A stretch of 64,000 bases of DNA, taken from positions 1,248,001-1,312,000 of the forward strand of contig CAVOKF010000007.1 in NCBI GenBank assembly GCA_963696385.1, written 5' to 3'. This DNA comes from an uncultured delta proteobacterium (GTDB lineage: Bacteria > Myxococcota_A > Polyangia > Polyangiales > Polyangiaceae). The notes under the pieces were generated by a model. It saw nothing but the letters and a program-made list of their open reading frames with translations. It did not search any database and was not told where the DNA came from. This document shows, piece after piece, positions 1 to 64,000 of the stretch (the first letter of the stretch is position 1; each line of letters starts with the position of its first letter). The translations under genes were made by a program, and so were the position numbers.

Positions 1-282
1 CAAGGGCATTGACGGGTTATCGCACGCTGGTGCGAGCTTGCCCGTGGCGCCAAACGGCTCCTTGGTGAATTCCGCGTCGAGCAGGTTCCACATCTCCGGA
101 ACGCCTTCGCACAGAAGCATCACCTTGAGATCGGGGCGCTTCGCCAGCAGTTCCATAACGTCGGCGGCCATGCCCTCGCACAATCCCGCGGGGTCACCGG
201 CCGCCATCGTCCCGTAACGGATTGTATAGAGGGACTCCCCATTCTTGTCGTGGAGCGTGACCGTCCGCAGTACGCCATCCGG
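1..282 (-). pseudogene. Degenerate transposase fragment (ISKra4-like)
   Basis: Manual translation gives RMAYCG / 1-nt slip near 266 / TVTLHDKNGESLYTIRYGTMAAGDPAGLCEGMAADVMELLAKRPDLKVMLLCEGVPEMWNLL. This resembles the ISKra4-family core as I recall it; the expected catalytic DGA reads EGV. Runs off the window edge. Confidence 0.55.
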
Positions 283-453
283 GTAGACCTCACCAGGGGA
301 TCGGTCAGCTCATCGCGCTCGGCTCGGCAACCTCCGTGAGGGGCGGCCGCAACGTCGTGGCCGCTCCCGTGCTCGGCGGTCTCCGCCACGATTATCACCG
401 CGCGGGGTGAGGAGCGCGGCTCCACGGATGGATGAAGTAGCCAATATCGGGCG

Positions 454-1604
454 TTACGAAAACCGCGGTTGGGTGTTTGATTGGCCGTCCGTCCCAAGAG
501 TCTGCCAAATTCGAATCGTCCCCAGCGCGAGCAAAGCGCCACAGGTGCCAAGGGAAGAGCGAAACTCCGGGGTTGGTAACAGCAAAACGTGGCTGGAAAG
601 AGCGAGCCAGAGAGCGACTATCACACTCGAGCCTCGGTCGCCTGCTGGAGGTTTGACGAGAAGCCCAAGGGCAGACATCCCCAGTGGAAGTGCGATTACG
701 GTAGGAGCATCGCTCCTGGTCGCCTCCTGCCATAACGTACGAAGGTATTCGCGAACGCCAACGTAAACGTGTGCCTGTGCGGGGGCGACAAGGCCAACGA
801 AGAGAGTAGTGTGAATGTACGTGGTCCACGGGTACGCGTGCCCGATGCGCTGAACGAGCATTCCTGCCAGCCCCAGCCCCACACTAGAGCAGAATGCCGC
901 CCTTCTTTCCGCGCCCCGCAAAGCGCGCCACCCTAGCCACATAGGAACAATCACAACTACAAGGATGTTGTCAGGTCGCACGAGCAACGCGACTGCGCTC
1001 AAAACAAGCGGATGCCAAAAAGTCTTTGCGTGGACCCACGCAGCCACAGCACACGCGAGGATTATACTGGAAAGTGTGTCCGGAGTGATGAGGCTGGCAT
1101 ACTCGGCACTCACCAGCGTGAACGGCAAGATCGTGCATATCGCGCAACGCTCGTTCGTTTGTCTCGCGACCCAGGTGAAAAGGAACATCGCGAACGCAAC
1201 GAAGGAGGCGATCCCAATCTTGCGAAAAGCATCGAGTGGGCTGCCTGAACAAGCCTTCCAGGCCGCAACCCCGGCCCAGATGTAAAGTGGCTTTATTCGA
1301 TACCCTGGCAACTGTTGAGTGAAATGGTCGGAATCTTTGAACATTCGGCGGCGATACTCACCGTCTTCGTCTGGGGCGTCACGCTGCGTTTCCCGACCAG
1401 CTCCGCATATACCGCCTCGGGTGCTTCGTTTTGGGCCACCCGGTACGCGGCCGCATGGGCCTGCGAGTCGTTCAGGCCATCCAGTGAAAAGACACTGGCG
1501 ACATACGGCAGGAGGTCCCAATTGTAGACGGGGGCGCGGTATGCGGACCAGGCCTCGACGGCGACCACGACGATAAAGAGGATCGTCCACGGTCGCTTCT
1601 TCAC
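454..1604 (-). pseudogene. Multi-pass membrane protein, GT-C-fold glycosyltransferase-like, frameshifted near 1360-1392
   Basis: GTG at 1604 gives KKRPWTILFIVVVAVEAWSAYRAPVYNWDLLPY (TM helix plus WD motif). The reading continues in another frame as EYRRRMFKD...YRIKPLY...TPD...LVRPDN with many TM helices. GC is visibly lower (32/60 in line 961). Confidence 0.55.
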
Positions 1605-2048
1605 TTCGTGGTCCCTTCCGCTTCGGACGCTGCCCACAGGGCGCTCTGACTCTAGCCGCTCCAGGCAAGGGGTGGCGATCTTATTCCGCATCCACACCGA
1701 GAGGGGGCGTGACCCTATGCACGTCTGGTTAAGGCACTGGCAACTTGGAAACGCTTGGGCGAAAAGATAAGGGCGTTGGGTCGGCGGGTGCAGGGCGGGT
1801 CCCTAACTAAGCGGCCCCCCGCGTAGCGCGTCGAACCGCGCGAGTCGCAAATCACGCGACGGATGTCGGCGGCGCTGGGGTCGCTGACGTACGACGCAGG
1901 CGCTCGCTGAGTCACGACGCGGTCGGCCGGGCGCCTACATCGGGGCCATCGGCACCCCGGGGCCTTCGGCGTCAAGGGAGGCTCGATGCTCCGGAGTGCG
2001 TGGACGCGGCGGGTCGTGACGACGCGATGATCGGCGCCGCCGCTCCCA

Positions 2049-3764
2049 TCAGCGCACGCGGAACGCCTCCGCGTATTGCGACGTGTGCGCGTAGGCAGGG
2101 CCAATCCAGACGCGACCGATTTTGGAAACGCACGACGGGTCTGGCCCAACGAAGCTCCTAAAGAAATCCAGCTCGCGTCCGAGCTCGAAGGTGTCGACCA
2201 GATAGGTCACCCCGCTCTCTCGCCAGTAGGCGCACAGGTCGTGGCGCTTCGTTTGATAAAAATCCCACGAGTTCACGAGGCCGTCGAGATTGACGGCCGA
2301 TCGCCCCGACAAGTAGCCAATGGTGCCTGCATTCCATGCGCCCACTCGAGCATCGTTCGGCACGTTGGCTCGAACCCATTGCGCTGCGGCATAGAGCGGC
2401 TCGCGCGAGAACCCGAGAAGCGCCTCTTTTCGCCACTGGGTCAAGGTGCGCGCGGAGGCAAGCAGAACTCCGCAGCAGGCCGCGCTCGAAAACAAGTAGG
2501 CGCGTGACGACCCTCTCGGGCTCCCTAGCGCTCGAGACGCGCGTCGGGCGGCCGTCTCCCCAATCGCCGCGAGCAGCATCGCGCCGAACCACGGCTGAAT
2601 CACGTAGTACCAGCGCTGAAAACTGTAGCCATCATGGAAGGCAAACCCATAAAGAGAGACCTGGAGAACGCCGAAGAGGACGACCGGACCCCAGGGGAAC
2701 CGTGAGGAAACCCGCGGGCGCGTAGCCCCCGCGACCACGGGCTCCTCTGCGCGAGCCGGACGTGGCCCGCCGGTAGCGTGGAGGACGGACCACAGCCATG
2801 CGGCGGGAGCCCCCACGGACCCGGCTGCAAGAAAGAGCACGTACGCATGTTTCATGTGACCAACAGGCCAAACGCCGTTGACCAGTTTGGCAGCCATCCA
2901 TCCGTTCGCCTGGTAGTGCCGATCGTCGTAGAGAAGTTGCACCGACCAATCGCGCTTAATGAATCCGTTGATGGGCAGCAGGTGACCAAAGAAGTGAACG
3001 TTGACGACCATGTAGGACAACACGGCCGCCAGGGGAGGCACACCCAGCGCGAGCAGGCGCCGGGCGCCCGCCATCGTCGGGCCGCCGCGAAGCTCCTCGA
3101 CGCCCAACGCCGTGAAGAGACATCCGAAGAACAGAATGTTGTCCAAGCGAGCCAGGAACGCCAGACTCAGAAGCGCGCCGAGGGCGAGGTGCGCGGTCCA
3201 TGCGGCCGGGCCGTCCGAGAACCGCGTCCGATAGCAATGAACCACCGCGAGGATACACGCACCATTCAGGCTGTACTCCAGCCCGGACAGCGGCAGCCGG
3301 TAAAGCAGTTGAACGTGGACCCAAAGCAACGCCGCGAGGATCGCCCCGGAGCGACTGAGATCGTTGCGCGCGATGCGATAGGTCAGGTCCACACCAATCG
3401 CCATCAGAATCGCCTGCAAAAGAACGGCGAGAATGAGCGCAATATCGATCGCCGACGTGAGCCAAAAAATGGGCACAAGGCAAAGGAGCCAGAGCGGGTG
3501 GTAGCCGTTCGTGGGGTGGAGGCCGTCGAAGGTCGAGCCCCGACCACGCGCAATCTCTTCGGCGATTTTCAGATAATAAAAACCGTCGTCGTAGGTCAGG
3601 CTCGTGCTGCCAACGGTCAGCGCCTCTCGGATACCCAAGCCGGTCAACGATCCATCGAGGCGATCGGAATGTACGCCCGCGATTACGAAGGCCGCCGCAA
3701 CGACGAGGCTGTAGAGAGCCAACCCGGCCCGGGCGCGGCGATCGATCGAGTCATCCGATCTCAT
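2049..3764 (-). CDS. GT-C-type integral membrane glycosyltransferase (ArnT/PMT/Aft-like)
   Basis: N-terminal TM then DDGFYYLKIA...TFDG..PTNGYHPLW; SGLE and LARLD motifs; many TM helices; C-terminal AGTIGYLS..NLDGLVN domain. ATG 3764 overlaps the end of the upstream gene. Confidence 0.7.
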   Translation of the reverse strand: MRSDDSIDRRARAGLALYSLVVAAAFVIAGVHSDRLDGSLTGLGIREALTVGSTSLTYDDGFYYLKIAEEIARGRGSTFDGLHPTNGYHPLWLLCLVPIFWLTSAIDIALILAVLLQAILMAIGVDLTYRIARNDLSRSGAILAALLWVHVQLLYRLPLSGLEYSLNGACILAVVHCYRTRFSDGPAAWTAHLALGALLSLAFLARLDNILFFGCLFTALGVEELRGGPTMAGARRLLALGVPPLAAVLSYMVVNVHFFGHLLPINGFIKRDWSVQLLYDDRHYQANGWMAAKLVNGVWPVGHMKHAYVLFLAAGSVGAPAAWLWSVLHATGGPRPARAEEPVVAGATRPRVSSRFPWGPVVLFGVLQVSLYGFAFHDGYSFQRWYYVIQPWFGAMLLAAIGETAARRASRALGSPRGSSRAYLFSSAACCGVLLASARTLTQWRKEALLGFSREPLYAAAQWVRANVPNDARVGAWNAGTIGYLSGRSAVNLDGLVNSWDFYQTKRHDLCAYWRESGVTYLVDTFELGRELDFFRSFVGPDPSCVSKIGRVWIGPAYAHTSQYAEAFRVR

Positions 3765-4545
3765 GACGATCCGTAGCGACACGCCGGCGAAGGAGAGTCC
3801 GCTTCACCCAGGCGGTGTGCCGCATCGCATCGGCGACAATGAAGCGCAAGCGCGCCGCCGCGACGCACTTGCTGACGCGAAGTGCAACGGGGGTGGAAAG
3901 GTCGCGGCGCATAAACACGGCATTGAACTGATTCCGACCACGCTGACCGTCGGTGCCCAACTCAATGAACCGCGCGGCGTGAAGGAGCGCGTGGATCTCC
4001 GGATAAAGTACTTGTTCCAGGGCAACGCAAGGCTCGGTTTCGACCTCCACGTGAACGAGCTGGACGTGGTGAAGGACGCCGGCCGCCCCCCGCAGCGCCT
4101 CGTACGCCTTTCCCTCTACGTCGGTCCATAGGGCGATTCGTGGATCGGCAAGTCGCTGGCCGCCGAGAAAGGAGTCCAATCGCGTGGTTCTGACAACGAC
4201 GCCATCCGGCGCTTCCAGCTCCCCGTAGCGCCTGTGGAGAGAGCTCTGCCCCCGCTCCCCGTTGACGGTCGAATAGTCCGCCTTCACGACGAAAAACTGC
4301 CCTTCGCCGTCGTAATCCGTCGCGGCGAGAGGGACGACTTGAATGTTCTGCTTTCGGAGGTGCGCGTTGGCCTGCATCTGACGAAGGTTTTCGGGGTTCG
4401 CCTCGAAGGCAAACACGCTCGCCTGAGGCATCGCGGCCCGAAACGCAAGAGCGTCGTCGCCGTTCATGGACCCGACGTCGCAGACCGCCGTAATGCCCAT
4501 TTCCGCGAGCAACCGGATGAATAGGCGTCGCGTGTTGAGCCTCAT
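3751..4545 (-). CDS. FkbM-family SAM methyltransferase
   Basis: VCDVGSMNG, FAFEANPEN, TRLDSF, WTDVEGKAYEALRG, VHVEV motifs; ATGA coupling to the upstream GT2. Confidence 0.85.
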   Translation of the reverse strand: MRLNTRRLFIRLLAEMGITAVCDVGSMNGDDALAFRAAMPQASVFAFEANPENLRQMQANAHLRKQNIQVVPLAATDYDGEGQFFVVKADYSTVNGERGQSSLHRRYGELEAPDGVVVRTTRLDSFLGGQRLADPRIALWTDVEGKAYEALRGAAGVLHHVQLVHVEVETEPCVALEQVLYPEIHALLHAARFIELGTDGQRGRNQFNAVFMRRDLSTPVALRVSKCVAAARLRFIVADAMRHTAWVKRTLLRRRVATDRHEIG

Positions 4546-5504
4546 GGGTCAGGCGCCGACGATCGCGCCTTGGCTAGATCTCGGTACTTCGAGAGCCAAC
4601 GAGAAGGCACCATCGGCCTCACCATGGCCTTGGACGCGCCCCACCACCATTGCGGATACGGCCACGCGAAGCGTGAGGCGCCGAGCACGCTTCGGGCGGC
4701 TGCGACGTGGTTGCCCTGGTCGAAGTAGAGCCCGGCAAGAAAGAGCGCAGCGTCGCCGCGCCGCTTGTGACAAAGCGACCTCAACCGCGGATCGGGAAGG
4801 AGCTTGGCCATTTTGCCAAAGAGCCGCACCCAGCTTCGGTATTCGGCGATGCGATCCAGGCTGTACCGATCCAAATGTTGGTCGCGGATGTAGGCGAGAG
4901 GATCCGGGGTCACGCTGACATCGCTCCGCAGGGCGAGGCGCAGCCAGAGGTCGCAGTCCTCGCCGTAGCGCTGCTCTTCGTCGAAGCCGCCCACCTCGTC
5001 AATGAATCCGCGCTCAACCATGACCGTCGCGGTGGCAATGTTGACGGTGAAGTTCAATAGAGGCTCGACGATCCGTCCGTCGTAAAGGCCCCAGCGCCGA
5101 GTATCGGTATCCGGCAGTGAATGACCGCGCTCATCGGTGAGCACGACGTTCGTGTAGCTCCAGCGTCGGTCGGGGCGCGACCGCATGATCTCGAGCTGGA
5201 CGGACAATTTGCGAGGGTCCCAAACGTCATCGGAGTCGAGAAACGCGATGTACTGACCACGCGACCGCCGAATGGCCTGGTTGCGAACCGCCCCGGGGTT
5301 TCCGCAATGCGGTAACCAGAGGACGACGATCCGTGCGTCGGAGAGATTTCGGAGGTAGGTACGCGCCTCCTCGTCCGAACCGTCGTCGGCGATGAAGAGC
5401 TCCCAGCTTTCGTGGGTTTGATGCAGTACAGAGTCGATCGCCTGGCGCAGGTAGTTCAGGCGGTTGAATGTGGGCAGGACGATCGACACATCGGGAGTGA
5501 GCAT
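4542..5504 (-). CDS. Glycosyltransferase family 2
   Basis: VSIVLPTFNR, DDGSD, RNQAI, AFLDSDD (DxD) and GEDCDLWLR motifs. Confidence 0.92.
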   Translation of the reverse strand: MLTPDVSIVLPTFNRLNYLRQAIDSVLHQTHESWELFIADDGSDEEARTYLRNLSDARIVVLWLPHCGNPGAVRNQAIRRSRGQYIAFLDSDDVWDPRKLSVQLEIMRSRPDRRWSYTNVVLTDERGHSLPDTDTRRWGLYDGRIVEPLLNFTVNIATATVMVERGFIDEVGGFDEEQRYGEDCDLWLRLALRSDVSVTPDPLAYIRDQHLDRYSLDRIAEYRSWVRLFGKMAKLLPDPRLRSLCHKRRGDAALFLAGLYFDQGNHVAAARSVLGASRFAWPYPQWWWGASKAMVRPMVPSRWLSKYRDLAKARSSAPDP

Positions 5505-5528
5505 CCGCGCAGCCCGCCCACAATTCTC

Positions 5529-7070
5529 TCAGATGCTCTCGGCTTTGGGATCGCGCAGGCGCACAATCTTCTGCCCGATCTCGAGCTCCAGGGGACGCCC
5601 GTACGTGCCCGTGGCATATCGCCAGCGCGAAAGATTTCGCAGCGCGGCTTTCCCCCAGCGGGGCGTGCGATGATCCTGCACGGTCGGAAAGCGGCACGCG
5701 AGCACCCGAGCGAAATCCGCGACGCGTCGACGGGTGCGGGGCGTCAGCCATGGGGCGTCCTGGTGGCACACCCATTGGACCCAGCGCGGCTGCGTCCACT
5801 CCTCTGGCGTCGTGGGCAGCGCGGGGCCGGACGGCCCGTACGTCCGCAAGACGGGCAAGTGCGCGATGCCCGGCTCCTTGCGAAACGACACGCGGTCGAC
5901 CTGCGGGGTGGGGCTGTAGAAGTAGAGAATGATCTCGGAGTCTGGATTGATGGTCTTGATCTTGCGAACGAATGCAAACGTCTTGTCGATTTCGCCTTCC
6001 GGGTCGTCGGGCCCGCCGAGGACGAAGGAGAACTCCGGAATCACGCCGTACTCGCGACATCGCGCGGCCACTTCGAGCGTATGATCGACCCGCGACCCTT
6101 TGCGCATGCGCGACAGGACGTCGTCGCTGGCCGTCTCGGCGCCGATATAGGCCATCCGCAAGCGGCTCCGGCGAATGGCCTCCCAGGTAGAGGCCGAGAA
6201 TCGCGCGAGGGTGTCGGCGCGCGCGTAGCACCACCACGGCATTCCGAGCCGGGCGAGCACTTCGAGCGTCGGAATGCTGCTTTCCTCGCGATCGAAGAAG
6301 TTGTGGTCGAAGAACTGCACCGCGTCGGCGCCCCAGCGATCGCGGAGCAATCCAAGGGCTGCCTCCATGCGTCGCGGCGCGTCGAGGATCGTCTGCCCGT
6401 TCCACATCGAGACGACGCCGCAGAACTCGCACTTGAAGCGGCAGCCGAGCGCCGCCTGGTGGACTGCCGTGCGCGCTCCGAGAAAGCTTGGCCGCAAGTA
6501 ACCGCTTACGTCGCCGAGGCGCTCGTAGGGCAGAGGGGGCAGGATGTCCGGAGGGACGAGCGCCCGGTCGGGGTTGTGAACGGTTTGGCCGCCGCGCTTC
6601 CAGGTGAGTCCGGCAATGCCCTGGATTGTGGTGGCGTCGCGGGCCGAGTCGGTTGAGGAGGGGGCCCCGGCGTCGGGCAAGCCATCCAGGAGATCGAGAA
6701 GCGTGTGCTCGCCCTGCCCGCGAACAAGATAGTCGACATAGGGCGCGTTGATCGCCGAGTCGGGGTAGAGCGTGGGGAAGTAGCCGCCCCATGCGATGGG
6801 CACAGTGGGGAACGACGCGCGGATGGCGGCGGAGATCTCGATGGCCGTCGCGACCTGCGGCCCCGGCATCACAGTGACGCCCACGAGCGCGTGGGGTTGC
6901 TGACCAAGGGCGGCCAGCGCCGAGTCCCGGATCGGTCCGAGATTCCCGTCGAGGATTCGCCAAGGGTGTCGGCCCTCGAGGACGGCTGCGAGGTGCAGAA
7001 CGGACAGCGGCAGTCGCGTACTGTGCGGCCGGCACATGTGCGGGTTGACTAGCAGCACGGCCGCGGCCAT
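5529..7070 (-). CDS. Cobalamin-binding radical SAM protein (#1)
   Basis: N-terminal B12-binding Rossmann region (PLSVLHLA, WGGYFPT, RGQGE); CxxxCxxC = CRFKCEFC; DHNFF and IGAETAS motifs. Confidence 0.9.
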   Translation of the reverse strand: MAAAVLLVNPHMCRPHSTRLPLSVLHLAAVLEGRHPWRILDGNLGPIRDSALAALGQQPHALVGVTVMPGPQVATAIEISAAIRASFPTVPIAWGGYFPTLYPDSAINAPYVDYLVRGQGEHTLLDLLDGLPDAGAPSSTDSARDATTIQGIAGLTWKRGGQTVHNPDRALVPPDILPPLPYERLGDVSGYLRPSFLGARTAVHQAALGCRFKCEFCGVVSMWNGQTILDAPRRMEAALGLLRDRWGADAVQFFDHNFFDREESSIPTLEVLARLGMPWWCYARADTLARFSASTWEAIRRSRLRMAYIGAETASDDVLSRMRKGSRVDHTLEVAARCREYGVIPEFSFVLGGPDDPEGEIDKTFAFVRKIKTINPDSEIILYFYSPTPQVDRVSFRKEPGIAHLPVLRTYGPSGPALPTTPEEWTQPRWVQWVCHQDAPWLTPRTRRRVADFARVLACRFPTVQDHRTPRWGKAALRNLSRWRYATGTYGRPLELEIGQKIVRLRDPKAESI

Positions 7071-7128
7071 CGGACGCGGACTCTAGCATAGCGGTGTCGC
7101 TGTTGAGGTTCGGGGCGACGAGAGACAC

Positions 7129-8343
7129 TCACCGCTCTTGGGCCAACGACTCGCCGCGTCGCGCCAGAACCGCGCGATATGCTCCTAACGCCTTTCGACC
7201 GACTGCGGGCCAACTGAGATCGCGTTCGAAGTGAGCGCGCACGGATGCGCGCCGGACGGCAAAGTCCTCCCTCCCCAGACGCTCAATGGCCCTCCCGAGC
7301 CCCGCGGCATCGCCGGGCTGGAAGAGCGCGCCGATCCGCCCGCCGGCGGTGATGGATCGGAAGGGTGCGATATCGGTCACGACGGGTGTCACGCCGAACG
7401 ACAGGGCTTCGAGCAGGGAAAAACACGCCACCTCATGGTGGCTGCCGAGGACGAAGACGTCGGCCGCGGCGTAAAGAGCGGGCAGGGCACGTCGTTCCAT
7501 GCGGCCTCGAAGATGTACGCGTCGTGCAAGCCCCGGCGACCGTGCGATCCGGGCCTTTACCGCGGCGAGCAAATCATCCTCGCCGTAGACCAGCGTCAGC
7601 GCAGCGTCTGGCAATACCGCCGCCGCGCGTTCGAATCCATCGAGCACCGTCAGCGGATCCTTGTTCGAGTCGAGCCGGCCCACCCACAAGATGGCGGGAT
7701 GCCCGGGCAGTGCGTCATCAGCGACAGGCAGCGATCCGATCGCGGTACTGCTCTCGAGGACCTCGTACACCGCGTCCTTGCTGCCGATGACTCCAGCGCG
7801 CAGCCAAGGAGCCGCCTGGTCGCGAACGGTAAACAGGAATCCGTCGGCGGCGCCCAGGCCAAATCGGTAGAAGCGGCGTCCTCGCCACGTTCGGAACGCG
7901 GGAGAGTGCGCATGGAACCCGCCGTGGTCCTGAACCACGATGGCCGTTCGCGAGGGGAGCTTCATTCGAAGCGCGCGAACGATCATGGGAAACACGAGGC
8001 CATCGACGTGCACAACGTGCGGGGCGAGTCGGCGGACTCGGTGGGTCATCCGGCCACCCCAAAACCATGCGGGCGGCCGCGGCGGCGCCGCTTCCTCGAC
8101 GAAGTGATACTGCACGCGACCGTCTGTCACGACCGCGTCCCGACTGAACTGTTGCACGACACTCACGGGGCCTGCGCCCGCGGCGACCAGCGCTTCGGCC
8201 CACCCTGTCAGCGCATGATAGCGAGAAAGGAGCGCCTCCGGCTCGCGATCGGCGGGGTCGAAACAGCAGCTGGCGATGCTGACGGCGAGCGGGCTGTCCC
8301 TTGGACGGGGGTCCGAATGGACCATTTGTCCCTGGACGCTCAC
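7129..8343 (-). CDS. Glycosyltransferase family 4 (GT-B)
   Basis: WVGRLDSNK; EX7E motif EVACFSLLE; GVTPVVTDI. GTG 8343 forms a GTGA overlap with the upstream stop. Confidence 0.88.
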   Translation of the reverse strand: MSVQGQMVHSDPRPRDSPLAVSIASCCFDPADREPEALLSRYHALTGWAEALVAAGAGPVSVVQQFSRDAVVTDGRVQYHFVEEAAPPRPPAWFWGGRMTHRVRRLAPHVVHVDGLVFPMIVRALRMKLPSRTAIVVQDHGGFHAHSPAFRTWRGRRFYRFGLGAADGFLFTVRDQAAPWLRAGVIGSKDAVYEVLESSTAIGSLPVADDALPGHPAILWVGRLDSNKDPLTVLDGFERAAAVLPDAALTLVYGEDDLLAAVKARIARSPGLARRVHLRGRMERRALPALYAAADVFVLGSHHEVACFSLLEALSFGVTPVVTDIAPFRSITAGGRIGALFQPGDAAGLGRAIERLGREDFAVRRASVRAHFERDLSWPAVGRKALGAYRAVLARRGESLAQER

Positions 8344-9134
8344 GCGGACCCACGCACCCGTGGGTGTCGGCCGCGCCTTTCCACATCGAGGACATAGAAC
8401 CGTCCCGCCGAGCTCAGAGGCCATGTGCGCGACACGTGGGTCTCGAAACGCGCGGCGATGTCGAGCAGCCGCTCCGGAAGTGCCCGTTCGAGCCTTCGGC
8501 CAATCAGGAGCCCAAGGGAGTACGCCCCTCGATAGGCGAACTCGTGGGCAAATACGCGACGATAAAGCTCACCGGGGGCCAGAAGCGTGTGCTCGACTCG
8601 GTGACCGTGAACGTCGACTTCGACGATGTGCGAACCGGGTCGGACGGCGCGCCACCACCCCCTGGGCCCGCGGCTTCCATGGCCGGGGGCAAGAACGTGC
8701 GTCACCAGTCGGCCTCCTGGACGAACAAGACGCGCGGCTTCTCGAGCGAAAGGAAGAAGGTCGATCGTGTTGAGCGCGGCGAAGGAGGAGACGATTCCGT
8801 CAAACGGGCCCGTGAGATCGCGCATCACCTGGCCGATGTCGCCGGGCCGTACGTCGACGATCGACGCCGAGGAAGCCTGCCGAAGCTTGCTGCGAAGCTC
8901 GCTCAACATGCCCGACGAAAGGTCCACCGCGGTCACTCGGATGCCGAGGGAAGCCAAATGAATCGTGTCCAAGCCCGTGCCACATCCGACATCGAGGACC
9001 CGGTCGCCGGCGTAAAAGAGTTTCGCGAAATGTCGCCACAAGGCCCGACGCATCCAAGCGTCGCGCTGAAGGAGACGGTCGTAGTCACCCGAGACCGAGT
9101 CGTACGCCGACGCTATGCGCCACTCGTTTGACAC
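8340..9134 (-). CDS. Class I SAM-dependent methyltransferase
   Basis: VLDVGCGTG, AVDLSSGML, FDGIVSSF, LVRPGG motifs; GTG 9134 follows AAGGAGG. Confidence 0.88.
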   Translation of the reverse strand: MSNEWRIASAYDSVSGDYDRLLQRDAWMRRALWRHFAKLFYAGDRVLDVGCGTGLDTIHLASLGIRVTAVDLSSGMLSELRSKLRQASSASIVDVRPGDIGQVMRDLTGPFDGIVSSFAALNTIDLLPFAREAARLVRPGGRLVTHVLAPGHGSRGPRGWWRAVRPGSHIVEVDVHGHRVEHTLLAPGELYRRVFAHEFAYRGAYSLGLLIGRRLERALPERLLDIAARFETHVSRTWPLSSAGRFYVLDVERRGRHPRVRGSA

Positions 9135-9293
9135 GACTGCGGCCTCCTTTTCCCACATGCGAGGCCTGGAATCCACTTTGAATCCGGGGCGGGCCCCGGG
9201 TACGCGAAGAGGGAGTCGCAAGAGGCCAACGTACCGGCTACGGTCGAACACGGAGCTCGAAGGGTGGTCGCATCGACGGCAAGGCGCAGCGCG

Positions 9294-10016
9294 ATGAGAG
9301 ATTCGCCCCCACATGGATGGCGTGGGTTGAGCTTCCGCGCCGTTGCCGTGGTGCGCACTCGAGTCGTGCGCCCTCTGATCTATCAATGGCGCCGGCGAGC
9401 TCTCCTCCGCGGTATGGCCCACGCTTCGGAGGTACAGCTTCTTGGACATCGCCTTCGCACGGATCCGGGGGTTTTCCACCCCCTCTACTTTTCTTCTTCG
9501 CGAATTCTTGCGGCGCACCTGCTCGCGCAACCCCTACGCGGCCGTCGGGTCTTGGACATGGGCACGGGCGCTGGCCCAATCGCGGTCTGCATGGCCGCAG
9601 CGGGGGCTCGAGTCACGGCCTGCGACATCAATCCACGCGCTGTGGTCCTCGCTACCGAAAACGCCGCGCTGAACGGGCTGGAAGTCGAAGCGCTCGAGTC
9701 GGACTTGTTCGCCGCACTTCCTGACAGACGGTTCGACCTCATCAGCTTCAATATCCCGTTTTTTGCGCGCGACGCTGCCTCGCACATCGATGCGGCATTC
9801 AACGCGGGTCGCCATCTCGAGACCCTCCGTCGCTTCGCTCAAGGCTGCATCCGACACCTCGAGCACAACGGCCGCGCCGTGATCATCCTCTCCGAGGACG
9901 GCGATCGCGGCGAAGTCTTCCGAACGTTCACCGAGTCGGGCCTCGCGTTAGAGAGAACGATCTTGTCGAGTAGCCTTTTCGAGCACTTTTGTGTCGCATG
10001 GTTCCGTGTGTCGTAA
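9294..10016 (+). CDS. HemK/PrmC-like SAM methyltransferase
   Basis: PGVFHP, VLDMGTGAG, CDINPRA, SDLF, and FNIPF (NPPY-like). Start could lie between 9264 and 9414. Confidence 0.82.
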   Translation: MRDSPPHGWRGLSFRAVAVVRTRVVRPLIYQWRRRALLRGMAHASEVQLLGHRLRTDPGVFHPLYFSSSRILAAHLLAQPLRGRRVLDMGTGAGPIAVCMAAAGARVTACDINPRAVVLATENAALNGLEVEALESDLFAALPDRRFDLISFNIPFFARDAASHIDAAFNAGRHLETLRRFAQGCIRHLEHNGRAVIILSEDGDRGEVFRTFTESGLALERTILSSSLFEHFCVAWFRVS

Positions 10017-10067
10017 CGGGTCTCTCTCGTTTCTTCCGCGATCTCAACGTTCGCCCCCCCGCGCACC

Positions 10068-11004
10068 TCACTCTTTCCCCCATTCGCCGAGCGGGCGGCC
10101 GACCACAAGCTTGAAGCGGGCGGGTTCCCGTGAGCCGCGCAGGCGAGCCACGTGGGGCTTGAGCCACCACCGAATCCCATACCAAGGCTCAATAAACTCC
10201 CAGCGCAATCCGAGCTGTGGCTCCAATGCGGCGAGCCGCTCGTAGGTGAGGTAGCCCTCGCTATGGAGGGCGTTTCCGCGAAACCCGTAGCGGCGCTCGA
10301 AGTCGTTCTCGCGCTCCTGTACCATTTGCGCGCCACTGGACGGGTCGCGATACAGGGGCGAATCCATGATCACGATGCGGCCTCTCGGCGAAAGGACCCG
10401 TAGGGCTTCGCGGAGGGTCGAGGTGTAGTCCGCGGCGTAATGAAAGGACGCGTTGTAGATGACCAGGGCGATGCTCCGGTCGCAAAGGGGCAAGCGATCG
10501 AACTCGGCCAGCAAAGACGAAAAGGCGCAGTCGTAGTGGCGGTGGACGCCTAGACCGTCGAAGTCGTTGGTGACGAGAATCGACCGCGGCGACGTGATGT
10601 CCGCGGAGTGCGAGTCGATAGGCAAGCCAGCCGAGGCCGCTTCCCAGGTCCAGGATGCGAAGCGGCTCGCGCTCCTGGCGCTCCATCGGCTGCACCACAC
10701 CGCGCAGCAGAGATCGGAAGCTGCGTGACCGAACGGCCCACTCGTAGGCGCGCTTTCGAGACAGGTCCCGGTACGGGAGCGCTTGCAGATGATCCCGACG
10801 CTGCACCCGCCGGCCCTCGGCGGCCCGCACCGTCTCGTACTGCGCGACGAATTCGCGAAACGCGTCCTGTCGTCCCTCGGCCATCAGACCCCAGATTCCG
10901 CCGTCGCGCCGAAAGGTCGCGCCGCAGCGCGGACAACGGCGGATCCCGCTTGGCTCGGGCGTCAACGCGGCGTGGCACGACGGGCACGCCAGCACGGCGG
11001 CCAT
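10068..11004 (-). pseudogene. Class I methyltransferase with N-terminal Trm112-like Zn ribbon, frameshifted at ~10578
   Basis: LACPSC...RCPRCG, ILDLGSGLGW, HVAAVD, then one extra base (GATTCTC), then LVTNDFDGLG...YNASFHY...LSPRGRIVIMDSP. Joins track ORFs 10261..11037 and 10068..10700. Confidence 0.8.
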
Positions 11005-11192
11005 CGAGCCGTCGTCGGATGTCGGTGAGTCGGGCACGAGAGCGAGCTTGGATCGAAGGGGGCGAAACCGAAAGGGCCTGGACCGGTCGACCCAACGTGC
11101 GCGCGTCTTTCGAACGACACGCGGGGGGCGCGGCAGCGCGGACTCAGAAATCGCCTGCCGAAGGCGAAAGACCGAGGTACGGTCTCCTCGGC

Positions 11193-12707
11193 GTGGCCCG
11201 AGTCCTCTTTGCGCACGGTCATCTTCTGCGGCGCGACACCAAGCAGTTCGCGATCGGCAAGCCCTATCCGCCGCTCGCCACGCTCTTCGCGGCGGCCTAC
11301 GCGCGCTCGCTCGGCCACGATGTGGGTCTGTACGACCCCATGCTCAAGGACGATACGTCCGATTTTTCGACCGCCCTGGACCGCGAGCGCCCGGACGTCG
11401 TGGTCCTCTACGACGACGCGTTCAACTGGTTTACGAAGATGTGCTTGTCCCGCATGCGCGACGCCGCATTCGCCATGGTGGGCGAAGCACGCGAGCGGGG
11501 TCTGCCGGTGATCGTGGCGGGCCATGACGCAGCGGACGCGCCGGAGGCCTACCTGCGATCCGGCGCGTCCTTCGTGATCTTGGGGGAAGGCGAACTGACG
11601 CTCGGCGAGCTTCTCGGCTCTTTCGAAAAAGCGCGGGGGCATGTCGACGAGGTGCGCGACGCAGCGATCGCGGGCATCCCGGGCCTCGCGGTCCTGGACC
11701 ATGGCTTTGTCCGGCGTACCGGGTCGCGCAAACTGCTGAAGGATCTCGACGCGCTTCCGCTTCCAGCGTGGGACTTGGTCGACATCCCGAGCTACCGGCG
11801 GTTTTGGCAGCGCCGGCACGGATACTTCTCGCTGAACGTCGTGACCACGCGCGGCTGTCCCTATCTCTGCAACTGGTGCGCCAAACCAACCTCTGGAAAC
11901 ACGTACCACACGCGGTCGCCGGCCAACGTCCTGGCCGAATTGCAGCTCTTGCGCGATCGGTACGCGCCCGATCATCTCTGGTTCTGCGACGACATTCTGG
12001 GGCTCAAGTCGCAGTGGCTCGTCGCCTGGTCGGCGGCGGTCGCGCAGGCCGGTCTTGCCCTGCCCTTTCTCTGCCAAACGCGCGCCGACTTGATGACCGA
12101 TGCCAACGTCCGTGCCCTGGCGCGCGCCGGGGCCCAGGAGGTGTGGCTGGGCGCCGAGTCGGGCTCTCAGCGGATTCTGGACGCCATGGAAAAGGGGATC
12201 ACCGTCGAGCAGACGCGGGCTGCCGTCGCGCGCTTGCGCGCCAACGGCGTGCGGGCGGGGCTCTTTCTGCAGTTTGGCTACAGCGGAGAGGGCTGGAGCG
12301 AAGTGCAGGCGACCCGCGCGCTCGTGCGCGAATTGTTGCCCGACGACATCGGCATCTCGGTCAGCTACCCGCTTCCGGGGACCCGCTACCACGCGCAATT
12401 GGCGGGGCGCCTCGGAGAGAAGCGCAACTGGAGCGAAAGTGACAATCTGGACCCGCTCGTCTCGAGCCGCCACTCGCGTGGCTTCTATCACGAGCTAGCA
12501 CGCGTCGTGCATGCAGAGTTGCGCGTCCTTCGTGGGACCCGGGCTCTGAAGACGCTTCTGCGGCGGCCGCTCGACTTCGACGCCCGCCGGGTTCGCCATG
12601 TGGCCGGGGTGCGGCATGCCGGGCCATGGCTTATCCATCGACTGCGTCTCGAGGCGGAGCGGCGGCGGCCAGGGTCGACGATTGACAGGACCGGCGTGAC
12701 AGCCTAG
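11193..12707 (+). CDS. Cobalamin-binding radical SAM protein (#2)
   Basis: PYPPLATL, AGHDAAD, GEGE; TTRGCPYLCNWC (CxxxCxxC); GAESGSQRIL; YPLPGT. GTG 11193 chosen because the extension to 10608 is antisense to another gene. Confidence 0.9.
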   Translation: MARVLFAHGHLLRRDTKQFAIGKPYPPLATLFAAAYARSLGHDVGLYDPMLKDDTSDFSTALDRERPDVVVLYDDAFNWFTKMCLSRMRDAAFAMVGEARERGLPVIVAGHDAADAPEAYLRSGASFVILGEGELTLGELLGSFEKARGHVDEVRDAAIAGIPGLAVLDHGFVRRTGSRKLLKDLDALPLPAWDLVDIPSYRRFWQRRHGYFSLNVVTTRGCPYLCNWCAKPTSGNTYHTRSPANVLAELQLLRDRYAPDHLWFCDDILGLKSQWLVAWSAAVAQAGLALPFLCQTRADLMTDANVRALARAGAQEVWLGAESGSQRILDAMEKGITVEQTRAAVARLRANGVRAGLFLQFGYSGEGWSEVQATRALVRELLPDDIGISVSYPLPGTRYHAQLAGRLGEKRNWSESDNLDPLVSSRHSRGFYHELARVVHAELRVLRGTRALKTLLRRPLDFDARRVRHVAGVRHAGPWLIHRLRLEAERRRPGSTIDRTGVTA

Positions 12708-12742
12708 TGTTCAGGATTAGCTGAAGCGCGAGGGAGTGACCC

Positions 12743-12874
12743 ATGACCCGACACATCGATAAACTCTGGCTCGTGCTTTTGGCGCTGGCCATCGGCACGG
12801 TCGTGGCGTGCAGCAGCAGCGACACCTCGCCGGGGGGATCGGACGAAACCCCCGACGCGATGAGCGGGGGCTGA
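12743..12874 (+). CDS. 43-aa small lipoprotein (not in the ORF track)
   Basis: MTRHIDKLWLVLLALAIGTVVA-CSSSDTSPGGSDETPDAMSGG*. GAGGGAG SD-like sequence upstream; signal-peptidase II architecture with lipobox VVAC; fills the gap after rSAM #2. Confidence 0.7.
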   Translation: MTRHIDKLWLVLLALAIGTVVACSSSDTSPGGSDETPDAMSGG

Positions 12875-12897
12875 GAGCTCGGAACCGGAAAGAGGCC

Positions 12898-14757
12898 TCA
12901 CGGGGCCCTCTCCAGAATCGCTCGAGCGTTGCGGGTGATCGCGCTCTTTGCGGGCCCCTGCGCAAGGCGCGCAAGATGGTCCCGATCCGCCCGCGCTGCT
13001 CCGACGTCCCCTTCTTGGATGGATGCCTGCGCTCGAAGATCAAGAGCCTCAGGATAGTCCTCTAGAAGTCCGATCGCCTGATCGGCGGCCCATCGTGCGG
13101 CCGCAGGGTCCTTCAACGCGAGCTCGGCGGCCGACAGGGCGGCCCATGCGTTGGCCGAATACGGCTCCAGTGCACGGACCTGCTCCGCGGCATGCACGGA
13201 AGCCGCTGGGCGTCCCGCGCGGAGCAGCAGCTGGGCGGTGAGCAGGCGCGCCGTGAAGTCGTTGGGCGTGGCCTCGAGGGCACACTTCAGCGCAGCGAGT
13301 CCTTGTTCGGCTCCCGCGGGTCCGCGGTCTGCCCGAATGCTGCGTTCGGCCCGACCCACCCACCAACTGCCGCGCACGGCTCGCTCGGCCCGGACGGCGG
13401 CGCAGGCCACGAGGACCACGCCGAGCACAACGACCATGGCACCGCCGACGCGGCCCTTGCGGCGCACGGTCCGATCCGGCACGGCGACGGCGACGAGACC
13501 GAGGGCCAACCCGGCCAGACACAGCGTGCCCGGCATCTCGAGAGGGAAACTGGATAGCGACATCACGCCCAGGGCCACGAGCCCACCCGCCGCGGCCGCT
13601 GTGCACGCGCGCCCGTCCGCATCGGCCGTCCGCAGCGAACGGCGCACGGAAGCCGCCACCGCACCGACCCAACAAAGGAGTGCAGTCAGCCCGACCATAC
13701 CGGTCTCCGCGGCCCGCTCGAGCAGATCGTTGTGGGCTTGCCGCGGCACCACCGTGGGGCTGAGTACGCCATCGCGCATCGCGCCAGGCTCCGCGTAACG
13801 CGGAAAGACGACGGGCCAGTTGCCTGGCCCGACACCGACGAGGGGATCCTCGCCCACCATCGACAGCGTGCGCCGCCACAAGCCGAGGCGCGTTCTTACG
13901 GCCGTCGATTGCGCGTCGACGCTCTCCTGCAGCACCTCGACGACGCCCTCGTACCGTTTGGAGTCGCCCGCGTCGCGGGGATTGAAACGGCCCGGCAGCG
14001 TCGCCGCCATCCCCGCCACGAGCCCCACGCCGATCGCGACGGCGACCGACGACCACGACAGCCGTATCCGGGCCAGCCACAGGAACACGCCGAGACCACA
14101 CGCTGCGCCGAGCCACGCACCGCGCGTCCGGGTCACGGCCAAATACACAATCTGGAGCGCGAGCGACGTCCAGAGGACCCTGCGAAGGCCTCGCGGCCGA
14201 CATCGCACCGCCGCACCTACGCCGAGGGGCAGTGCCATGGCGATGGCTTCGGCGGCCAGGTTCCGGTTGCCGAACGTCGATCCGGGCTTGCTGATGACGG
14301 GGATGCCGAGCGGCATCCACTCGACGTGCTGCAGGAGCCCCGTGGCCGCGACGACCGCGGCCGCGATGGCGATGGCCTCGAGCACGCGCTGGCGTGCCGC
14401 AGGCGCATCACTCAGAACGCTCACGCCGCAGGCAATCCCAAAGAGCGACCCCCACCGCGCCAGCGCCGCGAGGGCGTAAGGGGCCCCCGGAGTTCCGGCG
14501 GCAGCGGCGGCCCACGCCAGTGCCGTCGTGGCAAGCACCCCGATCACCGCTGCGGTCATGGGCCCAGTCCAGCGAGGGCGGCCCGTGAAAAAACGCTGAA
14601 GGGCGAATGCGAAGAAACCGAGCGACGCGGCCACCTCGAGTGCAGCGAACTTCGGCACGAGGAAGGGCGCGTGCAACGCGGGCGAGTAAAGCAAGAGGAC
14701 CAGAAAAGCCGCAGCGCCGCTCGCCAACGCCGCGAGCCCCGTAGGCCACGTCCTCAC
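12898..14757 (-). CDS. O-antigen ligase family (Wzy_C) membrane protein with C-terminal TPR-like region
   Basis: GSTFGNRN, TRTRGAWLG, RLGLW, GVGPGNW, QAHNDLLE motifs; Ala-rich helical C-terminus; GTGA coupling at 14757/14754. Confidence 0.85.
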   Translation of the reverse strand: MRTWPTGLAALASGAAAFLVLLLYSPALHAPFLVPKFAALEVAASLGFFAFALQRFFTGRPRWTGPMTAAVIGVLATTALAWAAAAAGTPGAPYALAALARWGSLFGIACGVSVLSDAPAARQRVLEAIAIAAAVVAATGLLQHVEWMPLGIPVISKPGSTFGNRNLAAEAIAMALPLGVGAAVRCRPRGLRRVLWTSLALQIVYLAVTRTRGAWLGAACGLGVFLWLARIRLSWSSVAVAIGVGLVAGMAATLPGRFNPRDAGDSKRYEGVVEVLQESVDAQSTAVRTRLGLWRRTLSMVGEDPLVGVGPGNWPVVFPRYAEPGAMRDGVLSPTVVPRQAHNDLLERAAETGMVGLTALLCWVGAVAASVRRSLRTADADGRACTAAAAGGLVALGVMSLSSFPLEMPGTLCLAGLALGLVAVAVPDRTVRRKGRVGGAMVVVLGVVLVACAAVRAERAVRGSWWVGRAERSIRADRGPAGAEQGLAALKCALEATPNDFTARLLTAQLLLRAGRPAASVHAAEQVRALEPYSANAWAALSAAELALKDPAAARWAADQAIGLLEDYPEALDLRAQASIQEGDVGAARADRDHLARLAQGPAKSAITRNARAILERAP

Positions 14758-16910
14758 GGCCCGGCCGGAGCCGGATCGCCCGGCCTCGGTTGCGAATCGG
14801 AGGCCGCCCCCCGCGCGCGCAGTTCGTCCAGGCGCGCCGCAAAGCGGTCCATGACGCGCTGCCGGTGGTCGGACAGATGCAGCTTGAGGATGCCGGCGCC
14901 GAGAATCACGTCCCCGCTGATCGCCGCCGCGGCGCGGCGCCGAAGGTGAAAGCGCCAACCCCAGCGAAGGATCGTTTCGAGCGCGGGCGCGATGGGTCCG
15001 AGCGCCCTCTCCCCGAAGGGTCGCCGTGCGACCCGCGGCGGGTCACCCGCCCCCGCCAGGGCCGATTCGGACGCGGAGTAAGCGGCTCGCGGGGCGAATG
15101 CCGGGAAGAAGGGCCGAACCCACTCCTCGTTGCTGCGGCACAAGGCCTCGTAGGTCTCATGACCCGTGAACGGCAGGGCGGACACGAGCTGATGCGCCGT
15201 GAAGAGGTCGCGGTGATAGGCGATGGTCAGCTCGCTCTCGTCGACCAAATAGTTCGGGCAGATGAGCCGCCGGGTGCTCGTCAGCTTGGTGGCGAGAAAG
15301 AGCGCCGCATAGGCCGTATACGCTCGCCCGCGTGCCGTGACCACGAAGAAGTCCACGTCTGGCCGCGCGCCCGGGTTCTTGTGCGCAACTCCCCCCGACA
15401 CGATGAGGGCGCGAACGAAGGGCAACGCGGCGAGCGAGGACAAAGCCGCGCGGTTGCGCTCGAGAAGGGTCCGGGTGAGCGCCTCCCTCTCGGGCATCGC
15501 GTCCACGAGGGGCTCGCGGCCCTTCAGGACGAGGTAACCCCTCGGATCGAACGTGAGAAGTGCCGTGAGGGCCCGGCCCGCCGAGATTCGACGCAGCTCG
15601 GACTCGTCGAGCCGAACGCCGAGCGACGCCGTCAATGCCTGATGGATGGGCAGCGGCGAGTCGAAGATGTCCGCGTACACGACGGTGGCGAGCAGTCCCC
15701 ACTCGGCTGTGCTGAATCCGGGCGGCACGGGGACCAACGGCGGTGGAATGACCGTCTTGCCGGATCCCGTGATCGGGGAGCCGTTCGAGCGGGGTCGCAC
15801 CCGCTCCGGAGCAATCCGTCGGGCTCGTGCCCAGAGGGCCTCGGCGGTGCGCGTCCAGGAGAAATGCTGCGCGCGAAGGGGGCCGGCGGCGCGCATGCGG
15901 GCAAGGCCGTCGGGGTCGCTCAAGAGCTCCGAGAGGGCTCGCGAGAACGCCGCATCGTCGCCGGGCGGCACGAAACGCGGGACGTCACCGCCGACTTCGC
16001 GCAAGGCCGCGACATCGGAAGCGATCACCCCTGTCCCACACGCCATGGCCTCCAGGATGGGCAGCCCGAAGCCCTCCAGCCGGGCGGCGAAGACGAACAG
16101 ATCGGCACCCGTATAGAGCGTAACGAGGTCCGGCTCGGTCACGTAGCCGAGCCAGTGGACGCGTCGGCCGGCTGTCCGGGCCTCGAGCGTGCGTACGAGC
16201 GTGCAATCTTTCCAGCCGCGACCGCCCGCGACGACGAGGTCGTGGCCCTGTGCTTCGGGCCCCAGGCGATCGAAGGCGCGCAAAATGGTGATCAGATCCT
16301 TGCGCGGTTCGAGGGTCCCCACCGTGAGCACGTACGGCCGCGTCAGCCCGTACCGGGCGCGGACGTCGGCCACGACGTCGAGGCTTGCGGGGCGACACGA
16401 CGGATGCGCGGCCCCGGGCAAAAGCGCGATGCGCTCGCGACGGACGCCGAGCAAACTGAGGATGTCGCGCTCCGACGTTTCGGAAACCGTTCCGATGACC
16501 GACGAGGCGGCAACCGACTGCCTCAATGTCGCGGCCATCAGCAGACGCTTGCGCATCGTGAAGTGCTCCGGCATGCGCAAGATCGCCAGGTCATGCACGA
16601 TCAGGATGCTTGGGCACGGCGACGCGAACGGCACGGCGTAGTTCGGAAAGACTCCCACGTCGACGCCCGTCTCGGCCAAGAGGCGCGGGGCGTCGGTTTG
16701 GATCCACAGCGCGCGTACCCCTACGCCGCGAACGTGAAGGTACGGCGCCCAGCGCGTCGCCAGATCGGGCGCCGGCTGGCGGTTCGACAAGAGCACCACC
16801 TCGTCGCCCGCGCGACGCGTCTGGAGCAGCGCGTCGACGAGGTGCTCCGTATAGTATCCGACCCCCGTGCGCGTGGCATTGCAGGTCGTGACTTCGATGG
16901 ATAGTCTCAC
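14754..16910 (-). CDS. GT4 glycosyltransferase fused to a Pol-beta-like nucleotidyltransferase domain
   Basis: N-half: TGVGYY, VHDL, VGTLEPRK, EGFGLPILEAMACG. C-half: YADIFDSPL...SGGVAHKNPGARPDVDFFVVT (hG[GS]...DhD)...CPNY...DLFTAHQL. One open frame. Confidence 0.8.
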   Translation of the reverse strand: MRLSIEVTTCNATRTGVGYYTEHLVDALLQTRRAGDEVVLLSNRQPAPDLATRWAPYLHVRGVGVRALWIQTDAPRLLAETGVDVGVFPNYAVPFASPCPSILIVHDLAILRMPEHFTMRKRLLMAATLRQSVAASSVIGTVSETSERDILSLLGVRRERIALLPGAAHPSCRPASLDVVADVRARYGLTRPYVLTVGTLEPRKDLITILRAFDRLGPEAQGHDLVVAGGRGWKDCTLVRTLEARTAGRRVHWLGYVTEPDLVTLYTGADLFVFAARLEGFGLPILEAMACGTGVIASDVAALREVGGDVPRFVPPGDDAAFSRALSELLSDPDGLARMRAAGPLRAQHFSWTRTAEALWARARRIAPERVRPRSNGSPITGSGKTVIPPPLVPVPPGFSTAEWGLLATVVYADIFDSPLPIHQALTASLGVRLDESELRRISAGRALTALLTFDPRGYLVLKGREPLVDAMPEREALTRTLLERNRAALSSLAALPFVRALIVSGGVAHKNPGARPDVDFFVVTARGRAYTAYAALFLATKLTSTRRLICPNYLVDESELTIAYHRDLFTAHQLVSALPFTGHETYEALCRSNEEWVRPFFPAFAPRAAYSASESALAGAGDPPRVARRPFGERALGPIAPALETILRWGWRFHLRRRAAAAISGDVILGAGILKLHLSDHRQRVMDRFAARLDELRARGAASDSQPRPGDPAPAGP

Positions 16911-16991
16911 GCCGCAGCGAGTAGCTAGCACAATCCGCTGGGACGGGGCCGCAGACAGACGCGCGTCCAACGTCTAGAAAGTTGTACGTCC

Positions 16992-18815
16992 ATGCTGGCC
17001 GAACAAGCGACGAGCGCGCGCGATCCGTTCTTGATCCGCCTGGCTCGAGGCCTGCTGGTCGCTCTCGCCCTCGTGCTTCCGTTCGAGGCACCGCTCTTTC
17101 GCCTCGGGCCCCTGCAGATCACGACGGTCGAGCTCGTGCTCTACGCCCTGCTCGCCGCGTGGGCCGTCGCGTTGGCGTCCGATGGGATCGGACATCGCGC
17201 GGCCGTGTCCAAGGCCATGGCGGCGCTCCGCACGGACACGATGGTCCAGGCGGCGATCGTCTGGGCGACGGTCAACTTTGCATCCGCCCTGGTGGCTCCC
17301 TCGTACCGAAGCGCGGCGCTCAAGTTCGCGCTGCGAACCTTGAGCGGCGTGCTCGCGTTTTTCGCTGTCCGCTCTCTGGCTCGCCGTTCGGACACCGGCC
17401 GGGTTCTGATCCTCGCGCTGTTGTCGGGTGCCCTGGTGTCGGCGACCACCGCGGTGGTCGAGTCGCTCGTGCCGGCCAGTGCGTCGCTCTGGGAGCCATT
17501 TCGTGCCGGGCACTTCACGACCTTCGGTTTGATGCGAGCGAGCGGCGTCTTCGCGTATCCGACAATCGGGGCCATGTACTGGGAGGCGGCGGTGCCGCTG
17601 CTGGTCGTCGCGCCGTTTCTCGGCAAGCGACCGCGCTCCGAACGGCGTGCGTGGGGCGGCGCAGTATCCGTCGTGCTGGGCAGCGCCCTGCTCGTCGGGG
17701 CCATTCTTGCCAGCGCGACGCGTTCCGCACTCGTCGGCGCCGCGGTAGTCGCTGCGGCCATGGGCGGCCTCGGCTTGAGATCCGGGGTCGCGATCCCGCG
17801 CGCCGCCACCGGCGCTCTGGCCGTCGTCGCGCTGCTGTCGGCGATTCCGCTCGTGACCCCAGGCTCCGACTCGCTGCTCGGTCAAAGGCTGCGTTGGTGG
17901 CACGACGACACCTGGTTTCGCGCCGACTACAGGGTCGGTACCGCACCGCATGCGGTCTCCTTTGGGGAGGTCTTCTCCGTTCCGGTCACGGTCACCAATA
18001 CGGGCACGCTCGGCTGGACGCGGGCAGGGGCCCACGCCTTCCACCTCGCATACCACTGGGTAGAACCCGATGGCTCCATGTCGCCCGAGGATTTCGAGGG
18101 AATGCGCACCGAACTGCCGGCGGACGTGCCACCGGGCGGCGCGATCGAAATCGTCGGTCGAGCGCGGGCGCCCGCCACGGCGGGGACCTACCGGCTGCGC
18201 TGGGACCTCCTGCAGGATGACGTGACCTGGTTTAGCCAACGGGGCAATCCGATGCCCGAGCAACAGGTCGACGTGACGGCCGAAGCGACCGAAGTGGCCA
18301 CCGAGAACGAAGGACGGCCTGCCGCATCGTCGGTCGACGTCGCAAGCCCCGATCCGTCTCTACCGCGCAGGGTGCTGTGGCGAGCCGCCGTCGCCCTTTG
18401 GCGCACCCGACCGCTGCTGGGCGTTGGCCCCGACAACTTCCGGCGCCGCTACGGGGCCGTGCTCTCGCCTGCCCCGAACGGCCAGTCCGACGCGGACACG
18501 AGCATCCACGCCAACAGCCTCTACTTTGAAACGCTCGCCGACCTTGGGCTCGCGGGTGTGGCGGCGCTAGCCCTGATCGGCTTGGGCCTCGTGCGGCGGG
18601 TGCGGGCTCACCATTCGGCGAACGGCCTTTCGGGCCTCGCCTCCGGCGTGGCGGCCGGGGCTTTCTTCGTGCACGGATGGCTCGACTACTTCTGGGAATT
18701 CACACCGCTTTTTGGCCTATTCTGGGTGCTGTTGGGATGGACGGCAGCAACGACTGCGACGCAACCGTCAGCCGAAGCGCTCCGAGGCAGCACGCCGTCA
18801 GGGCAAGCTCCGTGA
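16992..18815 (+). CDS. O-antigen ligase family protein with inserted Ig-like (NBR1-like) domain
   Basis: RASGVFAYP, SATRSA, GVGPDNF, HANSLYFETLADLG. Insert: VPVTVTNTG..W...LAYHW...RTELPADVPPG...GTYRLRWDL...WFS. Confidence 0.8.
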   Translation: MLAEQATSARDPFLIRLARGLLVALALVLPFEAPLFRLGPLQITTVELVLYALLAAWAVALASDGIGHRAAVSKAMAALRTDTMVQAAIVWATVNFASALVAPSYRSAALKFALRTLSGVLAFFAVRSLARRSDTGRVLILALLSGALVSATTAVVESLVPASASLWEPFRAGHFTTFGLMRASGVFAYPTIGAMYWEAAVPLLVVAPFLGKRPRSERRAWGGAVSVVLGSALLVGAILASATRSALVGAAVVAAAMGGLGLRSGVAIPRAATGALAVVALLSAIPLVTPGSDSLLGQRLRWWHDDTWFRADYRVGTAPHAVSFGEVFSVPVTVTNTGTLGWTRAGAHAFHLAYHWVEPDGSMSPEDFEGMRTELPADVPPGGAIEIVGRARAPATAGTYRLRWDLLQDDVTWFSQRGNPMPEQQVDVTAEATEVATENEGRPAASSVDVASPDPSLPRRVLWRAAVALWRTRPLLGVGPDNFRRRYGAVLSPAPNGQSDADTSIHANSLYFETLADLGLAGVAALALIGLGLVRRVRAHHSANGLSGLASGVAAGAFFVHGWLDYFWEFTPLFGLFWVLLGWTAATTATQPSAEALRGSTPSGQAP

Positions 18816-20028
18816 GGACGGTCGCCCACGCCGCGCCGGGCCCATGGGCCCGTGGAATGAGGGCGAGGTCGAGGAGGACGTTGAGCACGAGCATCGCCAG
18901 AGCCAACCGTTGGGTCATCGTACCCATGTCCCGGGCCACCAAGAAGTGCGTGAGGCCGTAGTTCAGAAAAAGCAGGGGCATCCCCAACGCGAGTACGCGC
19001 ATCGAAGGGACGGCTCGGCCAAAGCCCGTGCCGAAGACCCCCCGGATGAGAGGCGTCCCGCCCACGAAACACGTCGCTCCGACCAAGAGGCCGAGTCCGA
19101 GCAGCAAGAGGCCGATCTGCCGCTCGAGGCGGCGCTGGATCGGGGGATGGCCATGCGCGCGCGCGAGCTGCGGGAACGTGACCGATAGAAGCACCGACGG
19201 CAGGATCATCGCCCCCTCGAAGATCTTGAACGCGGCTCCGTACAGTCCGAGTTCGGCGTCCCCAGCCATCGAGCGCAAGAACAGAGTGTCGATTTTGAAA
19301 TAGAGCATCGAGCAAAGCCCGGCAAACCAGAGCGGCAACGCCTGGGCGAGCGCCGCTTTGGCCAGCACCCGATCGAGCTTCGGGCGCTCGATCCGCACCT
19401 GTCTCGCGAACGGATGCAGCCGTCGCAAGACCACCGCGCCGTAGAGACCCCCTCCCAGATTCGCCGCGGCAATGCTGCTGCACAAGCCGATGAGCGATCG
19501 AGCCACCGTGAGGGTGGTCAATCCGGCGACGCCAAACAAGAGCGCCCGGAATGCGTTGACCCGCGCTTCGTCCCCGAAGCGTTCGTAACCGCGGAAAATC
19601 GCGGCGAAATGCTCGAGGAACGCATTGACGAGGGCCGCGATGCCCAGCAGGATTATGGCTGCGCGTGCCTCGCCGCGCGCTGCGAACATCGCCACGGCCA
19701 GTACGGCGACCGCGTACGGGAGCGCAGCGAGGCTTCGGATGGCCAGCCCGACTTGGACGATTCCCCGGCCTGCGAGCAACTGCGCGTCGCTGTCGACCCG
19801 GCACCGCGCCAATGCGCGTGTCGTCCATACGCCGAGCCCGAGGTCCGTGCCGAGCGCGAGCAGGGCCGTTACCGTCGAAGCGAAGACGAACCGGCCAAAT
19901 GCGGCCTCGCCGAGCACAGGCGCCACGGCAACCACCACGACCAGTCGGCAGACCCGTTCGAGGCCGATGGAGAGGGCCTTGAGCGAAAGGTTTCGGATCG
20001 CTCCGCCCAGCATGCGGCCCGGCGCCAT
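18700..20028 (-). CDS. Wzx-type oligosaccharide flippase (MOP/PST family)
   Basis: LGEAAFGRF, TDLGL, KIDTLFL...ELGLYGAAFKI, FPQLAR, LIPRAHGPGAAWAT; about 12 hydrophobic segments. Confidence 0.88.
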   Translation of the reverse strand: MAPGRMLGGAIRNLSLKALSIGLERVCRLVVVVAVAPVLGEAAFGRFVFASTVTALLALGTDLGLGVWTTRALARCRVDSDAQLLAGRGIVQVGLAIRSLAALPYAVAVLAVAMFAARGEARAAIILLGIAALVNAFLEHFAAIFRGYERFGDEARVNAFRALLFGVAGLTTLTVARSLIGLCSSIAAANLGGGLYGAVVLRRLHPFARQVRIERPKLDRVLAKAALAQALPLWFAGLCSMLYFKIDTLFLRSMAGDAELGLYGAAFKIFEGAMILPSVLLSVTFPQLARAHGHPPIQRRLERQIGLLLLGLGLLVGATCFVGGTPLIRGVFGTGFGRAVPSMRVLALGMPLLFLNYGLTHFLVARDMGTMTQRLALAMLVLNVLLDLALIPRAHGPGAAWATVLTELALTACCLGALRLTVASQSLLPSIPTAPRIGQKAV

Positions 20029-20035
20029 CCTGCGT

Positions 20036-22027
20036 TCAGCCTCGAAGCTCCCGAAGCGTGTCGCGCAAGACCGCCGAACCTGTGCGTGCGAGGATTCGAG
20101 CGTCCAGTGCAAGGCTCCATTCGCGCAGGTACTGGAGATCCAAACGCAGCCGCTCGGCGATGGACGACTTGTCCCCACGCAGGCCGTTCACCTGAGCCCA
20201 TCCCGTGATCCCCGGTCGCATCAGATGGCGAGTGCGGAAGCCGGGCAGGTCCCGTTCGATGCGCGCGACACGCTCGGGCATCTCGGGGCGCGGGCCGATG
20301 AGGCTCATCTGCCCTTTGAGCACGTTCCACAATTGGGGCAGCTCGTCGAGGCCCAGGGGCCGCAACACGCCACCCACACGCGTCACCCGGCCCCGACCAT
20401 CCATCGTGCGCAGCTTGACCAACGTAAAGGGGCGTTGGTGGAGGCCCGTACGACGCTGATAAAAGAGCGCTGGCCCGGGCGATTCGAGTCGGATGAGAGT
20501 CGCCATGGCGGCCATGAACGGTGCGGTGAGCGCGAGCCCGGAGGCCGCCACCGTGACGTCCACGAACCGCTTCACGGCCCGGCCAGCCCAGGGGTGGCTG
20601 TCCACGCGGCGCCGCGTCGTCGAGGGGTCGGTCCCGTTGTCCGGCGCGATCGGGTTGTCCGGCGCGATCGGGTTGTCCGGCGCGATCGGGTGACCCGGCT
20701 CGATCGGGTGACCCGGCTCGATCGGGTGACCCGGCTCGATCGGGTGACCCGGCTCGATCGGGTGACCCGGCTCGATCGCGTCATCCGGCGCCGTCGGCCT
20801 GTCCGGCGCGGTCCCATCGGCCGCACGTACCGTCCGAGCGAAGGCCGCAGCACTCATGACTCCGCTCCCATTGTGACCGTCGCTTTTCTGCGCGTTTCGA
20901 CGGGCGCGCCGCGCGTCCTCCACGGCTTCGGCGAATCTTCGTTCGAAGTGCCCGCGGTCAAAGCGCTTCGCGAAAGCCTGGAGCCGGGCTGGATCGAACG
21001 AGTGCTGCACACGCGCGAACCGGTCCAGGGCTTGCCGGACCGCCGCCACAGTCGGCGTCTCGATGAGCAGACCCGTCTCTCCGTCACGAACGATTTCGAG
21101 CGCTCCGCCTTCGGCGACTGCGATCACCGGCTTTCCCGCCGACAGAGCCTCGGCCATCACCATGCCGAAGTCGTCGACCCCGGTATGCAAAAGGGCTCGC
21201 GAGTTCGCGCAGAGCGCGTCGAGCTTGGCCTCGTCCACGCGCGGCAGCAGCGTCACATTCGGACCTGCGAGCCGTTCGAGTCGTGCACGCTCGGGCCCTT
21301 CACCGACCACGACGAGCCGCTCCACACGTCCCTGAAATGCGCGCAAAGCAAGATCGACCCGCTTGCTTGGAACGAGCGCCGATACCAAAAGAAACGGTGC
21401 CTCGCCGTCGACGGGAGCGGCACGCGCCGCGGCGCGCTCGAAACGGCAGGTATCGATCGGCGGCTCGATCACGAGCGCGTCGCGCTGGTAATAGCGCTGG
21501 ATCCGGTCGCGTGTGTACGCGCTGTTGGCAATCAAGACGTGGGGCCGCGCTGCAGCCACCGCCTCCCAGCGGCGCAAATAATGTGCCGTGCTCCGAAACG
21601 CGGCGCGCCCGAGCCTCCCCGCCGGCACACGAGCCTCGTAGGCTGGCTGCGCCTCCCGCACGTAGCGGATCGTCGAATGGAGATACGCGACGTGCACGGC
21701 CGAGGGCCGTGCGATGGCGCCCATCGCGACGCAATGGCTGCTCGAGACGACCAAGGCGTACGGGGCAAGATTGAAAGACTCCACGGCGAGCGGAAAGAGC
21801 GGCAGGAGCGCCCGGAAACGCCCGCTGACAAATGGGGCCCTCGCCACGCGATCGATCGGTGAGGTCGTGGCCCGTCGCTCGGCGAGTGCCGGCGACAGGC
21901 CCGCTGCGTTCCGCGTGAGAGTAAAGATATGCGCCTGCGGGAACACTCCGCAGAGCACCTCGAGAACACGCTCACCACCCCTCATGGTCGTGAGCCAATC
22001 GTGAACGATAGCCACGGACTCGTGCAT
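20036..22027 (-). CDS. GT4 glycosyltransferase in frame with a bacterial sugar transferase (phosphoglycosyl transferase)
   Basis: N: VAIVHDWLTTMRGGERVL, SSSHCVA, DDFGMVMAE. C: KRFVDV, YQRRTG, KLRTM, LDELPQLWNVLKGQMSLIGPRPE, PGITGWAQVNG. A possible internal start lies at ATG 20857. Confidence 0.85.
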   Translation of the reverse strand: MHESVAIVHDWLTTMRGGERVLEVLCGVFPQAHIFTLTRNAAGLSPALAERRATTSPIDRVARAPFVSGRFRALLPLFPLAVESFNLAPYALVVSSSHCVAMGAIARPSAVHVAYLHSTIRYVREAQPAYEARVPAGRLGRAAFRSTAHYLRRWEAVAAARPHVLIANSAYTRDRIQRYYQRDALVIEPPIDTCRFERAAARAAPVDGEAPFLLVSALVPSKRVDLALRAFQGRVERLVVVGEGPERARLERLAGPNVTLLPRVDEAKLDALCANSRALLHTGVDDFGMVMAEALSAGKPVIAVAEGGALEIVRDGETGLLIETPTVAAVRQALDRFARVQHSFDPARLQAFAKRFDRGHFERRFAEAVEDARRARRNAQKSDGHNGSGVMSAAAFARTVRAADGTAPDRPTAPDDAIEPGHPIEPGHPIEPGHPIEPGHPIEPGHPIAPDNPIAPDNPIAPDNGTDPSTTRRRVDSHPWAGRAVKRFVDVTVAASGLALTAPFMAAMATLIRLESPGPALFYQRRTGLHQRPFTLVKLRTMDGRGRVTRVGGVLRPLGLDELPQLWNVLKGQMSLIGPRPEMPERVARIERDLPGFRTRHLMRPGITGWAQVNGLRGDKSSIAERLRLDLQYLREWSLALDARILARTGSAVLRDTLRELRG
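20636..20815. repeat. 18-bp tandem repeat: 8 near-perfect and 2 degenerate units
   Basis: 3x GTTGTCCGGCGCGATCGG (20636-20689) then 5x GTGACCCGGCTCGATCGG (20690-20779, last unit with 1 mismatch). Encodes five PIEPGH-type and three PIAPDN units on the minus strand. Confidence 0.97.
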
Positions 22028-22132
22028 AGCCGGCCGCGCAGTTTAGGCTCGAACACCCGTCCAGGGCCACTCCACCCTTACCGGATCGGCGCGGCAGGCA
22101 ACCGCACACCGAGCTAGAGCATCACAGTCCGC

Positions 22133-23287
22133 GTGCGCTATCTGATCGCCATCGGCTCCGTGGTCCTGCTCGTCGCGGGGCTCGCCAGCATAAAGTACGC
22201 GCAGATTGCCTCGCTCATCCGCTTCGGCAAACAGGCGCAGAAGGCGGGGCCTCCACCCGAGACCGTGAGCTCGGCGGTCGCCGAGAGCAAGGTCTGGGAA
22301 GGAACGCTCACGTCGGTCGGGAGCATCGCGCCCGTGCGCGGGGTCGCGCTCAGCAACGACGCGCCGGGCGTCGTCCAGCGGATCCTCTTCGAGTCCGGCG
22401 ACGTCGTTCGACAAGGCCAGGTGCTGCTGCAGCTCGATAGCAGCGTCGAGCGCGCCCAGCTCGCCTCCACGGCGTCCCGGCGCGACCTCGCCTCGATCAA
22501 CGCCGGCCGCACGCGCGCGCTCGTGGGGTCCGGCGCGCTCGCCCCGTCGCAGCTCGACAACGACGACTACGCCTACAAGACGTCGACCAAGGACGTGACT
22601 GCGCTCCAGGCGCAGATCGACCGCAAGACGGTGCGGGCTCCATTCGCCGGGCGCCTCGGCATCCGGGCGGTCAACCTCGGGCAGTATCTGAACGCCGGGA
22701 CCCCGATCACGGTGCTCGAGGCCATCGACTCGGTGTACGTCGACTTCTCGCTGCCGCAGCAGGCGCTGTCCGAGGTGAAGGTGGGCATGCCCGTTCGCGT
22801 GACGATCGAGGGCGCGAACACCGCCCCCAGCGACGGCGTCATCCGCGCCATCGACCCCGAGGTCGACGCGAGCACGCGATCCATCAAGCTCCGGGCAAGC
22901 GTCCCCAACCAGCAGGAGAAGCTGCGGCCTGGAATGTTCGCGAACGTCACGGTGGTCCTGCCCACGCAGCCCGCGCAGGTCACCATTCCGGCCACGGCCC
23001 TGGTGCACGCCGCTTACGGCGACTCGGTCTTCGTCGTGGAAGACAAGAAGAACGACGGGGGCCAGGTCGTGCTGGCGTCGGACGGCAAGCCGGTGGACGT
23101 CGCGCGTCAGCAGTTCGTGAAGGTCGGCCAGGCGCGCGGCGACTTCGTCTCCGTGCTCGACGGCGTGACTGCGGGCACCACGGTCGTCGCGGCCGGGGCC
23201 TTCAAGTTGCACAACGGCTCGCGCATCGTCGTCAACAACGACGTCAAGCCGAGCGCCTCTCTCGACCCCCATCCAGCGAACCGGTGA
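22133..23287 (+). CDS. RND efflux periplasmic adaptor (MFP) subunit
   Basis: N-terminal anchor, GVVQRILFESGDVVRQGQVL, VRAPFAGRLG, LRPGMFA. Confidence 0.92.
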   Translation: MRYLIAIGSVVLLVAGLASIKYAQIASLIRFGKQAQKAGPPPETVSSAVAESKVWEGTLTSVGSIAPVRGVALSNDAPGVVQRILFESGDVVRQGQVLLQLDSSVERAQLASTASRRDLASINAGRTRALVGSGALAPSQLDNDDYAYKTSTKDVTALQAQIDRKTVRAPFAGRLGIRAVNLGQYLNAGTPITVLEAIDSVYVDFSLPQQALSEVKVGMPVRVTIEGANTAPSDGVIRAIDPEVDASTRSIKLRASVPNQQEKLRPGMFANVTVVLPTQPAQVTIPATALVHAAYGDSVFVVEDKKNDGGQVVLASDGKPVDVARQQFVKVGQARGDFVSVLDGVTAGTTVVAAGAFKLHNGSRIVVNNDVKPSASLDPHPANR

Positions 23288-23291
23288 GGCC

Positions 23292-26200
23292 GTGAGGTTC
23301 ACCGACATCTTCATTCGCCGGCCCGTGCTGGCGATCGTCGTCAACCTCATCGTCATCATCGCCGGGCTTCAGGCCATCCGCACGCTCAACGTGCGGCAAT
23401 ACCCCAAGCTCGAGAGCGCCACGGTGAGCGTGCGCACGGTGTACGTCGGGGCCAACGCGGAGCTCGTACGCGGGTTCATCACTACGCCGCTCGAGCGCGC
23501 GATCGCCGCGGCCGACGGCATCGACTACATCGAGTCGCAGAGCGTCCAGGGGCTGTCGACGATCAGCGTGCGCCTGAAGCTCAACTTCAATGCGGCCAAT
23601 GCTCTGGCCGACATCAGCGCCCGCGTGAACCAGGTGCGCGCCGACCTGCCCCCCGAGGCCGAGATCCCCGCCATCAACATCGAACCATCGGACGCCCAGA
23701 TCGCGGCGATGTACCTGAGCTTCGGCTCCACCATCCTCGAGCAGAACCAGGTCACCGACTACCTCATCCGGGTCGTCCAGCCGCGGCTGTCGGCCATCGA
23801 AGGCGTTCAGCGGGCCGAGATCCTCGGCGGGCAGACCTTCGCCATCCGCGCCTGGCTCAAGCCGGACAAGATGGCGGCCCTGAACGTGAGCCCGTCGCAG
23901 GTGCGGCAGGCGCTCTCGGCCAACAACTACCTGGCCGCCGTGGGGCAGACCAAGGGGGCGCTCGTCCAAATCAACCTCACCGCATCGACCGACCTGAAGT
24001 CGGTGGACGAGTTCCGCAAGCTCGTGATCCGGCGCGAGGGCGACACGCTCGTGCGTCTCGAGGACATCGCCGACGTCGTCCTGGGCGCCGACTCCTACGA
24101 CACCGACGTCCGGCTCTCGGGCAACAAGGCGGTATTCATGGGCGTCTGGGTGCTGCCCAACGCCAACTCGGTCGATGTCATTGCCCGCGTCCGCAGGGAG
24201 ATGGACATCGTCCGCGCCGAGCTTCCCACCGGCATGAACGCGGTCATCGCCTTCGACTCCACCACGTACATCGACAGCGCCATCCACGACGTCGTCCACA
24301 CCCTGGTCGAGACGGTGCTCATCGTCATCGTCGTCATCTTCTTGTTTCTCGGGTCGCTCCGCACGCGTGCTCGTGCCCCTGGTCGCAATCCCGGTGTCGC
24401 TCATCGGCGCCGTGTTCCTCATGCAGGTTCTCGGCTTCACGGTGAACCTGCTCACGCTGCTGGCCATCGTGTTGGCCGTGGGGCTCGTCGTGGACGACGC
24501 GATCGTCGTGGTCGAGAACGTCGAACGGAACATGCGCGACGGCAAGAGCGCGCTCGACGCTGCGCTCGTGGGCGCGCGGGAGCTCGTGGGTCCTATCATC
24601 GCCATGACCATCACGCTGGCGGCGGTGTACGCGCCCATCGGCTTCCAGGGTGGCTTGACCGGCGCGCTGTTCCGCGAGTTCGCGTTTACGCTGGCCGGCG
24701 CCGTGTTCATCTCGGGCGTCGTCGCACTGACGCTCTCGCCGATGATGTCGTCGAAGTTGCTCCGGCCCTACGCGAGCCACGGCTGGCTGACGCGCAGCAT
24801 CGACCGTGGCTTCGACTTCGTGCGGACGACCTACGATCGCGCGCTCGGCGCGACGCTCGGAGCCCGGCCCGCCGTCTACGTCGTCTGGATCGTCCTGTCG
24901 CTGATGGTGGTTCCGCTCTACTTGCTGTCGCCGACCGAGCTCGCCCCGAACGAGGACCAGGGCGTTGTCTTCGGCGCGCTCGACGTGCCGGCCAACGCGA
25001 CCCTCGAGCAGCTCGATTCGTACGTCACCCAGGTGCAACACATCTTCGCGAGCGAGCCGGAGTTCGAGCAGAGCTTCCAGATCACGTTCCCGGGCAGCGG
25101 CTTCGGCGGCATGCTCGCCAAGCCATGGGACGAGCGCAAGCGCAGCATCTTCCCCATCCAGGTCGAGCTCAACGGCAAGCTGGCAGCCGTCGCGGGGCTG
25201 CGGTCGCCCGCATTCCTGCCGGCGGCTTTGCCCAGCCCGGGTACGTTCCCCGTCGAATTCGTGATCGCGTCCACCGCCAGCCACGACGAGATGGTGCGCT
25301 ACGCGGGCCAGCTGGTGCAGGAGGCCGTCAAGAGCGGTCTGTTCGCGTTCCCGCCGATCGTGGACGTGAAGATCGACGAAGAGAGCGACGAGATCGTCCT
25401 CGACCGCGACAAGATCTCGTCGATGGGGTTGACGCTGCAGCAGGTGGGCACCGATCTGTCATCGATGGTCGGCGGCAACTTCGTCAACCGCTTCAACATC
25501 GACGGCAGGGCCTACAAGGTCATCGCGCAGATCGAGCGTGCCGGCCGCCTCACCGCCGATCAGCTCGAGAAGATCTACATCTCGGGCCCGGGCGGCCAGC
25601 TCATGCCCTTGTCCGCGGTGGCGACGATGCGCCAGGGCGTCGAGCCCCGATCGCTCAACCGCTTCCAGCAGCTCAACGCCGTGAAGATCTCGGGCCTCGC
25701 GCCGCGTGGGCTCGAGGGTGGACTGCGCATCCTCGAGGACGCAGCGGCAAGGATCCTGCCGCCGGGCTACCGCGTCGATTACACGGGCGAGTCGCGGCAA
25801 CTGCGGCAAGAGGGTGGCAAGTTCTTGCCCGCGATGGGGCTCGCCGTGATCCTCATCTTCCTCGTGCTCGCGGCGCAGTTCAATTCGTTCCGGGACCCGC
25901 TCGTCATCCTCGCCGGGTCCGTCCCGCTCGCGATGTTCGGCGCGCTCATTTTCACCTTCCTGAAGTTCTCGGGGCCCCCTGGGTTGGGCTTCAAGCTGAC
26001 CGATGGCTGGACGACGACGCTCAACATTTACTCCGAGGTGGGCCTGGTCACGCTCGTCGGGCTCATCTCGAAGAACGCCATCCTCATCGTCGAGTTCGCG
26101 AACGTCCAGCAGGAGGCCGGCATGAGCAAGGTCGCCGCGGTCCGCGCGGCGGCCACCACGCGCCTGCGCCCGATCCTGATGACCACGGTGGCGACCGTAG

Positions 26201-26430
26201 CCGGCCACTTCCCGCTCACGCTCGTCACCGGTGCCGGCGCTGTCGCCAGGAACTCGATCGGCATCGTGCTCGTGGGCGGCATGTCGATCGGCACGCTGTT
26301 CACGCTGTTCGTGGTGCCTTCCGTCTATGTTCTGCTCGCCAAGGATCATTCCCACGAGCGGGCCGCGGCGGGCGAGAGGGGCGCGGCCGCCGAGCGTGCC
26401 GAGTTGGGCGCGCCTGCCATCGCCGAGTGA
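23292..26430 (+). pseudogene. RND efflux permease (AcrB/HAE1 family), frameshifted at ~24364
   Basis: MRFTDIFIRRPVLA...FLFLGSLR, one extra base in CGCACGCGTG, then VLVPLVAIPVS...GLVVDDAIVVVEN...KNAILIVEFA...RLRPILMT. Both halves are otherwise intact. Confidence 0.88.
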
Positions 26431-26570
26431 CCGGCGGCCGGGCAACCATCCTGCGCCCGGCCCCGCGCCCGACGGCACCTCGACTCGCGAACGGAACTGT
26501 CTTGCCCCTGGCGACATCGAACGGGGGCAACGGTCCCCCCCAACAATCCGAACCCGTCTGAGGAGTCGCC

Positions 26571-27443
26571 ATGTCCCTATTCGTCGTCGCAGGTGCCACC
26601 GGTCACGTTGGTTCCGTCGTCGCTCGCGAGCTCTTGGCCGCGGGCCACAAAGTGCGCGCCATCGTGCGCAGCGTCGAAAAGGCCAAGGCCCTTGCCGGCC
26701 AGGGCGCCGAACTGCTCCCCGGCGAGCTCGGCGACGCCAGCTTTCTCACGCGCGCCCTGCGCGGAGCCGACGGGGCCTTCCTGCTGCTGCCGCCGCCGGC
26801 GAACGACACGCCGGACGTGCGCGCTTTGCAGGATCGCGTGGCCCGTGTTGAAGCGGCCGCGGTCGCCGAGAGCGGCATCCGTCACGTGGTCCTGCTGTCG
26901 TCCTGGGGCGCGGAGAAACCGTCCGGCACCGGTCCCATCGTCGGGCTTCACGTCCTGGAAGAGGCCCTGAAGAAGACCCGCGCGATCTCGACCTTCCTGC
27001 GGGCGGGCTCGTTCACCGAGAACCTGCTGCACATGCTGCCGGCGGCGCAGCACCAGAGCATCCTTCCCAACTTCTTCCCGCCCGAGCACAAGATGGCCAC
27101 CATCGCCACGCGGGACATCGCCGCCGCGGCCGTGCGCGCGCTGCTGGCCCCGCCGGCCGCAACGCAGGTCGTCTACGTGCTCGGCACCCAGGAATACAGC
27201 GCCGTCGATCAGGCCGCGTACTTGTCGAAGAAGCTCGGCAAGGAGGTCAAGCTGCTCAACCTGCCCGTGTCTGCCGCCTCGGGGGCGATCCGCCAGGGCG
27301 GCGTGGGCGCGTCGATGGCGGACCTCATGCAGGAGATGTACGAGGGCGCACTGAAGGGGCTGCTCGGCGTCGAGCCGGGGCACCGCGTCGAGAAGGGGAC
27401 GACGACGCTGGAGGAAGCGCTGGATCCGTACTTCGCGAAGTAG
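26571..27443 (+). CDS. NmrA-family NAD(P)-binding protein
   Basis: VVAGATGHVG Rossmann motif, VVLLSSWGA, FLRAGSFTEN, IATRDIA; GAGGAG SD. Confidence 0.88.
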   Translation: MSLFVVAGATGHVGSVVARELLAAGHKVRAIVRSVEKAKALAGQGAELLPGELGDASFLTRALRGADGAFLLLPPPANDTPDVRALQDRVARVEAAAVAESGIRHVVLLSSWGAEKPSGTGPIVGLHVLEEALKKTRAISTFLRAGSFTENLLHMLPAAQHQSILPNFFPPEHKMATIATRDIAAAAVRALLAPPAATQVVYVLGTQEYSAVDQAAYLSKKLGKEVKLLNLPVSAASGAIRQGGVGASMADLMQEMYEGALKGLLGVEPGHRVEKGTTTLEEALDPYFAK

Positions 27444-27451
27444 GCGAGGTC

Positions 27452-27469
27452 CCAGGCGTCCGCGCCTGG
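27452..27469 (+). terminator. GC-rich hairpin after the NmrA gene
   Basis: CCAGGCG-TCCG-CGCCTGG, 7-bp stem 8 nt after the stop; no U-tract. Confidence 0.3.
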
Positions 27470-27642
27470 CACGTTGACGGTTACCGTCAGCGCGGCCGGC
27501 TTCCCAAACGCGGTGTGACGTCCGTCACGAGCCGATCTTTGTCCCTTTAGCCGATGAATCGAGGGCGCCCTTTCATCTGGTTCTCTGATCGCAGCGTGCA
27601 ACGTCAACGGGGCTGTACGCATTCGTGCGTCCGCCGCCGCAA

Positions 27643-27691
27643 GTGCACAATTTCAGTGAAGTGACCGGTGCCCATTTCAATGAAATGGCCG
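27643..27691. promoter_or_regulatory. Tandem palindromic operator-like sites
   Basis: Perfect CCATTTCA-A-TGAAATGG (27672-27688) preceded by imperfect ATTTCA-G-TGAAGT (27650-27662); centres 24 bp apart. Confidence 0.55.
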
Positions 27692-27739
27692 GCGCAATCG
27701 GCTGGCTCGCTCGGTTCCGTCGTGTTAACTGCAAGCGAG

Positions 27740-28468
27740 ATGATGAGCGTCCGCCGTTGCGCTCAGTGCGTCGTAGCGGCGATGGTGGGCTTCGTCCCCA
27801 CGGTGGGATGCCTCGTCGAGGCCAGCGATTCCCCCGGTTGGGACGATGGAGGCCGGGACACCATCGACGGCGACGCCGCCAGCCCACGGGGTGCAACGGA
27901 GACCGAGTCCAGCAGCGGATCGAGCTCGAGCAACCGCAGGGACGGCGGCTCGCTCGGCCCGGCGTTCGGAGGCTCCACGGGCAGTAGCTCAAGCGCAAAC
28001 GGCGGGGGTGGCTTCGACGCCGGTACGGGCATCAGCCGCGACGACTCCGGCGGTGCCGACGCTGGGTTGGGGCTCAGCTCGAGCAGTGGCAGCAGCAGTG
28101 GCTCTTCTTCGAGTAGCGGCAGCTCCAGTTCGAGCAGCGACTCTGTCCCCACCGAGGTGACGGACGCCGCGAGCACCGGGTGCCCGGCCCCCTCGGGGAC
28201 CGCACCGGCGTGGTCCTCGATCTGGGACAAGGATGGCTTCTCGAACATCTGCCACACATGCCACAAGCAGGCGAGCAGTGCCTCGGCGGCCTACACGTGG
28301 CTCAAGCAGCAGGGTGAGATCAGCGGGATCACGTCGCCCATCGCGTCGGAGGACGACTCGGTTCTGGCGATTTTCGGAGGCTTCATGCCGCCGAATCCCA
28401 ATGACATCAGCGCGGCAGCGAAGTGCGCCATCGTGGACTGGGTGGCTGCCGGCGCACTGAACAACTGA
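27740..28468 (+). CDS. Lipoprotein with Ser/Gly-rich linker and monoheme c-type cytochrome domain
   Basis: TVGC lipobox-like site, S/G/D low-complexity linker, CHTCH, distal FMPP (Met ligand candidate), C-terminal WVAAGALNN. Confidence 0.7.
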   Translation: MMSVRRCAQCVVAAMVGFVPTVGCLVEASDSPGWDDGGRDTIDGDAASPRGATETESSSGSSSSNRRDGGSLGPAFGGSTGSSSSANGGGGFDAGTGISRDDSGGADAGLGLSSSSGSSSGSSSSSGSSSSSSDSVPTEVTDAASTGCPAPSGTAPAWSSIWDKDGFSNICHTCHKQASSASAAYTWLKQQGEISGITSPIASEDDSVLAIFGGFMPPNPNDISAAAKCAIVDWVAAGALNN

Positions 28469-28610
28469 CGTCTTCACGCCGGGTTCGACCCCAGCGCCAC
28501 GCGCGAGGAAAGCGTCGCTTCGGGGGCATCCAAAGCGTCTCGACCGACGAGACTCGGGCAAGCCGGGCAGGCATAGCGTCGGCGGCAAGGAAGCTGCCAG
28601 GTGCGAGGAT

Positions 28611-29369
28611 TCACGTGACCGACACGGGTCCGTCTCCGCCGAGTCGCGGCTTCTCGGGAGCGGTGACACTCGCTCCACCGAATGCGAGCGGGTAGAAGAG
28701 TCCCGCCAGCGCGCCGCCGATCAGCGGCACGACCCAGAACATCCACAGCTGCTCGATCGCCCACCCGCCGACAAAAAGGGCTGGACCCGTGCTGCGCGCA
28801 GGGTTCACCGATGTGTTGGTCACTGGGATGCTAACGAGATGAATCAGCACGAGAGCGAGCCCGATGGCGATGGGCGCGAAACCGCCCGGCGCCCGCGCAT
28901 CCGTCGCTCCGAGAATCACCAACACGAACATGAACGTCATCACCAGTTCGCACACGATGCATGCGCCGAGCGCGTAGGCCCCGGGCGAATGCTCTCCGTA
29001 GCCGTTGCTGGCGAAACCGCCTGCCGCGCTGAAGTCGGACGACCCGCTCGCGATCGCGTAAAGCACGGCCGCTCCGAGCACGCCGCCGGCGACCTGCACG
29101 GCCATGTAGGGCAAGACGTCTCGACTCGGTATCCTGCGCCCAGTCCACAGACCGATCGTGACCGCTGGATTGAAATGCCCTCCCGAGATCGGTCCCAACG
29201 CATAGGCCCCTGTCAGCACGCTCAGCCCAAACGCGAACGCAACGCCCATGAAGCCAATGCCGACCTTCGGAAATCCTGCGGCGAGGACGGCGCTCCCACA
29301 ACCGCCCAAGACCAACCAGAACGTTCCGAGCAGTTCGGCGGCCAGTCTGCGCGCAAGCGAATGCGTCAT
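28611..29369 (-). CDS. aqpZ: Aquaporin Z
   Basis: [42 protein letters not shown] (two NPA motifs), [10 protein letters not shown]. Confidence 0.95.
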
Positions 29370-29510
29370 GAGCGGCACGGTAGCAGGCTTTGGGTTCCAT
29401 GGCCTATGCGTCGAGGCTCCCCTAAAGTGTCCGGTCGCCGGTCTTGTTCTCGACCGACGACAGGCCTAAGCGCTTGCCCCATGTCGCCTTGCCTCGGCGC
29501 TGAGACAAGG

Positions 29511-32090
29511 TCACTGGGGATCCACCTTGCCTACGACGCGCACTTCGCGGATGCGTGCCGGGAGTTTCGCCGGCAAGTCGGTAAACACGATCCGCACGAA
29601 ACGACCGCGGGTTCCGGGCGCGAAGGAATCGTTGCGCGTCGGACTGGCGTCGAGCGTTTGCGATTCATCCACGGCCACATGCCAATGGTCACGGTCGTCG
29701 GAGGTCTCGATCTTGTAGCGGTAGTTTCCCGCGGAAGGGAACGTGACAAGGGCCCGTTCGATGACACACTGGCGCTCCAGATCCATTTCCCACCAAGCGC
29801 CCGCCGCGTCGCTCGGCGCAGACCAGAACGTATCGTCGTTGCCGTCGTTGGCCAGCCGTGCCGGATGATCCGGCGCTTCACCGGAAGCGCGCGAGGGTGC
29901 ATCTCTCCCGAGCGTCGGCTCGGCGGTGGCCGGTCCCGCGGTTGAGAAGCGTACATAGGGCCGTGGCGAGACGGCTGGCGTCCGGCCGGGAACGAAGGGT
30001 GGCGAGCCCTCGGTCACAAGGGTCAGCGTAGCGTCCTCGAGACCCGAAGAGTGGGCGCGGATGACGGTCGTGCCGGCGTAATAGGATCGGAATTCGATGG
30101 CCGCCTGGCCATCCCGGATGGCAATGTCGCTGTCGGGACCGAAGGTAATGGACAACCCGGTCGGAAATTGTCCCGGGCCGGAGTCGACGGTCAACGTGAT
30201 GGCCGGCGAGTTGCTGATCGGTCGGCCGTTCGCGTCCACAACCGTGACCACGACCTGCGCGTCCTCAAGCGCATCGGTGCCGTGAATGACGGTTCGGTCC
30301 GCCGTCAGTTGCAATGCGGCCGGCGCTCCCGGAGCCGGCCACGCAGGCGGCGGGATACGACGGTATTCGTTGCGATACCAATACCACTGACGTTTGGGAA
30401 GCCGGAAGTAATCCACCATCCCCATGCTGCCGAAATGCCCGGCAATGCTGCCGTGATCGAAGGCGCACCACAGGGCCTGTCCGGACCGCCACGAGAACGG
30501 CTCCGTTTGCAAATCACCCCAGCCAGGTTCGTAATGGCCCGGACGGTCGCCAACGGTGGACCCATACTCGCTCACGATACTGGGAATTCCGGGATTCAAA
30601 AACAGGCGCGCGCCGTCGCCGTTGTATCCAGCCACGTCGCCGAGCTTGTCCAATTCTCCGCGTTGAACGCCGCCGATGGCGACCGGGCGTGTCGGGTCCC
30701 ACTGATGAGCCAGGTCAACCAGCTCCTTCAGAAACTGGCGCACCCTGGGCATCGTGGCGGGTGCGGTAAAAAAGACCTCGTTGCCCAGACTCCACACGAC
30801 GATGCTCGGATGATTGCGATGGATGCGGATCTCGTCGCGTAAGCTGGCCCGCACGCTTGCCTCGAAACCCGCCTGATATTGCGGCTCGGGTGGATAGGCG
30901 CTGGCATCCCAGGGGGCTTTGAAAGTCGCCGTACCCCAAAAACAATTCTCGGACCAGAGCAACAACCCCTGGCGATCGCATGCCTCCGAGAAGGCCGGAG
31001 CATGCGGGTAGTGCGATCCGCGAACAAAATCGAACCCGGCATCTTTGATCAGTCGGATGTCGCGTTCGAGACCGCCGTCCGTCACCGCGTCGCCCCAGCC
31101 GGCATGATCTTGATGCGCATTCACCCCCTTGAAGTACAGGTGGCTGCCATTCAGAAAAAACCCTTGATCCGCAGTCCATTGGAACCAGCGAAAGCCGAAC
31201 GGGGTGCGATAGGTATCTACCAGCCCCTTTTCGTCGTAAAGTCGTGTCGCCACAGAATACAAATTCGGACGGTCCGGAGACCAGAGGTTGGGACGGGTGA
31301 CCTCCGGAGCGTCCTGATCGAAGGTCACCAAAGCACCCGGCGCGATGGATTGCGATGTCTTCACCGTCGACACGATCCGATCGTGGCCGTCCACCACATC
31401 GGATTCCAACGTGCATTCCTTGGCTTCAGTCGTATCGTTTCGGATTTCGGTTTTTACGTGCACCGAACCGGTCTCCGCCGAAACCTTGGGCGTCGTGACA
31501 AATGTCCCATACCAGGTCACGTGCAACGGCTCGGTGATCACCAAACGCACGTTGCGATAAATCCCCCCTGAAAAAACGTGTTCTCCAGCACGGGGCGCGA
31601 GTTCAGGATTCCACGAATTGTTGACCCGTACGGCGATCAGGTTGTCGCCCGAATGAACAGACTCGGTGATATCGAACGAGAAGCCGGTGTACCCCCCCTG
31701 GTGCACCCCGACCTTCCGGCCGTTCACGAAGGCCTCGGCAACCTGGAACACCCCGTCGAATTCGAGAAATATTCGCTTCCGTTGCCATTCTTGCGGAATC
31801 GTCAGATGCCGGCGGTACCAACCGTAGCCCGTGTAAAATTCGGAAGATAAGAAGTAAGGCTCGCTGAAGGAGTGGGGAAGTCCGATCCGGCTCCATGAAT
31901 CGTCCGGGAAACCGGGGTTTTCGGCACCCACGAAATCGCCCAACGCGAATTTCCACTCCCGGTTCAGACTCGACTCCTGCCTGGGTGACGGGTCCGGAAG
32001 CATTTCGTCGGTTTTACCAGGGGTCACGCCGAGCAAGAGGAGCAACCATAGGCGATGGCACGTCGCCAGGCGGAGTGGGCGAAGGTTCAT
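29511..32090 (-). CDS. Secreted glycoside hydrolase family 2 (beta-galactosidase-like) with C-terminal discoidin/CBM32 domain
   Basis: GWYRR, FDGV, GGYTGF, GGIYR, FGFR, GVNAHQD, RGSHYP, RNHPSIVVWSLGNE, SEYG; C-terminal ANDGNDDTFW...WWEMDL...RFVRI. Confidence 0.9.
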   Translation of the reverse strand: MNLRPLRLATCHRLWLLLLLGVTPGKTDEMLPDPSPRQESSLNREWKFALGDFVGAENPGFPDDSWSRIGLPHSFSEPYFLSSEFYTGYGWYRRHLTIPQEWQRKRIFLEFDGVFQVAEAFVNGRKVGVHQGGYTGFSFDITESVHSGDNLIAVRVNNSWNPELAPRAGEHVFSGGIYRNVRLVITEPLHVTWYGTFVTTPKVSAETGSVHVKTEIRNDTTEAKECTLESDVVDGHDRIVSTVKTSQSIAPGALVTFDQDAPEVTRPNLWSPDRPNLYSVATRLYDEKGLVDTYRTPFGFRWFQWTADQGFFLNGSHLYFKGVNAHQDHAGWGDAVTDGGLERDIRLIKDAGFDFVRGSHYPHAPAFSEACDRQGLLLWSENCFWGTATFKAPWDASAYPPEPQYQAGFEASVRASLRDEIRIHRNHPSIVVWSLGNEVFFTAPATMPRVRQFLKELVDLAHQWDPTRPVAIGGVQRGELDKLGDVAGYNGDGARLFLNPGIPSIVSEYGSTVGDRPGHYEPGWGDLQTEPFSWRSGQALWCAFDHGSIAGHFGSMGMVDYFRLPKRQWYWYRNEYRRIPPPAWPAPGAPAALQLTADRTVIHGTDALEDAQVVVTVVDANGRPISNSPAITLTVDSGPGQFPTGLSITFGPDSDIAIRDGQAAIEFRSYYAGTTVIRAHSSGLEDATLTLVTEGSPPFVPGRTPAVSPRPYVRFSTAGPATAEPTLGRDAPSRASGEAPDHPARLANDGNDDTFWSAPSDAAGAWWEMDLERQCVIERALVTFPSAGNYRYKIETSDDRDHWHVAVDESQTLDASPTRNDSFAPGTRGRFVRIVFTDLPAKLPARIREVRVVGKVDPQ

Positions 32091-32317
32091 GGGGGGCTCG
32101 TGCCGCTCCAGGTTGCCATGCCCGGTCGTGTCGGAATAGGCACGGGCGCCCCGTCGTCAGGCGTGCGCAGTGGCGCGGGATGGACCACGGCCGCGCGGTT
32201 CCAGGTTCGATCGCCGATCGCGACGCCCCTTTGGGCAAGGCCGCCGCTTGTCGACGGGCCGCCATGTTCGAGGCACGAGGGCGGTTCGGCCGACCGAGGG
32301 TCGGCTGCGCTCCCGCG

Positions 32318-32749
32318 CTAACGCGTCGACTTCCCCGGTTCGAGCGCCGCCATGCCGGCGGCCGCTACGGCGGACTCTCGCGCCGCGCTCCGATGCGGAT
32401 CCGAGGGCCAGCCGATGATCACCAAAAAGACGTCGAGCACGAACAGCGCGATCGCCGCGTCATTGAAAAGCGTCGCGGTCGCTCGGTCGGCCGAAATCTG
32501 GTTGGCCGCCCAGAAGAGAAAGGCCAAGGACACGATGAGCGCCTTGCCCCAATCCGTGGGCCGTGCTCGGCGAATCCCCTGGAGCAGCATGTAGGCGAAA
32601 GCGACGAGCACCAGCGGCAGCGCAGCAAGGATATCGTGAACGCGGGCGGACAAGAGCTGCGGCGAAGCGTCGCCAATCAACAGGACGGCGACGCTCAGAA
32701 GCGTCAAGACCCCGACGCCCGCGGGGAGCGCACGCAGAGCGGCAGACAT
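32318..32749 (-). CDS. Small 4-TM membrane protein of unknown function
   Basis: Four hydrophobic segments; AFLFWAANQ and NDAAIALFVLDV look like conserved motifs. Confidence 0.6.
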   Translation of the reverse strand: MSAALRALPAGVGVLTLLSVAVLLIGDASPQLLSARVHDILAALPLVLVAFAYMLLQGIRRARPTDWGKALIVSLAFLFWAANQISADRATATLFNDAAIALFVLDVFLVIIGWPSDPHRSAARESAVAAAGMAALEPGKSTR

Positions 32750-32885
32750 GGCGCGACCCTAGCGCGGCCGTTTGGATGCATCCACGCTACGGTCCCCTCG
32801 GCGGCCCGCCCAGGGGAGGGCTGCGGCATCGACGCCTTGTGACTGATCTTCGCGGCGTCGCGGTACTTACCGGGCGGTCGGGACC

Positions 32886-33728
32886 ATGCGATCGCAGCAA
32901 GACGACCTCACCCGGTACGCCGGGCTTCGGCACCGTGTGCTGGCCCCCGAACAGGAGCGGGCCGCATGCGTCGCGCTCGCCGCGGCGCGGGCCAGCGGCG
33001 ATTCACGCGAGGTCAAACGGCTCGTCGATCACATCGTTCGCCACAACATGCGCATGGTCGTCAGCATCGCGCATCGCTACGCGGGTCGAGGGATCGACCT
33101 CGAGGAACTGGTGCAGCTCGGGGCGATGGGCATGAGTCGAGGGCTCGAGACGTTCGACGTCGCGCGCGGTTTGCGGCTGTCCACGTATTGCGCACACTGG
33201 GTGGCCCAGCACATCCGTCGCGCCGTGCACAACGAGGGCGCGACCATCCGTCGACCCGTGCACGTCCGCGAGATGGGCGGCAAGATCCGACGCGCGAGCG
33301 ATCGCGTTCAGGCTGCTACGGGGCGTGAGGCGACGGTCGAAGAGCTCTCGACGATGACCGGGGCCGCGCCTGCCGCCGTTCGCCGCGCACTCGCTTCCCG
33401 GGCCGTCGCGTTTACGCCGAGCTTGGATGCGACGGTCCGCGAAGATGGCCAGACGTTTCTCGACATCACCCCGGGCGAAGTGCCGGATCCCGAAGCGGCG
33501 CTCATCAGCCGGGAGCGGGCCGAGCAAGCGCGCGAGCTGCTCGAAACCCTCGACGCGCGGGAGGCCGATGTCCTTCGGGACCGCTTTGGCGACGATTCGT
33601 TGAGGCTCGTCGATATCGGCCGCAAACTGAATGTGTCGAGGGAGCGTGCCCGACAGATCCAAGCCGAGGCACTCGATACGCTCCGTCAGCGCATGAAGTG
33701 GAAGGCGGCGCGGGAGCGGCGCGCGTAG
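32886..33728 (+). CDS. Sigma-70 family factor (RpoD/RpoS-like regions 1.2-4, no region 1.1)
   Basis: HNMRMVVSIAHRY, DLEELVQLG, FDVARGLRLSTY, TIRRPVH, SLD, VSRERARQIQAEAL. Confidence 0.88.
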   Translation: MRSQQDDLTRYAGLRHRVLAPEQERAACVALAAARASGDSREVKRLVDHIVRHNMRMVVSIAHRYAGRGIDLEELVQLGAMGMSRGLETFDVARGLRLSTYCAHWVAQHIRRAVHNEGATIRRPVHVREMGGKIRRASDRVQAATGREATVEELSTMTGAAPAAVRRALASRAVAFTPSLDATVREDGQTFLDITPGEVPDPEAALISRERAEQARELLETLDAREADVLRDRFGDDSLRLVDIGRKLNVSRERARQIQAEALDTLRQRMKWKAARERRA

Positions 33729-33815
33729 CTTTCGCCCGTCGGATGGGTCGTCTGTTCGCAGGGGCATCTCAAATCGCTGCGTTCGGCCATCGCGCCTGCG
33801 ATACATTCGTGCGCC

Positions 33816-35351
33816 ATGAGCGAGGCATGGGCTCCCGGCGGTCCCGACCTGGAGTGCGGCGTCCCTGCGGCCGGTCTCCGTGAGCGGGAGCCGCTTCTCG
33901 GTCAAGTGCGCGGCGAAGCCGTGATGCTTCTGCGCGACCGCGGCAAGGTGTACGCGACGAGTGCCACGTGCACGCACTACGGAGGGCCCCTGGCGGAAGG
34001 GCTCTTCTCGGGTGGGACGGTGCGCTGTCCGTGGCACCACGCATGCTTCGATCTTACGACGGGCGAGTCGTTGGGCGGGCCGGCGCTCTCGCCGATCGCG
34101 TGCTTCGACGTCATCGAGACTGGAGCGCTGGTGAAGGTCGGCGCGAAGCAGCACGCGCCCGCACGCGTGATGGTGGCGCCAGGGCCGTCGTCGGTCGTGA
34201 TCGTCGGCGCTGGGCCGGCAGGAACGGCGTGCGCGCAAACGCTTCGTTGCGAAGGATACCTGGGGCCTATCGCGCTCCTGGGCGCGGAGCTCCCCGGACC
34301 GGTCGATCGACCGAACCTGTCGAAAGACTACCTCGCCGGGAGTGCGCCGGAAGAGTGGATTCCTCTCCGCACGCCGGAGGCATTGCGCGAGCATCGGATC
34401 GATCTCGTCGTGAACGATCCGGTCTGCCGAATCGTGCCTGGCTTGCGAAGCGTGACGCTGACGAGCGGCCGATCGATGAACTGGGGGGCGCTCGTGATTG
34501 CGACCGGCGCGGAGCCGATCGTCCTGCCGATCGACGGGGCGACGCTGCCGCACGTGCACACGCTGCGTACCCTCGCCGACGCCCGCGCGATCGTCGCCCA
34601 AAGCGCGAACGGTAAGCGCGCCGTCGTCCTTGGTGCGAGCTTCATCGGGCTCGAAGCGGCCGCGTCGCTTCGCAAGCGTGGGCTCGACGTGACGGTCGTC
34701 GGTCCGGAGGCGATCCCGCTCGCGCGCATCCTCGGCGAGGAGGTTGGGCGCTTCGTCCGGAGCGTTCATGAAGACAACGGCGTCGAGTTCAAGTTGGGGC
34801 TCAAGCCGGTGCGCATTACGGCGTCGCAGGTCGAGCTTTCCGATGGCTCGTCGCTCTCCGCCGATCTGGTCGTCATCGGCGTCGGCGTCCGCCCGCGTAC
34901 GGATCTTGCGGAAGAAGCGGGGCTGCGCGTCGACAACGGCATCGTCGTCGACGAGAGCCTTCGTGCAGCGTCCGACGTGTACGCGGTGGGCGACGTCGCG
35001 CGTTATCCCTACGACGAAGAGCTGGTTCGCATCGAGCACTTCGCCGTCGCCGAGCGACACGGCCAAGCCGTTGCGCGAACCATCGCGGGGCGCGCGCAGC
35101 CGTACCGCGAAGTCCCTTTCTTCTGGAGCCAACACCACGACGTGACGCTCTCGTACGTCGGACACGCGCGGTCGTTCGACGCGCCCGAGGTACACGGCAG
35201 CCTGCAGCAGCGCGACGCGATCGTCGCGTATCGACTCGCCGGGCGCGTGCGCGCGGTGCTCACCGTGGGACGCGATCGGGCGAGTCTGGGCGCCGAGCAC
35301 GCGCTGCAGATGGGCGACGCAAAGGCGATCGATGCGCTGCTGCGCGCGTAA
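33816..35351 (+). CDS. Rieske [2Fe-2S] plus FAD-dependent oxidoreductase (AIF3-like)
   Basis: CTHYGGPL...CPWHHACF; GAGPAG; DRPNLSKDY; ATGA; GASFIGLE; VGDVA; VPFFWS. Confidence 0.92.
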   Translation: MSEAWAPGGPDLECGVPAAGLREREPLLGQVRGEAVMLLRDRGKVYATSATCTHYGGPLAEGLFSGGTVRCPWHHACFDLTTGESLGGPALSPIACFDVIETGALVKVGAKQHAPARVMVAPGPSSVVIVGAGPAGTACAQTLRCEGYLGPIALLGAELPGPVDRPNLSKDYLAGSAPEEWIPLRTPEALREHRIDLVVNDPVCRIVPGLRSVTLTSGRSMNWGALVIATGAEPIVLPIDGATLPHVHTLRTLADARAIVAQSANGKRAVVLGASFIGLEAAASLRKRGLDVTVVGPEAIPLARILGEEVGRFVRSVHEDNGVEFKLGLKPVRITASQVELSDGSSLSADLVVIGVGVRPRTDLAEEAGLRVDNGIVVDESLRAASDVYAVGDVARYPYDEELVRIEHFAVAERHGQAVARTIAGRAQPYREVPFFWSQHHDVTLSYVGHARSFDAPEVHGSLQQRDAIVAYRLAGRVRAVLTVGRDRASLGAEHALQMGDAKAIDALLRA

Positions 35352-35436
35352 TCCCTTCCCGAGCCTCGCGCACGACCCTGCCGACGGCTTATAGGCGCGT
35401 GCGCGAGGCGGGGCGCCTGCGCGACGGAGGGCGGGT

Positions 35437-36117
35437 TCATTCTCTTTCCGCGAGTCCGTGCCGGACGTCTTGCCCTCGGACCATGAAGATGACTTCCTCG
35501 GCCACGTTGGTGGCATGATCGGCGATCCGTTCGAGGTCGTTGGCCGCCCACATCACACGCAGGCCGGCAGGCACGTCGGCGGAGTGCGAGGCAACGTAGT
35601 CGGTCATCCTCGCGATCACGGTCGCGCAGTGTTGGTCGACCACCTTGTCGTGCTGCCGCACGCTTTCGGCCCGGTCCGGATCCCGCTCCACGAACGCAAC
35701 CAAAGCGACCTGGAGCATCTCTTGGGCTTGGTGGTCCATGGCGAACAGTTCATCGCTCACGATGGACTTGGCATGGTCCGGCTCGTCCACGGCAAGTGCG
35801 GCGAGGTTGACGGCTTCATCGCCAATGCGCTCGAGGTCGGTGACGAGCCTGAGCGCTGCGGCCAAGAACCGTAGGTCCGCGGCTACAGGTTGACGCAGCG
35901 CAATGATCCGCAGGGCCAACGCGTGCAGGTCGATCTCGTCTTGATCGAGCTGCGCCTCGATTTTCGGCACGTCCGCCGCAAGCGAGGGCTTGCCCTGCCA
36001 GAAGGCGTCGAAGGCGATTCGCACGATTCGCTTGGAATGCTCCCCCATCGCAAGCGCCTGCCCCTGCAGTTCGCGAAGTTCGCTCTCGAAGTTGCGGCTC
36101 GTATGGACCTCTGCCAT
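35437..36117 (-). CDS. phoU: Phosphate signalling protein PhoU
   Basis: HTSRNFESEL, RQPVAADLR, DLERIGD, LERIADHATNVAE..IFMVRGQDVRH. Confidence 0.92.
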   Translation of the reverse strand: MAEVHTSRNFESELRELQGQALAMGEHSKRIVRIAFDAFWQGKPSLAADVPKIEAQLDQDEIDLHALALRIIALRQPVAADLRFLAAALRLVTDLERIGDEAVNLAALAVDEPDHAKSIVSDELFAMDHQAQEMLQVALVAFVERDPDRAESVRQHDKVVDQHCATVIARMTDYVASHSADVPAGLRVMWAANDLERIADHATNVAEEVIFMVRGQDVRHGLAERE

Positions 36118-36243
36118 CGGTTTCGTCGTCCTCTCGCGACAACTTCGGAGTCACCCGCGGCACAAGCCGCGATCCATGCCAGCTCGACGGTGGCGCCGCA
36201 TGGCCGCGCCACTTGCCCAAGCCACGTGCCCGAGAGCCATCGC

Positions 36244-36303
36244 GCGTATCTCCAAAAGCCGCTTACTCCGGCTTCTTTGACCCGCAAAGTGCGCGAGGTT
36301 TTC
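36244..36303 (+). pseudogene. Relic C-terminus of a response-regulator receiver domain
   Basis: AYLQKPLTPASLTRKVREVF fits the beta5-KP-alpha5 end of a receiver domain; the rest is absent. Confidence 0.45.
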
Positions 36304-36386
36304 TTCATGGGTCCAACCGCCCATGAGCGCGGCGCACCCGAGCGGGTACCTGCGCCTTCCGGCACCCGTACCCGCTCACGCGCGCT

Positions 36387-36884
36387 TTAGGACTTTTTGG
36401 CCGACGATTGAATGGCGACTTTCTTCGGCTGCGCTTCGGGCGTCTTCTTGATGGAGACTGTGAGAACGCCCTCTTTCAGCTCGGCGTGCACGCTGCTCAT
36501 GTCGACGCCATCGGGCAGGGTAAACGAGCGGGTGAACTCACCGTACGAACGTTCGGAGGTGTAATAGGTATCCGTTTGTTCCTGCTTCTCGGATTCCCGT
36601 TTGCCCGAAACCGTCAAACGGCTGCCTGTGACGGAGACCTCGAGATCCGACTCCTTGACCCCGGGAACGTCGGCCTTGAACGAATACGCGTCCTTGGTCT
36701 CTTTGACCTCGAAAGACGGCAAAAACGTGAGTGGACCTTGCGCGATGAACGGCGTCATCTCGCGGAAAGGGTCCCATCCCATGAGATCGCGCATCACTCG
36801 CGACAGCTCCGATCGAGGTTCCCATGCGGGCGCGATCGACGCGGGACGATTGCCGTTATCCTTGCGAACTGCGATGTCAGCCAT
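36387..36884 (-). CDS. Hsp20/alpha-crystallin small heat shock protein
   Basis: WDPFREM, FEVKET, ADVPGV, ERSYGEFTRSFTLP, GVLTV; GGAGGAG SD before ATG 36884. Confidence 0.93.
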   Translation of the reverse strand: MADIAVRKDNGNRPASIAPAWEPRSELSRVMRDLMGWDPFREMTPFIAQGPLTFLPSFEVKETKDAYSFKADVPGVKESDLEVSVTGSRLTVSGKRESEKQEQTDTYYTSERSYGEFTRSFTLPDGVDMSSVHAELKEGVLTVSIKKTPEAQPKKVAIQSSAKKS

Positions 36885-37206
36885 GTTGGTTTCTCCTCCA
36901 ATGGGGTTTCCCGAACGGGCTCGGCCTGTCGCTCTCGCGGCCGCCCTGCCCCTCCGTGCGACGCCCCGAGCGAAGGGCTCGTGGCGGGCGCGTTCGGTCC
37001 TTGAGCACGAAGCGGTCCATGCGCCGAGCCTTGCCTGCCGCGTCCGTCTTCCGCCTGATCCAGCGTATCGCCGGCCGCAAGGATTGCTCTCGAGCGCAGA
37101 ACGCGCGCCCGCGCTCGGGCGATCGCGAGAGGGTCGGCCCATGCGCTCGGAGCCTTCTCACTCGGGGGATCGCCGTCGGTGCCGACCCGGGCCATCGACC
37201 GCGAGT

Positions 37207-39057
37207 TCACTCCACAGGCGCGCGTTCGCCGCTTTGCACCTGCTCTTGCAATCTTCCGTACAGAGACTCGAGCAGGGGACGATACTTGTCGATCGCGACG
37301 CGGCGTTTGAGTTTCAAGGTCGGCGTGATCAGGCCGCTTTCCGTCGTGAAATCATCGGTGACGAGCGCAAACGCCGCGATGCGCTCGAAGTGTCTGAACC
37401 CCGCACTGCGTTCTTCGAGCTCGTCGCGGATGAGCGCGCGAACACGACCATCCGTGGCTGCGTCCCGCACCTCGAAGCCTTGCTTTCGCGCCCAAGCCCC
37501 CAGTCGACCCATGTCGAGTGCGATGATGGCGACGCAGTGCGGCCGGTCGTCGCCGTAGATGAACGCGCTCGCGATGTAAGGCGACGATTTCAGCGCTTCC
37601 TCGAGCGGTCCGGGCATGACGTACTTGCCGTTGTCGAGCTTGAATTGGTCTTTGATGCGGCCCGTGACGTAGAGGAACCCATCGTCGTCCATGTAGCCCA
37701 GATCGCCCGTCCTAAGGCCGCCGTCGGCAAGCAAGACCGCTTCGGTCTCCTGCGGACGGCGGTAGTACCCTTGCATGACGTTCGGTCCGTACACCACGAT
37801 TTGCCCTTCGCCCCGAGTTCCAGACGGCGATTCGATGACCACGCGCGATCCGGGAATGACGATTCCGACGCTGCCAAGCCTGCGGTGTTGAGGACAATTG
37901 GCGGACACGATGGGGCTCGTCTCCGTCAGGCCATATCCCTCGTAAACCCTCAAACCGATCGCCTCCATGAATTGCGCGACCTCGTGTCCCAGCGCCGCGC
38001 TGCCGCAAATGGCGAATTTGATTCGTCCCCCGAGCCGCTGGCGCACCTTGGAGAACACGAGGCGATCGACGATCCCGTGCACGAGGCGGCGAGCGATCCC
38101 CATGGGCGCGCCGCCATCGTGCACGGGCGCGCTTCGGATGGCCGTCCGCAGGATCGCCTGGACCAGGCTCGGCTGCCTTTGGATTTGCTCGCGCACCGCG
38201 CAGTAGATCCGCGTAAATACCCGCGGGACCGCGACCAGGATCGTCGGCTGGATGGCAGCCGCGTCCTCGGCGAGGCAAGCAATGTCGCGGTTGAGCGCCA
38301 TGGCGCAGCCCATGCTCATGAACGTGTGCAGTTCGATCTGCCCGAAGGCGTGCGCCCAGGGCAAAAAGGACAGCGATCGGTCTTCCGGCTCGAACACGAA
38401 AATCTGGTGCAAGGCGTTCACGTTCGATACGACGTTGCCATGAGTCAGGAGGACGCCTTTGGGTAGACCGGTCGTGCCCGAGGTGTAGATGAGATTGGCC
38501 GTCACTCGCTCGTCGACGGGCGCCGGCGATGGCGGCGCGGTCGCGCGGGTCCGATCCAGCAGGGCCGCGTACGAAGTCGGATCGGTGCGCGCTCCTTCGA
38601 AGACAATCACGTGGCGGAGCGCCGGCAGGTTCGCCCGGACGGCTGCCAGGCGACCGGCGATCGCCTCGTTTGCGGCAAACACGACCGTGGCCCCGCTCTC
38701 GGAGAGGATGAACTGCCTCTCGCTCTCGAGTTGTGCCTCGTACATCGGGACGAGCGTGGCCCCGAGAGCCCAGGTGGCATGCGCACAAACGGCCCAGGGT
38801 ACGCAGTTATTGGATAGGATGGCGACCTTGTCGCCACCGGTCACCCCGAGATCGGAGAGGCCCGCCCGACAGCGCACGACGAGCTCGTGGAAGCCGGCGT
38901 AGGTGGTCCACGACCATCCGTCGGGTCCCTTCGTTCCGAAGAGGGGGCGCGTCGCGAACTTCTCGCAACTTCAATCGCAGAGATCGACGAGGCTTTCGAA
39001 CCGGCTTGGCCCCGAACGATGCGATCCCGGGACCGCTTTCGCGGGCGGGGCGCTCAC
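37207..39057 (-). pseudogene. Long-chain fatty acid-CoA ligase with in-frame TGA at codon 29 (38971-38973)
   Basis: YTSGTTGLPKG, FLPWAH, EGYGLTET, RTGDLG, GRIKD, TPTLKLKR. The frame extends to a GTGA-coupled start at 39057: ...RFESLVDLCD*SCEKFATRPLFGTK. Confidence 0.82.
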
Positions 39058-40076
39058 GGTCGTCTCCACATCGAAGTCACGTCCGGTCCGGCCGTGAGCG
39101 CCATGAGTGCCTCGAGACTCTTCTGCGGCGAAGCTCCCTCGTACAGCACGCGGTACACCTGATCGAGGACCGGAGTCTCAATACCGTGGGTTGACGCGAG
39201 CTCGTGTGCCGAGACCGAGGCAGGCACGCCTTCGGCCACCATTCCCAATCGTGCCAGGATGTCAGGGAGCTCTTCGCCACGCGCCAACGCACGTCCGACC
39301 CGGTTATTTCTCGAGTCGGAGCTCGAGCAGGTCACCACGAGATCCCCGATTCCGGCCAGACCCGTGAACGTGGCGGGGCGCGCTCCGAGAGCCCCGCCGA
39401 GGCGCACCATCTCGGTGAAACCCCGGGCCATGAGCAGCGCCTTGGCATTCTCTCCAAGATGCATTTCGATCGCCATGCCCGCGGCAATGGCCACGATGTT
39501 CTTGAAAGCCGACGCGACCTCCACGCCGATCACGTCATCGCCCGAGAAGACCATCAAGCGGGGGCTCGACAGCGCTCGACGACCCACCTCGACGAGACGG
39601 GGAAAGCGGGAAGCGAGGACGGTGCCCGACGGCTTGCCGGCAGCGATTTCCCTTGCGATGTTCGGCCCCGCAAGGACTCCGATCTGACGTACGCAGGTTT
39701 CCTCCAAGAGGATCTCGGTCATTCGGCAGTGCGAACCCTGTTCGAGTCCTTTGGTGGCGTGGACGACCAGTTGGTCAGGCAAAAGAAAGTCGCCCGCGGC
39801 ACGACATACCGAACGGAATGCTTGCGAGGGCACGACGAACACGATGAGATCGGCTCCCGTCAGGGCGTCCTTCAGCTCGGTGACGGCGCGGATTCGGGGT
39901 GAAAGGATCAGGTCGGATACCGCGCGAGCGTTGGTGTGCGCTTCGTTGATCTCGTCGCGCCGCCGCGCGTCGCGAGTCCAGAGCACGACGCCGTGACCGT
40001 TCGATGCCATCAAGTGCGCGAGCGTCGTCCCCCAATTGCCGGCGCCGAGTACGGCTATGCCCCGCGGGCCGCTCAT
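39054..40076 (-). CDS. gpsA: NAD(P)H-dependent glycerol-3-phosphate dehydrogenase
   Basis: GAGNWGT, VPSQ, TKGLE, GPNIAREI, KNIVAIAAG, GLAGIGDL..TC..SRN, AEG; ATGA coupling. Confidence 0.93.
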   Translation of the reverse strand: MSGPRGIAVLGAGNWGTTLAHLMASNGHGVVLWTRDARRRDEINEAHTNARAVSDLILSPRIRAVTELKDALTGADLIVFVVPSQAFRSVCRAAGDFLLPDQLVVHATKGLEQGSHCRMTEILLEETCVRQIGVLAGPNIAREIAAGKPSGTVLASRFPRLVEVGRRALSSPRLMVFSGDDVIGVEVASAFKNIVAIAAGMAIEMHLGENAKALLMARGFTEMVRLGGALGARPATFTGLAGIGDLVVTCSSSDSRNNRVGRALARGEELPDILARLGMVAEGVPASVSAHELASTHGIETPVLDQVYRVLYEGASPQKSLEALMALTAGPDVTSMWRRP

Positions 40077-41731
40077 GGCTCGGCATCCCCTACGGCCCAT
40101 GGCGCGGCACCGCGTAGACCGTACCCCTCGAGGCGATTGCGGTAGTAAAAAAGCAGACGTGAGTCGCGGACGCAAAATTCGGCGCCGATGCGGTCGATGA
40201 CGGGCAGCGGGTGGTAGGTGCGGAAAGTCTCAAGACCGCGGCGCAAGACGGCGGACGCATCCGTCGCCTCGGCCGACAGTCGAATATGCCGTTGTCGTGC
40301 CAAATCGCGGAGCTCCTCGAGCAGCCTGTCGACTTCCGCGCGCACGGCCGCTTCGGGCACCGTCGCATCCGGCGACAGGCTCTCGAGCAGTCGGAACAAG
40401 TCCAACCCCGGCGACCGTCGTCGGACCAGCTCGAAAAGGGCAAAGGCAAGAATGCTCGTGGGCAGCGCGACGTTGTCGTTCCGGTACGACGCCAGAATGC
40501 GCCGCTCCAAACCTCGCGTATATTCGGCGTCGCGGGAAGGGTCGTCGCCGACCTCCCCATCGGCCAGCAAGTAGCGCATCGGATCCACCCGACGCCCGCG
40601 CGGGTCGCGAGATTCTCCGGCGGCATCGACCCCATTTCCGAATGGATCGAGAGGTGGCCCAATGACCAGGTCGATTCGCAGGTTCAAGCGAAGCAGTCCG
40701 CGGAAGAAGTCGACCCAGCGTCCTGCCACGCTGAACTCGTCGTCGGGCGCCAAGTAGCGTTGCTTGCCCGCTTTCTCGAGGAAATTTGCGACGAGGCTCT
40801 TCGCCTCGAGAACCAGTGGGTACGTTGCGGTCGCCGGAAAGACAAACATCCTCGGCCGTGGCCGCCGGCGAAGCACGTTGTTCTTGAACGCGCGGATGCT
40901 GGTTCCGAGAAGCCCTTTCTTCAGCCGAGTCTCGATGGCCCCCGAGCGGCTCCGTGTGCCACCGGGAAAGAAGAGACTGTGCTGGCCATGCTCGAGCTGC
41001 ACGCTGGCAAACTCCTTCAGGACCTGTCGGTAAAGTGGGTCCGTCTTGCGGCGATCCACCGTGTACGCGCCAAGATGATTCATGAAAAAACCGATGAAAG
41101 GATTCGAGAACAAGTTGAGCCCGGCGCCGTATGCGAAGGGCGGCAGGCCCATGCGAAAGATGGCGAACCCGAAGAGGACCGAGTCGAGGTTCGAGCTGTG
41201 AGTAGGCACGAGCACGACCGTGCCCAATCGGGCGAGCGCGCGCAGCGTCGCCACTTCTCCTCCGATGGCGACGTTCTCTTCCAGGCGGGGAAAATCGTGG
41301 GAGCGCGCGCGAAGCCTCGCGGGCGAGAGCCCATTGAGCAACCCGCTCAGCGCCAACGGCAAGGCGCGCGTCGCGATCGCGTACACGCGAGGATCGAAGT
41401 GCCCGCGAATTTCGTCGGCGTAGTGGACCAGGACTTGCCGCACGAGATCCGCGCGGACTGGGGCATCCGCGCGCGCCAAGTTGCGTGCGATGCGGGCGAA
41501 AAACGCGGTGTCCGCGCGACCGCGGGCGTCCGCCTCGTTGGCGAGGCGAGTGCGCTCGCAGAAAAGTGTTTCGCGCAGAGCCGCAGCGTTCGGGTCCACG
41601 GTACGGTCTGAAGCGACCCTCGTCTGGAGGCTGCGTGCCACTCGCTCGACCGCCTCGTCGGCAAAGGACGCTTGCTCTCGCGTGCCGAGCGTGGGGCAAT
41701 CCGGCTTGAACCGATTGCGCGAGGAACTCAC
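40073..41731 (-). CDS. Glycerol-3-phosphate acyltransferase (PlsB-like LPLAT)
   Basis: PTHSSNLD (HX4D), GAGLNL, GAYTVDR, FFPGGTRSRSG; GTG 41731 overlaps the upstream TGA. Confidence 0.85.
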   Translation of the reverse strand: MSSSRNRFKPDCPTLGTREQASFADEAVERVARSLQTRVASDRTVDPNAAALRETLFCERTRLANEADARGRADTAFFARIARNLARADAPVRADLVRQVLVHYADEIRGHFDPRVYAIATRALPLALSGLLNGLSPARLRARSHDFPRLEENVAIGGEVATLRALARLGTVVLVPTHSSNLDSVLFGFAIFRMGLPPFAYGAGLNLFSNPFIGFFMNHLGAYTVDRRKTDPLYRQVLKEFASVQLEHGQHSLFFPGGTRSRSGAIETRLKKGLLGTSIRAFKNNVLRRRPRPRMFVFPATATYPLVLEAKSLVANFLEKAGKQRYLAPDDEFSVAGRWVDFFRGLLRLNLRIDLVIGPPLDPFGNGVDAAGESRDPRGRRVDPMRYLLADGEVGDDPSRDAEYTRGLERRILASYRNDNVALPTSILAFALFELVRRRSPGLDLFRLLESLSPDATVPEAAVRAEVDRLLEELRDLARQRHIRLSAEATDASAVLRRGLETFRTYHPLPVIDRIGAEFCVRDSRLLFYYRNRLEGYGLRGAAPWAVGDAEP

Positions 41732-42486
41732 GGGCTGAACGTGCCGCGCAGTCCGAGGGTCGCCAGCTCGTGGCCTGCGTGCCCAACATCCGGCAGCGGA
41801 CTGCTCATCGCCGGCGCGCCCGGAACCGTGACCGATTGAGTTCCAGTGTGAACGTTGTATTCGCCGGCACTTGCGCTGATGAACGGACCGACTCCGAACA
41901 TCCGGCCGAAGCGCCAGTCGATGCCGAGAGTGACCGAAACGAACTCCCGACCACGGTCGGTGGCGCTGACGTCCACGCCGGCGGCAGCGGCTGTGTTCGG
42001 AAGGGGCGTCGTGCCGCTGGCGGTCGAATGGAGGATCTCGTAGCCGACCCCGAGGCCTATATAGGGGTCGAACCGCAACGGCCGAAAATGAACCTCTGCC
42101 TCTATACCGACACGCCAGTCTTGCGACGCGCATGAAAAGCCCGCCGGACAGGTCACCGGATCGTTCTTGCGGAAGACGGGCGCGAATTGTCCGTAAATGC
42201 CGGCATAGAACTCGGGCAGGAAGCGCCAACCCAGGTCGAGCTGAATGGGCACCGCGCCGCTCATCGTGTCGGTCAGAGAGACCCCCGAGTACACGACACC
42301 GGCACCCAGGCCGAAACCGACCTTCAGAGCGGCCTGGGGGCCAGGCCGCGCCAAGGACTGTGGCAACCCACCGGCCGGCTGCTCGGCCGGCGCTGGGGCG
42401 CCTCGTTCGTCTGCGTGCGAATCGACGGTGGCCACGAGCGCAGGCAACGCGGACAACGCAACAAGGATCCGCAGCATGGGTTTCAT
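41728..42486 (-). CDS. Outer-membrane beta-barrel protein (OmpA-like membrane domain)
   Basis: Signal peptide (SHA-D); alternating strands QLDLGWRF, DPYIGLGVGYE; C-terminal LGLRGTF; one Cys pair. Confidence 0.72.
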   Translation of the reverse strand: MKPMLRILVALSALPALVATVDSHADERGAPAPAEQPAGGLPQSLARPGPQAALKVGFGLGAGVVYSGVSLTDTMSGAVPIQLDLGWRFLPEFYAGIYGQFAPVFRKNDPVTCPAGFSCASQDWRVGIEAEVHFRPLRFDPYIGLGVGYEILHSTASGTTPLPNTAAAAGVDVSATDRGREFVSVTLGIDWRFGRMFGVGPFISASAGEYNVHTGTQSVTVPGAPAMSSPLPDVGHAGHELATLGLRGTFSP

Positions 42487-42798
42487 TGGGAACCTCCGAA
42501 TTCGGGACCTGCCCCTGCTGCAGTGCAAGGATCGAGCTACCGTCGTCCTGCGACGCCGCTCCCTGGGTTGGGGAGTCCGTCACAGTGTCGCGCTGCGCCT
42601 CTATTCGCCATCCTGATGGACTTTGCGCGATCGCGGGCCATCGAGTCCCGCTTGGCCGCCGGAGCGCCCCCTTCGGTCGGGAGTCAATCGATCCACCGGC
42701 AGTCGCTGGACCGGGCGCGATCTCGTTACCTGGGAACGCAAGATTTGCGCTCCACGACGGGGCCGAAAGGGCTTAGCCATGCCCGCGGTGGCCGCCTC

Positions 42799-43011
42799 AT
42801 GGTGATAGAGTCGGCGACCGTGCGACGCGTGTGGCGCTGGCAATGGCTCTTGATCGTGCCGTTCGTCGGCACCCTGTGGGTGCCATTCTACAATGCGATC
42901 GAGCCGCGGATGGGCGGCATCCCGTATTTCTACTGGTACCAGTTCTTATGGGTCGGTATCAGTGCGGCATTGACCGCGATGGTCTACTTCGCGACGCGTG
43001 GTGACCGATGA
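42799..43011 (+). CDS. DUF3311-family small membrane protein (solute symporter partner)
   Basis: LLIVPFVGTLWVPFYNAIEPRMGGIPYFYWYQFLWV; ATGA coupling to the symporter. Confidence 0.85.
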   Translation: MVIESATVRRVWRWQWLLIVPFVGTLWVPFYNAIEPRMGGIPYFYWYQFLWVGISAALTAMVYFATRGDR

Positions 43012-44555
43012 ACGGAATCAACACGACCGCACTCGCGGTGTTTGCGGCGCTCTTCGTTCTGGTGACCTTCCTGGGCTTTTTCGCTGCGCGATGGCGACGA
43101 GCGGATCTGCATCAGCTGCACGAGTGGGGTCTCGGTGGCCGGCGCTTTGGAACCTTGGTCACCTGGTTTCTGCTCGGGGGAGACTTGTACACTGCATACA
43201 CGTTCGTCGCGGTGCCGGCGCTCGTGTTCGGCCAGGGGGCCATCGGCTTTTTCGCGATGCCCTACACCATCATCAACTACCCGTTCGTCTTCGTGGTCAT
43301 GCCCCGTCTCTGGAACGTGTCGAGCCGCCATGGGTACATCACCGCGGCCGACTTCGTCCGCGGGCGCTTCGACAGTCCCGCGCTGGCCCTAGCCGTCGCC
43401 GCCACCGGCATACTCGCGACGATGCCGTACATCGCGCTTCAGCTGGTCGGCATCCAAGTCGTCCTCGGCGCAATGGGCATTGAGGGCCGGGGCTGGATGG
43501 CGGAGCTGCCGCTGGTCGGCGCGTTCGTCATCCTTGCGGCATACACGTACCAGAGCGGGTTGCGTGCGCCGGCGCTCATTGCTGTGGTCAAGGACGCAAT
43601 CATTTACGTCACAGTCGCCGCCGCCGTGATGATCATCCCGTCGAAGCTCGGTGGCTACGCGGCGATTTTCGCCGCGGTGCCGCCGGCGAAGCTCATTTTG
43701 ACGCCGCCGAGCCCCGGCACTCTCGGGCAGTCCAGCGCCTACGCGACGCTAGCCCTTGGATCGGCGCTCGCACTGTTTTTGTATCCCCATTCGTTGACCG
43801 GGGTGTTGAGCTCGAGTGGGCCTGCGGTCATCCGGCGCAACACCGCGATGCTTCCAGCGTATTCCTTCTTGCTTGGACTCATCGCGCTACTCGGGTACAT
43901 GGCGATCGCCGACAAGGTCGACCAGATACCCGCGTTCGTGGCCGGCTTTCAGCAATACGGCCCGAACTTTTCGGTCCCCGCACTCTTTCTCCATATGTTC
44001 CCGTCCTGGTTCGTGGGATTCGCGTTCGCGGCAATCGCCATCGGCGCCCTCGTGCCCGCGGCGATCATGTCGATCGCCGCGGCGAACCTGTTTACGCGCA
44101 ACATTTACAAAGAGTTCATACGACCGACGTGCGCCGGCAAGGAGGAGTCCACGGTAGCGAAGATCGCGTCGCTTGCGGTCAAGTTCGGCGCGCTGGTGTT
44201 CATCGTCCTCGTGCCGCAAAAGTACGCCATCCAGCTCCAGCTGCTCGGCGGCGTCTGGATCTTGCAGACGTTCCCTGCCGTCATCGTCGGCCTCTACACA
44301 CGGCGGCTTCACCGCTGGGGCCTTCTCGCCGGTTGGCTCACCGGGATGACGCTGGGTACGTGGATGGCCCGCGAGCTCGCCTTCAAGGCCACTGTGTACC
44401 CGCTGACCATCGGCGGGCTCGTCATCCCTGGATACACGGCCCTTTGGGCCCTCATCGCGAACTTCGCGGTGGCGGCCGCCGTGAGCGCCGCGTTGGGCGC
44501 CGCGGGTGTCGCGAACGGGCAAGATGCGACTCGGGCCGAGGATTACTCGGGCTGA
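43008..44555 (+). CDS. mctP: Sodium:solute symporter, monocarboxylate permease MctP-like
   Basis: EWGLGGRRFG, WFLLGGDLYTAYTF, TMPYIALQLVG, LALFLYPH, GALVPAAIMSIAAANLFTRN. Confidence 0.85.
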   Translation: MNGINTTALAVFAALFVLVTFLGFFAARWRRADLHQLHEWGLGGRRFGTLVTWFLLGGDLYTAYTFVAVPALVFGQGAIGFFAMPYTIINYPFVFVVMPRLWNVSSRHGYITAADFVRGRFDSPALALAVAATGILATMPYIALQLVGIQVVLGAMGIEGRGWMAELPLVGAFVILAAYTYQSGLRAPALIAVVKDAIIYVTVAAAVMIIPSKLGGYAAIFAAVPPAKLILTPPSPGTLGQSSAYATLALGSALALFLYPHSLTGVLSSSGPAVIRRNTAMLPAYSFLLGLIALLGYMAIADKVDQIPAFVAGFQQYGPNFSVPALFLHMFPSWFVGFAFAAIAIGALVPAAIMSIAAANLFTRNIYKEFIRPTCAGKEESTVAKIASLAVKFGALVFIVLVPQKYAIQLQLLGGVWILQTFPAVIVGLYTRRLHRWGLLAGWLTGMTLGTWMARELAFKATVYPLTIGGLVIPGYTALWALIANFAVAAAVSAALGAAGVANGQDATRAEDYSG

Positions 44556-44602
44556 ACGGACCCGCGTGGGCGGCGCCGATCGCCCAGCGGCAGCCCATCC
44601 CT

Positions 44603-44935
44603 TCAGCGCGACCGGAAGATGAAGTAGGCGGCGCCGACGATGCAGAGCCCGGCCCAGAGGTAGTCGAGCTTGGGCGCTTCCTTCATATAGACGATCGAAA
44701 AGGGCACGAAGACCGAGAGCGTGATCATCTCCTGCGTGATTTTGAGCTGACCCAGCGAGAACCGACCGTAACCGATGCGGTTCGCGGGAACCTGAAGCGC
44801 GTACTCGAAGAACGCGACCCCCCAACTCGCAAGGACCGCTACGTACCACGGGGCCGACCGCAGCGTTCGCAGATGGCCGTACCACGCGTACGTCATGAAG
44901 AGGTTCGAGCCCACGAGAAGCAAGACCGTTTTCAT
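44603..44935 (-). CDS. DMT-family small membrane protein (DUF486)
   Basis: SNLFMTYAWYGHL, SWGVAFFEY.LQVPANRIG, QLKITQE. Confidence 0.88.
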   Translation of the reverse strand: MKTVLLLVGSNLFMTYAWYGHLRTLRSAPWYVAVLASWGVAFFEYALQVPANRIGYGRFSLGQLKITQEMITLSVFVPFSIVYMKEAPKLDYLWAGLCIVGAAYFIFRSR

Positions 44936-45072
44936 GACAAAATCCCTATTCGATTCATCGTCGAGCGACGAGCGGAACGAGCGACCCCTGCCCCGGAGGC
45001 GCCCCGCATCGACAGATTGGCCTCCCGGAAAGCCTGGCGGGCGGCCGCGACGGGCGGTAGCGTCCGGACCCC

Positions 45073-45321
45073 ATGTCCGACGAAGACCTCAAGGCCGAAC
45101 TCGAACGTCTGCGCGTCGAGAACGAGCGCCTCAAGAAGCGCGGGCAGCGAACGACGTCGCTCAAGGTCTCGGAGAAGGGCGGCGTCTCGCTCTACGGACT
45201 TGGGCGCTTCCCGGTGACGCTCTACAAGGAGCAGTGGGCGAAACTGCTCGACATGGGCGACGCGATTCGCGCGTTCATCAAGGAGAACGAGGCGAAGTTG
45301 AAGTCGAAGGGCGACGAATAA
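45073..45321 (+). CDS. Conserved-looking small protein, coiled coil plus possible PC4-like domain
   Basis: 82 aa with strong GC3 codon bias; LKVSEKGGVSLYGLGRFPVTLYKEQWAKLL. Confidence 0.75.
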   Translation: MSDEDLKAELERLRVENERLKKRGQRTTSLKVSEKGGVSLYGLGRFPVTLYKEQWAKLLDMGDAIRAFIKENEAKLKSKGDE

Positions 45322-45348
45322 CCAAAACGCCCGGAATCGTCGGGTCAA

Positions 45349-45470
45349 GGTCGGATGGCCGTGACGCTCGGGTCGGATGGCCTAACGGTCGGACACTCGA
45401 GGTTGCGCTTTTTTCGGGCCAGGGTCGGATCGTCCGTGACGGTCGCGCACTCGAGGTTGCGCTTTTTTCG
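45349..45470. repeat. Intergenic imperfect tandem duplication with a 23-bp exact core
   Basis: CACTCGAGGTTGCGCTTTTTTCG at 45394-45416 and 45448-45470; GGTCGGAT occurs three times. Confidence 0.85.
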
Positions 45471-45527
45471 ACTCCGAGCAGGACAGGTGCTGTCCCCGCG
45501 GCGGCCGGGTGCTTAGCATCGCGGGCG

Positions 45528-46874
45528 ATGCTACCGCCCGGCTCGTGGACTCCCGCTTTCTGGCAGACGTATCGCTTCTTGACCGCTCCGCGCGAGTACT
45601 CGAAGACCATTTCCACCCGTTACGGCAAAATCAGCCGCTTCCGGGGTCTCAACGGTCACGGCGTCGCCATCGCCGACCCCGAACTGGCTCGTGCAGTGTT
45701 CGCGGCCGAACCCGACACGTTCGAGACGGCGCCCGTGCTCACCGACATTTTTGGATCCCACTCGGTCATCGCGGTGTCGGGGCCGAAGCACAAGGGTCAG
45801 CGCAAGCTGTTGAACCCTCGCTTCCACGGTGTACGAATAAAGGCCTATCTCCAGGTGATGCAAAGGGTCGTCCGGGACCACCTGGAGGGATGGCAAAGAG
45901 CGCGCGAGGACGGTAGCGTCGTCGTCGTCCACGATCTGGCGCAAGCCCTCACGCTGGACGTCATCATCGAGACCGTGTTCGGCGACAGCCTGGGCGGAGA
46001 GCGCTCGTCCGCGCGAGAGATCGTGCGGGATCTCATGGGTGCGCTCTCGCCGACCTTCGTTGCCGCCCGAGCCTTGCGCTCTTCGCTGTATCCCCCGTGG
46101 CGCACCTTTGTGCGCCGCCGCGCGGCCTTCGACGGGTGGGTCGATCGCATGACGTTCGATCGGCGCGCGCGGGGGGACCTGGGCACCGACATCCTGGGAC
46201 TTCTGCTCGAAGCTCGGTACGACGACGGCGCCAGCATGCCCGACGTCGAGATCCGCGACCAGCTCATGACACTGCTCCTGGCGGGCTACGAAACAACCGC
46301 CATCGCCTTCGCTTGGGGCGTGTACTGGCTGCTGCGCGAGCCATCCACGCTCGAACTCCTGCGGCGGTCGATCGACGATCTCGGACCGGACCCGTCGCTC
46401 GAAGCTCTGGTGCGCCTGCCCTACCTGCAAGCCGTCATCGCCGAGACCTTGCGCGTCGAGCCGATTGTGACCGACGTCGGGCGGATCTGCCACGTGCCGC
46501 TCGAAATAGGCCCCTTCACCATTCCGGCGGGTGAGCTCGCCATTGTCAACGTGAGCGCAATCCTGGCCGATCCTGATCTGTTCCCGGAGCCGCATCGGTT
46601 TCGCCCGGACCGGTTCCTCGGTCGGGGCTTCCACGCCGGTGAGTTCATGCCGTTCGGAGGCGGAAGTCGGCGCTGTCTCGGCGCCGCGTTCGCCGAGTCC
46701 GAACTCGCGATTGCCCTTGCCGCCGTGGCCGCCGACTGGGAACTGGTCCTCGCAGACGACAGGCCTGAGGAGGCGGTTCGGCGCAACATCACCATGGGCC
46801 CGAAGCGCGGCGTCCGCGTTCGTGTGTTGGGACGGCGTGTCGTGCCGCGAGGAGGATCCGCCATCGCAGGCTGA
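45528..46874 (+). CDS. Cytochrome P450
   Basis: I-helix AGYETT, ExxR ETLR, FRPDRF, heme motif FGGGSRRCLG. Confidence 0.95.
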   Translation: MLPPGSWTPAFWQTYRFLTAPREYSKTISTRYGKISRFRGLNGHGVAIADPELARAVFAAEPDTFETAPVLTDIFGSHSVIAVSGPKHKGQRKLLNPRFHGVRIKAYLQVMQRVVRDHLEGWQRAREDGSVVVVHDLAQALTLDVIIETVFGDSLGGERSSAREIVRDLMGALSPTFVAARALRSSLYPPWRTFVRRRAAFDGWVDRMTFDRRARGDLGTDILGLLLEARYDDGASMPDVEIRDQLMTLLLAGYETTAIAFAWGVYWLLREPSTLELLRRSIDDLGPDPSLEALVRLPYLQAVIAETLRVEPIVTDVGRICHVPLEIGPFTIPAGELAIVNVSAILADPDLFPEPHRFRPDRFLGRGFHAGEFMPFGGGSRRCLGAAFAESELAIALAAVAADWELVLADDRPEEAVRRNITMGPKRGVRVRVLGRRVVPRGGSAIAG

Positions 46875-46911
46875 CGCGAGCCGAGGACCTCGATTCCGCG
46901 GAATGGAAGGG

Positions 46912-47610
46912 TCACCCCTTGCGTTTCGAGTAACCGACCGTTTGCGCGAACAGCACATGCTGCTGGGGACGCAGGTTCAGCTTCCGGGACAGACCGGCTC
47001 GATCGCAGTTGTGAAACCACGCGGCGAGCCCTTGCGACGCGGCGAACAGATACACGTTGCCGGCGATGAGCCCCGTGTCGACGTAGTAGTAGGACTTCTG
47101 CACCTCGGGATCGTGCAGCCCCGGCTCCTGAAAGCCGGACGTGTGAGTCAGTCGTTCGATGTCGACGACGTAGAGCAGTTGGGCCGGCGCCTTCATGGCG
47201 ACGTTCTTCTGGCCGGGGCCGATGGCCATCGTGCGCAGATCGCTTGCCACGATGGGAAGCAATCGGTGCTCGCGAGCGTCAAAGAGGTAGACGCCCTGCT
47301 CCAGGGCGACGTAGAGCTCGATCTCCTGTGAGTTGCTCGCGGACGCGGCCGTGATTCCGAGAGCGCCAAAGGGACCTCTCCGCCGATTGACTCCGCACGC
47401 TGCCCAGAGCAGGTTCGAGAGCAACTGGATCGGCATTTTCCTGTCGCTGATCTCGCGCATCGTCTGGCGTCGTCGCAACGATTGAGGCAGCGACTTGCCG
47501 GTGCGGATCTTGGGCGTTGGGAGATCGATCGGCGCAGGGGCCCGTGACGAGGGTCGATGGCGGCGAGTCGCATTCGCCTCGTGTCTAGGTGGCAAGGTCT
47601 TTTCCGGCAT
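46912..47610 (-). CDS. Nitroreductase-family protein (SagB/ThcOx-like fold)
   Basis: LSNLLWAACGVNR, TAASASNSQEI, DTGLIAGNVYLFAASQGL, FAQTVGY. Confidence 0.85.
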   Translation of the reverse strand: MPEKTLPPRHEANATRRHRPSSRAPAPIDLPTPKIRTGKSLPQSLRRRQTMREISDRKMPIQLLSNLLWAACGVNRRRGPFGALGITAASASNSQEIELYVALEQGVYLFDAREHRLLPIVASDLRTMAIGPGQKNVAMKAPAQLLYVVDIERLTHTSGFQEPGLHDPEVQKSYYYVDTGLIAGNVYLFAASQGLAAWFHNCDRAGLSRKLNLRPQQHVLFAQTVGYSKRKG

Positions 47611-47659
47611 CGGGGCATTCCCTTTCGTGCGCACGGCCCGCAAATCGCCGAAGCCGCTT

Positions 47660-48223
47660 TCAGCGATCCCACCAGGCGATCTTCGGGTCCGCACGCGGGA
47701 CCGGCGCGGGGATCGCGCTCGCGTAGCCGACGATGAGCGGTGCCACGGCGACTCCATTCGCCGGCAAGCCGATCTGCGCTTTGACTTCCGGAGTGTTCAG
47801 CAGGGCCACCGCAAGTCCGATGCAGCAGGTGCCGAGTCCGCCCTCGCAGGCGGCGAGCATGAGATTGCCTGCCGCGAGCCAGCAATCCGCGTCGGTGTAA
47901 GGACCGCGCTCGGCCGCGCCGATGACGACGAGCGTGCTCGCGTTGTAAAATATGTTGAACGCCGGATTCCGAAGCCGGTCCTCGTAGTGCTTCGCTTTCG
48001 GATCTCCCGCGGCCTGTTCCAGAAGTAGACTCTTGGCGCGGTCGGAATAGCGCTTCAGGCTCGCGACGTTCTGAACGACCGAAAAGAGCCACGGCTGTCG
48101 ATTCATCGCACTGGGCGCCTGCACCGCGGCCCGTAAGAGCGTTCGAAGGGTCGCTTCATCGACCTTGCGCAGCGCGTAGTCACGGACGGCCCTTCGCCCA
48201 AAAATGGCTTCGGTGAGATTCAT
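47660..48223 (-). CDS. Nitroreductase-family protein
   Basis: RRAVRDY, APSAMNRQPW, NLMLAA..GLGTC, VGY. Confidence 0.9.
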   Translation of the reverse strand: MNLTEAIFGRRAVRDYALRKVDEATLRTLLRAAVQAPSAMNRQPWLFSVVQNVASLKRYSDRAKSLLLEQAAGDPKAKHYEDRLRNPAFNIFYNASTLVVIGAAERGPYTDADCWLAAGNLMLAACEGGLGTCCIGLAVALLNTPEVKAQIGLPANGVAVAPLIVGYASAIPAPVPRADPKIAWWDR

Positions 48224-49262
48224 GGTGTCGCTTGGAGAGCAACGCTCGTGCCCGTCCGCGCCGCGCATCGCCCACGTGCTGGGCTCGCAGGGTCCTTGCG
48301 CCGAGGCCTGCCCTCGAGGGTCGGCCTAAAACGGCGGCCGGCGCGCGGTCACCGTCACGCGCGACGGTCGTCGGCCGTACCACGTGCAGATCGCCCCTGC
48401 AGGGGCGCGGTGTGCGTGCCCACCGCAGGGGCGCGATGTGCGCCGGGCAAGCAAGCCTTGCCGACTCCATGCGAACGTTTCGGCACGCACCGCTGTCGGG
48501 CGCGAGCGCAAGCTTTGCACCGCCGGAACGCAAGAGGTGCGGCAACGCAAAGCTTCAGCTCCTTCGCTTGCTGCGCGCAGTCCGTCCGATGGGCTTTGAC
48601 ACCGCGGCCCGTGCCCGCCCGTCGGCCGCCGTCAGAACAGCGCGAGCGTCTTTCCCTTCGGAAGCTCCGCCGCCGGATCGCTCACCCGCTCGATGAGCTT
48701 GGGTTCGTCGTTTCGGACGCTGTTCACGGCGAAGCTCACGGGGTAGCAGGTCAGCCCGTCCGCCGTCGCCCCTGCAAGGATCGGGCGGGCGTCCTTCACG
48801 CTCGAGTCGAGCCAAGCCGCGAAGCTGTCGGGCGCAAGGACGACGGGCATGCGGTCGTGCAAGGTGGCCACGACCCCTTGCGACGGCGCCGTGATGATCG
48901 CGCACCCGCCGGTCGAGTCATAGATGCCGGCCATCGCCATCGGCGCTTTGTCCCGGCGTACGATGAGATACGGGAACTTCTTCCCACCGAGCGAGCGCCA
49001 TTCGTAGAAGCCATCCACGACCACGAGGCAGCGGTTGTCGCGAACCTTGTCCCGGTAGATGGGCTTGGTCAGCGACTCCACTCGCGCGTTGATGCCGGCC
49101 ATGCGTGGGTCGGGCATCCTGAGGCCCCAGCGCAGCAGTTCGAGGTGACGGGGATGGCGAATGACCGGGATCGCTTCGCTGGGCGCCAGGTTGTATCGGT
49201 CGCAAAGGTCGTCGGCAACCGACTCGAGGTCGAACACTTGCTTTAGAGCCTCGGCGGGGCTA

Positions 49263-50457
49263 GTACCCCGATTCTACGGAATGGAAGGGTAGAGGCGGCG
49301 CAGCTTGATGCGTGCGTCCGCCGTGGTGAAGCGCCAGTTGACCTTGCGGTCGGGTCGCGAAGCCTGCCACGCGGAGACGATCGTGTGGAGCGCGCCGATG
49401 CTGCCGACGCGCTGGTCGAGACACTGTATCGATAGGGTCGAGAGGAAGATTTCGGCGACGTTGAGCCAACTGCCGTGCTTGGGGGTGTGGTGAACCTCGA
49501 ACCTCTCGACCAGACGACGAGCCTCTTTGGGCGCGAATGCTTCGTACAGGCACGAAAGATCGTGGATGTTGAGGTTGTCCATGACCAAGACGATGACGGT
49601 CGCGGTTGCGTAGGTCTCGTCGGACAGGCGGGCTAAGAAATGCGCCATGTCGACGGCCGTGCGTCGCTCGGTCACTTCGACGACGGATTGCCCGGTCAGC
49701 GGTTCCACGGCAGCGAAGATGTTGGCTGTGCCGCACCGCTTGTATTCGTCATCGACGCGGGCCGGTGTGCCGGGGCTCGCAGGAACGGGCTGGCGGGTGT
49801 GCTCGAGCAACTGCTTGCTGGTCTCGTCGAGACAGACCTGCGGCCGGTCCGGATCATAGGGTCGATGGTAAACGTCGAGCACATCCTCCATGCACTTTAC
49901 GAACGCCGCGTTTTCCTCAGGCGGAATGCAGAAGCGCTCTACAAGCCAGGGCTTGATTTCGTTTTTTTTAGACCGCGCTGGACCGTGCTCGGGCTGACGG
50001 AGTCGAACACCTTCAGCTCGACGAGTCGGTCCGCGAGAAGCGAGATGGTCCACCGTGCCCGCCCTGCGGGCGGCTCACTGCAAGCGATCTGAACCAGCCG
50101 CGCCTCCGAGGCCCCGTCGAGCTTTCGCGGCCGCGACGGGGTGTCTTGGGGCTTGCGCTCCAGGCACGCTTCGACGCCGCGCTCGCAGCAGCGCTTGCGC
50201 ACGCGCTCCACCGTGACGAGCCCGGCCTCCAAGTCGTCCGAGATTTCCTGATCGGTCAGCCCTTCGTCGGCTTTCAGCAAAATGCTTGCGCGAAGCCTTT
50301 TCAGGCCCGAGACGCGCTCACGCTTCACGAGCTGCGTCAGCGCCGCCCGCTCGTCCACCGTCAGATTCACTACGTAGCGCTTTTTCATGGCCCACCATGG
50401 AGCACGCCCTCGTCGCCATGGAAAGCAAAACCCGTCGCGTCAATGGATTCGAGGTAC
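49263..50457 (-). mobile_element. IS630-family insertion sequence, 1195 bp, TA target duplication
   Basis: Imperfect terminal IRs GTACCCCGATTCTA / GTACCTCGAATCCA; TA at 49261-49262 and 50458-50459; removing the element restores a single CTAG and the SRAP frame. Confidence 0.95.
49274..50388 (-). CDS. IS630 transposase (orfA HTH + orfB DDE, -1 frameshift at A8 run 49962-49969)
   Basis: orfA ends GLKKTKSS; the -1 frame reads KKNEIKPW...CLDE...MDNLNIH...TPKHGSWLNVAE. Confidence 0.92.
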
Positions 50458-50600
50458 TAGTCCGGATGACGCGACCGCACATTCTTCAAACCTACTCACC
50501 GCCGCGCCTTCGCGCACTCCGGGGTAGACCGGCGCCGGATAGACTGCCCCTACGTTCAGGTCAACGGCGCGCCCTTCCGGCCCGCCGCGGCTCGAAGGCA

Positions 50601-51734
50601 TTAGCGCGCCTCAAGAAACCGCTCGATCTCCTCGGCACGAGCGATCGTGTCCTCGTATCCGAGATCGAGAAGACGCGACGTGTACGTGCCGTCGAAGGCG
50701 AGATAGCTGAGCAGATCCCATCCCGCGTGCTCCGACGCACCGAGACCGCGAAACAGGTGCCGTACCGGCGCCGGGATGCGATCGATGACCCTGAGCACGA
50801 GCGCGGCGGGGTCGACGGACGGACGCAACAACAACACCGAGACAGGATGCAGCGCGGTGAAGTGTCCCTCGAGCAGCGCAGGGGGTACCAGAGAGAGCGT
50901 GTGGTTGATGCGCTCGGTGCGCTCGATGTCGGCTTCCAGCGCGTCGAGAAACAGCGCGTCGAGCAGCATCCCGGCGGTCGCGGCGGGCGACGGATGCTGC
51001 GAGCCGAGCGGACGGGACGCAGGCGCGGCAGCTCGTACCGCCACCGCGATCACTCGGTCGCCGCCCAGGCGAATCGCTGGGCTCAGCGGCGTCGTCAGGC
51101 GTATGCACCCGTCCGCGTACCAAGCGCCGTCGATGTCCACGGCGGGAAAAAACAGGGGGATCGCCGCGGACGCGAGCACGTGACGCACCTCGATCCGCTG
51201 GCGAGTTCCCACCCGAGTGACACGGTTCCACGGCTCGATCGAGCTTGCCCCTTCGAAAAATGTGACGGCGTCGCCGGACCCATAATTCGTCGCGGTGATT
51301 CCGATGCCGTGGACACGGCCGGCCGTCACCTGGTGACTCAGTGCGCGGGCGTCGAAGTGACGCTCGATCAGGACGCGAAGGGGAGAGGTGTCGAGCAATG
51401 CGGTTCCATGGCCGGGTCCGATCCACCCGCCCAGACTCAGATCCGCGAGCCACGCTGCGGCGGTTTTTGCGATCGTCGGCGAGTCCGTACGATAGACGTC
51501 GTGCGCAGACAGAGTGGTCCAGAGGTCCGCCAAATCGCGTGCTGCAGCGGGGAACTCGTCGGCCCGAGATGCAAGGTACGCCGCACTGATGCTTCCCGCC
51601 GAGGAGCCCGCCAGTACGGCAAAGGGGAGCACCCGCTGCCGGGTGATCTCGGCTATGGCGAGCACTGCGCCAGCTTGGTAGGCGCCACGAGCGCCGCCGC
51701 CCGTAAGGACGATCGCTGTTCTTCCTCCGCTCAT
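50601..51734 (-). CDS. Patatin-like phospholipase
   Basis: LTGGGARGAYQAG, GSSAG (GxSxG), ASAAIP, YADG. Confidence 0.92.
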   Translation of the reverse strand: MSGGRTAIVLTGGGARGAYQAGAVLAIAEITRQRVLPFAVLAGSSAGSISAAYLASRADEFPAAARDLADLWTTLSAHDVYRTDSPTIAKTAAAWLADLSLGGWIGPGHGTALLDTSPLRVLIERHFDARALSHQVTAGRVHGIGITATNYGSGDAVTFFEGASSIEPWNRVTRVGTRQRIEVRHVLASAAIPLFFPAVDIDGAWYADGCIRLTTPLSPAIRLGGDRVIAVAVRAAAPASRPLGSQHPSPAATAGMLLDALFLDALEADIERTERINHTLSLVPPALLEGHFTALHPVSVLLLRPSVDPAALVLRVIDRIPAPVRHLFRGLGASEHAGWDLLSYLAFDGTYTSRLLDLGYEDTIARAEEIERFLEAR

Positions 51735-51925
51735 GGCGTTCACCTTACCGCGCAAGCCTTTCGAACCACCTTGGCCGTCTTCCCTCGCCGTCGCGCGGCC
51801 CAACTCCTCGGGGAGACCTTCGTGAGTGCGGCGCGTAACCCCGTCAAATGGATACCGCCATGAGGCTACGGAGGCACCTTGCGGCCGAGAACGTCGACAT
51901 GAGCTGGAACGGTCGGACGGAGTGA

Positions 51926-53119
51926 CTATGCGCAGCGCTGCGGGGGAAACCACAATGTGAACGTCGTCCCGTTCCCTGGTTCGGAATCGAGGCGCACGGT
52001 TCCGCCGTGACGATGCACGGTCGCGTATACGGTCGCGAGGCCGAGCCCAGTCCCTTCTGTTCCCTTCGTAGTGAAAAACGGCTCGAAGACGCGGGCTTGG
52101 ACCTCCGGGGTCATTCCAGGCCCATCGTCTGCAACCGCGATGCACGCCCCACCGCGCTCTTCGCTCGTCAGAATCGTGATGCTTCCGCCATGGGGCCTCG
52201 CGTCGATCGCGTTCACCAGCAGGTTGAGGAGCGCCGAAACAATTTCGCTGGACTGCCCAAAAACGGGCGGCGGGGTTCCGAGCTTCTCGTGGATGCGGCT
52301 CAGACGACCGCCTCCACTCGCCATGCGCGGCTTAGCGAGTTGCACGGCCTCGCGGGCGAGCGCGTTCAAGTCGATGCCAGCCATTGGGGAATCCGGCGTT
52401 TGTCGGCTGAACTGGCGTAGACGCTCGGTCACATCGACGCCGCGCTTCAACGCCTGCTTCATCTCGCCCAGAGCCTCGGCGACCTGGCCCATGTCGCTCC
52501 GCGCGTTGGCTCGTGTCGCGACCTCTATGTGCAAAAATAGCGGGTTGAGAATGTTCTTGAGATCGTGGGAGATGCCGGCGGCCATCTGACCCAGTGTCCG
52601 AACCTTCTCACTTCGGGCCAGGGCGTCTCTGACCTTTTTGTCGCCCAGCTCGCGGACCACGGCGGCGGTCAAACGTGTGAGCTTGCCTTTGAGAACGAAG
52701 TCGTGGGCGCCTGCCCGCATGGCCTCGACAGCGCTCTCCTCGCCGATGGTTCCCGAGATGATGATGAAAGGGAGGTCGAGCCCCGTCTCCTTTAGAACAG
52801 CAAGTGCGGCGGGAGCGCTGAACGTTGGCATGGCCCAATCGCTGAGCACGACGTCCCATGGCTTGCGTTCGAGGGCGGACCGCATCCCGTTCGCGTCCTG
52901 GACGCGCTCAGACTCGACCAAGCATCCCGTGCGTTGAATTTCCCGGAGCGTCAGCTCGGCATCGTCGGGGTCATCCTCGACGAAGAGAACGCGCAGGGCC
53001 TTCTGGCGGTACTCTTCGAGGAAGGCCTTCGAGCTGAGAGCTTCGGAGTCCGGCACGGCGGCGCCGAGGGTATCACCGCCGCGTCGAGCCACAAGGAGGA
53101 CCAGGCCGTCAGAGCCCAA
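51926..53119 (-). CDS. Hybrid histidine kinase (N-terminal receiver, HisKA, HATPase), cytoplasmic
   Basis: VEDD, LSDW, FVLK; SHDLKN, NLLVNAIDA, DDGPGM, FEPFFTTK, GTGLGL. Start uncertain. Confidence 0.9.
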   Translation of the reverse strand: MGSDGLVLLVARRGGDTLGAAVPDSEALSSKAFLEEYRQKALRVLFVEDDPDDAELTLREIQRTGCLVESERVQDANGMRSALERKPWDVVLSDWAMPTFSAPAALAVLKETGLDLPFIIISGTIGEESAVEAMRAGAHDFVLKGKLTRLTAAVVRELGDKKVRDALARSEKVRTLGQMAAGISHDLKNILNPLFLHIEVATRANARSDMGQVAEALGEMKQALKRGVDVTERLRQFSRQTPDSPMAGIDLNALAREAVQLAKPRMASGGGRLSRIHEKLGTPPPVFGQSSEIVSALLNLLVNAIDARPHGGSITILTSEERGGACIAVADDGPGMTPEVQARVFEPFFTTKGTEGTGLGLATVYATVHRHGGTVRLDSEPGNGTTFTLWFPPQRCA

Positions 53120-53318
53120 CGAAGCACGGCTCGTCGATCACGGATGGACAAGCTTGACCAGTCCGTAAGGAGCGGTCGGGACCGTCTTTTCCGTTTGCGG
53201 CCCAGCCCACACACGAAATGAACGGAAGCGCTCCGAGGGGAGAAGAAGCTGAACGGCGCGAGCGGTCGAGCGCACGAGGCCCTGCTGGGGTTCCTTTTCC
53301 GACCGGGCGAAAATTTTC

Positions 53319-54119
53319 ATGAACCTACTTCAGCGCATTCCACTCGCTTCTTGTGTACGCGCCGTTGTGTTTGGGGCGACTCTCTGGGTCGCTCTCGGCG
53401 GGTGCTACACCGGTTCGGCGCTCGATCCGGTCGCAAGCCATGGGACCTCGGAAGTATCGAGCGACGACGCGGGGCCTCCCGCGACCACGGACGCACCTTC
53501 TGCCGACGACGCCGGCACTTCGTCGCGCGCTTCCTCGAGCGCTGCCGGCTCGCAGGCGGGAGCGGGCCTTTCGGGGGGATCCGGCGTTGGCGCCGGCTCC
53601 GGCTCTTCTTCGTCTTCGCCTTCTGCGTCGCCTTCGTCTCTTTCGGCGTCGTCTTCGTCTTCGTCCGCCTCGTTTTCATCCGCTTCATCCGCCTCATCGG
53701 CGGCGGCGTTGGATGCGAGCGCGAACGTGACCACCGTGTGCTCGAGCGGGAAAACCTATTCGTCCGGCACGGGACCCACCATGGAGCCAGGAGTTTCCTG
53801 CGCATCGTGCCACGGCTCGAAGTTTGCGATCGCTGGAACGGTCTACCCTACCGAGCACGAGCCGGACCGCTGCGATGGGGCCGACGTGACCGGCGTCGCC
53901 GTCGTCATTACGGACGCCAACAACACCACCACGACGCTCACCCCCAACACCGTCGGCAATTTCAACTCGTCGAAGGCGCTCGTCACGCCGTTTACGGCGA
54001 CGGTCACGTACAACGGCAAATCGATTTCGATGACGACGCCGCAGACGACCGGCGACTGCAACTCCTGCCACACAGAAGACGGTGCCAACGGGGCGCCCGG
54101 GAGAATCGTCCTTCCTTGA
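53319..54119 (+). CDS. Diheme c-type cytochrome lipoprotein with Ser-rich linker
   Basis: LGGC lipobox, poly-Ser linker, CASCH and CNSCH each preceded by a Met. Confidence 0.75.
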   Translation: MNLLQRIPLASCVRAVVFGATLWVALGGCYTGSALDPVASHGTSEVSSDDAGPPATTDAPSADDAGTSSRASSSAAGSQAGAGLSGGSGVGAGSGSSSSSPSASPSSLSASSSSSSASFSSASSASSAAALDASANVTTVCSSGKTYSSGTGPTMEPGVSCASCHGSKFAIAGTVYPTEHEPDRCDGADVTGVAVVITDANNTTTTLTPNTVGNFNSSKALVTPFTATVTYNGKSISMTTPQTTGDCNSCHTEDGANGAPGRIVLP

Positions 54120-54179
54120 CGGGCGCCAAAGGGGGCGGGTCGTGCCTCGTTCGCGCGGGCCGCCTTCGAGTCGATCGGA

Positions 54180-54853
54180 TCAGGCCGCGCGTTCGGGGCT
54201 TGGTCGTGCGCCGGTGCGCGCGACATGCGCAACGAAACGCAGCGCATCCAGGTCACGGAGTATGCCGACGACCGCGAGTCCGTCGCTGATCACGGTGAGC
54301 TCCCTCAGGCGGCATTGGCTCATTTTGGCGAATGCGTCGCCCAGGCTCTCGACTTCGTGAATGGTTGCGGCGGACATCGCGTAATCGGCCACAGAGGAGG
54401 GGTGCGCTGCACTCCAACCCGCCAGCGCGATGGAAGCCGCGGGCAAAAGCCCGACGAGCGCGCCCGCGCCATTCACCACGGGAACGGCGGACAGGCTTTC
54501 CGAGAGCACGGGCGAGCGCGCGACGCCGGCCCAAGGCAACTCGTCCTGCACGCATACGACCGGTCGCATCAGTGCGAGGCCCACCGGCAGAGTCGCCGCG
54601 ACCGCGGGGGAAAGCTCGAGCCCGCCGGATTCTCACCGATCGGCAGGACGGATCCCGCACAATCGACCGGCCCCGCGCAAGCGGAGCAAGCGCCGTCCTG
54701 AGATTGGGAAGCGGCGAAGGGGCAGGCTTCACACCGCAGCGCGGGTACGGACCGCAACACGTGCTCGCAGAAGACCATCTCGCACGCTGCCGTGGTCCCG
54801 TCGCGGAGTACCGTGAGTCGCTTCCGGACGATGGCGGAATGAACTGGAGCCAT
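54180..54853 (-). pseudogene. CBS-domain protein with Cys-rich N-terminus, frameshifted near 54590-54635
   Basis: VFC..VLRSVP..RCEACPF in one frame; VGLALMRPVVCV...VPVVNGAGALVGLL...LTVI...VVGILRDLD (CBS pair) in the next. Confidence 0.6.
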
Positions 54854-55087
54854 ATCCGTACTTGCCCAAGAGCGGGGCGCGTGTTCACTTGAACGTCGAA
54901 ACGCCGGGCGGGCAACGAGAGAGGACGAAGGTCAAAACTCATCGAACCGCCCGCCACGTTCGCGCGGAAGGATTTTGCCGCCGTGAACGCAATGGGCCGG
55001 GGAGTCGGCTCGGGGGCTGTTGCATCACGTCCAAAGACCGCGCCTGATTATCGCAACCAGGATGCACTCCACAGTCCGGAGGTCTCC

Positions 55088-56701
55088 ATGATGAGGTCGC
55101 ACTTTTTTGGGGGAATCGGCGTGGCGGCCGCTCTCGGCCTCTGCGCGTCGGCTGGATGCGGGCCTTTGTCGAGCTCGTCAGGCTTTGAGCGTCCTTCCGC
55201 GTCGACCAATACTGCGGCCGGTTCGAAGAGCTCGACGTCGAAGGCACCTGTGGCGACCGTGCAGCCGCTGCTCACGGGGGGTGGGCCATCGAGCGCGAGT
55301 GCATCGGGTGCGCAAGGGGACTCCGGCTCCTCCGCAGCGGATATCGTGTGCCCCGCAGGGTTGCAGTGCAACGTGACGTGCGCCGGCGGTGCCACGACCT
55401 CCATCACCGGGACCGTGTACGATCCGGCCGCGAAAAACCCTCTGTACAACATCGCCGTGTACGTGCCGGCGACGCCACTGCAGGCCCTGCCTACCGGCGT
55501 GCCAACGGGCAGCGACGCCTGCTCGTGCTCGGCCTTGTTTCCGAGTGGCGCCGTCGTGAGCACGTCGACCGCGGTCGACGGGACGTTCACACTGACCAAC
55601 GTTCCGGTCGGAAGCGCCGTTCCTCTGGTGATCCAGGTCGGCAAGTGGCGGCGCGAGTATTTCCTCAACGTCACCGCCTGCGACGACAACGCGGTGCCCG
55701 ACAAGGCGCTCACGCTGCCAGGCAGCGTGACCCTACCCAACGACAACATGCCCGACATCGCCGTGTCGACCGGAGCGTCGGATACGCTCGAGTGTTTGAT
55801 GCTGCGGATGGGCCTGCCGGCCACGGAATACGTGGCGGGCGCCACCGGCACCGGCCACGTCCATATCTTCTCGGGCGGCGAAGCGGCGGCCGGGGGGCGT
55901 GGCGGCCGCGGTGGAGGCGGCGGGGTCGGAGGACCGGAAAACCCGGCCATGCCCGGCGCGCCGGCGAGCTCGACGGCGCTCTGGGCTACCCAGGCCCAGC
56001 TCATGCCGTACGACATCGTGCTTCTCTCGTGCGAGGGGGGCGAGACGTTCGACGCGAACCCGCCGGCGCTCGAGGCCTACTTGAATGCCGGTGGCCGCGC
56101 CTTCGCGTCGCACTACCACTACTCCTGGTTCAGCGGTCCGCTCAACACCATGCAAGCGTACGTGGCCCCGGCGGATTGGGGGACCAACCTCGCAACCTGG
56201 ACGGCGAACGGCGGGCAAGGCAACGGGCCGATCGCCGGCGTCATCGACACGACGCTCAACGGCAGCACGCTGCCTTTCGCGAAGGGAGTCGCTCTTCAAC
56301 AGTGGCTCGGACTCGTCGGTGCCCTGGGGACCAACGGCGTGGCCGCAACCGATCTGGCCATTTACCAGCCGCGCGACAATGCGCAGGTCGCCGCCACGAA
56401 CACGCCCTCGCAACCCTGGATCACCGCGACCCCGTGGACGCTGTATTTCTCGTTCGACACGCCGGTCAATGCGGCGGCCGCCGCCGAGGGCGGGGCACCG
56501 GCGTATTGCGGCCGCGCCGTGTTCAGCGATCTTCACGTGGCGGGCAATCCGACCACGATGGATACATCACCACCGGCGGGCGGCTGCGACGCCACCGACC
56601 TGTCCCCCCAGGAGAAAGCGCTCGAATTCATGCTGTTCGACCTCTCCTCGTGCGTCATCCCGGACACGATGGCCCCAAGCCCCATTCCGATGCCTCGGTA
56701 A
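55088..56701 (+). CDS. Cys-rich myxobacterial lipoprotein with carboxypeptidase-regulatory-like domain
   Basis: SAGC lipobox, ITGTVYDPA..NPLYN..VYVP, IQVGKWRR, LLSCEG, FSFDTP, CGRAVFSDLHV, PQEKALEFMLFDLSSC; GGAGG SD. Confidence 0.72.
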   Translation: MMRSHFFGGIGVAAALGLCASAGCGPLSSSSGFERPSASTNTAAGSKSSTSKAPVATVQPLLTGGGPSSASASGAQGDSGSSAADIVCPAGLQCNVTCAGGATTSITGTVYDPAAKNPLYNIAVYVPATPLQALPTGVPTGSDACSCSALFPSGAVVSTSTAVDGTFTLTNVPVGSAVPLVIQVGKWRREYFLNVTACDDNAVPDKALTLPGSVTLPNDNMPDIAVSTGASDTLECLMLRMGLPATEYVAGATGTGHVHIFSGGEAAAGGRGGRGGGGGVGGPENPAMPGAPASSTALWATQAQLMPYDIVLLSCEGGETFDANPPALEAYLNAGGRAFASHYHYSWFSGPLNTMQAYVAPADWGTNLATWTANGGQGNGPIAGVIDTTLNGSTLPFAKGVALQQWLGLVGALGTNGVAATDLAIYQPRDNAQVAATNTPSQPWITATPWTLYFSFDTPVNAAAAAEGGAPAYCGRAVFSDLHVAGNPTTMDTSPPAGGCDATDLSPQEKALEFMLFDLSSCVIPDTMAPSPIPMPR

Positions 56702-57165
56702 GCCCTAGAGATCCGCGTCCTTCCGCGGTGCCGGATCGCCGTCGAACACAAGCACGCGCTCCGGCCGGAGCGCGGCGACTTTCCGAGAGAGCTCCTCGGG
56801 TCGTGTCCAAAACGCCGTGGCCTAGTGCCGGTAGCGCAAACTCGATGCAGAAGGCCTGACGCCCGAGGCCGCGCCCGAAGGCCACGGCAACCAACGAAGC
56901 TCAACCTTCTCGCCCGCGAAGCGAAGAAGGCCGGCCTTCCCGGCGTGGGCGCATGTGAACGGCGGCAGGCCGAGCGGAGAAAGAGAGGGCAACGGCGATG
57001 ATGATCCCAACGCTCTCCAAGGCCGGTGCCGAGCGATTCGGTCGTCTCAGGCCCGATCCGTTCGCGACGGCCGAGGGGATAGACATCGATCTCAACCGGT
57101 GGCCCGAGATGTCGTTCTGCGATTCCCGCCCGACGACTTTCGCCCTAAAGCTTCGAAGGAGCGCG

Positions 57166-58179
57166 ATGGTACGAAGGCGGGCAAATGTTGCACCGGTGAT
57201 CGCTGCGACCTTCGCGATCGTTCTCGACGCGGCACCGAGTGCGCACGCAGACCCGCCGTGCGCCCGCGTCGTTACCCCGGCGGATCTGACCGCGGCGTGG
57301 TCGAGCGCCGTCGCCGATCTCCGAAATCAAATCGCGCAGCTGCCGGCGTCCGACTGTCAGCCCATGACGTTGTCGCTCGAGCCGGCGGACGAGGGCATGC
57401 GAATCGTGGCCGTGACGCCCGACGGACGCCGTGCCGAACGAACCGCACGCTATTCCGAAAGCTTGATGGCAGTGGTTCTCGGCTTGATCATGACGATTCC
57501 TCGGCAGGCCCCCGGCCCATCGGTTCCGCCCGTGTCCTCCGTGGTCGCCCTGGCCGCCGTCCCGAACGCACCCCCCCCCGTCGCGATTCGCCCGGCGACT
57601 GCTGCGACGACGGCACCCCCACCCCCAAGCGGCATCGGCCTGTGGGCCGGTCTGTCGGGCGGAGTTCGCCTCACGGCGCCGCTGGCTCTGAGCGTGCTCG
57701 ACGTCGAGGCACGCGCCGACATCGTCTTCGACAGTTGGCTCATGCTGGTGACACTGCGATCCGCCTTGGTGTCCTGCCTGGGTCAGCAAGGCATCGACTG
57801 CGACGTCTATAACGACGTGAGCGTCGGAGCCGGGGTGGCGCGCCGCTTCAAGACCGGTGGTCCCGAGATCGACGTCGGGTTCGAGCCGTCCTTGGCGGTG
57901 ATGCGTATGGAGTACGATTCGGTAGCCGGCGCCGAAAGTCAGGCCGTGGAAGGCACCGAGGTCGTGCTGCGTTTCGACCTCTCAGCACGTCTCGCGGTGC
58001 CGGTCGACCGACACTGGGTCGTCACGGTCATCGTGGACGGGGGGGTTGTGCCCTCTCTGCTCGCCCGCCCGACCGGACTCGCATTGCCCGCGGGGGCCCC
58101 CGTGGGGGAGCCGCCGCCGCCGCCCTTTCCCGCCTGGTCCGGTGGTTTGCGCCTGGGTGCGTCGGGAGCTCTGCTGTGA
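57166..58179 (+). CDS. Exported protein, probable outer-membrane partner of the ECF cassette
   Basis: AAGGAG SD, signal peptide (AHA-D), Pro-rich linker, C-terminal beta-strands ending LRLGASGALL; GTGA coupling to the sigma gene. Confidence 0.65.
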   Translation: MVRRRANVAPVIAATFAIVLDAAPSAHADPPCARVVTPADLTAAWSSAVADLRNQIAQLPASDCQPMTLSLEPADEGMRIVAVTPDGRRAERTARYSESLMAVVLGLIMTIPRQAPGPSVPPVSSVVALAAVPNAPPPVAIRPATAATTAPPPPSGIGLWAGLSGGVRLTAPLALSVLDVEARADIVFDSWLMLVTLRSALVSCLGQQGIDCDVYNDVSVGAGVARRFKTGGPEIDVGFEPSLAVMRMEYDSVAGAESQAVEGTEVVLRFDLSARLAVPVDRHWVVTVIVDGGVVPSLLARPTGLALPAGAPVGEPPPPPFPAWSGGLRLGASGALL

Positions 58180-58757
58180 GCGCCCCCGTGCCCACGACGC
58201 GGGTCGACCGGGTCGAGGACCCCGATCTGATGCTCCGGATTGCGGGCGGCGACCTTGGGGCGCTCGGTGAGCTGTACGACCGTTACGCGCGCGAGGTGTG
58301 GCGAGCGGTGTGCCGCTGCCTGCCGGACGGTTCGGACGCCGAGGACGTGGTTCATGCCACGTTTTTGAAGCTGCCGCAGATTGCCGCCTCCTACGACGGC
58401 CGGGCGAGCTGCCGGAATTGGTTGTGCGGCGTAGCCGTGCGTCTCGCCTTGCGACACCGTCGCAGCGTGGGTCGTTTCCGGCACATGCTGAGCACGTTCG
58501 CGCACGAGGTGGTGGGTCAATCGACCGGCAATCCCGAGCGGAAGGCCAGCGGCAATCAAGAGCTGAGAGTCCTGGAGCGGGCTCTCGCGAGGCTGAGCGA
58601 AAAGAAGCGCGCTGTCTTCGTCCTCGTGGAGCTCGAGGGATTGTCGGTCGAAGAGTCCTCGACGGCGCTCGAGATACCCGCCGCAACCGCGCGAACCCGC
58701 CTCTTTCACGCGCGCCACGAACTGCAAGCGGCGTTGCGAGAAGCAGGGGTGGGCTGA
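58176..58757 (+). CDS. ECF RNA polymerase sigma factor
   Basis: GDLGALGELYDRY, DAEDVVHATF, WLCGVA, RAVFVLVELEGLS, TARTRLFHAR. Confidence 0.93.
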   Translation: MSAPVPTTRVDRVEDPDLMLRIAGGDLGALGELYDRYAREVWRAVCRCLPDGSDAEDVVHATFLKLPQIAASYDGRASCRNWLCGVAVRLALRHRRSVGRFRHMLSTFAHEVVGQSTGNPERKASGNQELRVLERALARLSEKKRAVFVLVELEGLSVEESSTALEIPAATARTRLFHARHELQAALREAGVG

Positions 58758-59977
58758 TGCGCCGCGCGTGCGACCGGCTCTGGGAGATCGACCCGTACCG
58801 CGAGGGCCGGTTGGGGCCCAACGCCCACAAGTCATTCGAGCGACACTTGAGAGGTTGCGCGGAGTGTCGAACCCAGGCCGACAGAGACGAACGGCTGCGC
58901 GAGCTCGCTCGGCGACTTCCAGATCCCGCCCCGAGCGACCTGGCTCTGCGTCGGCTGCAAGCGCGTGTGCTGCGAGACGTCGCCCTGGGTACTCCTACCC
59001 GATCAATCCACCGACTGCGATGGGCCTTTGCCGTGATCGCTACGGCTCTGGGCCTTTTCGCCGTCTGGGACCCTACCGCCTCCCGCATGGCCTCTCATGC
59101 TCTGGCGACGATGGCCGGAGCCGCTGCCGGGACTTCGCCCCCGAAAGCCGAGATCGGACCCCGTTCAGCGCCACCCCCGGACGTGGTGGCCCCGGCTTCC
59201 ACGTTTGCCGGCTCGGTCATGGCTTCGCCGAACGCGCGATGGTCGCAAACGCGCGAGTCGGGCATCGAGCGAGTCCGGATCGAAGACGGTGCTGTCCGGG
59301 TGCACGTGCGCCGGCAGGCCGTGACGGAACGCTTCCTCGTTGCGCTTCCCGACGGCGAAATCGAAGTTCGGGGCACGACGTTCGACGTGACCGTCGAGCA
59401 TGGGGCCACGACCCGCGTGCACGTCGACGAGGGCGTGGTCGAACTGCGCATCCGCGGTCGCGGCACGACGCGCCTGACCGCCGACGAGGCCTGGAATGTC
59501 CCGATGCCGCCGGACGGGTCGGCTTCGGCCTTCCGGGTCGCCGCCGGTCCAGCCCGAGGGCCGGTCGTGGCGCCGCGGACCGAGACGTCGGTGGCCGACA
59601 CGCCGGCAGCCGACGGCGCCTACACGGCGGCCATCCAACAGATGCAGCAAGGTCAATTCGACCGGGCCGCTGCCGCGTTCCACGCGCTCGTCCTGGCGGA
59701 GCCGCGGACGCCACAAGCCCAGGACGCGTCCTTTCTCGAGGCCGTCGCCCTCGCGCGCGCGGGTCGGACCGATGCCGCGGCACTGGCTGCCGAGCAGCAC
59801 CTGGCTGCGTTTCCGGATTCGTTTCATCGGAAGGAGGCTTCGATTCTGATCGCACGCGCGGCCAGCCAGCGCGGTGATTGCCCCAAGGCGCGCGCGATCG
59901 CGAGCGCGTGGAACGACGGCTCGCCCGACGCCGAGGTGCAGAGCGCCATCGGCCGATGCGACGGCACACCGCGATAA
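58757..59977 (+). CDS. Anti-sigma factor: zf-HC2 + TM + FecR domain + TPR-like end
   Basis: HLRGCAEC (HxxxCxxC), TM helix, IEVRGTTFDV...VDEGVVEL; TGATG coupling. Confidence 0.85.
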   Translation: MRRACDRLWEIDPYREGRLGPNAHKSFERHLRGCAECRTQADRDERLRELARRLPDPAPSDLALRRLQARVLRDVALGTPTRSIHRLRWAFAVIATALGLFAVWDPTASRMASHALATMAGAAAGTSPPKAEIGPRSAPPPDVVAPASTFAGSVMASPNARWSQTRESGIERVRIEDGAVRVHVRRQAVTERFLVALPDGEIEVRGTTFDVTVEHGATTRVHVDEGVVELRIRGRGTTRLTADEAWNVPMPPDGSASAFRVAAGPARGPVVAPRTETSVADTPAADGAYTAAIQQMQQGQFDRAAAAFHALVLAEPRTPQAQDASFLEAVALARAGRTDAAALAAEQHLAAFPDSFHRKEASILIARAASQRGDCPKARAIASAWNDGSPDAEVQSAIGRCDGTPR

Positions 59978-60016
59978 GGCCCACGCAGCACCCAACCAAA
60001 CCAAGGCCGACGGGGG

Positions 60017-60056
60017 TCGCCCGAGCCCGATCTCGGCCGCAACCGCCTTGAGCAGG
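60017..60056 (-). repeat. 40-bp inverted partial copy of gene 61483-61824
   Basis: Reverse complement matches 61728-61767 at 37/40; both read LLKAVAAEIGLGR. Confidence 0.85.
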
Positions 60057-60084
60057 AGCCGTCCGAGAGGCCGCTTCAGCGCTC

Positions 60085-60693
60085 CTATTGGCCGACGATG
60101 ATGGGGCCGCCGTAGAGGGGCCGGATCGAAATGTGATCCTCGACGTGGGCATCGATGGGGGCGGCAGAGTCGGGACTCGTGCTCGCGTCCTCGACGCTGG
60201 CGTCCTGGGTCTCGTTGGCGTCTACAGGCACGGCAGAATCGAGACGGGCGCTTGCGTCGTCGACGCTGGCGTCCTGGGTCTCGTTGGCATCTGCCGCGAC
60301 GGCAGAATCGCGACGGAGGTGCGCGTCGTCAACGCCGGCGTCGAGGACCACGCCGGCATCCACAGGGGCGGCAGACTCGAGTCGGGCGTTCGCGTCGTCG
60401 ATGTCAGCCTCCATAGGGGTGTCCGCATCGGTCGCGAGCGGGGGCAATCCGTACGGAACGGCCAACCCGTCCTCGGACGTGAAGGGGCTTCCACACGCCG
60501 CCGCCGTGGCGGACAGCGCTCCCACGCCCAAGGCATGAAGGGCCGCGCGACTGAGACGTTTGGCGGGCGACGGCCGCGGTTGCAGCTGCCGAAACGACGA
60601 GGGCAACGCGGCGCCGCAAAAGGGACAAACCGGCTCGTTGACCCGAACGTGTCGGGCGCATCCGGGACAAGCGGCCAAAGCAGTTCGGATCAC
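60085..60693 (-). CDS. Myxobacterial protein: CxxC...CxxC N-terminus, internal lipobox-like segment, Asp/Ala repeats, YG-x-P motifs
   Basis: CPGCARHV...CPFCG; AAAC; PYGLPP and LYGGP; GGAGG SD before GTG 60693. Confidence 0.7.
   Translation of the reverse strand: MIRTALAACPGCARHVRVNEPVCPFCGAALPSSFRQLQPRPSPAKRLSRAALHALGVGALSATAAACGSPFTSEDGLAVPYGLPPLATDADTPMEADIDDANARLESAAPVDAGVVLDAGVDDAHLRRDSAVAADANETQDASVDDASARLDSAVPVDANETQDASVEDASTSPDSAAPIDAHVEDHISIRPLYGGPIIVGQ
60186..60310. repeat. 69-bp-period coding repeat (2 clear copies)
   Basis: TCGACGCTGGCGTCCTGGGTCTCGTTGGC at 60191 and 60260; 23-aa unit DSAVxxDANETQDASVxDAS. Confidence 0.9.
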
Positions 60694-61482
60694 GAGCCAC
60701 CTCCGTCGAATGCGGCCTCGACGGCTCGGTGATCGCACAGTTCTGCCGGGCCCGCGGTAACACGCGCCCTCCGCTCTTGCGGGCCTGCGCAGGCCCACGC
60801 GATCGCACGGAGATGGCAGAAGGGGTTGTTCCCCCTGGCGCGCGGCATGAGGCTCGTCCACGGGCAGCCGTTCATGCAGTCCTCGGCACCGAATCGAAAG
60901 GCCATCTTCTTCAAGAAGAGCACGTTCGCGCGCGCCGCGCTAAGCATCCGTCCAAGACCACCCCAACCCAAACGACGGACCGCATGTCGAGACGGACCGT
61001 CCTATTCAGGACACCGTCGCACCTTGCCGGGAGCGACGCGGCAACACGGTCGGGGATGAGCCAGGTGCGGATGACTCTCGGCCAGCCACTCCGAATGGAC
61101 TTGGGACCGCGCGCGGCGACCGCCCAATCCCCGTTCACCGGCAAGCCGCGCGGCCTAGGCTCCTTGGAAGCAAGAGTCGGCTCGCGCGGACTCCATAGCG
61201 TGAAAGGCGGCGAGCCGCTGGCGGTGTCGGATACTTTCGCAATGAGGGGCAGCGCGGACGTGACGAGCGTTGTGGCATCCGCCTCTCGGTCGCAGGACGA
61301 AGTCATCACCCGCATCCATAGTTCGCGATCGCCCGCGTCCGGCGTGGGCGTCCACCGATAGCAGCTCTCCCACGGCTGGGGTCCAAGGAAGGCCGCCTCC
61401 TCGCGTATTTGTACCAAGCAGTCCCACTTTGGCATGGTGCATAACTCAGTAGACCGCTACAGAGGCCTCCAAGGAGTTGAAC

Positions 61483-61824
61483 ATGACAGCCAAAACGGCA
61501 CCCAAGCAGACCAAAGCCGACTTTGTGCGTTCCGCGGATCCCCGGTTGTCCGCCAAAGACGTGGTCGCCAAGGCCAAAGCGGCCGGCATCGCCCTCACGG
61601 ACACCTACGTCTACAACGTTCGCGGAGCCGCCAAAGCGGCCGCGAGCAAGGCCAAGCCAGCACCCGTCAAGGCGCCGGTCGCGCACGCGGTGGCGAAGAG
61701 CGGCGCAAGCGCGGGGTCCGTCGAGTCCCTGCTCAAGGCGGTCGCGGCCGAGATCGGTCTCGGCCGAGCGTTCGAGATTCTGGTGGGCGAGAGGGCCAGA
61801 GTGCAAGCCGTACTCGGGGCTTGA
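61483..61824 (+). CDS. Small basic Ala/Lys-rich putative DNA-binding protein
   Basis: AAGGAG SD; KADFVRS...SAKDVVAKAKAAGIALTDTYVYNVR (helix-turn-helix-like), AKP-rich linker, amphipathic C-terminal helices. Confidence 0.72.
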   Translation: MTAKTAPKQTKADFVRSADPRLSAKDVVAKAKAAGIALTDTYVYNVRGAAKAAASKAKPAPVKAPVAHAVAKSGASAGSVESLLKAVAAEIGLGRAFEILVGERARVQAVLGA

Positions 61825-62060
61825 GCGGGGGTTCCGACCGCAATGGCACGGGTTTCATCTGGGAAAAGGACGCGATTGAAGCCGATCGACGAGTAGCGAT
61901 CGGCTCCCCGGCCGACCCTCGCGCCCGTACTTGCGATGGCTCGGGATGGGATGAAGGCGGCCCGATTCCAAACGCGCCATCCGGGCGATGACGGCCGCAG
62001 TGTCGGTTCGGGCCGGGTGCGGCTAGCGGACCCCCTCCAACGCATGGCAACGTTACGGGG

Positions 62061-63098
62061 ATGGTGTGCTCCGACCGGCAGTTTTCATTCAGCGTGCCTC
62101 GCCTCGACCGCGCCGTTATCGCGTTCGTGGAAGCCTTCCTGCTGGTCGCGTGCGCGGCGTCGTCCGCTCCGAATTCGCCGAATGGCGGAGGGTCGAGCGC
62201 CGCGACGAGCGGAGGCTCGGGCTCGAGCACGACGGGGGCAAGCACCTCGTCCTCGGGAACGGGAGCCGGTTCGGCAGACGCGACCATGAGCGACGGTTCG
62301 AGCTCCGGCGGCTCGGCCGGACCGGCGAGTTCCTCGGAGGATGGATTGGGCGACGGCCCCTCGCCCGAAAGTGGGATTGGATCGGGTACAGGCTTTTTCA
62401 CCGACGGGTTCGAGTCCGACGCCGTCGGGTCGCAGCCCGCGGGCTTCGGCAATCTCATCGACTACATCGAGAACGGAACCAATCCGAACTCGAGCGGCGA
62501 CTTCGCCACGGTCGACACGACGCATGTTCATAGCGGCGCGCACGCAGTGCACTTTCACGTCGCCACCGGGACGAGCAATCCCTCGTTCTTGACGTATACG
62601 CTTCCTGCCGGAACGAATACGCTCTACGTACGCGCGTGGGTGTACCTGTCGCAGCAGCTCGGCGACAACGCCGCCTCGCAAAACGACAATCACGAGACGC
62701 TCTTCGCGCTCAACGGAAGTCCGGGCAACGTGAACAACGAGATCCGGTTTGGAGCCATCAAGGGCACCGTCGGCGTCAACGCGACCCCGTCGGACAACAT
62801 CACGCCGCTGCAGGCCTCATGGAACGGTCCACCGAGTGTCCCGGCGACGACCTGGACGTGCCTCGAAATCGCTTTCCTCGGCGCGCCCACCCAGAACGAG
62901 CTTCACGCCTGGACGAGCGACGTCGATCTATTCGATGTCACGACGCCGACGCAGTGGCAGAATGGCACGATGCCCATGGATTGGCTCAGCGGCGAGTTCG
63001 TCGAGATCGACCTCGGCTGGCAGAGCTTCAGCGGCTTCGGCGCGGACGTCTGGGTGGACGATCTGGTGCTCGGCAACGATCGGATCGGGTGCGATTGA
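62061..63098 (+). CDS. Lipoprotein with Ser/Gly linker and Cip1-like/LamG-type beta-sandwich domain
   Basis: LVAC lipobox; DGFES, HSG..AVH, LYVRAWVY, NHET, WTCLE, GWQSF, VWVDDLVLG..RIGC. Confidence 0.65.
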   Translation: MVCSDRQFSFSVPRLDRAVIAFVEAFLLVACAASSAPNSPNGGGSSAATSGGSGSSTTGASTSSSGTGAGSADATMSDGSSSGGSAGPASSSEDGLGDGPSPESGIGSGTGFFTDGFESDAVGSQPAGFGNLIDYIENGTNPNSSGDFATVDTTHVHSGAHAVHFHVATGTSNPSFLTYTLPAGTNTLYVRAWVYLSQQLGDNAASQNDNHETLFALNGSPGNVNNEIRFGAIKGTVGVNATPSDNITPLQASWNGPPSVPATTWTCLEIAFLGAPTQNELHAWTSDVDLFDVTTPTQWQNGTMPMDWLSGEFVEIDLGWQSFSGFGADVWVDDLVLGNDRIGCD

Positions 63099-63244
63099 GG
63101 CTCCGAAGAGGCGCCCTTGGCACGGATTGCAAACTATCGCCGAGCCCCAGGCGGTGAAGCATTGCCCCGGCGCGATCCGGGGGCGCTCGCGACATCGACA
63201 CGGTTTGCGCTACCATCGCCTCAGCGGGTGCTTGGCGAAAGTCG

Positions 63245-63908
63245 TTACGGTGACGGCTTTCTCGTAGCCTCCCTTGTGAACACGACATGCGTGGCCTTCG
63301 GGCTGCGACGTGTTCGGAGACTCGATAGCCCAACCGGAGCAAGTCGATCCCGGTGAGCAAGCTCTCGCCGGTTCCGAGCAAGACAGGCGCAATGGCGAGG
63401 TGCATCTCGTCCACCAAGCCCGCCTCCAGGTACTGCCGGATCGTAGCGACGCCGCCGCCGAGCCGCACGTCTTGATCCTTGGCTGCGTCGCGGGCACGCG
63501 CGAGCGCTTCGCGGATGCCTTCGGTGACGAAGTGAAACGTGGTGCCGCCATCCATCGTGATGGATGGTCGCGCATGGTGTGTGAGCACGAAGACGGGCGT
63601 GTGGTATGGCGGGGTGTCGCCCCACCACCCCATCCACGCCTCATCCGGCCAAGGGCCACGAATCGGCCCGAACATATTCCGCCCGAGTATCCAGGCGCCG
63701 ATGCCTGCGAATCCGCGCGCGACGAAGTCGTCGTCGATGCCCGTCGTACCGCCCCCGGTGCCGTGGACCTTCTGAAAGGTGCGCGTGGAGAACAACCAGT
63801 CGTGAAGCGCCATGCCGCCGACGCCCAGCGGGTCCCGGAGATCCTGGTTGGGTCCCGCCCCGAAGCCGTCGAGAGAAACGCTGAAGCAACGGACGCCGAG
63901 CTTTCCAT
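63245..63908 (-). pseudogene. Dihydrofolate-reductase-fold (RibD C-terminal) protein with two frameshifts
   Basis: ATG 63908, slip, KLGVRCFSVSLDGFGAGP...LGRNMF...PVFVLTH...GGGVATIRQYL..GLVDE..APVLLG.G, slip near 63305, SPKATHVVFTR. Confidence 0.8.
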
Positions 63909-64000
63909 TACGAACCCCTGATGGGACGGGTCGTCGTGAAGCCCGTCGGTCCCCACCACGCGGCGAGGTGCTCGGGACAATTCCACGCCTCGAAGACGAG
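63908..64000 (-). pseudogene. Truncated SRPBCC/AHSA1-like fragment (5' end outside the window)
   Basis: [24 protein letters not shown] then a stop after 6 more codons; this motif normally lies near the N-terminus of the domain. Confidence 0.65.

Follow-up and report, generated by a model that had tools for sequence, protein, structure and literature searches.

The glycan cluster described here, from the genome of a soil myxobacterium of the Polyangiaceae (Myxococcota), is two-layered. Its fixed core is composed of a GT4-phosphoglycosyltransferase (PGT) fusion, the flippase Wzx, two Wzy_C proteins, a GT4-nucleotidyltransferase (NT) fusion and the B12-type radical SAM enzyme (rSAM) rSAM_B, and its variable layer of rSAM_A, rSAM_C, a SPASM rSAM, methyltransferases, a GT4 and a GT2. 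The cluster is conserved, and its product is probably a chemically unusual sugar on a short cell-surface chain. Cobalamin-type radical SAM enzymes are known in antibiotic, cofactor, protein and lipid chemistry; in the literature covered, mostly the main text of open papers, we did not find B12-type rSAMs described in a flippase/ligase glycan pathway, nor the whole combination of genes. We regard it as reasonably probable that the cluster uses radical chemistry to tailor a short glycan on a lipid carrier, and that this glycan is ligated to a protein or a Kdo-free lipid.

Gene content and layout of the locus

Within the window (the whole 64,000-nucleotide stretch of DNA analysed), Pfam domains place a glycan cluster with B12 rSAMs and methyltransferases at 454-22027, as the original prediction had it. 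The oligosaccharide core (PGT, three GT4, GT2, Wzx and two Wzy_C proteins, Wzy2 below its cut-off), two proteins with B12-binding and Radical_SAM domains (5529-7070 and 11193-12707) and four distinct methyltransferases (FkbM, class I, HemK/MTS-like and a frameshift-split fourth) were all matched. The cluster is larger than predicted and continues upstream of base 1 for up to 7 kb (contig positions 1241052-1247942). Fractions of 80 below refer to rSAM_A loci.

454..1697, minus strand: frameshifted GT-C-like membrane protein (ORF 1293-1697 holds the N-terminus, ORF 454-1668 the rest); peripheral; no family
2049..3764, minus strand: candidate GT-C-like membrane glycosyltransferase with YDDG loop motif; peripheral; PMT_2 E 0.008, NF047440 E 3e-4
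3751..4545, minus strand: FkbM-family methyltransferase; peripheral; PF05050 E 6e-14, TIGR01444 over cut-off; 3/80 loci
4542..5504, minus strand: GT2 glycosyltransferase (Pfam), four-base overlap with FkbM; 16/80 loci
5529..7070, minus strand: rSAM_A, B12-binding radical SAM enzyme (Pfam); CxxxCxxC at 6420-6443
7129..8424, minus strand: GT4a glycosyltransferase (Pfam); 28/80 loci
8340..9134, minus strand: MT1, class I SAM methyltransferase (Pfam, frame 8340-9530); 38/80 loci
9264..10016, plus strand: MT2, HemK-like (HemK/MTS-like) methyltransferase (Pfam, NCBIfam)
10068..11037, minus strand: MT3, zinc-ribbon (two CxxC) and class I methyltransferase (Pfam)
11193..12707, plus strand: rSAM_B, B12-type radical SAM enzyme, fixed core member (Pfam); CxxxCxxC at 11856-11879
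12898..14757, minus strand: Wzy1, Wzy_C protein of ligase/oligosaccharyltransferase type with C-terminal TPR-like region; core; PF04932 E 6e-20
14754..16910, minus strand: GT4c (Pfam, N-half of frame 14754-16970) fused to winged helix and putative pol-beta-type nucleotidyltransferase; core
16992..18815, plus strand: Wzy2, Wzy_C protein with inserted periplasmic Ig-like (NBR1-type) domain at about 17925-18275; core
18700..20028, minus strand: Wzx flippase; core; PF01943 E 1e-18
20036..22027, minus strand: GT4b fused to small monotopic phosphoglycosyl transferase (Bac_transf) through a variable low-complexity linker; core; Pfam
20641..20791, no strand: 18-base tandem repeat, 8.4 copies, coding for the GT4b-PGT linker; differs in each relative
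Upstream of window, within contig 1241052-1247942: third B12 rSAM (rSAM_C)
Upstream of window, same interval: third GT-C-like gene
Upstream of window, same interval: GT2 remnant
Upstream of window, same interval: SPASM rSAM
Upstream of window, same interval: PIG-L deacetylase

The translational coupling once proposed is seen at three overlapping junctions (4 bases at GT2/FkbM and at GT4-NT/Wzy1, 14 bases at FkbM/GT-C), yet the cluster switches between strands in seven successive blocks and is not one operon. As predicted, Wzz/Wzc/Wza, NDP-sugar, PKS/NRPS and cyclase families were not found in the 20 + 13 + 50 ORFs scanned, and no co-polymerase (Wzz/Wzc) or OPX was found among the ORFs scanned at the locus. 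Both GT-C-like calls are weak. The 2049..3764 gene has a 57% identical counterpart in the relative G003; the 454..1697 gene, for which neither G003 nor any other relative yielded a counterpart, is probably a pseudogene, and in an independent contig no indel is seen at this place. Neither FkbM (3/80) nor the GT-C-like genes (0/80 distant loci) are conserved partners at rSAM_A loci. One inserted base near 10578 splits MT3; this base is absent from contigs of runs X1 and X3, and the gene is intact in relatives G003, G005, G016 and G024. Contigs of RNA runs overlap several locus genes, an overlap that does not demonstrate transcription.

The conserved core and its radical SAM partner

Of 31 genus genomes, one and the same set of 14 carries GT4b-PGT, Wzy2, GT4c-NT and rSAM_B alike, a coincidence that may reflect a single acquisition because the members of the genus are kin. 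Core gene order is alike in all 12 genus genomes read, on a single contig in eight and broken by contig ends in four, and rSAM_A (9/31 genomes), SPASM (11) and MT2 (6) are confined to the 14 core carriers. Linkage of the rSAMs to glycan genes extends to other genomes, by synteny, co-occurrence and fusions. The rSAM/methyltransferase block, predicted as a single unit, divides: rSAM_B and NT are fixed partners of the flippase and ligase genes, but rSAM_A and the four methyltransferases are variable. The predicted pathway to a C-/O-methylated or rearranged glycan is supported in part, the linkage standing and the block not being one unit.

The partnership of rSAM_B with NT and GT4c recurs well beyond the genus. 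Among the matches listed, all 120 long rSAM_B homologues (215 found) are fusions with the GT4 first, and GT4c is the best match of that GT4. In an Acidobacteriota locus such a fusion (locus L083) stands beside NT, two Wzx, Wzy2 and the variable layer. Across 301 genomes of the host's own phylum NT is present in 13/13 with rSAM_B, and the two genes are directly adjacent in five of the eight rSAM_B loci read there; around five such neighbouring pairs in Myxococcota the queries used found neither Wzx nor PGT. Distant rSAM_B loci have a nucleotidyltransferase in 19/31 cases (2 NT-type and 17 NTP_transf_5, never both) and none nearby in 12/31.

The nucleotidyltransferase call is sustained by its motif and by weak homologue, profile and Foldseek matches, but the window protein has no Pfam match to such a domain. 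NT carries the G/S-G ... D-x-D metal-binding motif of pol-beta-type nucleotidyltransferases (S-G-x...D-x-D, positions 15351-15398); in an alignment of 28 sequences G116, D128 and D130 are invariant and S115 nearly so, and an invariant Asn (C-x-N) lies downstream of D-x-D. Polbeta matches occur in 17/39 NT homologues (E up to 0.1), a profile search gave a weak MNT antitoxin match (E 0.03), and Foldseek returned sub-threshold rows (best E 0.087) led by AadA and MNT, the closest including protein AMPylases. The N-terminus is a winged helix (VIA-align Z up to 8.4, rmsd 2.2, 66 aligned, helix only), which filled the VIA-align list so that no nucleotidyltransferase appeared in it. A search with GT4c returned nothing specific.

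These features bear on a quite improbable alternative, in which the enzymes modify the acceptor (a protein/peptide, for instance by rSAM C-methylation, or a lipid aglycone) that is glycosylated afterwards and the winged-helix NT may be a regulatory protein AMPylase. The resemblance of NT to MNT antitoxins fits this idea, as do the HemK-like nature of MT2 (compare HemK-type glutamine methylation), the top fold matches TsrM and MgmA, which work on amino acids, and an HprK-like kinase with NTP_transf_5 that recurs in distant loci as in phosphoglycosylated lasso peptides. However, HprK and NTP_transf_5 orthologues were not found in the host; clustered neighbours of at least 90 aa yielded neither a small precursor that is conserved nor a PqqD/RRE or peptidase family; and the cytoplasmic GT4 fusions point towards a cytoplasmic sugar intermediate.

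The remaining core genes are consistent with assembly on a lipid carrier, the host having PGT and Wzx as Wzx/Wzy-dependent pathways do (Pfam). Wzy1 has weak NCBIfam matches to IctB, PEP_O_lig_1 (27.6 bits against a cut-off of 188, a weak relation to O-oligosaccharyltransferases) and TPR, and a search with it returned nothing specific. Wzy2 scores 29 bits against the Pfam Wzy_C cut-off of 31.7, yet is assigned at 0.99 to Wzy_C clusters; TGA stops in its orthologues were apparent only, being alignment ends. The host genome (96% complete) contains LpxB, LpxC and LpxK, and neither KdsA nor WaaA was found in it, so that by these two genes canonical ligation of LPS O-antigen onto a Kdo-linked lipid A-core is not indicated. 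WaaA occurs in one of the 31 genus genomes and in none of the 14 core carriers. Wzx-dependent pathways in which WaaL or an O-oligosaccharyltransferase performs the last step share with the locus a monotopic PGT, GT4s, Wzx and Wzy_C proteins; the locus differs in having two Wzy_C proteins, which bear accessory domains (TPR-like and Ig-like), its fixed radical SAM partner, its lack of Wzz/Wzc/Wza and the absence of a WaaA match in 30/31 genus genomes.

Radical SAM enzymes and the variable layer

The three B12 rSAMs all have CxxxCxxC in the radical SAM barrel, as do their relatives (30/30, 32/32 and 16/16 for rSAM_A, B and C), and exceed the cut-off of the B12-binding domain PF02310 (43, 35.1 and 71.9 bits against 32.1). 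The base-off cobalamin motifs are G-x-S/T-x-Z, Gly-Gly and Gly-Glu (part of PMC9204698). rSAM_A retains all of them (GVTVM, of the form G-x-T-x-M; GG; GE), and its model matches TsrM, OxsB, CysS and TokK structurally (E 4e-22 to 4e-16); rSAM_C has GLYTN, with Tyr at the Ser place, GG and GE. The rSAM_B domain is deviant, with D-x-F-N-x-x-T/S-K-M-C and A/S-G-x-D-x-x-D, a single Gly in place of GG (1/32 relatives being GG-type) and GE retained; its T/S-x-M may be the downstream motif, displaced by an insert of 7 residues. Since this domain departs from the base-off motifs, C-methylation by rSAM_B is doubtful and the enzyme may not be a methylase. We give a non-methylating rearrangement or dehydration close to an even chance, treat C-methylation as a serious possibility, and consider any other chemistry unlikely. 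The consulted portions of PMC9407657, PMC9204698 and PMC13331322 contain no sequence rule parting methylases from non-methylases. The host has MetH and no CobS match, from which it follows that it uses B12 and probably salvages it.

As the original prediction implied, these enzymes reach no characterised family by NCBIfam score, including HpnJ, HpnR and BchE; an HpnP model did not appear in the NCBIfam output. Scores for the three are 80.7, 86 and 131.1 bits for HpnJ (TIGR03471, cut-off 577.6), 77.4, 82 and 149.3 for BchE (TIGR02026, 481.35), 18.8, 64.8 and 96.1 for HpnR (TIGR04367, 650) and 30.2, 64.1 and 69.8 for AprD4 (NF033070, 500). Thousands of such proteins carry BchE or YgiQ labels in databases, and these labels are wrong. 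The idea that the rSAMs represent HpnJ/HpnP-like hopanoid enzymes that have diverged, or Fom3/PhpK-like phosphonate methylases, draws on HpnJ and BchE being the top-scoring NCBIfam models and on the parallel between GT2, deacetylase and B12 rSAM here and HpnI/HpnK/HpnJ, but it is largely refuted and highly improbable. Every score is below one third of its cut-off, the sole triterpene cyclase found in the host bears a DCTAE motif, which we take to be of the oxidosqualene cyclase type, and its two PEP_mutase-family matches have what are presumably PrpB/ICL motifs, neither having that of PepM.

The variable layer is found in about eight phyla, rSAM_A in at least 592 stretches of GTDB genomes; its most frequent neighbours are GT4a downstream and MT2 upstream. 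MT2, whose motif is NIPF in the host and NPPF/Y in 26/27 relatives, is likely an N-methyltransferase. Counts over 80, 44 and 31 loci come from tblastn/HMM passes. By gene-caller labels over 79 loci, in which some fused or shadow ORFs are mislabelled and one locus has no called genes, MT2 occurs in 38 rSAM_A loci and an MT4+amidohydrolase pair in 24, with no overlap. The two were swapped four times on the rSAM_A tree (quick and FastTree trees), a lead only, an independent-pairs test giving a median p of 1 with too few pairs. Long rSAM_A loci contain a glycosyltransferase in 36/44 cases (none in 8/44), whereas only 9/44 have one of Wzx, Wzm/Wzt, Wzy_C, PGT and Wzz at 10 kb or less (21/44 with an MsbA-like ABC exporter, whose PDB matches are generic ABCB proteins alone). 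In a Rhodanobacter locus (L066) the cassette lies directly downstream of a Wzx/GT2/Wzz cluster. Cultured carriers of a related cassette are Pelomonas sp. Root1217, Paucibacter sp. DJ2R-2, Roseateles sp. NT4 and Rhodanobacter glycinis S10.

The absence of export genes from many distant rSAM_A loci would also fit a cassette whose product is a small soluble compound, either a glycoside or a metabolite resembling a nucleoside, made by aminoglycoside- or moenomycin-like logic, while the flippase and ligase genes serve an ordinary glycan. Other versions of the cassette have a kinase, an amidohydrolase and NTP_transf_5, and among the solved proteins closest to the rSAMs in sequence and fold are AprD4, OxsB, TokK and CysS of secondary metabolism. 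We nevertheless judge this unlikely: within the genus rSAM_B always accompanies the PGT/Wzx/Wzy_C core, in another phylum it is fused to the core GT4, and scaffold synthases, resistance genes and dedicated exporters do not recur.

A proposed pathway and its precedents

In the tailoring pathway that we favour, the locus would make a short undecaprenyl-diphosphate-linked oligosaccharide with a radical-modified residue and attach it to a surface acceptor. PGT would load a sugar-1-phosphate onto the lipid carrier and the fused GT4b add a second sugar, as is established for these families. rSAM_B, NT and GT4c, joined by fusions, synteny and co-occurrence, would form one step: NT may use a nucleotide to activate or cap a sugar or phospho-intermediate, rSAM_B may alter the carbon skeleton by 5'-deoxyadenosyl-radical chemistry, and GT4c may install the residue, both order and chemistry being provisional. 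rSAM_A and rSAM_C are most likely cobalamin C-methylases decorating the glycan; the PIG-L deacetylase could free an amine that HemK-like MT2 then N-methylates, and the remaining methyltransferases could add O-methyl groups. Judging by their families, Wzx would flip the unit, which either or both of the Wzy_C proteins would then move en bloc to a protein or Kdo-free lipid.

Radical and N-methyl tailoring of a glycan finds support in HpnI/HpnK/HpnJ and the calditol synthase Cds, which act on lipid-bound sugars (part of PMC13459092), and in AprI, a HemK-family enzyme that N-methylates an amino sugar (part of PMC9338882). The former two systems resemble the locus in that a B12-type rSAM works on a lipid-bound sugar and a glycosyltransferase and deacetylase lie upstream (part of PMC13459092); the cluster differs from both by its link to a nucleotidyltransferase and a PGT/Wzx/Wzy_C pathway and by its three to four rSAMs, and from HpnI/HpnK/HpnJ in that its rSAMs are not HpnJ by score and no squalene-hopene cyclase was found in the host. 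An uncharacterised B12 rSAM and methyltransferase also lie within the sugar-assembly cassette of rhizobia (TIGR04290/TIGR04295), from which the locus proteins are distinct (rSAM_B 59 and rSAM_C 83 bits against 400; MT2 27 against 300). In fosfomycin biosynthesis nucleotidyl activation by the cytidylyltransferase domain of Fom1 precedes the B12-rSAM chemistry of Fom3. The logic of activation followed by radical chemistry is the same here, but the locus nucleotidyltransferase appears to have a different, pol-beta-type fold and no PepM motif was found in the host.

Moenomycin is a glycolipid. Its enzyme MoeK5, with GenK, GenD1 and Fms7, belongs to the class B radical SAM sugar C-methylases that add a single methyl (part of PMC9204698), and these, likened by description, have a domain order and cluster motif in common with the locus rSAMs; they serve antibiotic pathways, whereas the locus seems to make a glycan of the envelope. 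Among PDB sequences rSAM_B matches AprD4 best (E 6e-15), the apramycin sugar diol dehydratase, whose B12-like domain does not bind cobalamin (part of PMC12931638); the likeness is confined to the radical SAM barrel, at 64 bits against the family cut-off of 500.

A bolder proposal, which we put forward tentatively as possible though rather unlikely, is that rSAM_B, the winged-helix NT and GT4c are an undescribed three-enzyme unit that uses radicals to rebuild the skeleton of a nucleotide- or lipid-linked sugar (by ring contraction, deoxygenation or C-C coupling, not by plain methylation), and that up to three more B12 rSAMs, SPASM and interchangeable methyltransferase modules diversify it into a new class of surface glycan on glycoproteins or Kdo-free lipids in many soil phyla. 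The analysis reduces the question to a unit small enough for experiments, made up of GT4c, the nucleotidyltransferase and rSAM_B, which occurs as natural fusion proteins. If true, the cluster would represent a new route to unusual bacterial surface sugars, relevant to recognition by phages and predators in soil.

Extent and layout of the locus

Gene calls and Pfam and NCBIfam profile searches recovered, where they had been placed, all of the genes that the original prediction had read as a flippase/ligase glycan cluster with two B12 radical SAM enzymes (rSAMs) and four methyltransferases. The 15 genes of the locus fall into seven blocks of alternating strand. Overlaps amount to 4 bases at the GT2/FkbM and GT4-NT/Wzy1 junctions (NT being a winged-helix nucleotidyltransferase domain) and to 14 bases at FkbM/GT-C, and PGT and Wzx are 7 bases apart. 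The window corresponds to G000:C7:1248001-1312000 in the source genome G000, and a database protein with 96% identity carries the name Polyangiaceae. The cluster extends leftwards beyond the window, and it is flanked by a GH26 gene to the left and an RND pump to the right. Wzz/Wzc/Wza, NDP-sugar, PKS/NRPS and cyclase families, which had been reported missing, were likewise not found in the ORFs scanned in the rest of the window.

Features of the locus and its surroundings (G000 is the source genome; bare positions are window coordinates)
G000:C7:1241052-1247942 (L001:3052-9942), just before window base 1: cluster continuation with rSAM_C, a GT-C-like gene, a GT2 remnant, a SPASM rSAM and a PIG-L deacetylase
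C7:1241052-1242515, upstream of window base 1: rSAM_C, a third B12-type rSAM
20641-20791: 18-base tandem repeat within the GT4b-PGT linker
22133-26430: RND efflux pair (MFP and AcrB-type), the AcrB gene frameshift-split near 24370
29511-32090: ordinary gene, GH2 with a carbohydrate-binding domain
44895-46874: ordinary gene, cytochrome P450
49274-50053: ordinary gene, DDE transposase
62061-63098: ordinary gene, polysaccharide-lyase-like protein

The PIG-L deacetylase gene is frameshifted by a 1-base insertion relative to G003, a genome of the same genus. The GC content of the left flank (0.63 vs 0.685 in the core) and its decaying genes are what one would expect in a variable region. The RND efflux pair is also adjacent in G003, yet lies outside the conserved core. 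In relatives the GT4b-PGT linker is of low complexity and 50-230 residues long, with frequent N-G-x-H-G repeats. Near-identical DNA is present in soil, peat and wetland metagenomes.

The methyltransferase gene MT3 is frameshifted by a 1-base insertion. Because MT3 is uninterrupted in four relatives and the extra base is missing from the contigs of two short-read runs (one at 6.3 of 9.9 depth), the frameshift is either an error of assembly or a lesion at strain level. Over window positions 10149-10813, an otherwise near-identical contig of the short-read run X1 differs at many positions across MT3, which suggests strain-level recombination in this gene.

The fixed core and the GT4c, NT and rSAM_B trio

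When all 31 genus genomes were searched in full, the GT4b-PGT fusion, Wzy2, the NT domain and rSAM_B turned up in an identical set of 14 carriers (12 of 29 without the unpublished G010 and G042). All 12 of the genomes read, which are the carriers other than G010 and G042, share the gene order GT4b-PGT, Wzx, Wzy2 (on the opposite strand), GT4c-NT, Wzy1 and rSAM_B (again on the opposite strand); the core lies on a single contig in 8 and is interrupted by contig ends in 4. The SPASM rSAM (11 genomes), rSAM_A (9) and MT2 (6) all fall within the 14 core carriers, sometimes far from the core (9, 8 and 5 of 29 without the same two genomes). Since kin genomes are not independent, this shared distribution may reflect one acquisition and then vertical descent. 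One carrier, G017 (L107, G017:C248), has the core and an amidohydrolase with no rSAM_A match at E 1e-40.

GT4c, NT and rSAM_B are tied together by three independent kinds of link. The fusion of GT4c to NT is the arrangement of the genus. Elsewhere, 215 longer rSAM_B homologues were found, and GT4-first fusions make up 120 of the 120 listed, with carriers among these that include Vicinamibacterales and Terriglobia; the GT4 half of these 120 matches GT4c at 33-40% identity (median 197 bits) and GT4a or GT4b far more poorly. At the locus L083, the neighbors of a GT4-rSAM_B fusion are a free NT, two Wzx genes, Wzy2 and the tailoring genes of the variable layer. Even sampling of the phylum (301 genomes) gave 21 genomes with NT, among them all 13 that have rSAM_B; of the 8 rSAM_B loci read, 5 have NT immediately before rSAM_B, and in the other 3 it is on a separate contig. 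At 31 distant rSAM_B loci the neighbor is NTP_transf_5 in 17 and the NT type of G000 in 2, never both together, and neither was found within the stretch fetched in the other 12. The NT model (pLDDT 89) has a winged helix ahead of a domain that carries an invariant S-G...D-x-D motif, and its profile and fold matches, below threshold, point toward minimal nucleotidyltransferases and AadA.

Radical SAM enzymes and the variable layer

In each of the three B12-type enzymes the cluster motif is accompanied by a B12-binding domain recognized by Pfam; they share 24-35% identity and reach no NCBIfam cut-off. The rSAM_A model (pLDDT 91.5) matches TsrM, OxsB, CysS, AprD4, MgmA and TokK at 13-18% identity, none of them standing out. 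Among the base-off cobalamin motifs described in PMC9204698, Gly-Gly and Gly-Glu are kept in rSAM_A and rSAM_C; rSAM_B keeps Gly-Glu, shows a single Gly where Gly-Gly is expected, and also has an insert of 7 residues and an invariant K-M-C. Cys84 of this deviant rSAM_B domain is invariant, and in a profile alignment T/S-x-M may be its downstream motif. The best PDB sequence match of rSAM_B is AprD4, which does not bind cobalamin (PMC12931638). Owing to the state of these motifs and the AprD4 match, methylation is plausible for rSAM_A and rSAM_C, a grading that we withhold from rSAM_B. MT2, which reads NIPF at this site here, has NPPF/Y, a mark of N-methyltransferases, in 26 of 27 relatives. 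The HemK-family protein AprI is an amino-sugar N-methylase (PMC9338882).

GTDB genomes contain at least 592 stretches confirmed to have a homologue of rSAM_A. We compared the best 80, a set that leans to close relatives and in which two stretches are DNA already represented by genus loci; its members come from Myxococcota, Acidobacteriota, Chloroflexota, Armatimonadota, Planctomycetota, Gemmatimonadota and Pseudomonadota. Direct homology, applied to the 10 kb around rSAM_A in these 80, identified MT1 (38 loci), MT2 (37), SPASM (34), rSAM_B (31), GT4a (28), rSAM_C (17), MT3 (17) and GT2 (16), rarely FkbM (3), Wzx (3) or PGT (1), and GT-C in none. Other families recur at rSAM_A loci and are absent from G000: a fourth B12 rSAM, a BioC-like methyltransferase (MT4) with an amidohydrolase, a second GT4, NTP_transf_5 and an HprK-like kinase. 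MT2 and MT4/amidohydrolase have no locus in common, nor MT2 and the amidohydrolase a genus genome; the two alternatives swap 4 times on the tree, and the pairs test is not significant. P0129 is a natural rSAM_A-methyltransferase fusion. In Gemmatimonadota, the ORF L073:2718-6824 (1368 residues) combines Wzx and Wzy_C domains, and Wzc-like, PGT, rSAM_B and rSAM_A genes are present at the same locus. The cassette adjoins a subtilase/anti-sigma/cytochrome-like set in Sphaerotilaceae (flanks of L064, L065 and L078) and, judging by sequence starts and one Pfam match, ccm cytochrome c maturation genes in Steroidobacteraceae (L076, L077, L080, L088 and L090).

The predicted tie of this block to glycan assembly stands for the glycosyltransferases, present in 36 of 44 long rSAM_A loci, but not as a whole block always serving a flippase/ligase pathway: Wzx, Wzm/Wzt, Wzy_C, PGT or Wzz occurs in 9, or in 21 when an MsbA-like ABC exporter is included. 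The count of 9 is the main result against so general a role. That the cluster product is instead a soluble metabolite is, in our estimate, improbable.

Product, acceptor and known systems

Alongside the observed gene set, fixed core, fusions and co-occurrence, we consider glycan tailoring on a PGT/GT4/Wzx/Wzy_C route the probable role of the cluster. By the established roles of these families, PGT would prime, the GT4s extend, Wzx flip and the Wzy_C proteins transfer the glycan en bloc. NT may activate or cap an intermediate that rSAM_B would alter and GT4c install; after deacetylation, the variable layer would add C-, N- and O-methyl groups. Since a co-polymerase is absent from the locus, the product is more likely a short glycan than a polymer, although one Wzy_C protein could be a polymerase.

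LpxB, LpxC and LpxK are present in G000, whose whole genome gave no match to KdsA or WaaA; WaaA occurs in 1 of the 31 genus genomes, a non-carrier of the core, and lipid A in the genus may be free of Kdo. Relatives of Wzy2 are common in Chloroflexota (including L050), which are not known to make LPS. A Kdo-linked core is thus an unlikely acceptor, which leaves protein O-glycosylation or a Kdo-free lipid like that of cyanobacteria (Wzy1 has a weak IctB match). Direct modification of an acceptor or a peptide by the cluster, in place of glycan tailoring, seems to us distinctly improbable.

HpnI/HpnK/HpnJ and calditol synthase (PMC13459092) and the sugar C-methylases MoeK5 and GenK (PMC9204698) work similarly, but the locus here is grafted on a Wzx/ligase pathway. 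By the tests run it belongs to none of these systems, and hopanoid or phosphonate chemistry is a highly improbable reading. G000 also has a triterpene cyclase (G000:C8:421148-423136) with a DCTAE motif of the oxidosqualene-cyclase (sterol) type. A literature search, with most subscription papers and supplements outside its scope and database-level mentions open to being missed, found no description of the gene combination. The cluster is real and uncharacterized, and our analysis adds to it an invariant core, the pair of GT4c-rSAM_B and GT4c-NT fusions, cultured carriers such as Rhodanobacter glycinis S10 and Pelomonas sp. Root1217, and a possibly Kdo-free background.

Follow-up and report, generated by a model that had tools for sequence, protein, structure and literature searches.

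A 43-codon open reading frame (ORF) lies directly behind the gene of a B12-binding radical SAM enzyme (rSAM2) in the window, by which we mean the whole 64,000-nucleotide stretch of myxobacterial DNA that was analysed. The surrounding genes form a glycan cluster that includes two Wzy_C proteins. The locus raises the question of whether so short an ORF is a gene and, if it is, which of its neighbours the product works with. The original prediction had proposed a small lipoprotein serving either as a scaffold for O-glycosylation by the neighbouring Wzy_C or GT-C enzymes, or as a substrate for radical SAM or methyltransferase tailoring.

The small open reading frame is a conserved gene

The features on which the prediction was based are the following.

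12743-12874, plus strand: peptide ORF of 43 codons, ATG at 12743 and TGA stop at 12872-12874
12730-12736, plus strand: Shine-Dalgarno-like sequence GAGGGAG, 6 nt 5' of the ATG
11190..12707, plus strand: rSAM2, a B12-binding radical SAM protein (Pfam B12-binding and Radical_SAM)

The ORF, its Shine-Dalgarno-like sequence, its lipobox and the gap of 35 nt to the TAG stop of rSAM2 (12705-12707) on the same strand were all found as first described, and our reading of the ORF returned the same product with the same 21-residue mature part, in which we count 8 Ser/Thr (6 Ser, 2 Thr) instead of 7. The ORF had been called hidden, which is true of the ORF track on which it was missed, while public gene callers have annotated its relatives. 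GC content at codon positions 1, 2 and 3 is 0.57, 0.57 and 0.84 (window GC 66%), a coding-like pattern.

The finding that was to count against the prediction was the lack of a syntenic small ORF in related clusters. Homologues are clearly present: a homologous small ORF follows rSAM2 in all ten orthologous loci first examined, and a small ORF stands between rSAM2 and the convergent Wzy_C gene (WzyC1) in 13/13 same-genus genomes carrying both neighbours, a count that includes two unpublished genomes (G010 and G330). These syntenic copies support the view that the gene is real and conserved and that its product is built like a small lipoprotein. Eleven same-genus copies, that of the window among them, have 41-50 codons and start anywhere from 20 nt ahead of the rSAM2 stop to 55 nt behind it, each with an ATG behind a purine-rich, Shine-Dalgarno-like stretch (11/11). 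More widely, a purine-rich GGAG-type stretch precedes the start by 3-16 nt in 36 of 37 relatives.

Pairwise differences among the same-genus copies amount to 0.39, 0.31 and 0.48 at the three codon positions, the third being the highest, and mean pN is 0.34 against a pS of 0.54. The ratio of about 0.6 points to mild purifying selection, as would be expected for a signal peptide followed by an unfolded tail. Across the aligned relatives all length changes are in frame and comprise whole codons only, and peptide identity falls to 26-45% while start, frame, stop and motifs persist. The peptide ORF is a real gene.

Build of the encoded peptide

Three parts can be distinguished in the encoded peptide, and the conservation figures given for them refer to 98 distinct peptide sequences.

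12743..12808, plus strand: signal peptide, residues 1-22, with a basic n-region, a Trp-Leu-rich h-region and T-V-V-A before the Cys
12809..12853, plus strand: Cys23 at 12809-12811, the presumed site of lipidation, then an acidic Ser/Thr/Gly/Pro tether that varies
12854..12874, plus strand: C-terminal motif D-A-M-S-G-G and the stop codon

The window peptide carries Arg3 and Lys7 ahead of the hydrophobic run W-L-V-L-L-A-L-A-I-G-T-V-V, and a basic N-terminus followed by an h-region of about 10-15 residues is present in all aligned relatives. In the family the hydrophobic stretch starts with Trp-Leu-Leu-Leu (Trp at -14 from the Cys in 78/98, Leu at -13 to -11 in 72-75/98), and the n-region differs by group, reading M-x-R-H-L-D-H-R, M-F-K-K-I-P-T or M-R-K-I-S-G-F. 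The Ala at -1 and the Cys are invariant (98/98). Lipoboxes commonly follow [LVI]-[ASTVI]-[GAS]-Cys with the Cys at residue 15-35, and that of the window, T-V-V-A-C with the Cys at residue 23, is canonical. Of 40 sequences taken from genomes only 11 conform to a PROSITE-like lipoprotein rule, and of 66 from databases 55 do; in the others the lipobox has Pro at -3 or Trp at -2. Judged from its sequence, the ORF very probably encodes a micro-lipoprotein, which would be exported, lipidated on Cys23 and cleaved before that residue.

Behind the Cys, Ser occupies positions +1 and +2 in 85/98 sequences each and is followed by a tether of variable length rich in Ser, Thr, Asp, Asn, Gly and Pro. The mature part has 17-37 residues, with a median of 3-4 acidic and 0 basic ones. 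The C-terminus reads D-x-M-T-x-x, with Asp at -6 in 67/98, Met or Leu at -4 in 85/98, Thr or Ser at -3 in 97/98 and Gly at -1 in 73/98. In the alignment it is this motif that is conserved, and not Ser/Thr richness as such. The peptide of genome G865, identified by visual reading of its DNA, is poor in Ser/Thr beyond the Cys yet ends in M-T-G-S, and the functional part therefore seems to consist of the lipid anchor and the C-terminal motif.

The peptide matched no family of Pfam or NCBIfam at E 0.01, the small-lipoprotein families included, and the ESM Atlas gave no match of at least 0.9 (best score 0.87).

Distribution among myxobacterial genomes

Homologous ORFs of 41-60 codons were found in 45 species-level genomes from two families of one class, namely 14 of the window's genus, one of a second genus (G169) and 30 of the second family (f32). 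At E <=1e-9 the peptide was detected in 9 of 401 genomes of the order, all from the window's genus apart from G169, and in 20 of 401 genomes of the class, two of them from the window's family and 18 from the 71 genomes of f32. When all 89 f32 genomes were searched, the peptide was found in 21 (E 1e-9), rSAM2 in 29 and WzyC1 in 25; local profile searches combined with reading of the loci added nine weaker-scoring peptides behind rSAM2, bringing the count to 30/89. Orthologues of rSAM2 with 65-92% identity occur in 10 of the 24 same-genus genomes first searched. A WzyC1 orthologue is carried by 13 of 30 other species of the window's genus, the two unpublished genomes again included, and all 13 also have rSAM2 and the peptide.

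A profile search of 5.8 billion proteins returned 67 protein clusters of 34-79 residues from public metagenomes. The public relatives come from Polyangiaceae MAGs and are named "hypothetical protein" or, once, "uncharacterized lipoprotein". The carriers are uncultured soil and peat myxobacteria, represented by MAGs assigned to Polyangiaceae, Polyangia, Myxococcales or Myxococcota. Matches of a first, narrower profile in other genera turned out to be N-termini of long lipoproteins, that is generic signal peptides, and were rejected.

Gene order and co-occurrence

Five layouts were distinguished. In layout A (the 14 genomes of the window's genus and G865), rSAM2 is followed by the peptide gene and the convergent WzyC1. 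Layout B, found in G169, has two Ser/Thr kinase genes, a methyltransferase, an amidohydrolase and a second methyltransferase gene between rSAM2 and the peptide, so that five genes separate the two, and the peptide is still convergent with WzyC1. Layout C (three genomes) consists of WzyC1, a convergent rSAM2, a paralogous B12 radical SAM gene and then the peptide. This paralogue shares 32% identity with rSAM2 and 50% with a copy located upstream of the window. Layout D (23 f32 genomes) runs flippase, GT4, WzyC1, priming transferase, WzyC2, methyltransferase, rSAM2 and peptide, which places the peptide directly behind rSAM2 and about 5 kb from WzyC1. Layout E comprises G336 and G349, where the peptide is present with its motif intact and rSAM2 is absent: no match was found in G336 even at E 1e-5, or in G349 at E 1e-100, the two genomes being 73% and 91% complete, respectively. 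The cluster DNA of G336 is 88% identical to that of G334 up to the end of WzyC2, past which G334 has the methyltransferase, rSAM2 and the peptide, and G336 has other genes. The peptide gene of G336 stands alone about 11 kb from WzyC1, and that of G349 is divergent and lies beside WzyC2.

Overall, the peptide directly follows rSAM2 in 38 of the 45 genomes, at distances from a 20 nt overlap to a gap of about 170 nt, and is convergent with WzyC1 within about 400 nt in 16. In f32, 28 of the 29 rSAM2 genomes have the peptide, the locus of the 29th being cut at a contig end, compared with 2 of the 60 genomes that lack rSAM2. The peptide likewise accompanies 23 of the 25 f32 copies of WzyC1, and one more (G865) by eye; the five f32 peptide genomes that gave no WzyC1 match are either fragmented genomes or carry a broken copy. 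Peptide, rSAM2 and ligase are thus gained and lost almost as one block; co-occurrence therefore hardly separates the possible partners and instead ties the peptide to the whole cluster. Adjacency favours rSAM2 as the partner. The two exceptions, a promoter-like site of the peptide's own (described below) and the variable n-region speak against a strict enzyme-substrate pair, and a tie to the whole glycan cluster is equally supported because two genomes keep the peptide without rSAM2.

The glycan cluster and its candidate partner enzymes

According to Pfam, the window cluster includes genes for a membrane protein with a weak PMT_2-like match, an FkbM methyltransferase, a GT2 and the first of the B12-binding radical SAM proteins. 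They are followed by a GT4, three more methyltransferase genes, rSAM2, the peptide ORF and the convergent WzyC1. The features on the far side of the peptide are listed here.

12898..14778 (ORF 12898-14958), minus strand: WzyC1, Pfam Wzy_C E 5.8e-20, WaaL-fold membrane domain
12901-13392, minus strand: C-terminal TPR domain of WzyC1 (residues 523-686 of ORF 12898-14958), predicted to be periplasmic (TPR families in the G169 orthologue)
14754-16970, minus strand: GT4 (Pfam)
16992-18815, plus strand: second Wzy_C protein, WzyC2 (Pfam)
18700-20178, minus strand: Wzx-type flippase (Pfam)
20036-22027, minus strand: GT4 fused to a Bac_transf priming transferase (Pfam)

The module from 14754 to 22027 keeps its synteny across the same-genus loci, and the second family has it in another gene order. 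In every genome with readable context the peptide lies within or beside a Wzx/Wzy-type glycan cluster. Between positions 1228001 and 1312000 of the source contig (G000:C7) no Wza/Wzc-type export genes were found, which makes it plausible that the glycan is ligated to an acceptor. In the 20 kb that precede the window lie genes for a GH26 enzyme, a third B12 radical SAM protein, a SPASM radical SAM protein and a PIG-L deacetylase.

A simple hydropathy scan of WzyC1 gives 13 hydrophobic segments with positive-inside loops and a large loop of 98 residues that holds the H-x10-G (HX10G) motif; on this topology the TPR domain is predicted to face the periplasm. A profile built from ten WzyC1 orthologues matches the WaaL structure 7tpg_B (E 7e-10) and also TPR proteins, among them O-GlcNAc transferase. 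The AlphaFold2 model of WzyC1 (pLDDT 74, pTM 0.76) has its best fold match in the same structure (E 4.5e-5, TM 0.57 on the target). PMC2932511 describes the His of HX10G as essential in WaaL of P. aeruginosa and reports the motif in ligases and polymerases alike, and for that reason it cannot tell which of the Wzy_C proteins is the ligase. PglL_A and Wzy_C_2 domains are absent from the Pfam matches of the cluster at E 0.01, as they are from TfpO and TfpM according to PMC12645811.

For rSAM2, the ORF 10608-12707 extends too far in the 5' direction: its first 175 codons run antisense to the gene of a methyltransferase, the alignments with orthologues set in at residues 19-22 counted from a start at 11130, and the real start lies near 11190. 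Every NCBIfam model, those for RiPPs included, scored far below its cut-off on rSAM2, and no peptide-recognition domain was seen in the Pfam results, which give B12-binding and Radical_SAM only.

The GT-C enzyme originally named as a possible partner would be the PMT_2-like gene at 2049-3782. Its match is sub-threshold (16.8 bits against 26.1) and it belongs to the variable part of the cluster, and it is therefore a poor candidate. The SPASM radical SAM gene (L204:17124-18386) was likewise rejected as a partner: of the 37 cluster genomes only 19 have it, frequently on a contig other than that of the cluster.

Transcription of the locus

Two features bear on the expression of the peptide gene.

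12728..13310, strand not given by the contigs: cover by RNA contigs from four metatranscriptome libraries
12682..12710, plus strand: promoter-like site, TTGACA (12682-12687), 17 nt, TAGTGT (12705-12710)

The RNA contigs (12735-13310, 12741-13247, 12742-13207 and 12728-13060; one to three letters different in each) come from four libraries representing at most three studies. Each of the four contigs spans the peptide ORF completely and continues for 190-440 nt past its stop codon, into the 3' end of the convergent ligase gene. All four begin at 12728-12742, a weak hint of a transcript end. Within 11800-13800, contig cover is lacking over most of 11867-12670 and past 13609; these gaps carry no weight in the interpretation, and contig depth had no part in ranking genes.

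The second hexamer of the promoter-like site overlaps the rSAM2 stop codon. A layout of TTGAC[A/G], 16-18 nt and TAnnnT is found upstream of the peptide in 11/11 same-genus loci, and the second family has its own version (TAGAC(G/A), 16 nt, TATACT). Such a site, called at 9 or more of 12 matches by a custom, laxer script, is present in 27 of 37 peptide upstream regions compared with 43 of 7600 control windows from the same loci. The claim of a promoter depends on this conservation and on the laxer scoring, because the TAGTGT of the window has only 3/6 matches and a stricter sigma-70 and terminator scan of 12400-13500 returned no site of either kind. We conclude that the peptide gene probably has its own transcript. 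A hairpin 3' of the peptide stop is no more stable than shuffled sequences (z 0.99), and Rfam gave no match at E 1 in 12300-13700.

Possible roles of the peptide

The role of the peptide in the cluster is still a guess. The reading that we put forward, tentatively, is that it may serve the WaaL-like Wzy_C enzyme or enzymes of the cluster as their dedicated partner, as a lipid-anchored acceptor or for docking. After export, the 43-residue pre-peptide would receive its lipid on Cys23 and be cleaved ahead of that residue, leaving a 21-residue, acidic, unfolded and lipid-anchored periplasmic peptide in which only the C-terminal D-x-M-(T/S)-x-x is conserved. The predicted periplasmic TPR domain of the convergent ligase would hold the short peptide tail, and the cluster, with its priming transferase, GT4s, Wzx and second Wzy_C protein, would make an undecaprenyl-diphosphate-linked glycan. 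This glycan would be transferred onto the near-invariant Thr/Ser three residues from the C-terminus, and the resulting lipid-anchored glycopeptide would tether the polymer to the envelope. The B12 radical SAM enzyme and the methyltransferases would decorate the glycan and would be dispensable for the peptide.

Such a partnership is consistent with the location of the peptide in or beside the same cluster in every checkable genome, with its convergence on the ligase gene in 16/45, even in G169 where rSAM2 is distant, and with its retention in G336 and G349 without rSAM2. The n-region varies between groups as in a plain signal peptide, and unlike a recognised leader. Two Wzy_C enzymes are encoded at the locus, one with a WaaL fold and HX10G in its large loop, and the peptide offers them a Ser/Thr at -3; the lack of Wza/Wzc-type export genes from 1228001 to 1312000 fits as well. 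Some observations fit a ligase partner less well: in the second family the peptide gene lies about 5-11 kb from the ligase gene and directly behind rSAM2, the ligase could simply use lipid A-core as its acceptor, neither the PglL_A nor the Wzy_C_2 domain that marks PglL/PglS-type enzymes was detected, many lipoboxes with Pro at -3 or Trp at -2 fall outside the PROSITE-like rule, and the block-like co-occurrence of peptide, rSAM2 and ligase hardly tells partners apart.

Another reading, which we consider somewhat unlikely, makes the peptide the substrate of rSAM2, taken as a class B enzyme that is probably a methylase. Tailoring on or near the conserved Met-Thr would take place in the cytoplasm, with export and lipidation to follow, giving a ribosomal radical-SAM-modified lipopeptide with or without later glycosylation. 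Precursor genes of this kind adjoin those of their maturases, and the peptide indeed stands on the same strand directly behind rSAM2 in 38/45 genomes of two families and two cluster layouts, and behind the paralogous B12 radical SAM gene, with rSAM2 next door, in three more. The f32 counts (28/29 with rSAM2 against 2/60 without) and the pair G334/G336, whose cluster DNA is 88% identical and which differ by a block with the methyltransferase and rSAM2, point the same way. Several radical SAM peptide substrates conserve a short C-terminal motif, which is the conserved part here too. Yet G336 and G349 keep an intact gene and motif without an rSAM2 match, so the peptide is not confined to genomes with the maturase; neither an n-region conserved between groups, as a leader would be, nor a recognition domain in rSAM2 was seen; the peptide gene has its own promoter-like site; the ligase co-occurs almost as well as rSAM2; and no paper was found that joins lipobox, radical SAM and precursor peptide. 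A combined reading, in which the radical SAM enzyme tailors the Met-Thr tail and the TPR ligase then uses the peptide as a lipid-anchored acceptor of a methylated polysaccharide, appears quite improbable. Other tiny lipoproteins assist large envelope complexes, and the peptide could be an unmodified accessory micro-lipoprotein (a subunit, tether or regulator) whose C-terminal tail binds a periplasmic TPR/PDZ-like domain. The short, acidic, unfolded tail with its conserved end (T/S)-x-x, the predicted periplasmic TPR domain on the neighbouring enzyme, the promoter-like site and the occurrence without rSAM2 in two genomes agree with this role. We nevertheless regard it as unlikely, since no known small-lipoprotein family of Pfam or NCBIfam was matched and a near-invariant hydroxyl residue is explained no less well by a site of modification than by docking. 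Finally, the conserved element might be a promoter, an untranslated RNA or a 3' untranslated part of the ligase transcript, with the ORF incidental and no peptide made. The RNA contigs are unstranded and continue into the ligase gene, ending 190-440 nt past the peptide stop codon, and a pN/pS of about 0.6 indicates only mild constraint. This explanation is hardly credible, however, given that start, frame, stop, Shine-Dalgarno-like stretch, Ala-Cys and C-terminal motif are kept in 98 sequences while the DNA diverges to 26-45% peptide identity with whole-codon length changes only, and given that no Rfam family was matched and local folding is no better than in shuffles.

Relation to known systems

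Micro-proteins below annotation cut-offs are rarely tied to a pathway. The present one is found in 45 uncultured myxobacterial species, is covered by RNA contigs and is locked into a cluster with Wzx/Wzy, a TPR ligase and a B12 radical SAM enzyme. Our literature search found no paper on the peptide family, and the literature on O-antigen ligases and tetratricopeptides in myxobacteria yielded nothing relevant by title or abstract. The family is absent from all profile libraries searched and can be compared with tiny lipoproteins and acceptor peptides.

The acceptor reading has its nearest parallels in TfpO/PilO or TfpM with pilin and PglS with ComP, in which a Wzy_C/WaaL-like membrane enzyme takes the place of the Wzy_C enzyme found here. 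PMC12645811 describes dedicated O-oligosaccharyltransferases that modify Ser/Thr residues at the C-termini of pilins and whose substrate genes frequently lie close by; the acceptors of TfpO, TfpM and PglS are small exported proteins that take the glycan on a Ser/Thr at or near the C-terminus (PMC12645811). By comparison, the putative acceptor of the present cluster would be a lipopeptide of 17-37 residues with its hydroxyl at -3 instead of at the terminus itself, a TPR domain forms part of the enzyme, and the two genes are adjacent in only 16/45 genomes. A likeness to the targets of PglL is also seen, these being periplasmic lipoproteins with disordered Ser/Ala/Pro-rich stretches, and PglL prefers disordered regions according to PMC12645811. 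PglL, in contrast, has PglL_A and Wzy_C_2 domains, which were not found here, and acts on many unlinked substrates where the present system has one tiny linked gene. WaaL (PDB 7tpg) is the closest solved relative of WzyC1 by profile and fold, at an identity of only 21%, but it has no TPR part and it transfers to lipid A-core rather than to a peptide. Should the peptide prove to be a ligase acceptor, bacterial polysaccharides would gain their first dedicated lipopeptide carrier, and the 20-residue tag might be useful for glycoconjugate engineering. If tailoring and glycosylation both prove true, the product would be a ribosomal glyco-lipo-peptide anchor, a polymer tether not described in bacteria.

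RiPP precursor peptides encoded beside their radical SAM maturases, and class B radical SAM peptide methylases, offer a further comparison. The peptide resembles such precursors in being a small ORF that directly adjoins a radical SAM gene of the same orientation and in its short, conserved C-terminal motif. It differs from them in that its N-terminus is an export and lipidation signal, in its persistence without the enzyme in two genomes, in the setting of a polysaccharide cluster and in the lack of a visible recognition domain. Were it a radical SAM substrate, exported lipoproteins would join the known targets of class B radical SAM enzymes.

Among known tiny lipoproteins, Braun's Lpp, the entericidins and LptM/YifL are similar to the peptide in size, in their N-terminal lipobox and in envelope location, which is predicted in the present case. 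No sequence match to them was obtained, and the mature part of the myxobacterial peptide is set apart by its acidic, unfolded character and its C-terminal motif.

Distribution and integrity of the module

Examination of the genomes searched revealed a patchy distribution of the module formed by the peptide gene, the B12-binding radical SAM gene rSAM2 and the convergent ligase gene WzyC1. Within the window's own family, the module is present in about half of one genus and in one other genome, and in a second family of the class it is carried by 6 of 19 genera. The module looks like an accessory cluster, either gained and lost, or transferred. In a single long-read MAG (G357/G710, locus L125), rSAM2 and the peptide gene are intact, and the genes coding for the GT4 glycosyltransferase, WzyC1 and the priming transferase are matched in fragments only, which reflects either broken genes or indel errors of the assembly.

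In a genome from another genus (G169), additional genes, all on the same strand, separate rSAM2 from the peptide gene within positions 2905-9691 of locus L085:

two Ser/Thr protein kinase genes
one amidohydrolase gene
two methyltransferase genes

Start of rSAM2 and the neighbouring methyltransferase gene

The initial ~175 codons of the 699-codon radical SAM ORF (window 10608-11190, + strand) lie antisense to a methyltransferase gene (10068-11037, - strand), and no in-frame match to these codons was found among relatives. The true start of rSAM2 is near 11190. The methyltransferase gene itself is broken across two frames, with one additional base near 10578 and a compensated indel pair farther along; its orthologue in genome G003 is a single intact ORF of 322 codons. 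The split gene is either a pseudogene or the product of an assembly error.

Transcription at the 3' end of the ligase gene

RNA-library contigs covering the peptide ORF continue for another 190-440 nt (window 12875-13310) into the ligase gene, which is convergent to the peptide gene, and span its final ~137 codons. These two genes may produce convergent, overlapping transcripts; alternatively, the cover at 12875-13310 may stem from the 3' end of the ligase gene.

Other genes of the cluster and of the window

The second Wzy_C-like protein, WzyC2 (16992-18815, + strand), matches the Wzy_C profile over the last part of that profile only. It harbors a periplasmic insert of 226 residues, which gave a weak match to an Ig-like family (N_BRCA1_IG, E 0.002).

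The glycan cluster extends upstream of the window into locus L204 (G000:C7:1228001-1248000), where the following genes were identified:

GH26 glycosidase
13037-14512 of L204, third B12 radical SAM gene
17124-18386 of L204, SPASM-domain radical SAM gene
PIG-L deacetylase

The two radical SAM genes of L204 bring to four the number of such genes at the locus.

Distant from the peptide gene, a transposase gene adjoins a gene coding for an SOS-response-associated peptidase (SRAP):

48635-49273, - strand, SRAP
49277-50074, - strand, DDE_3 transposase
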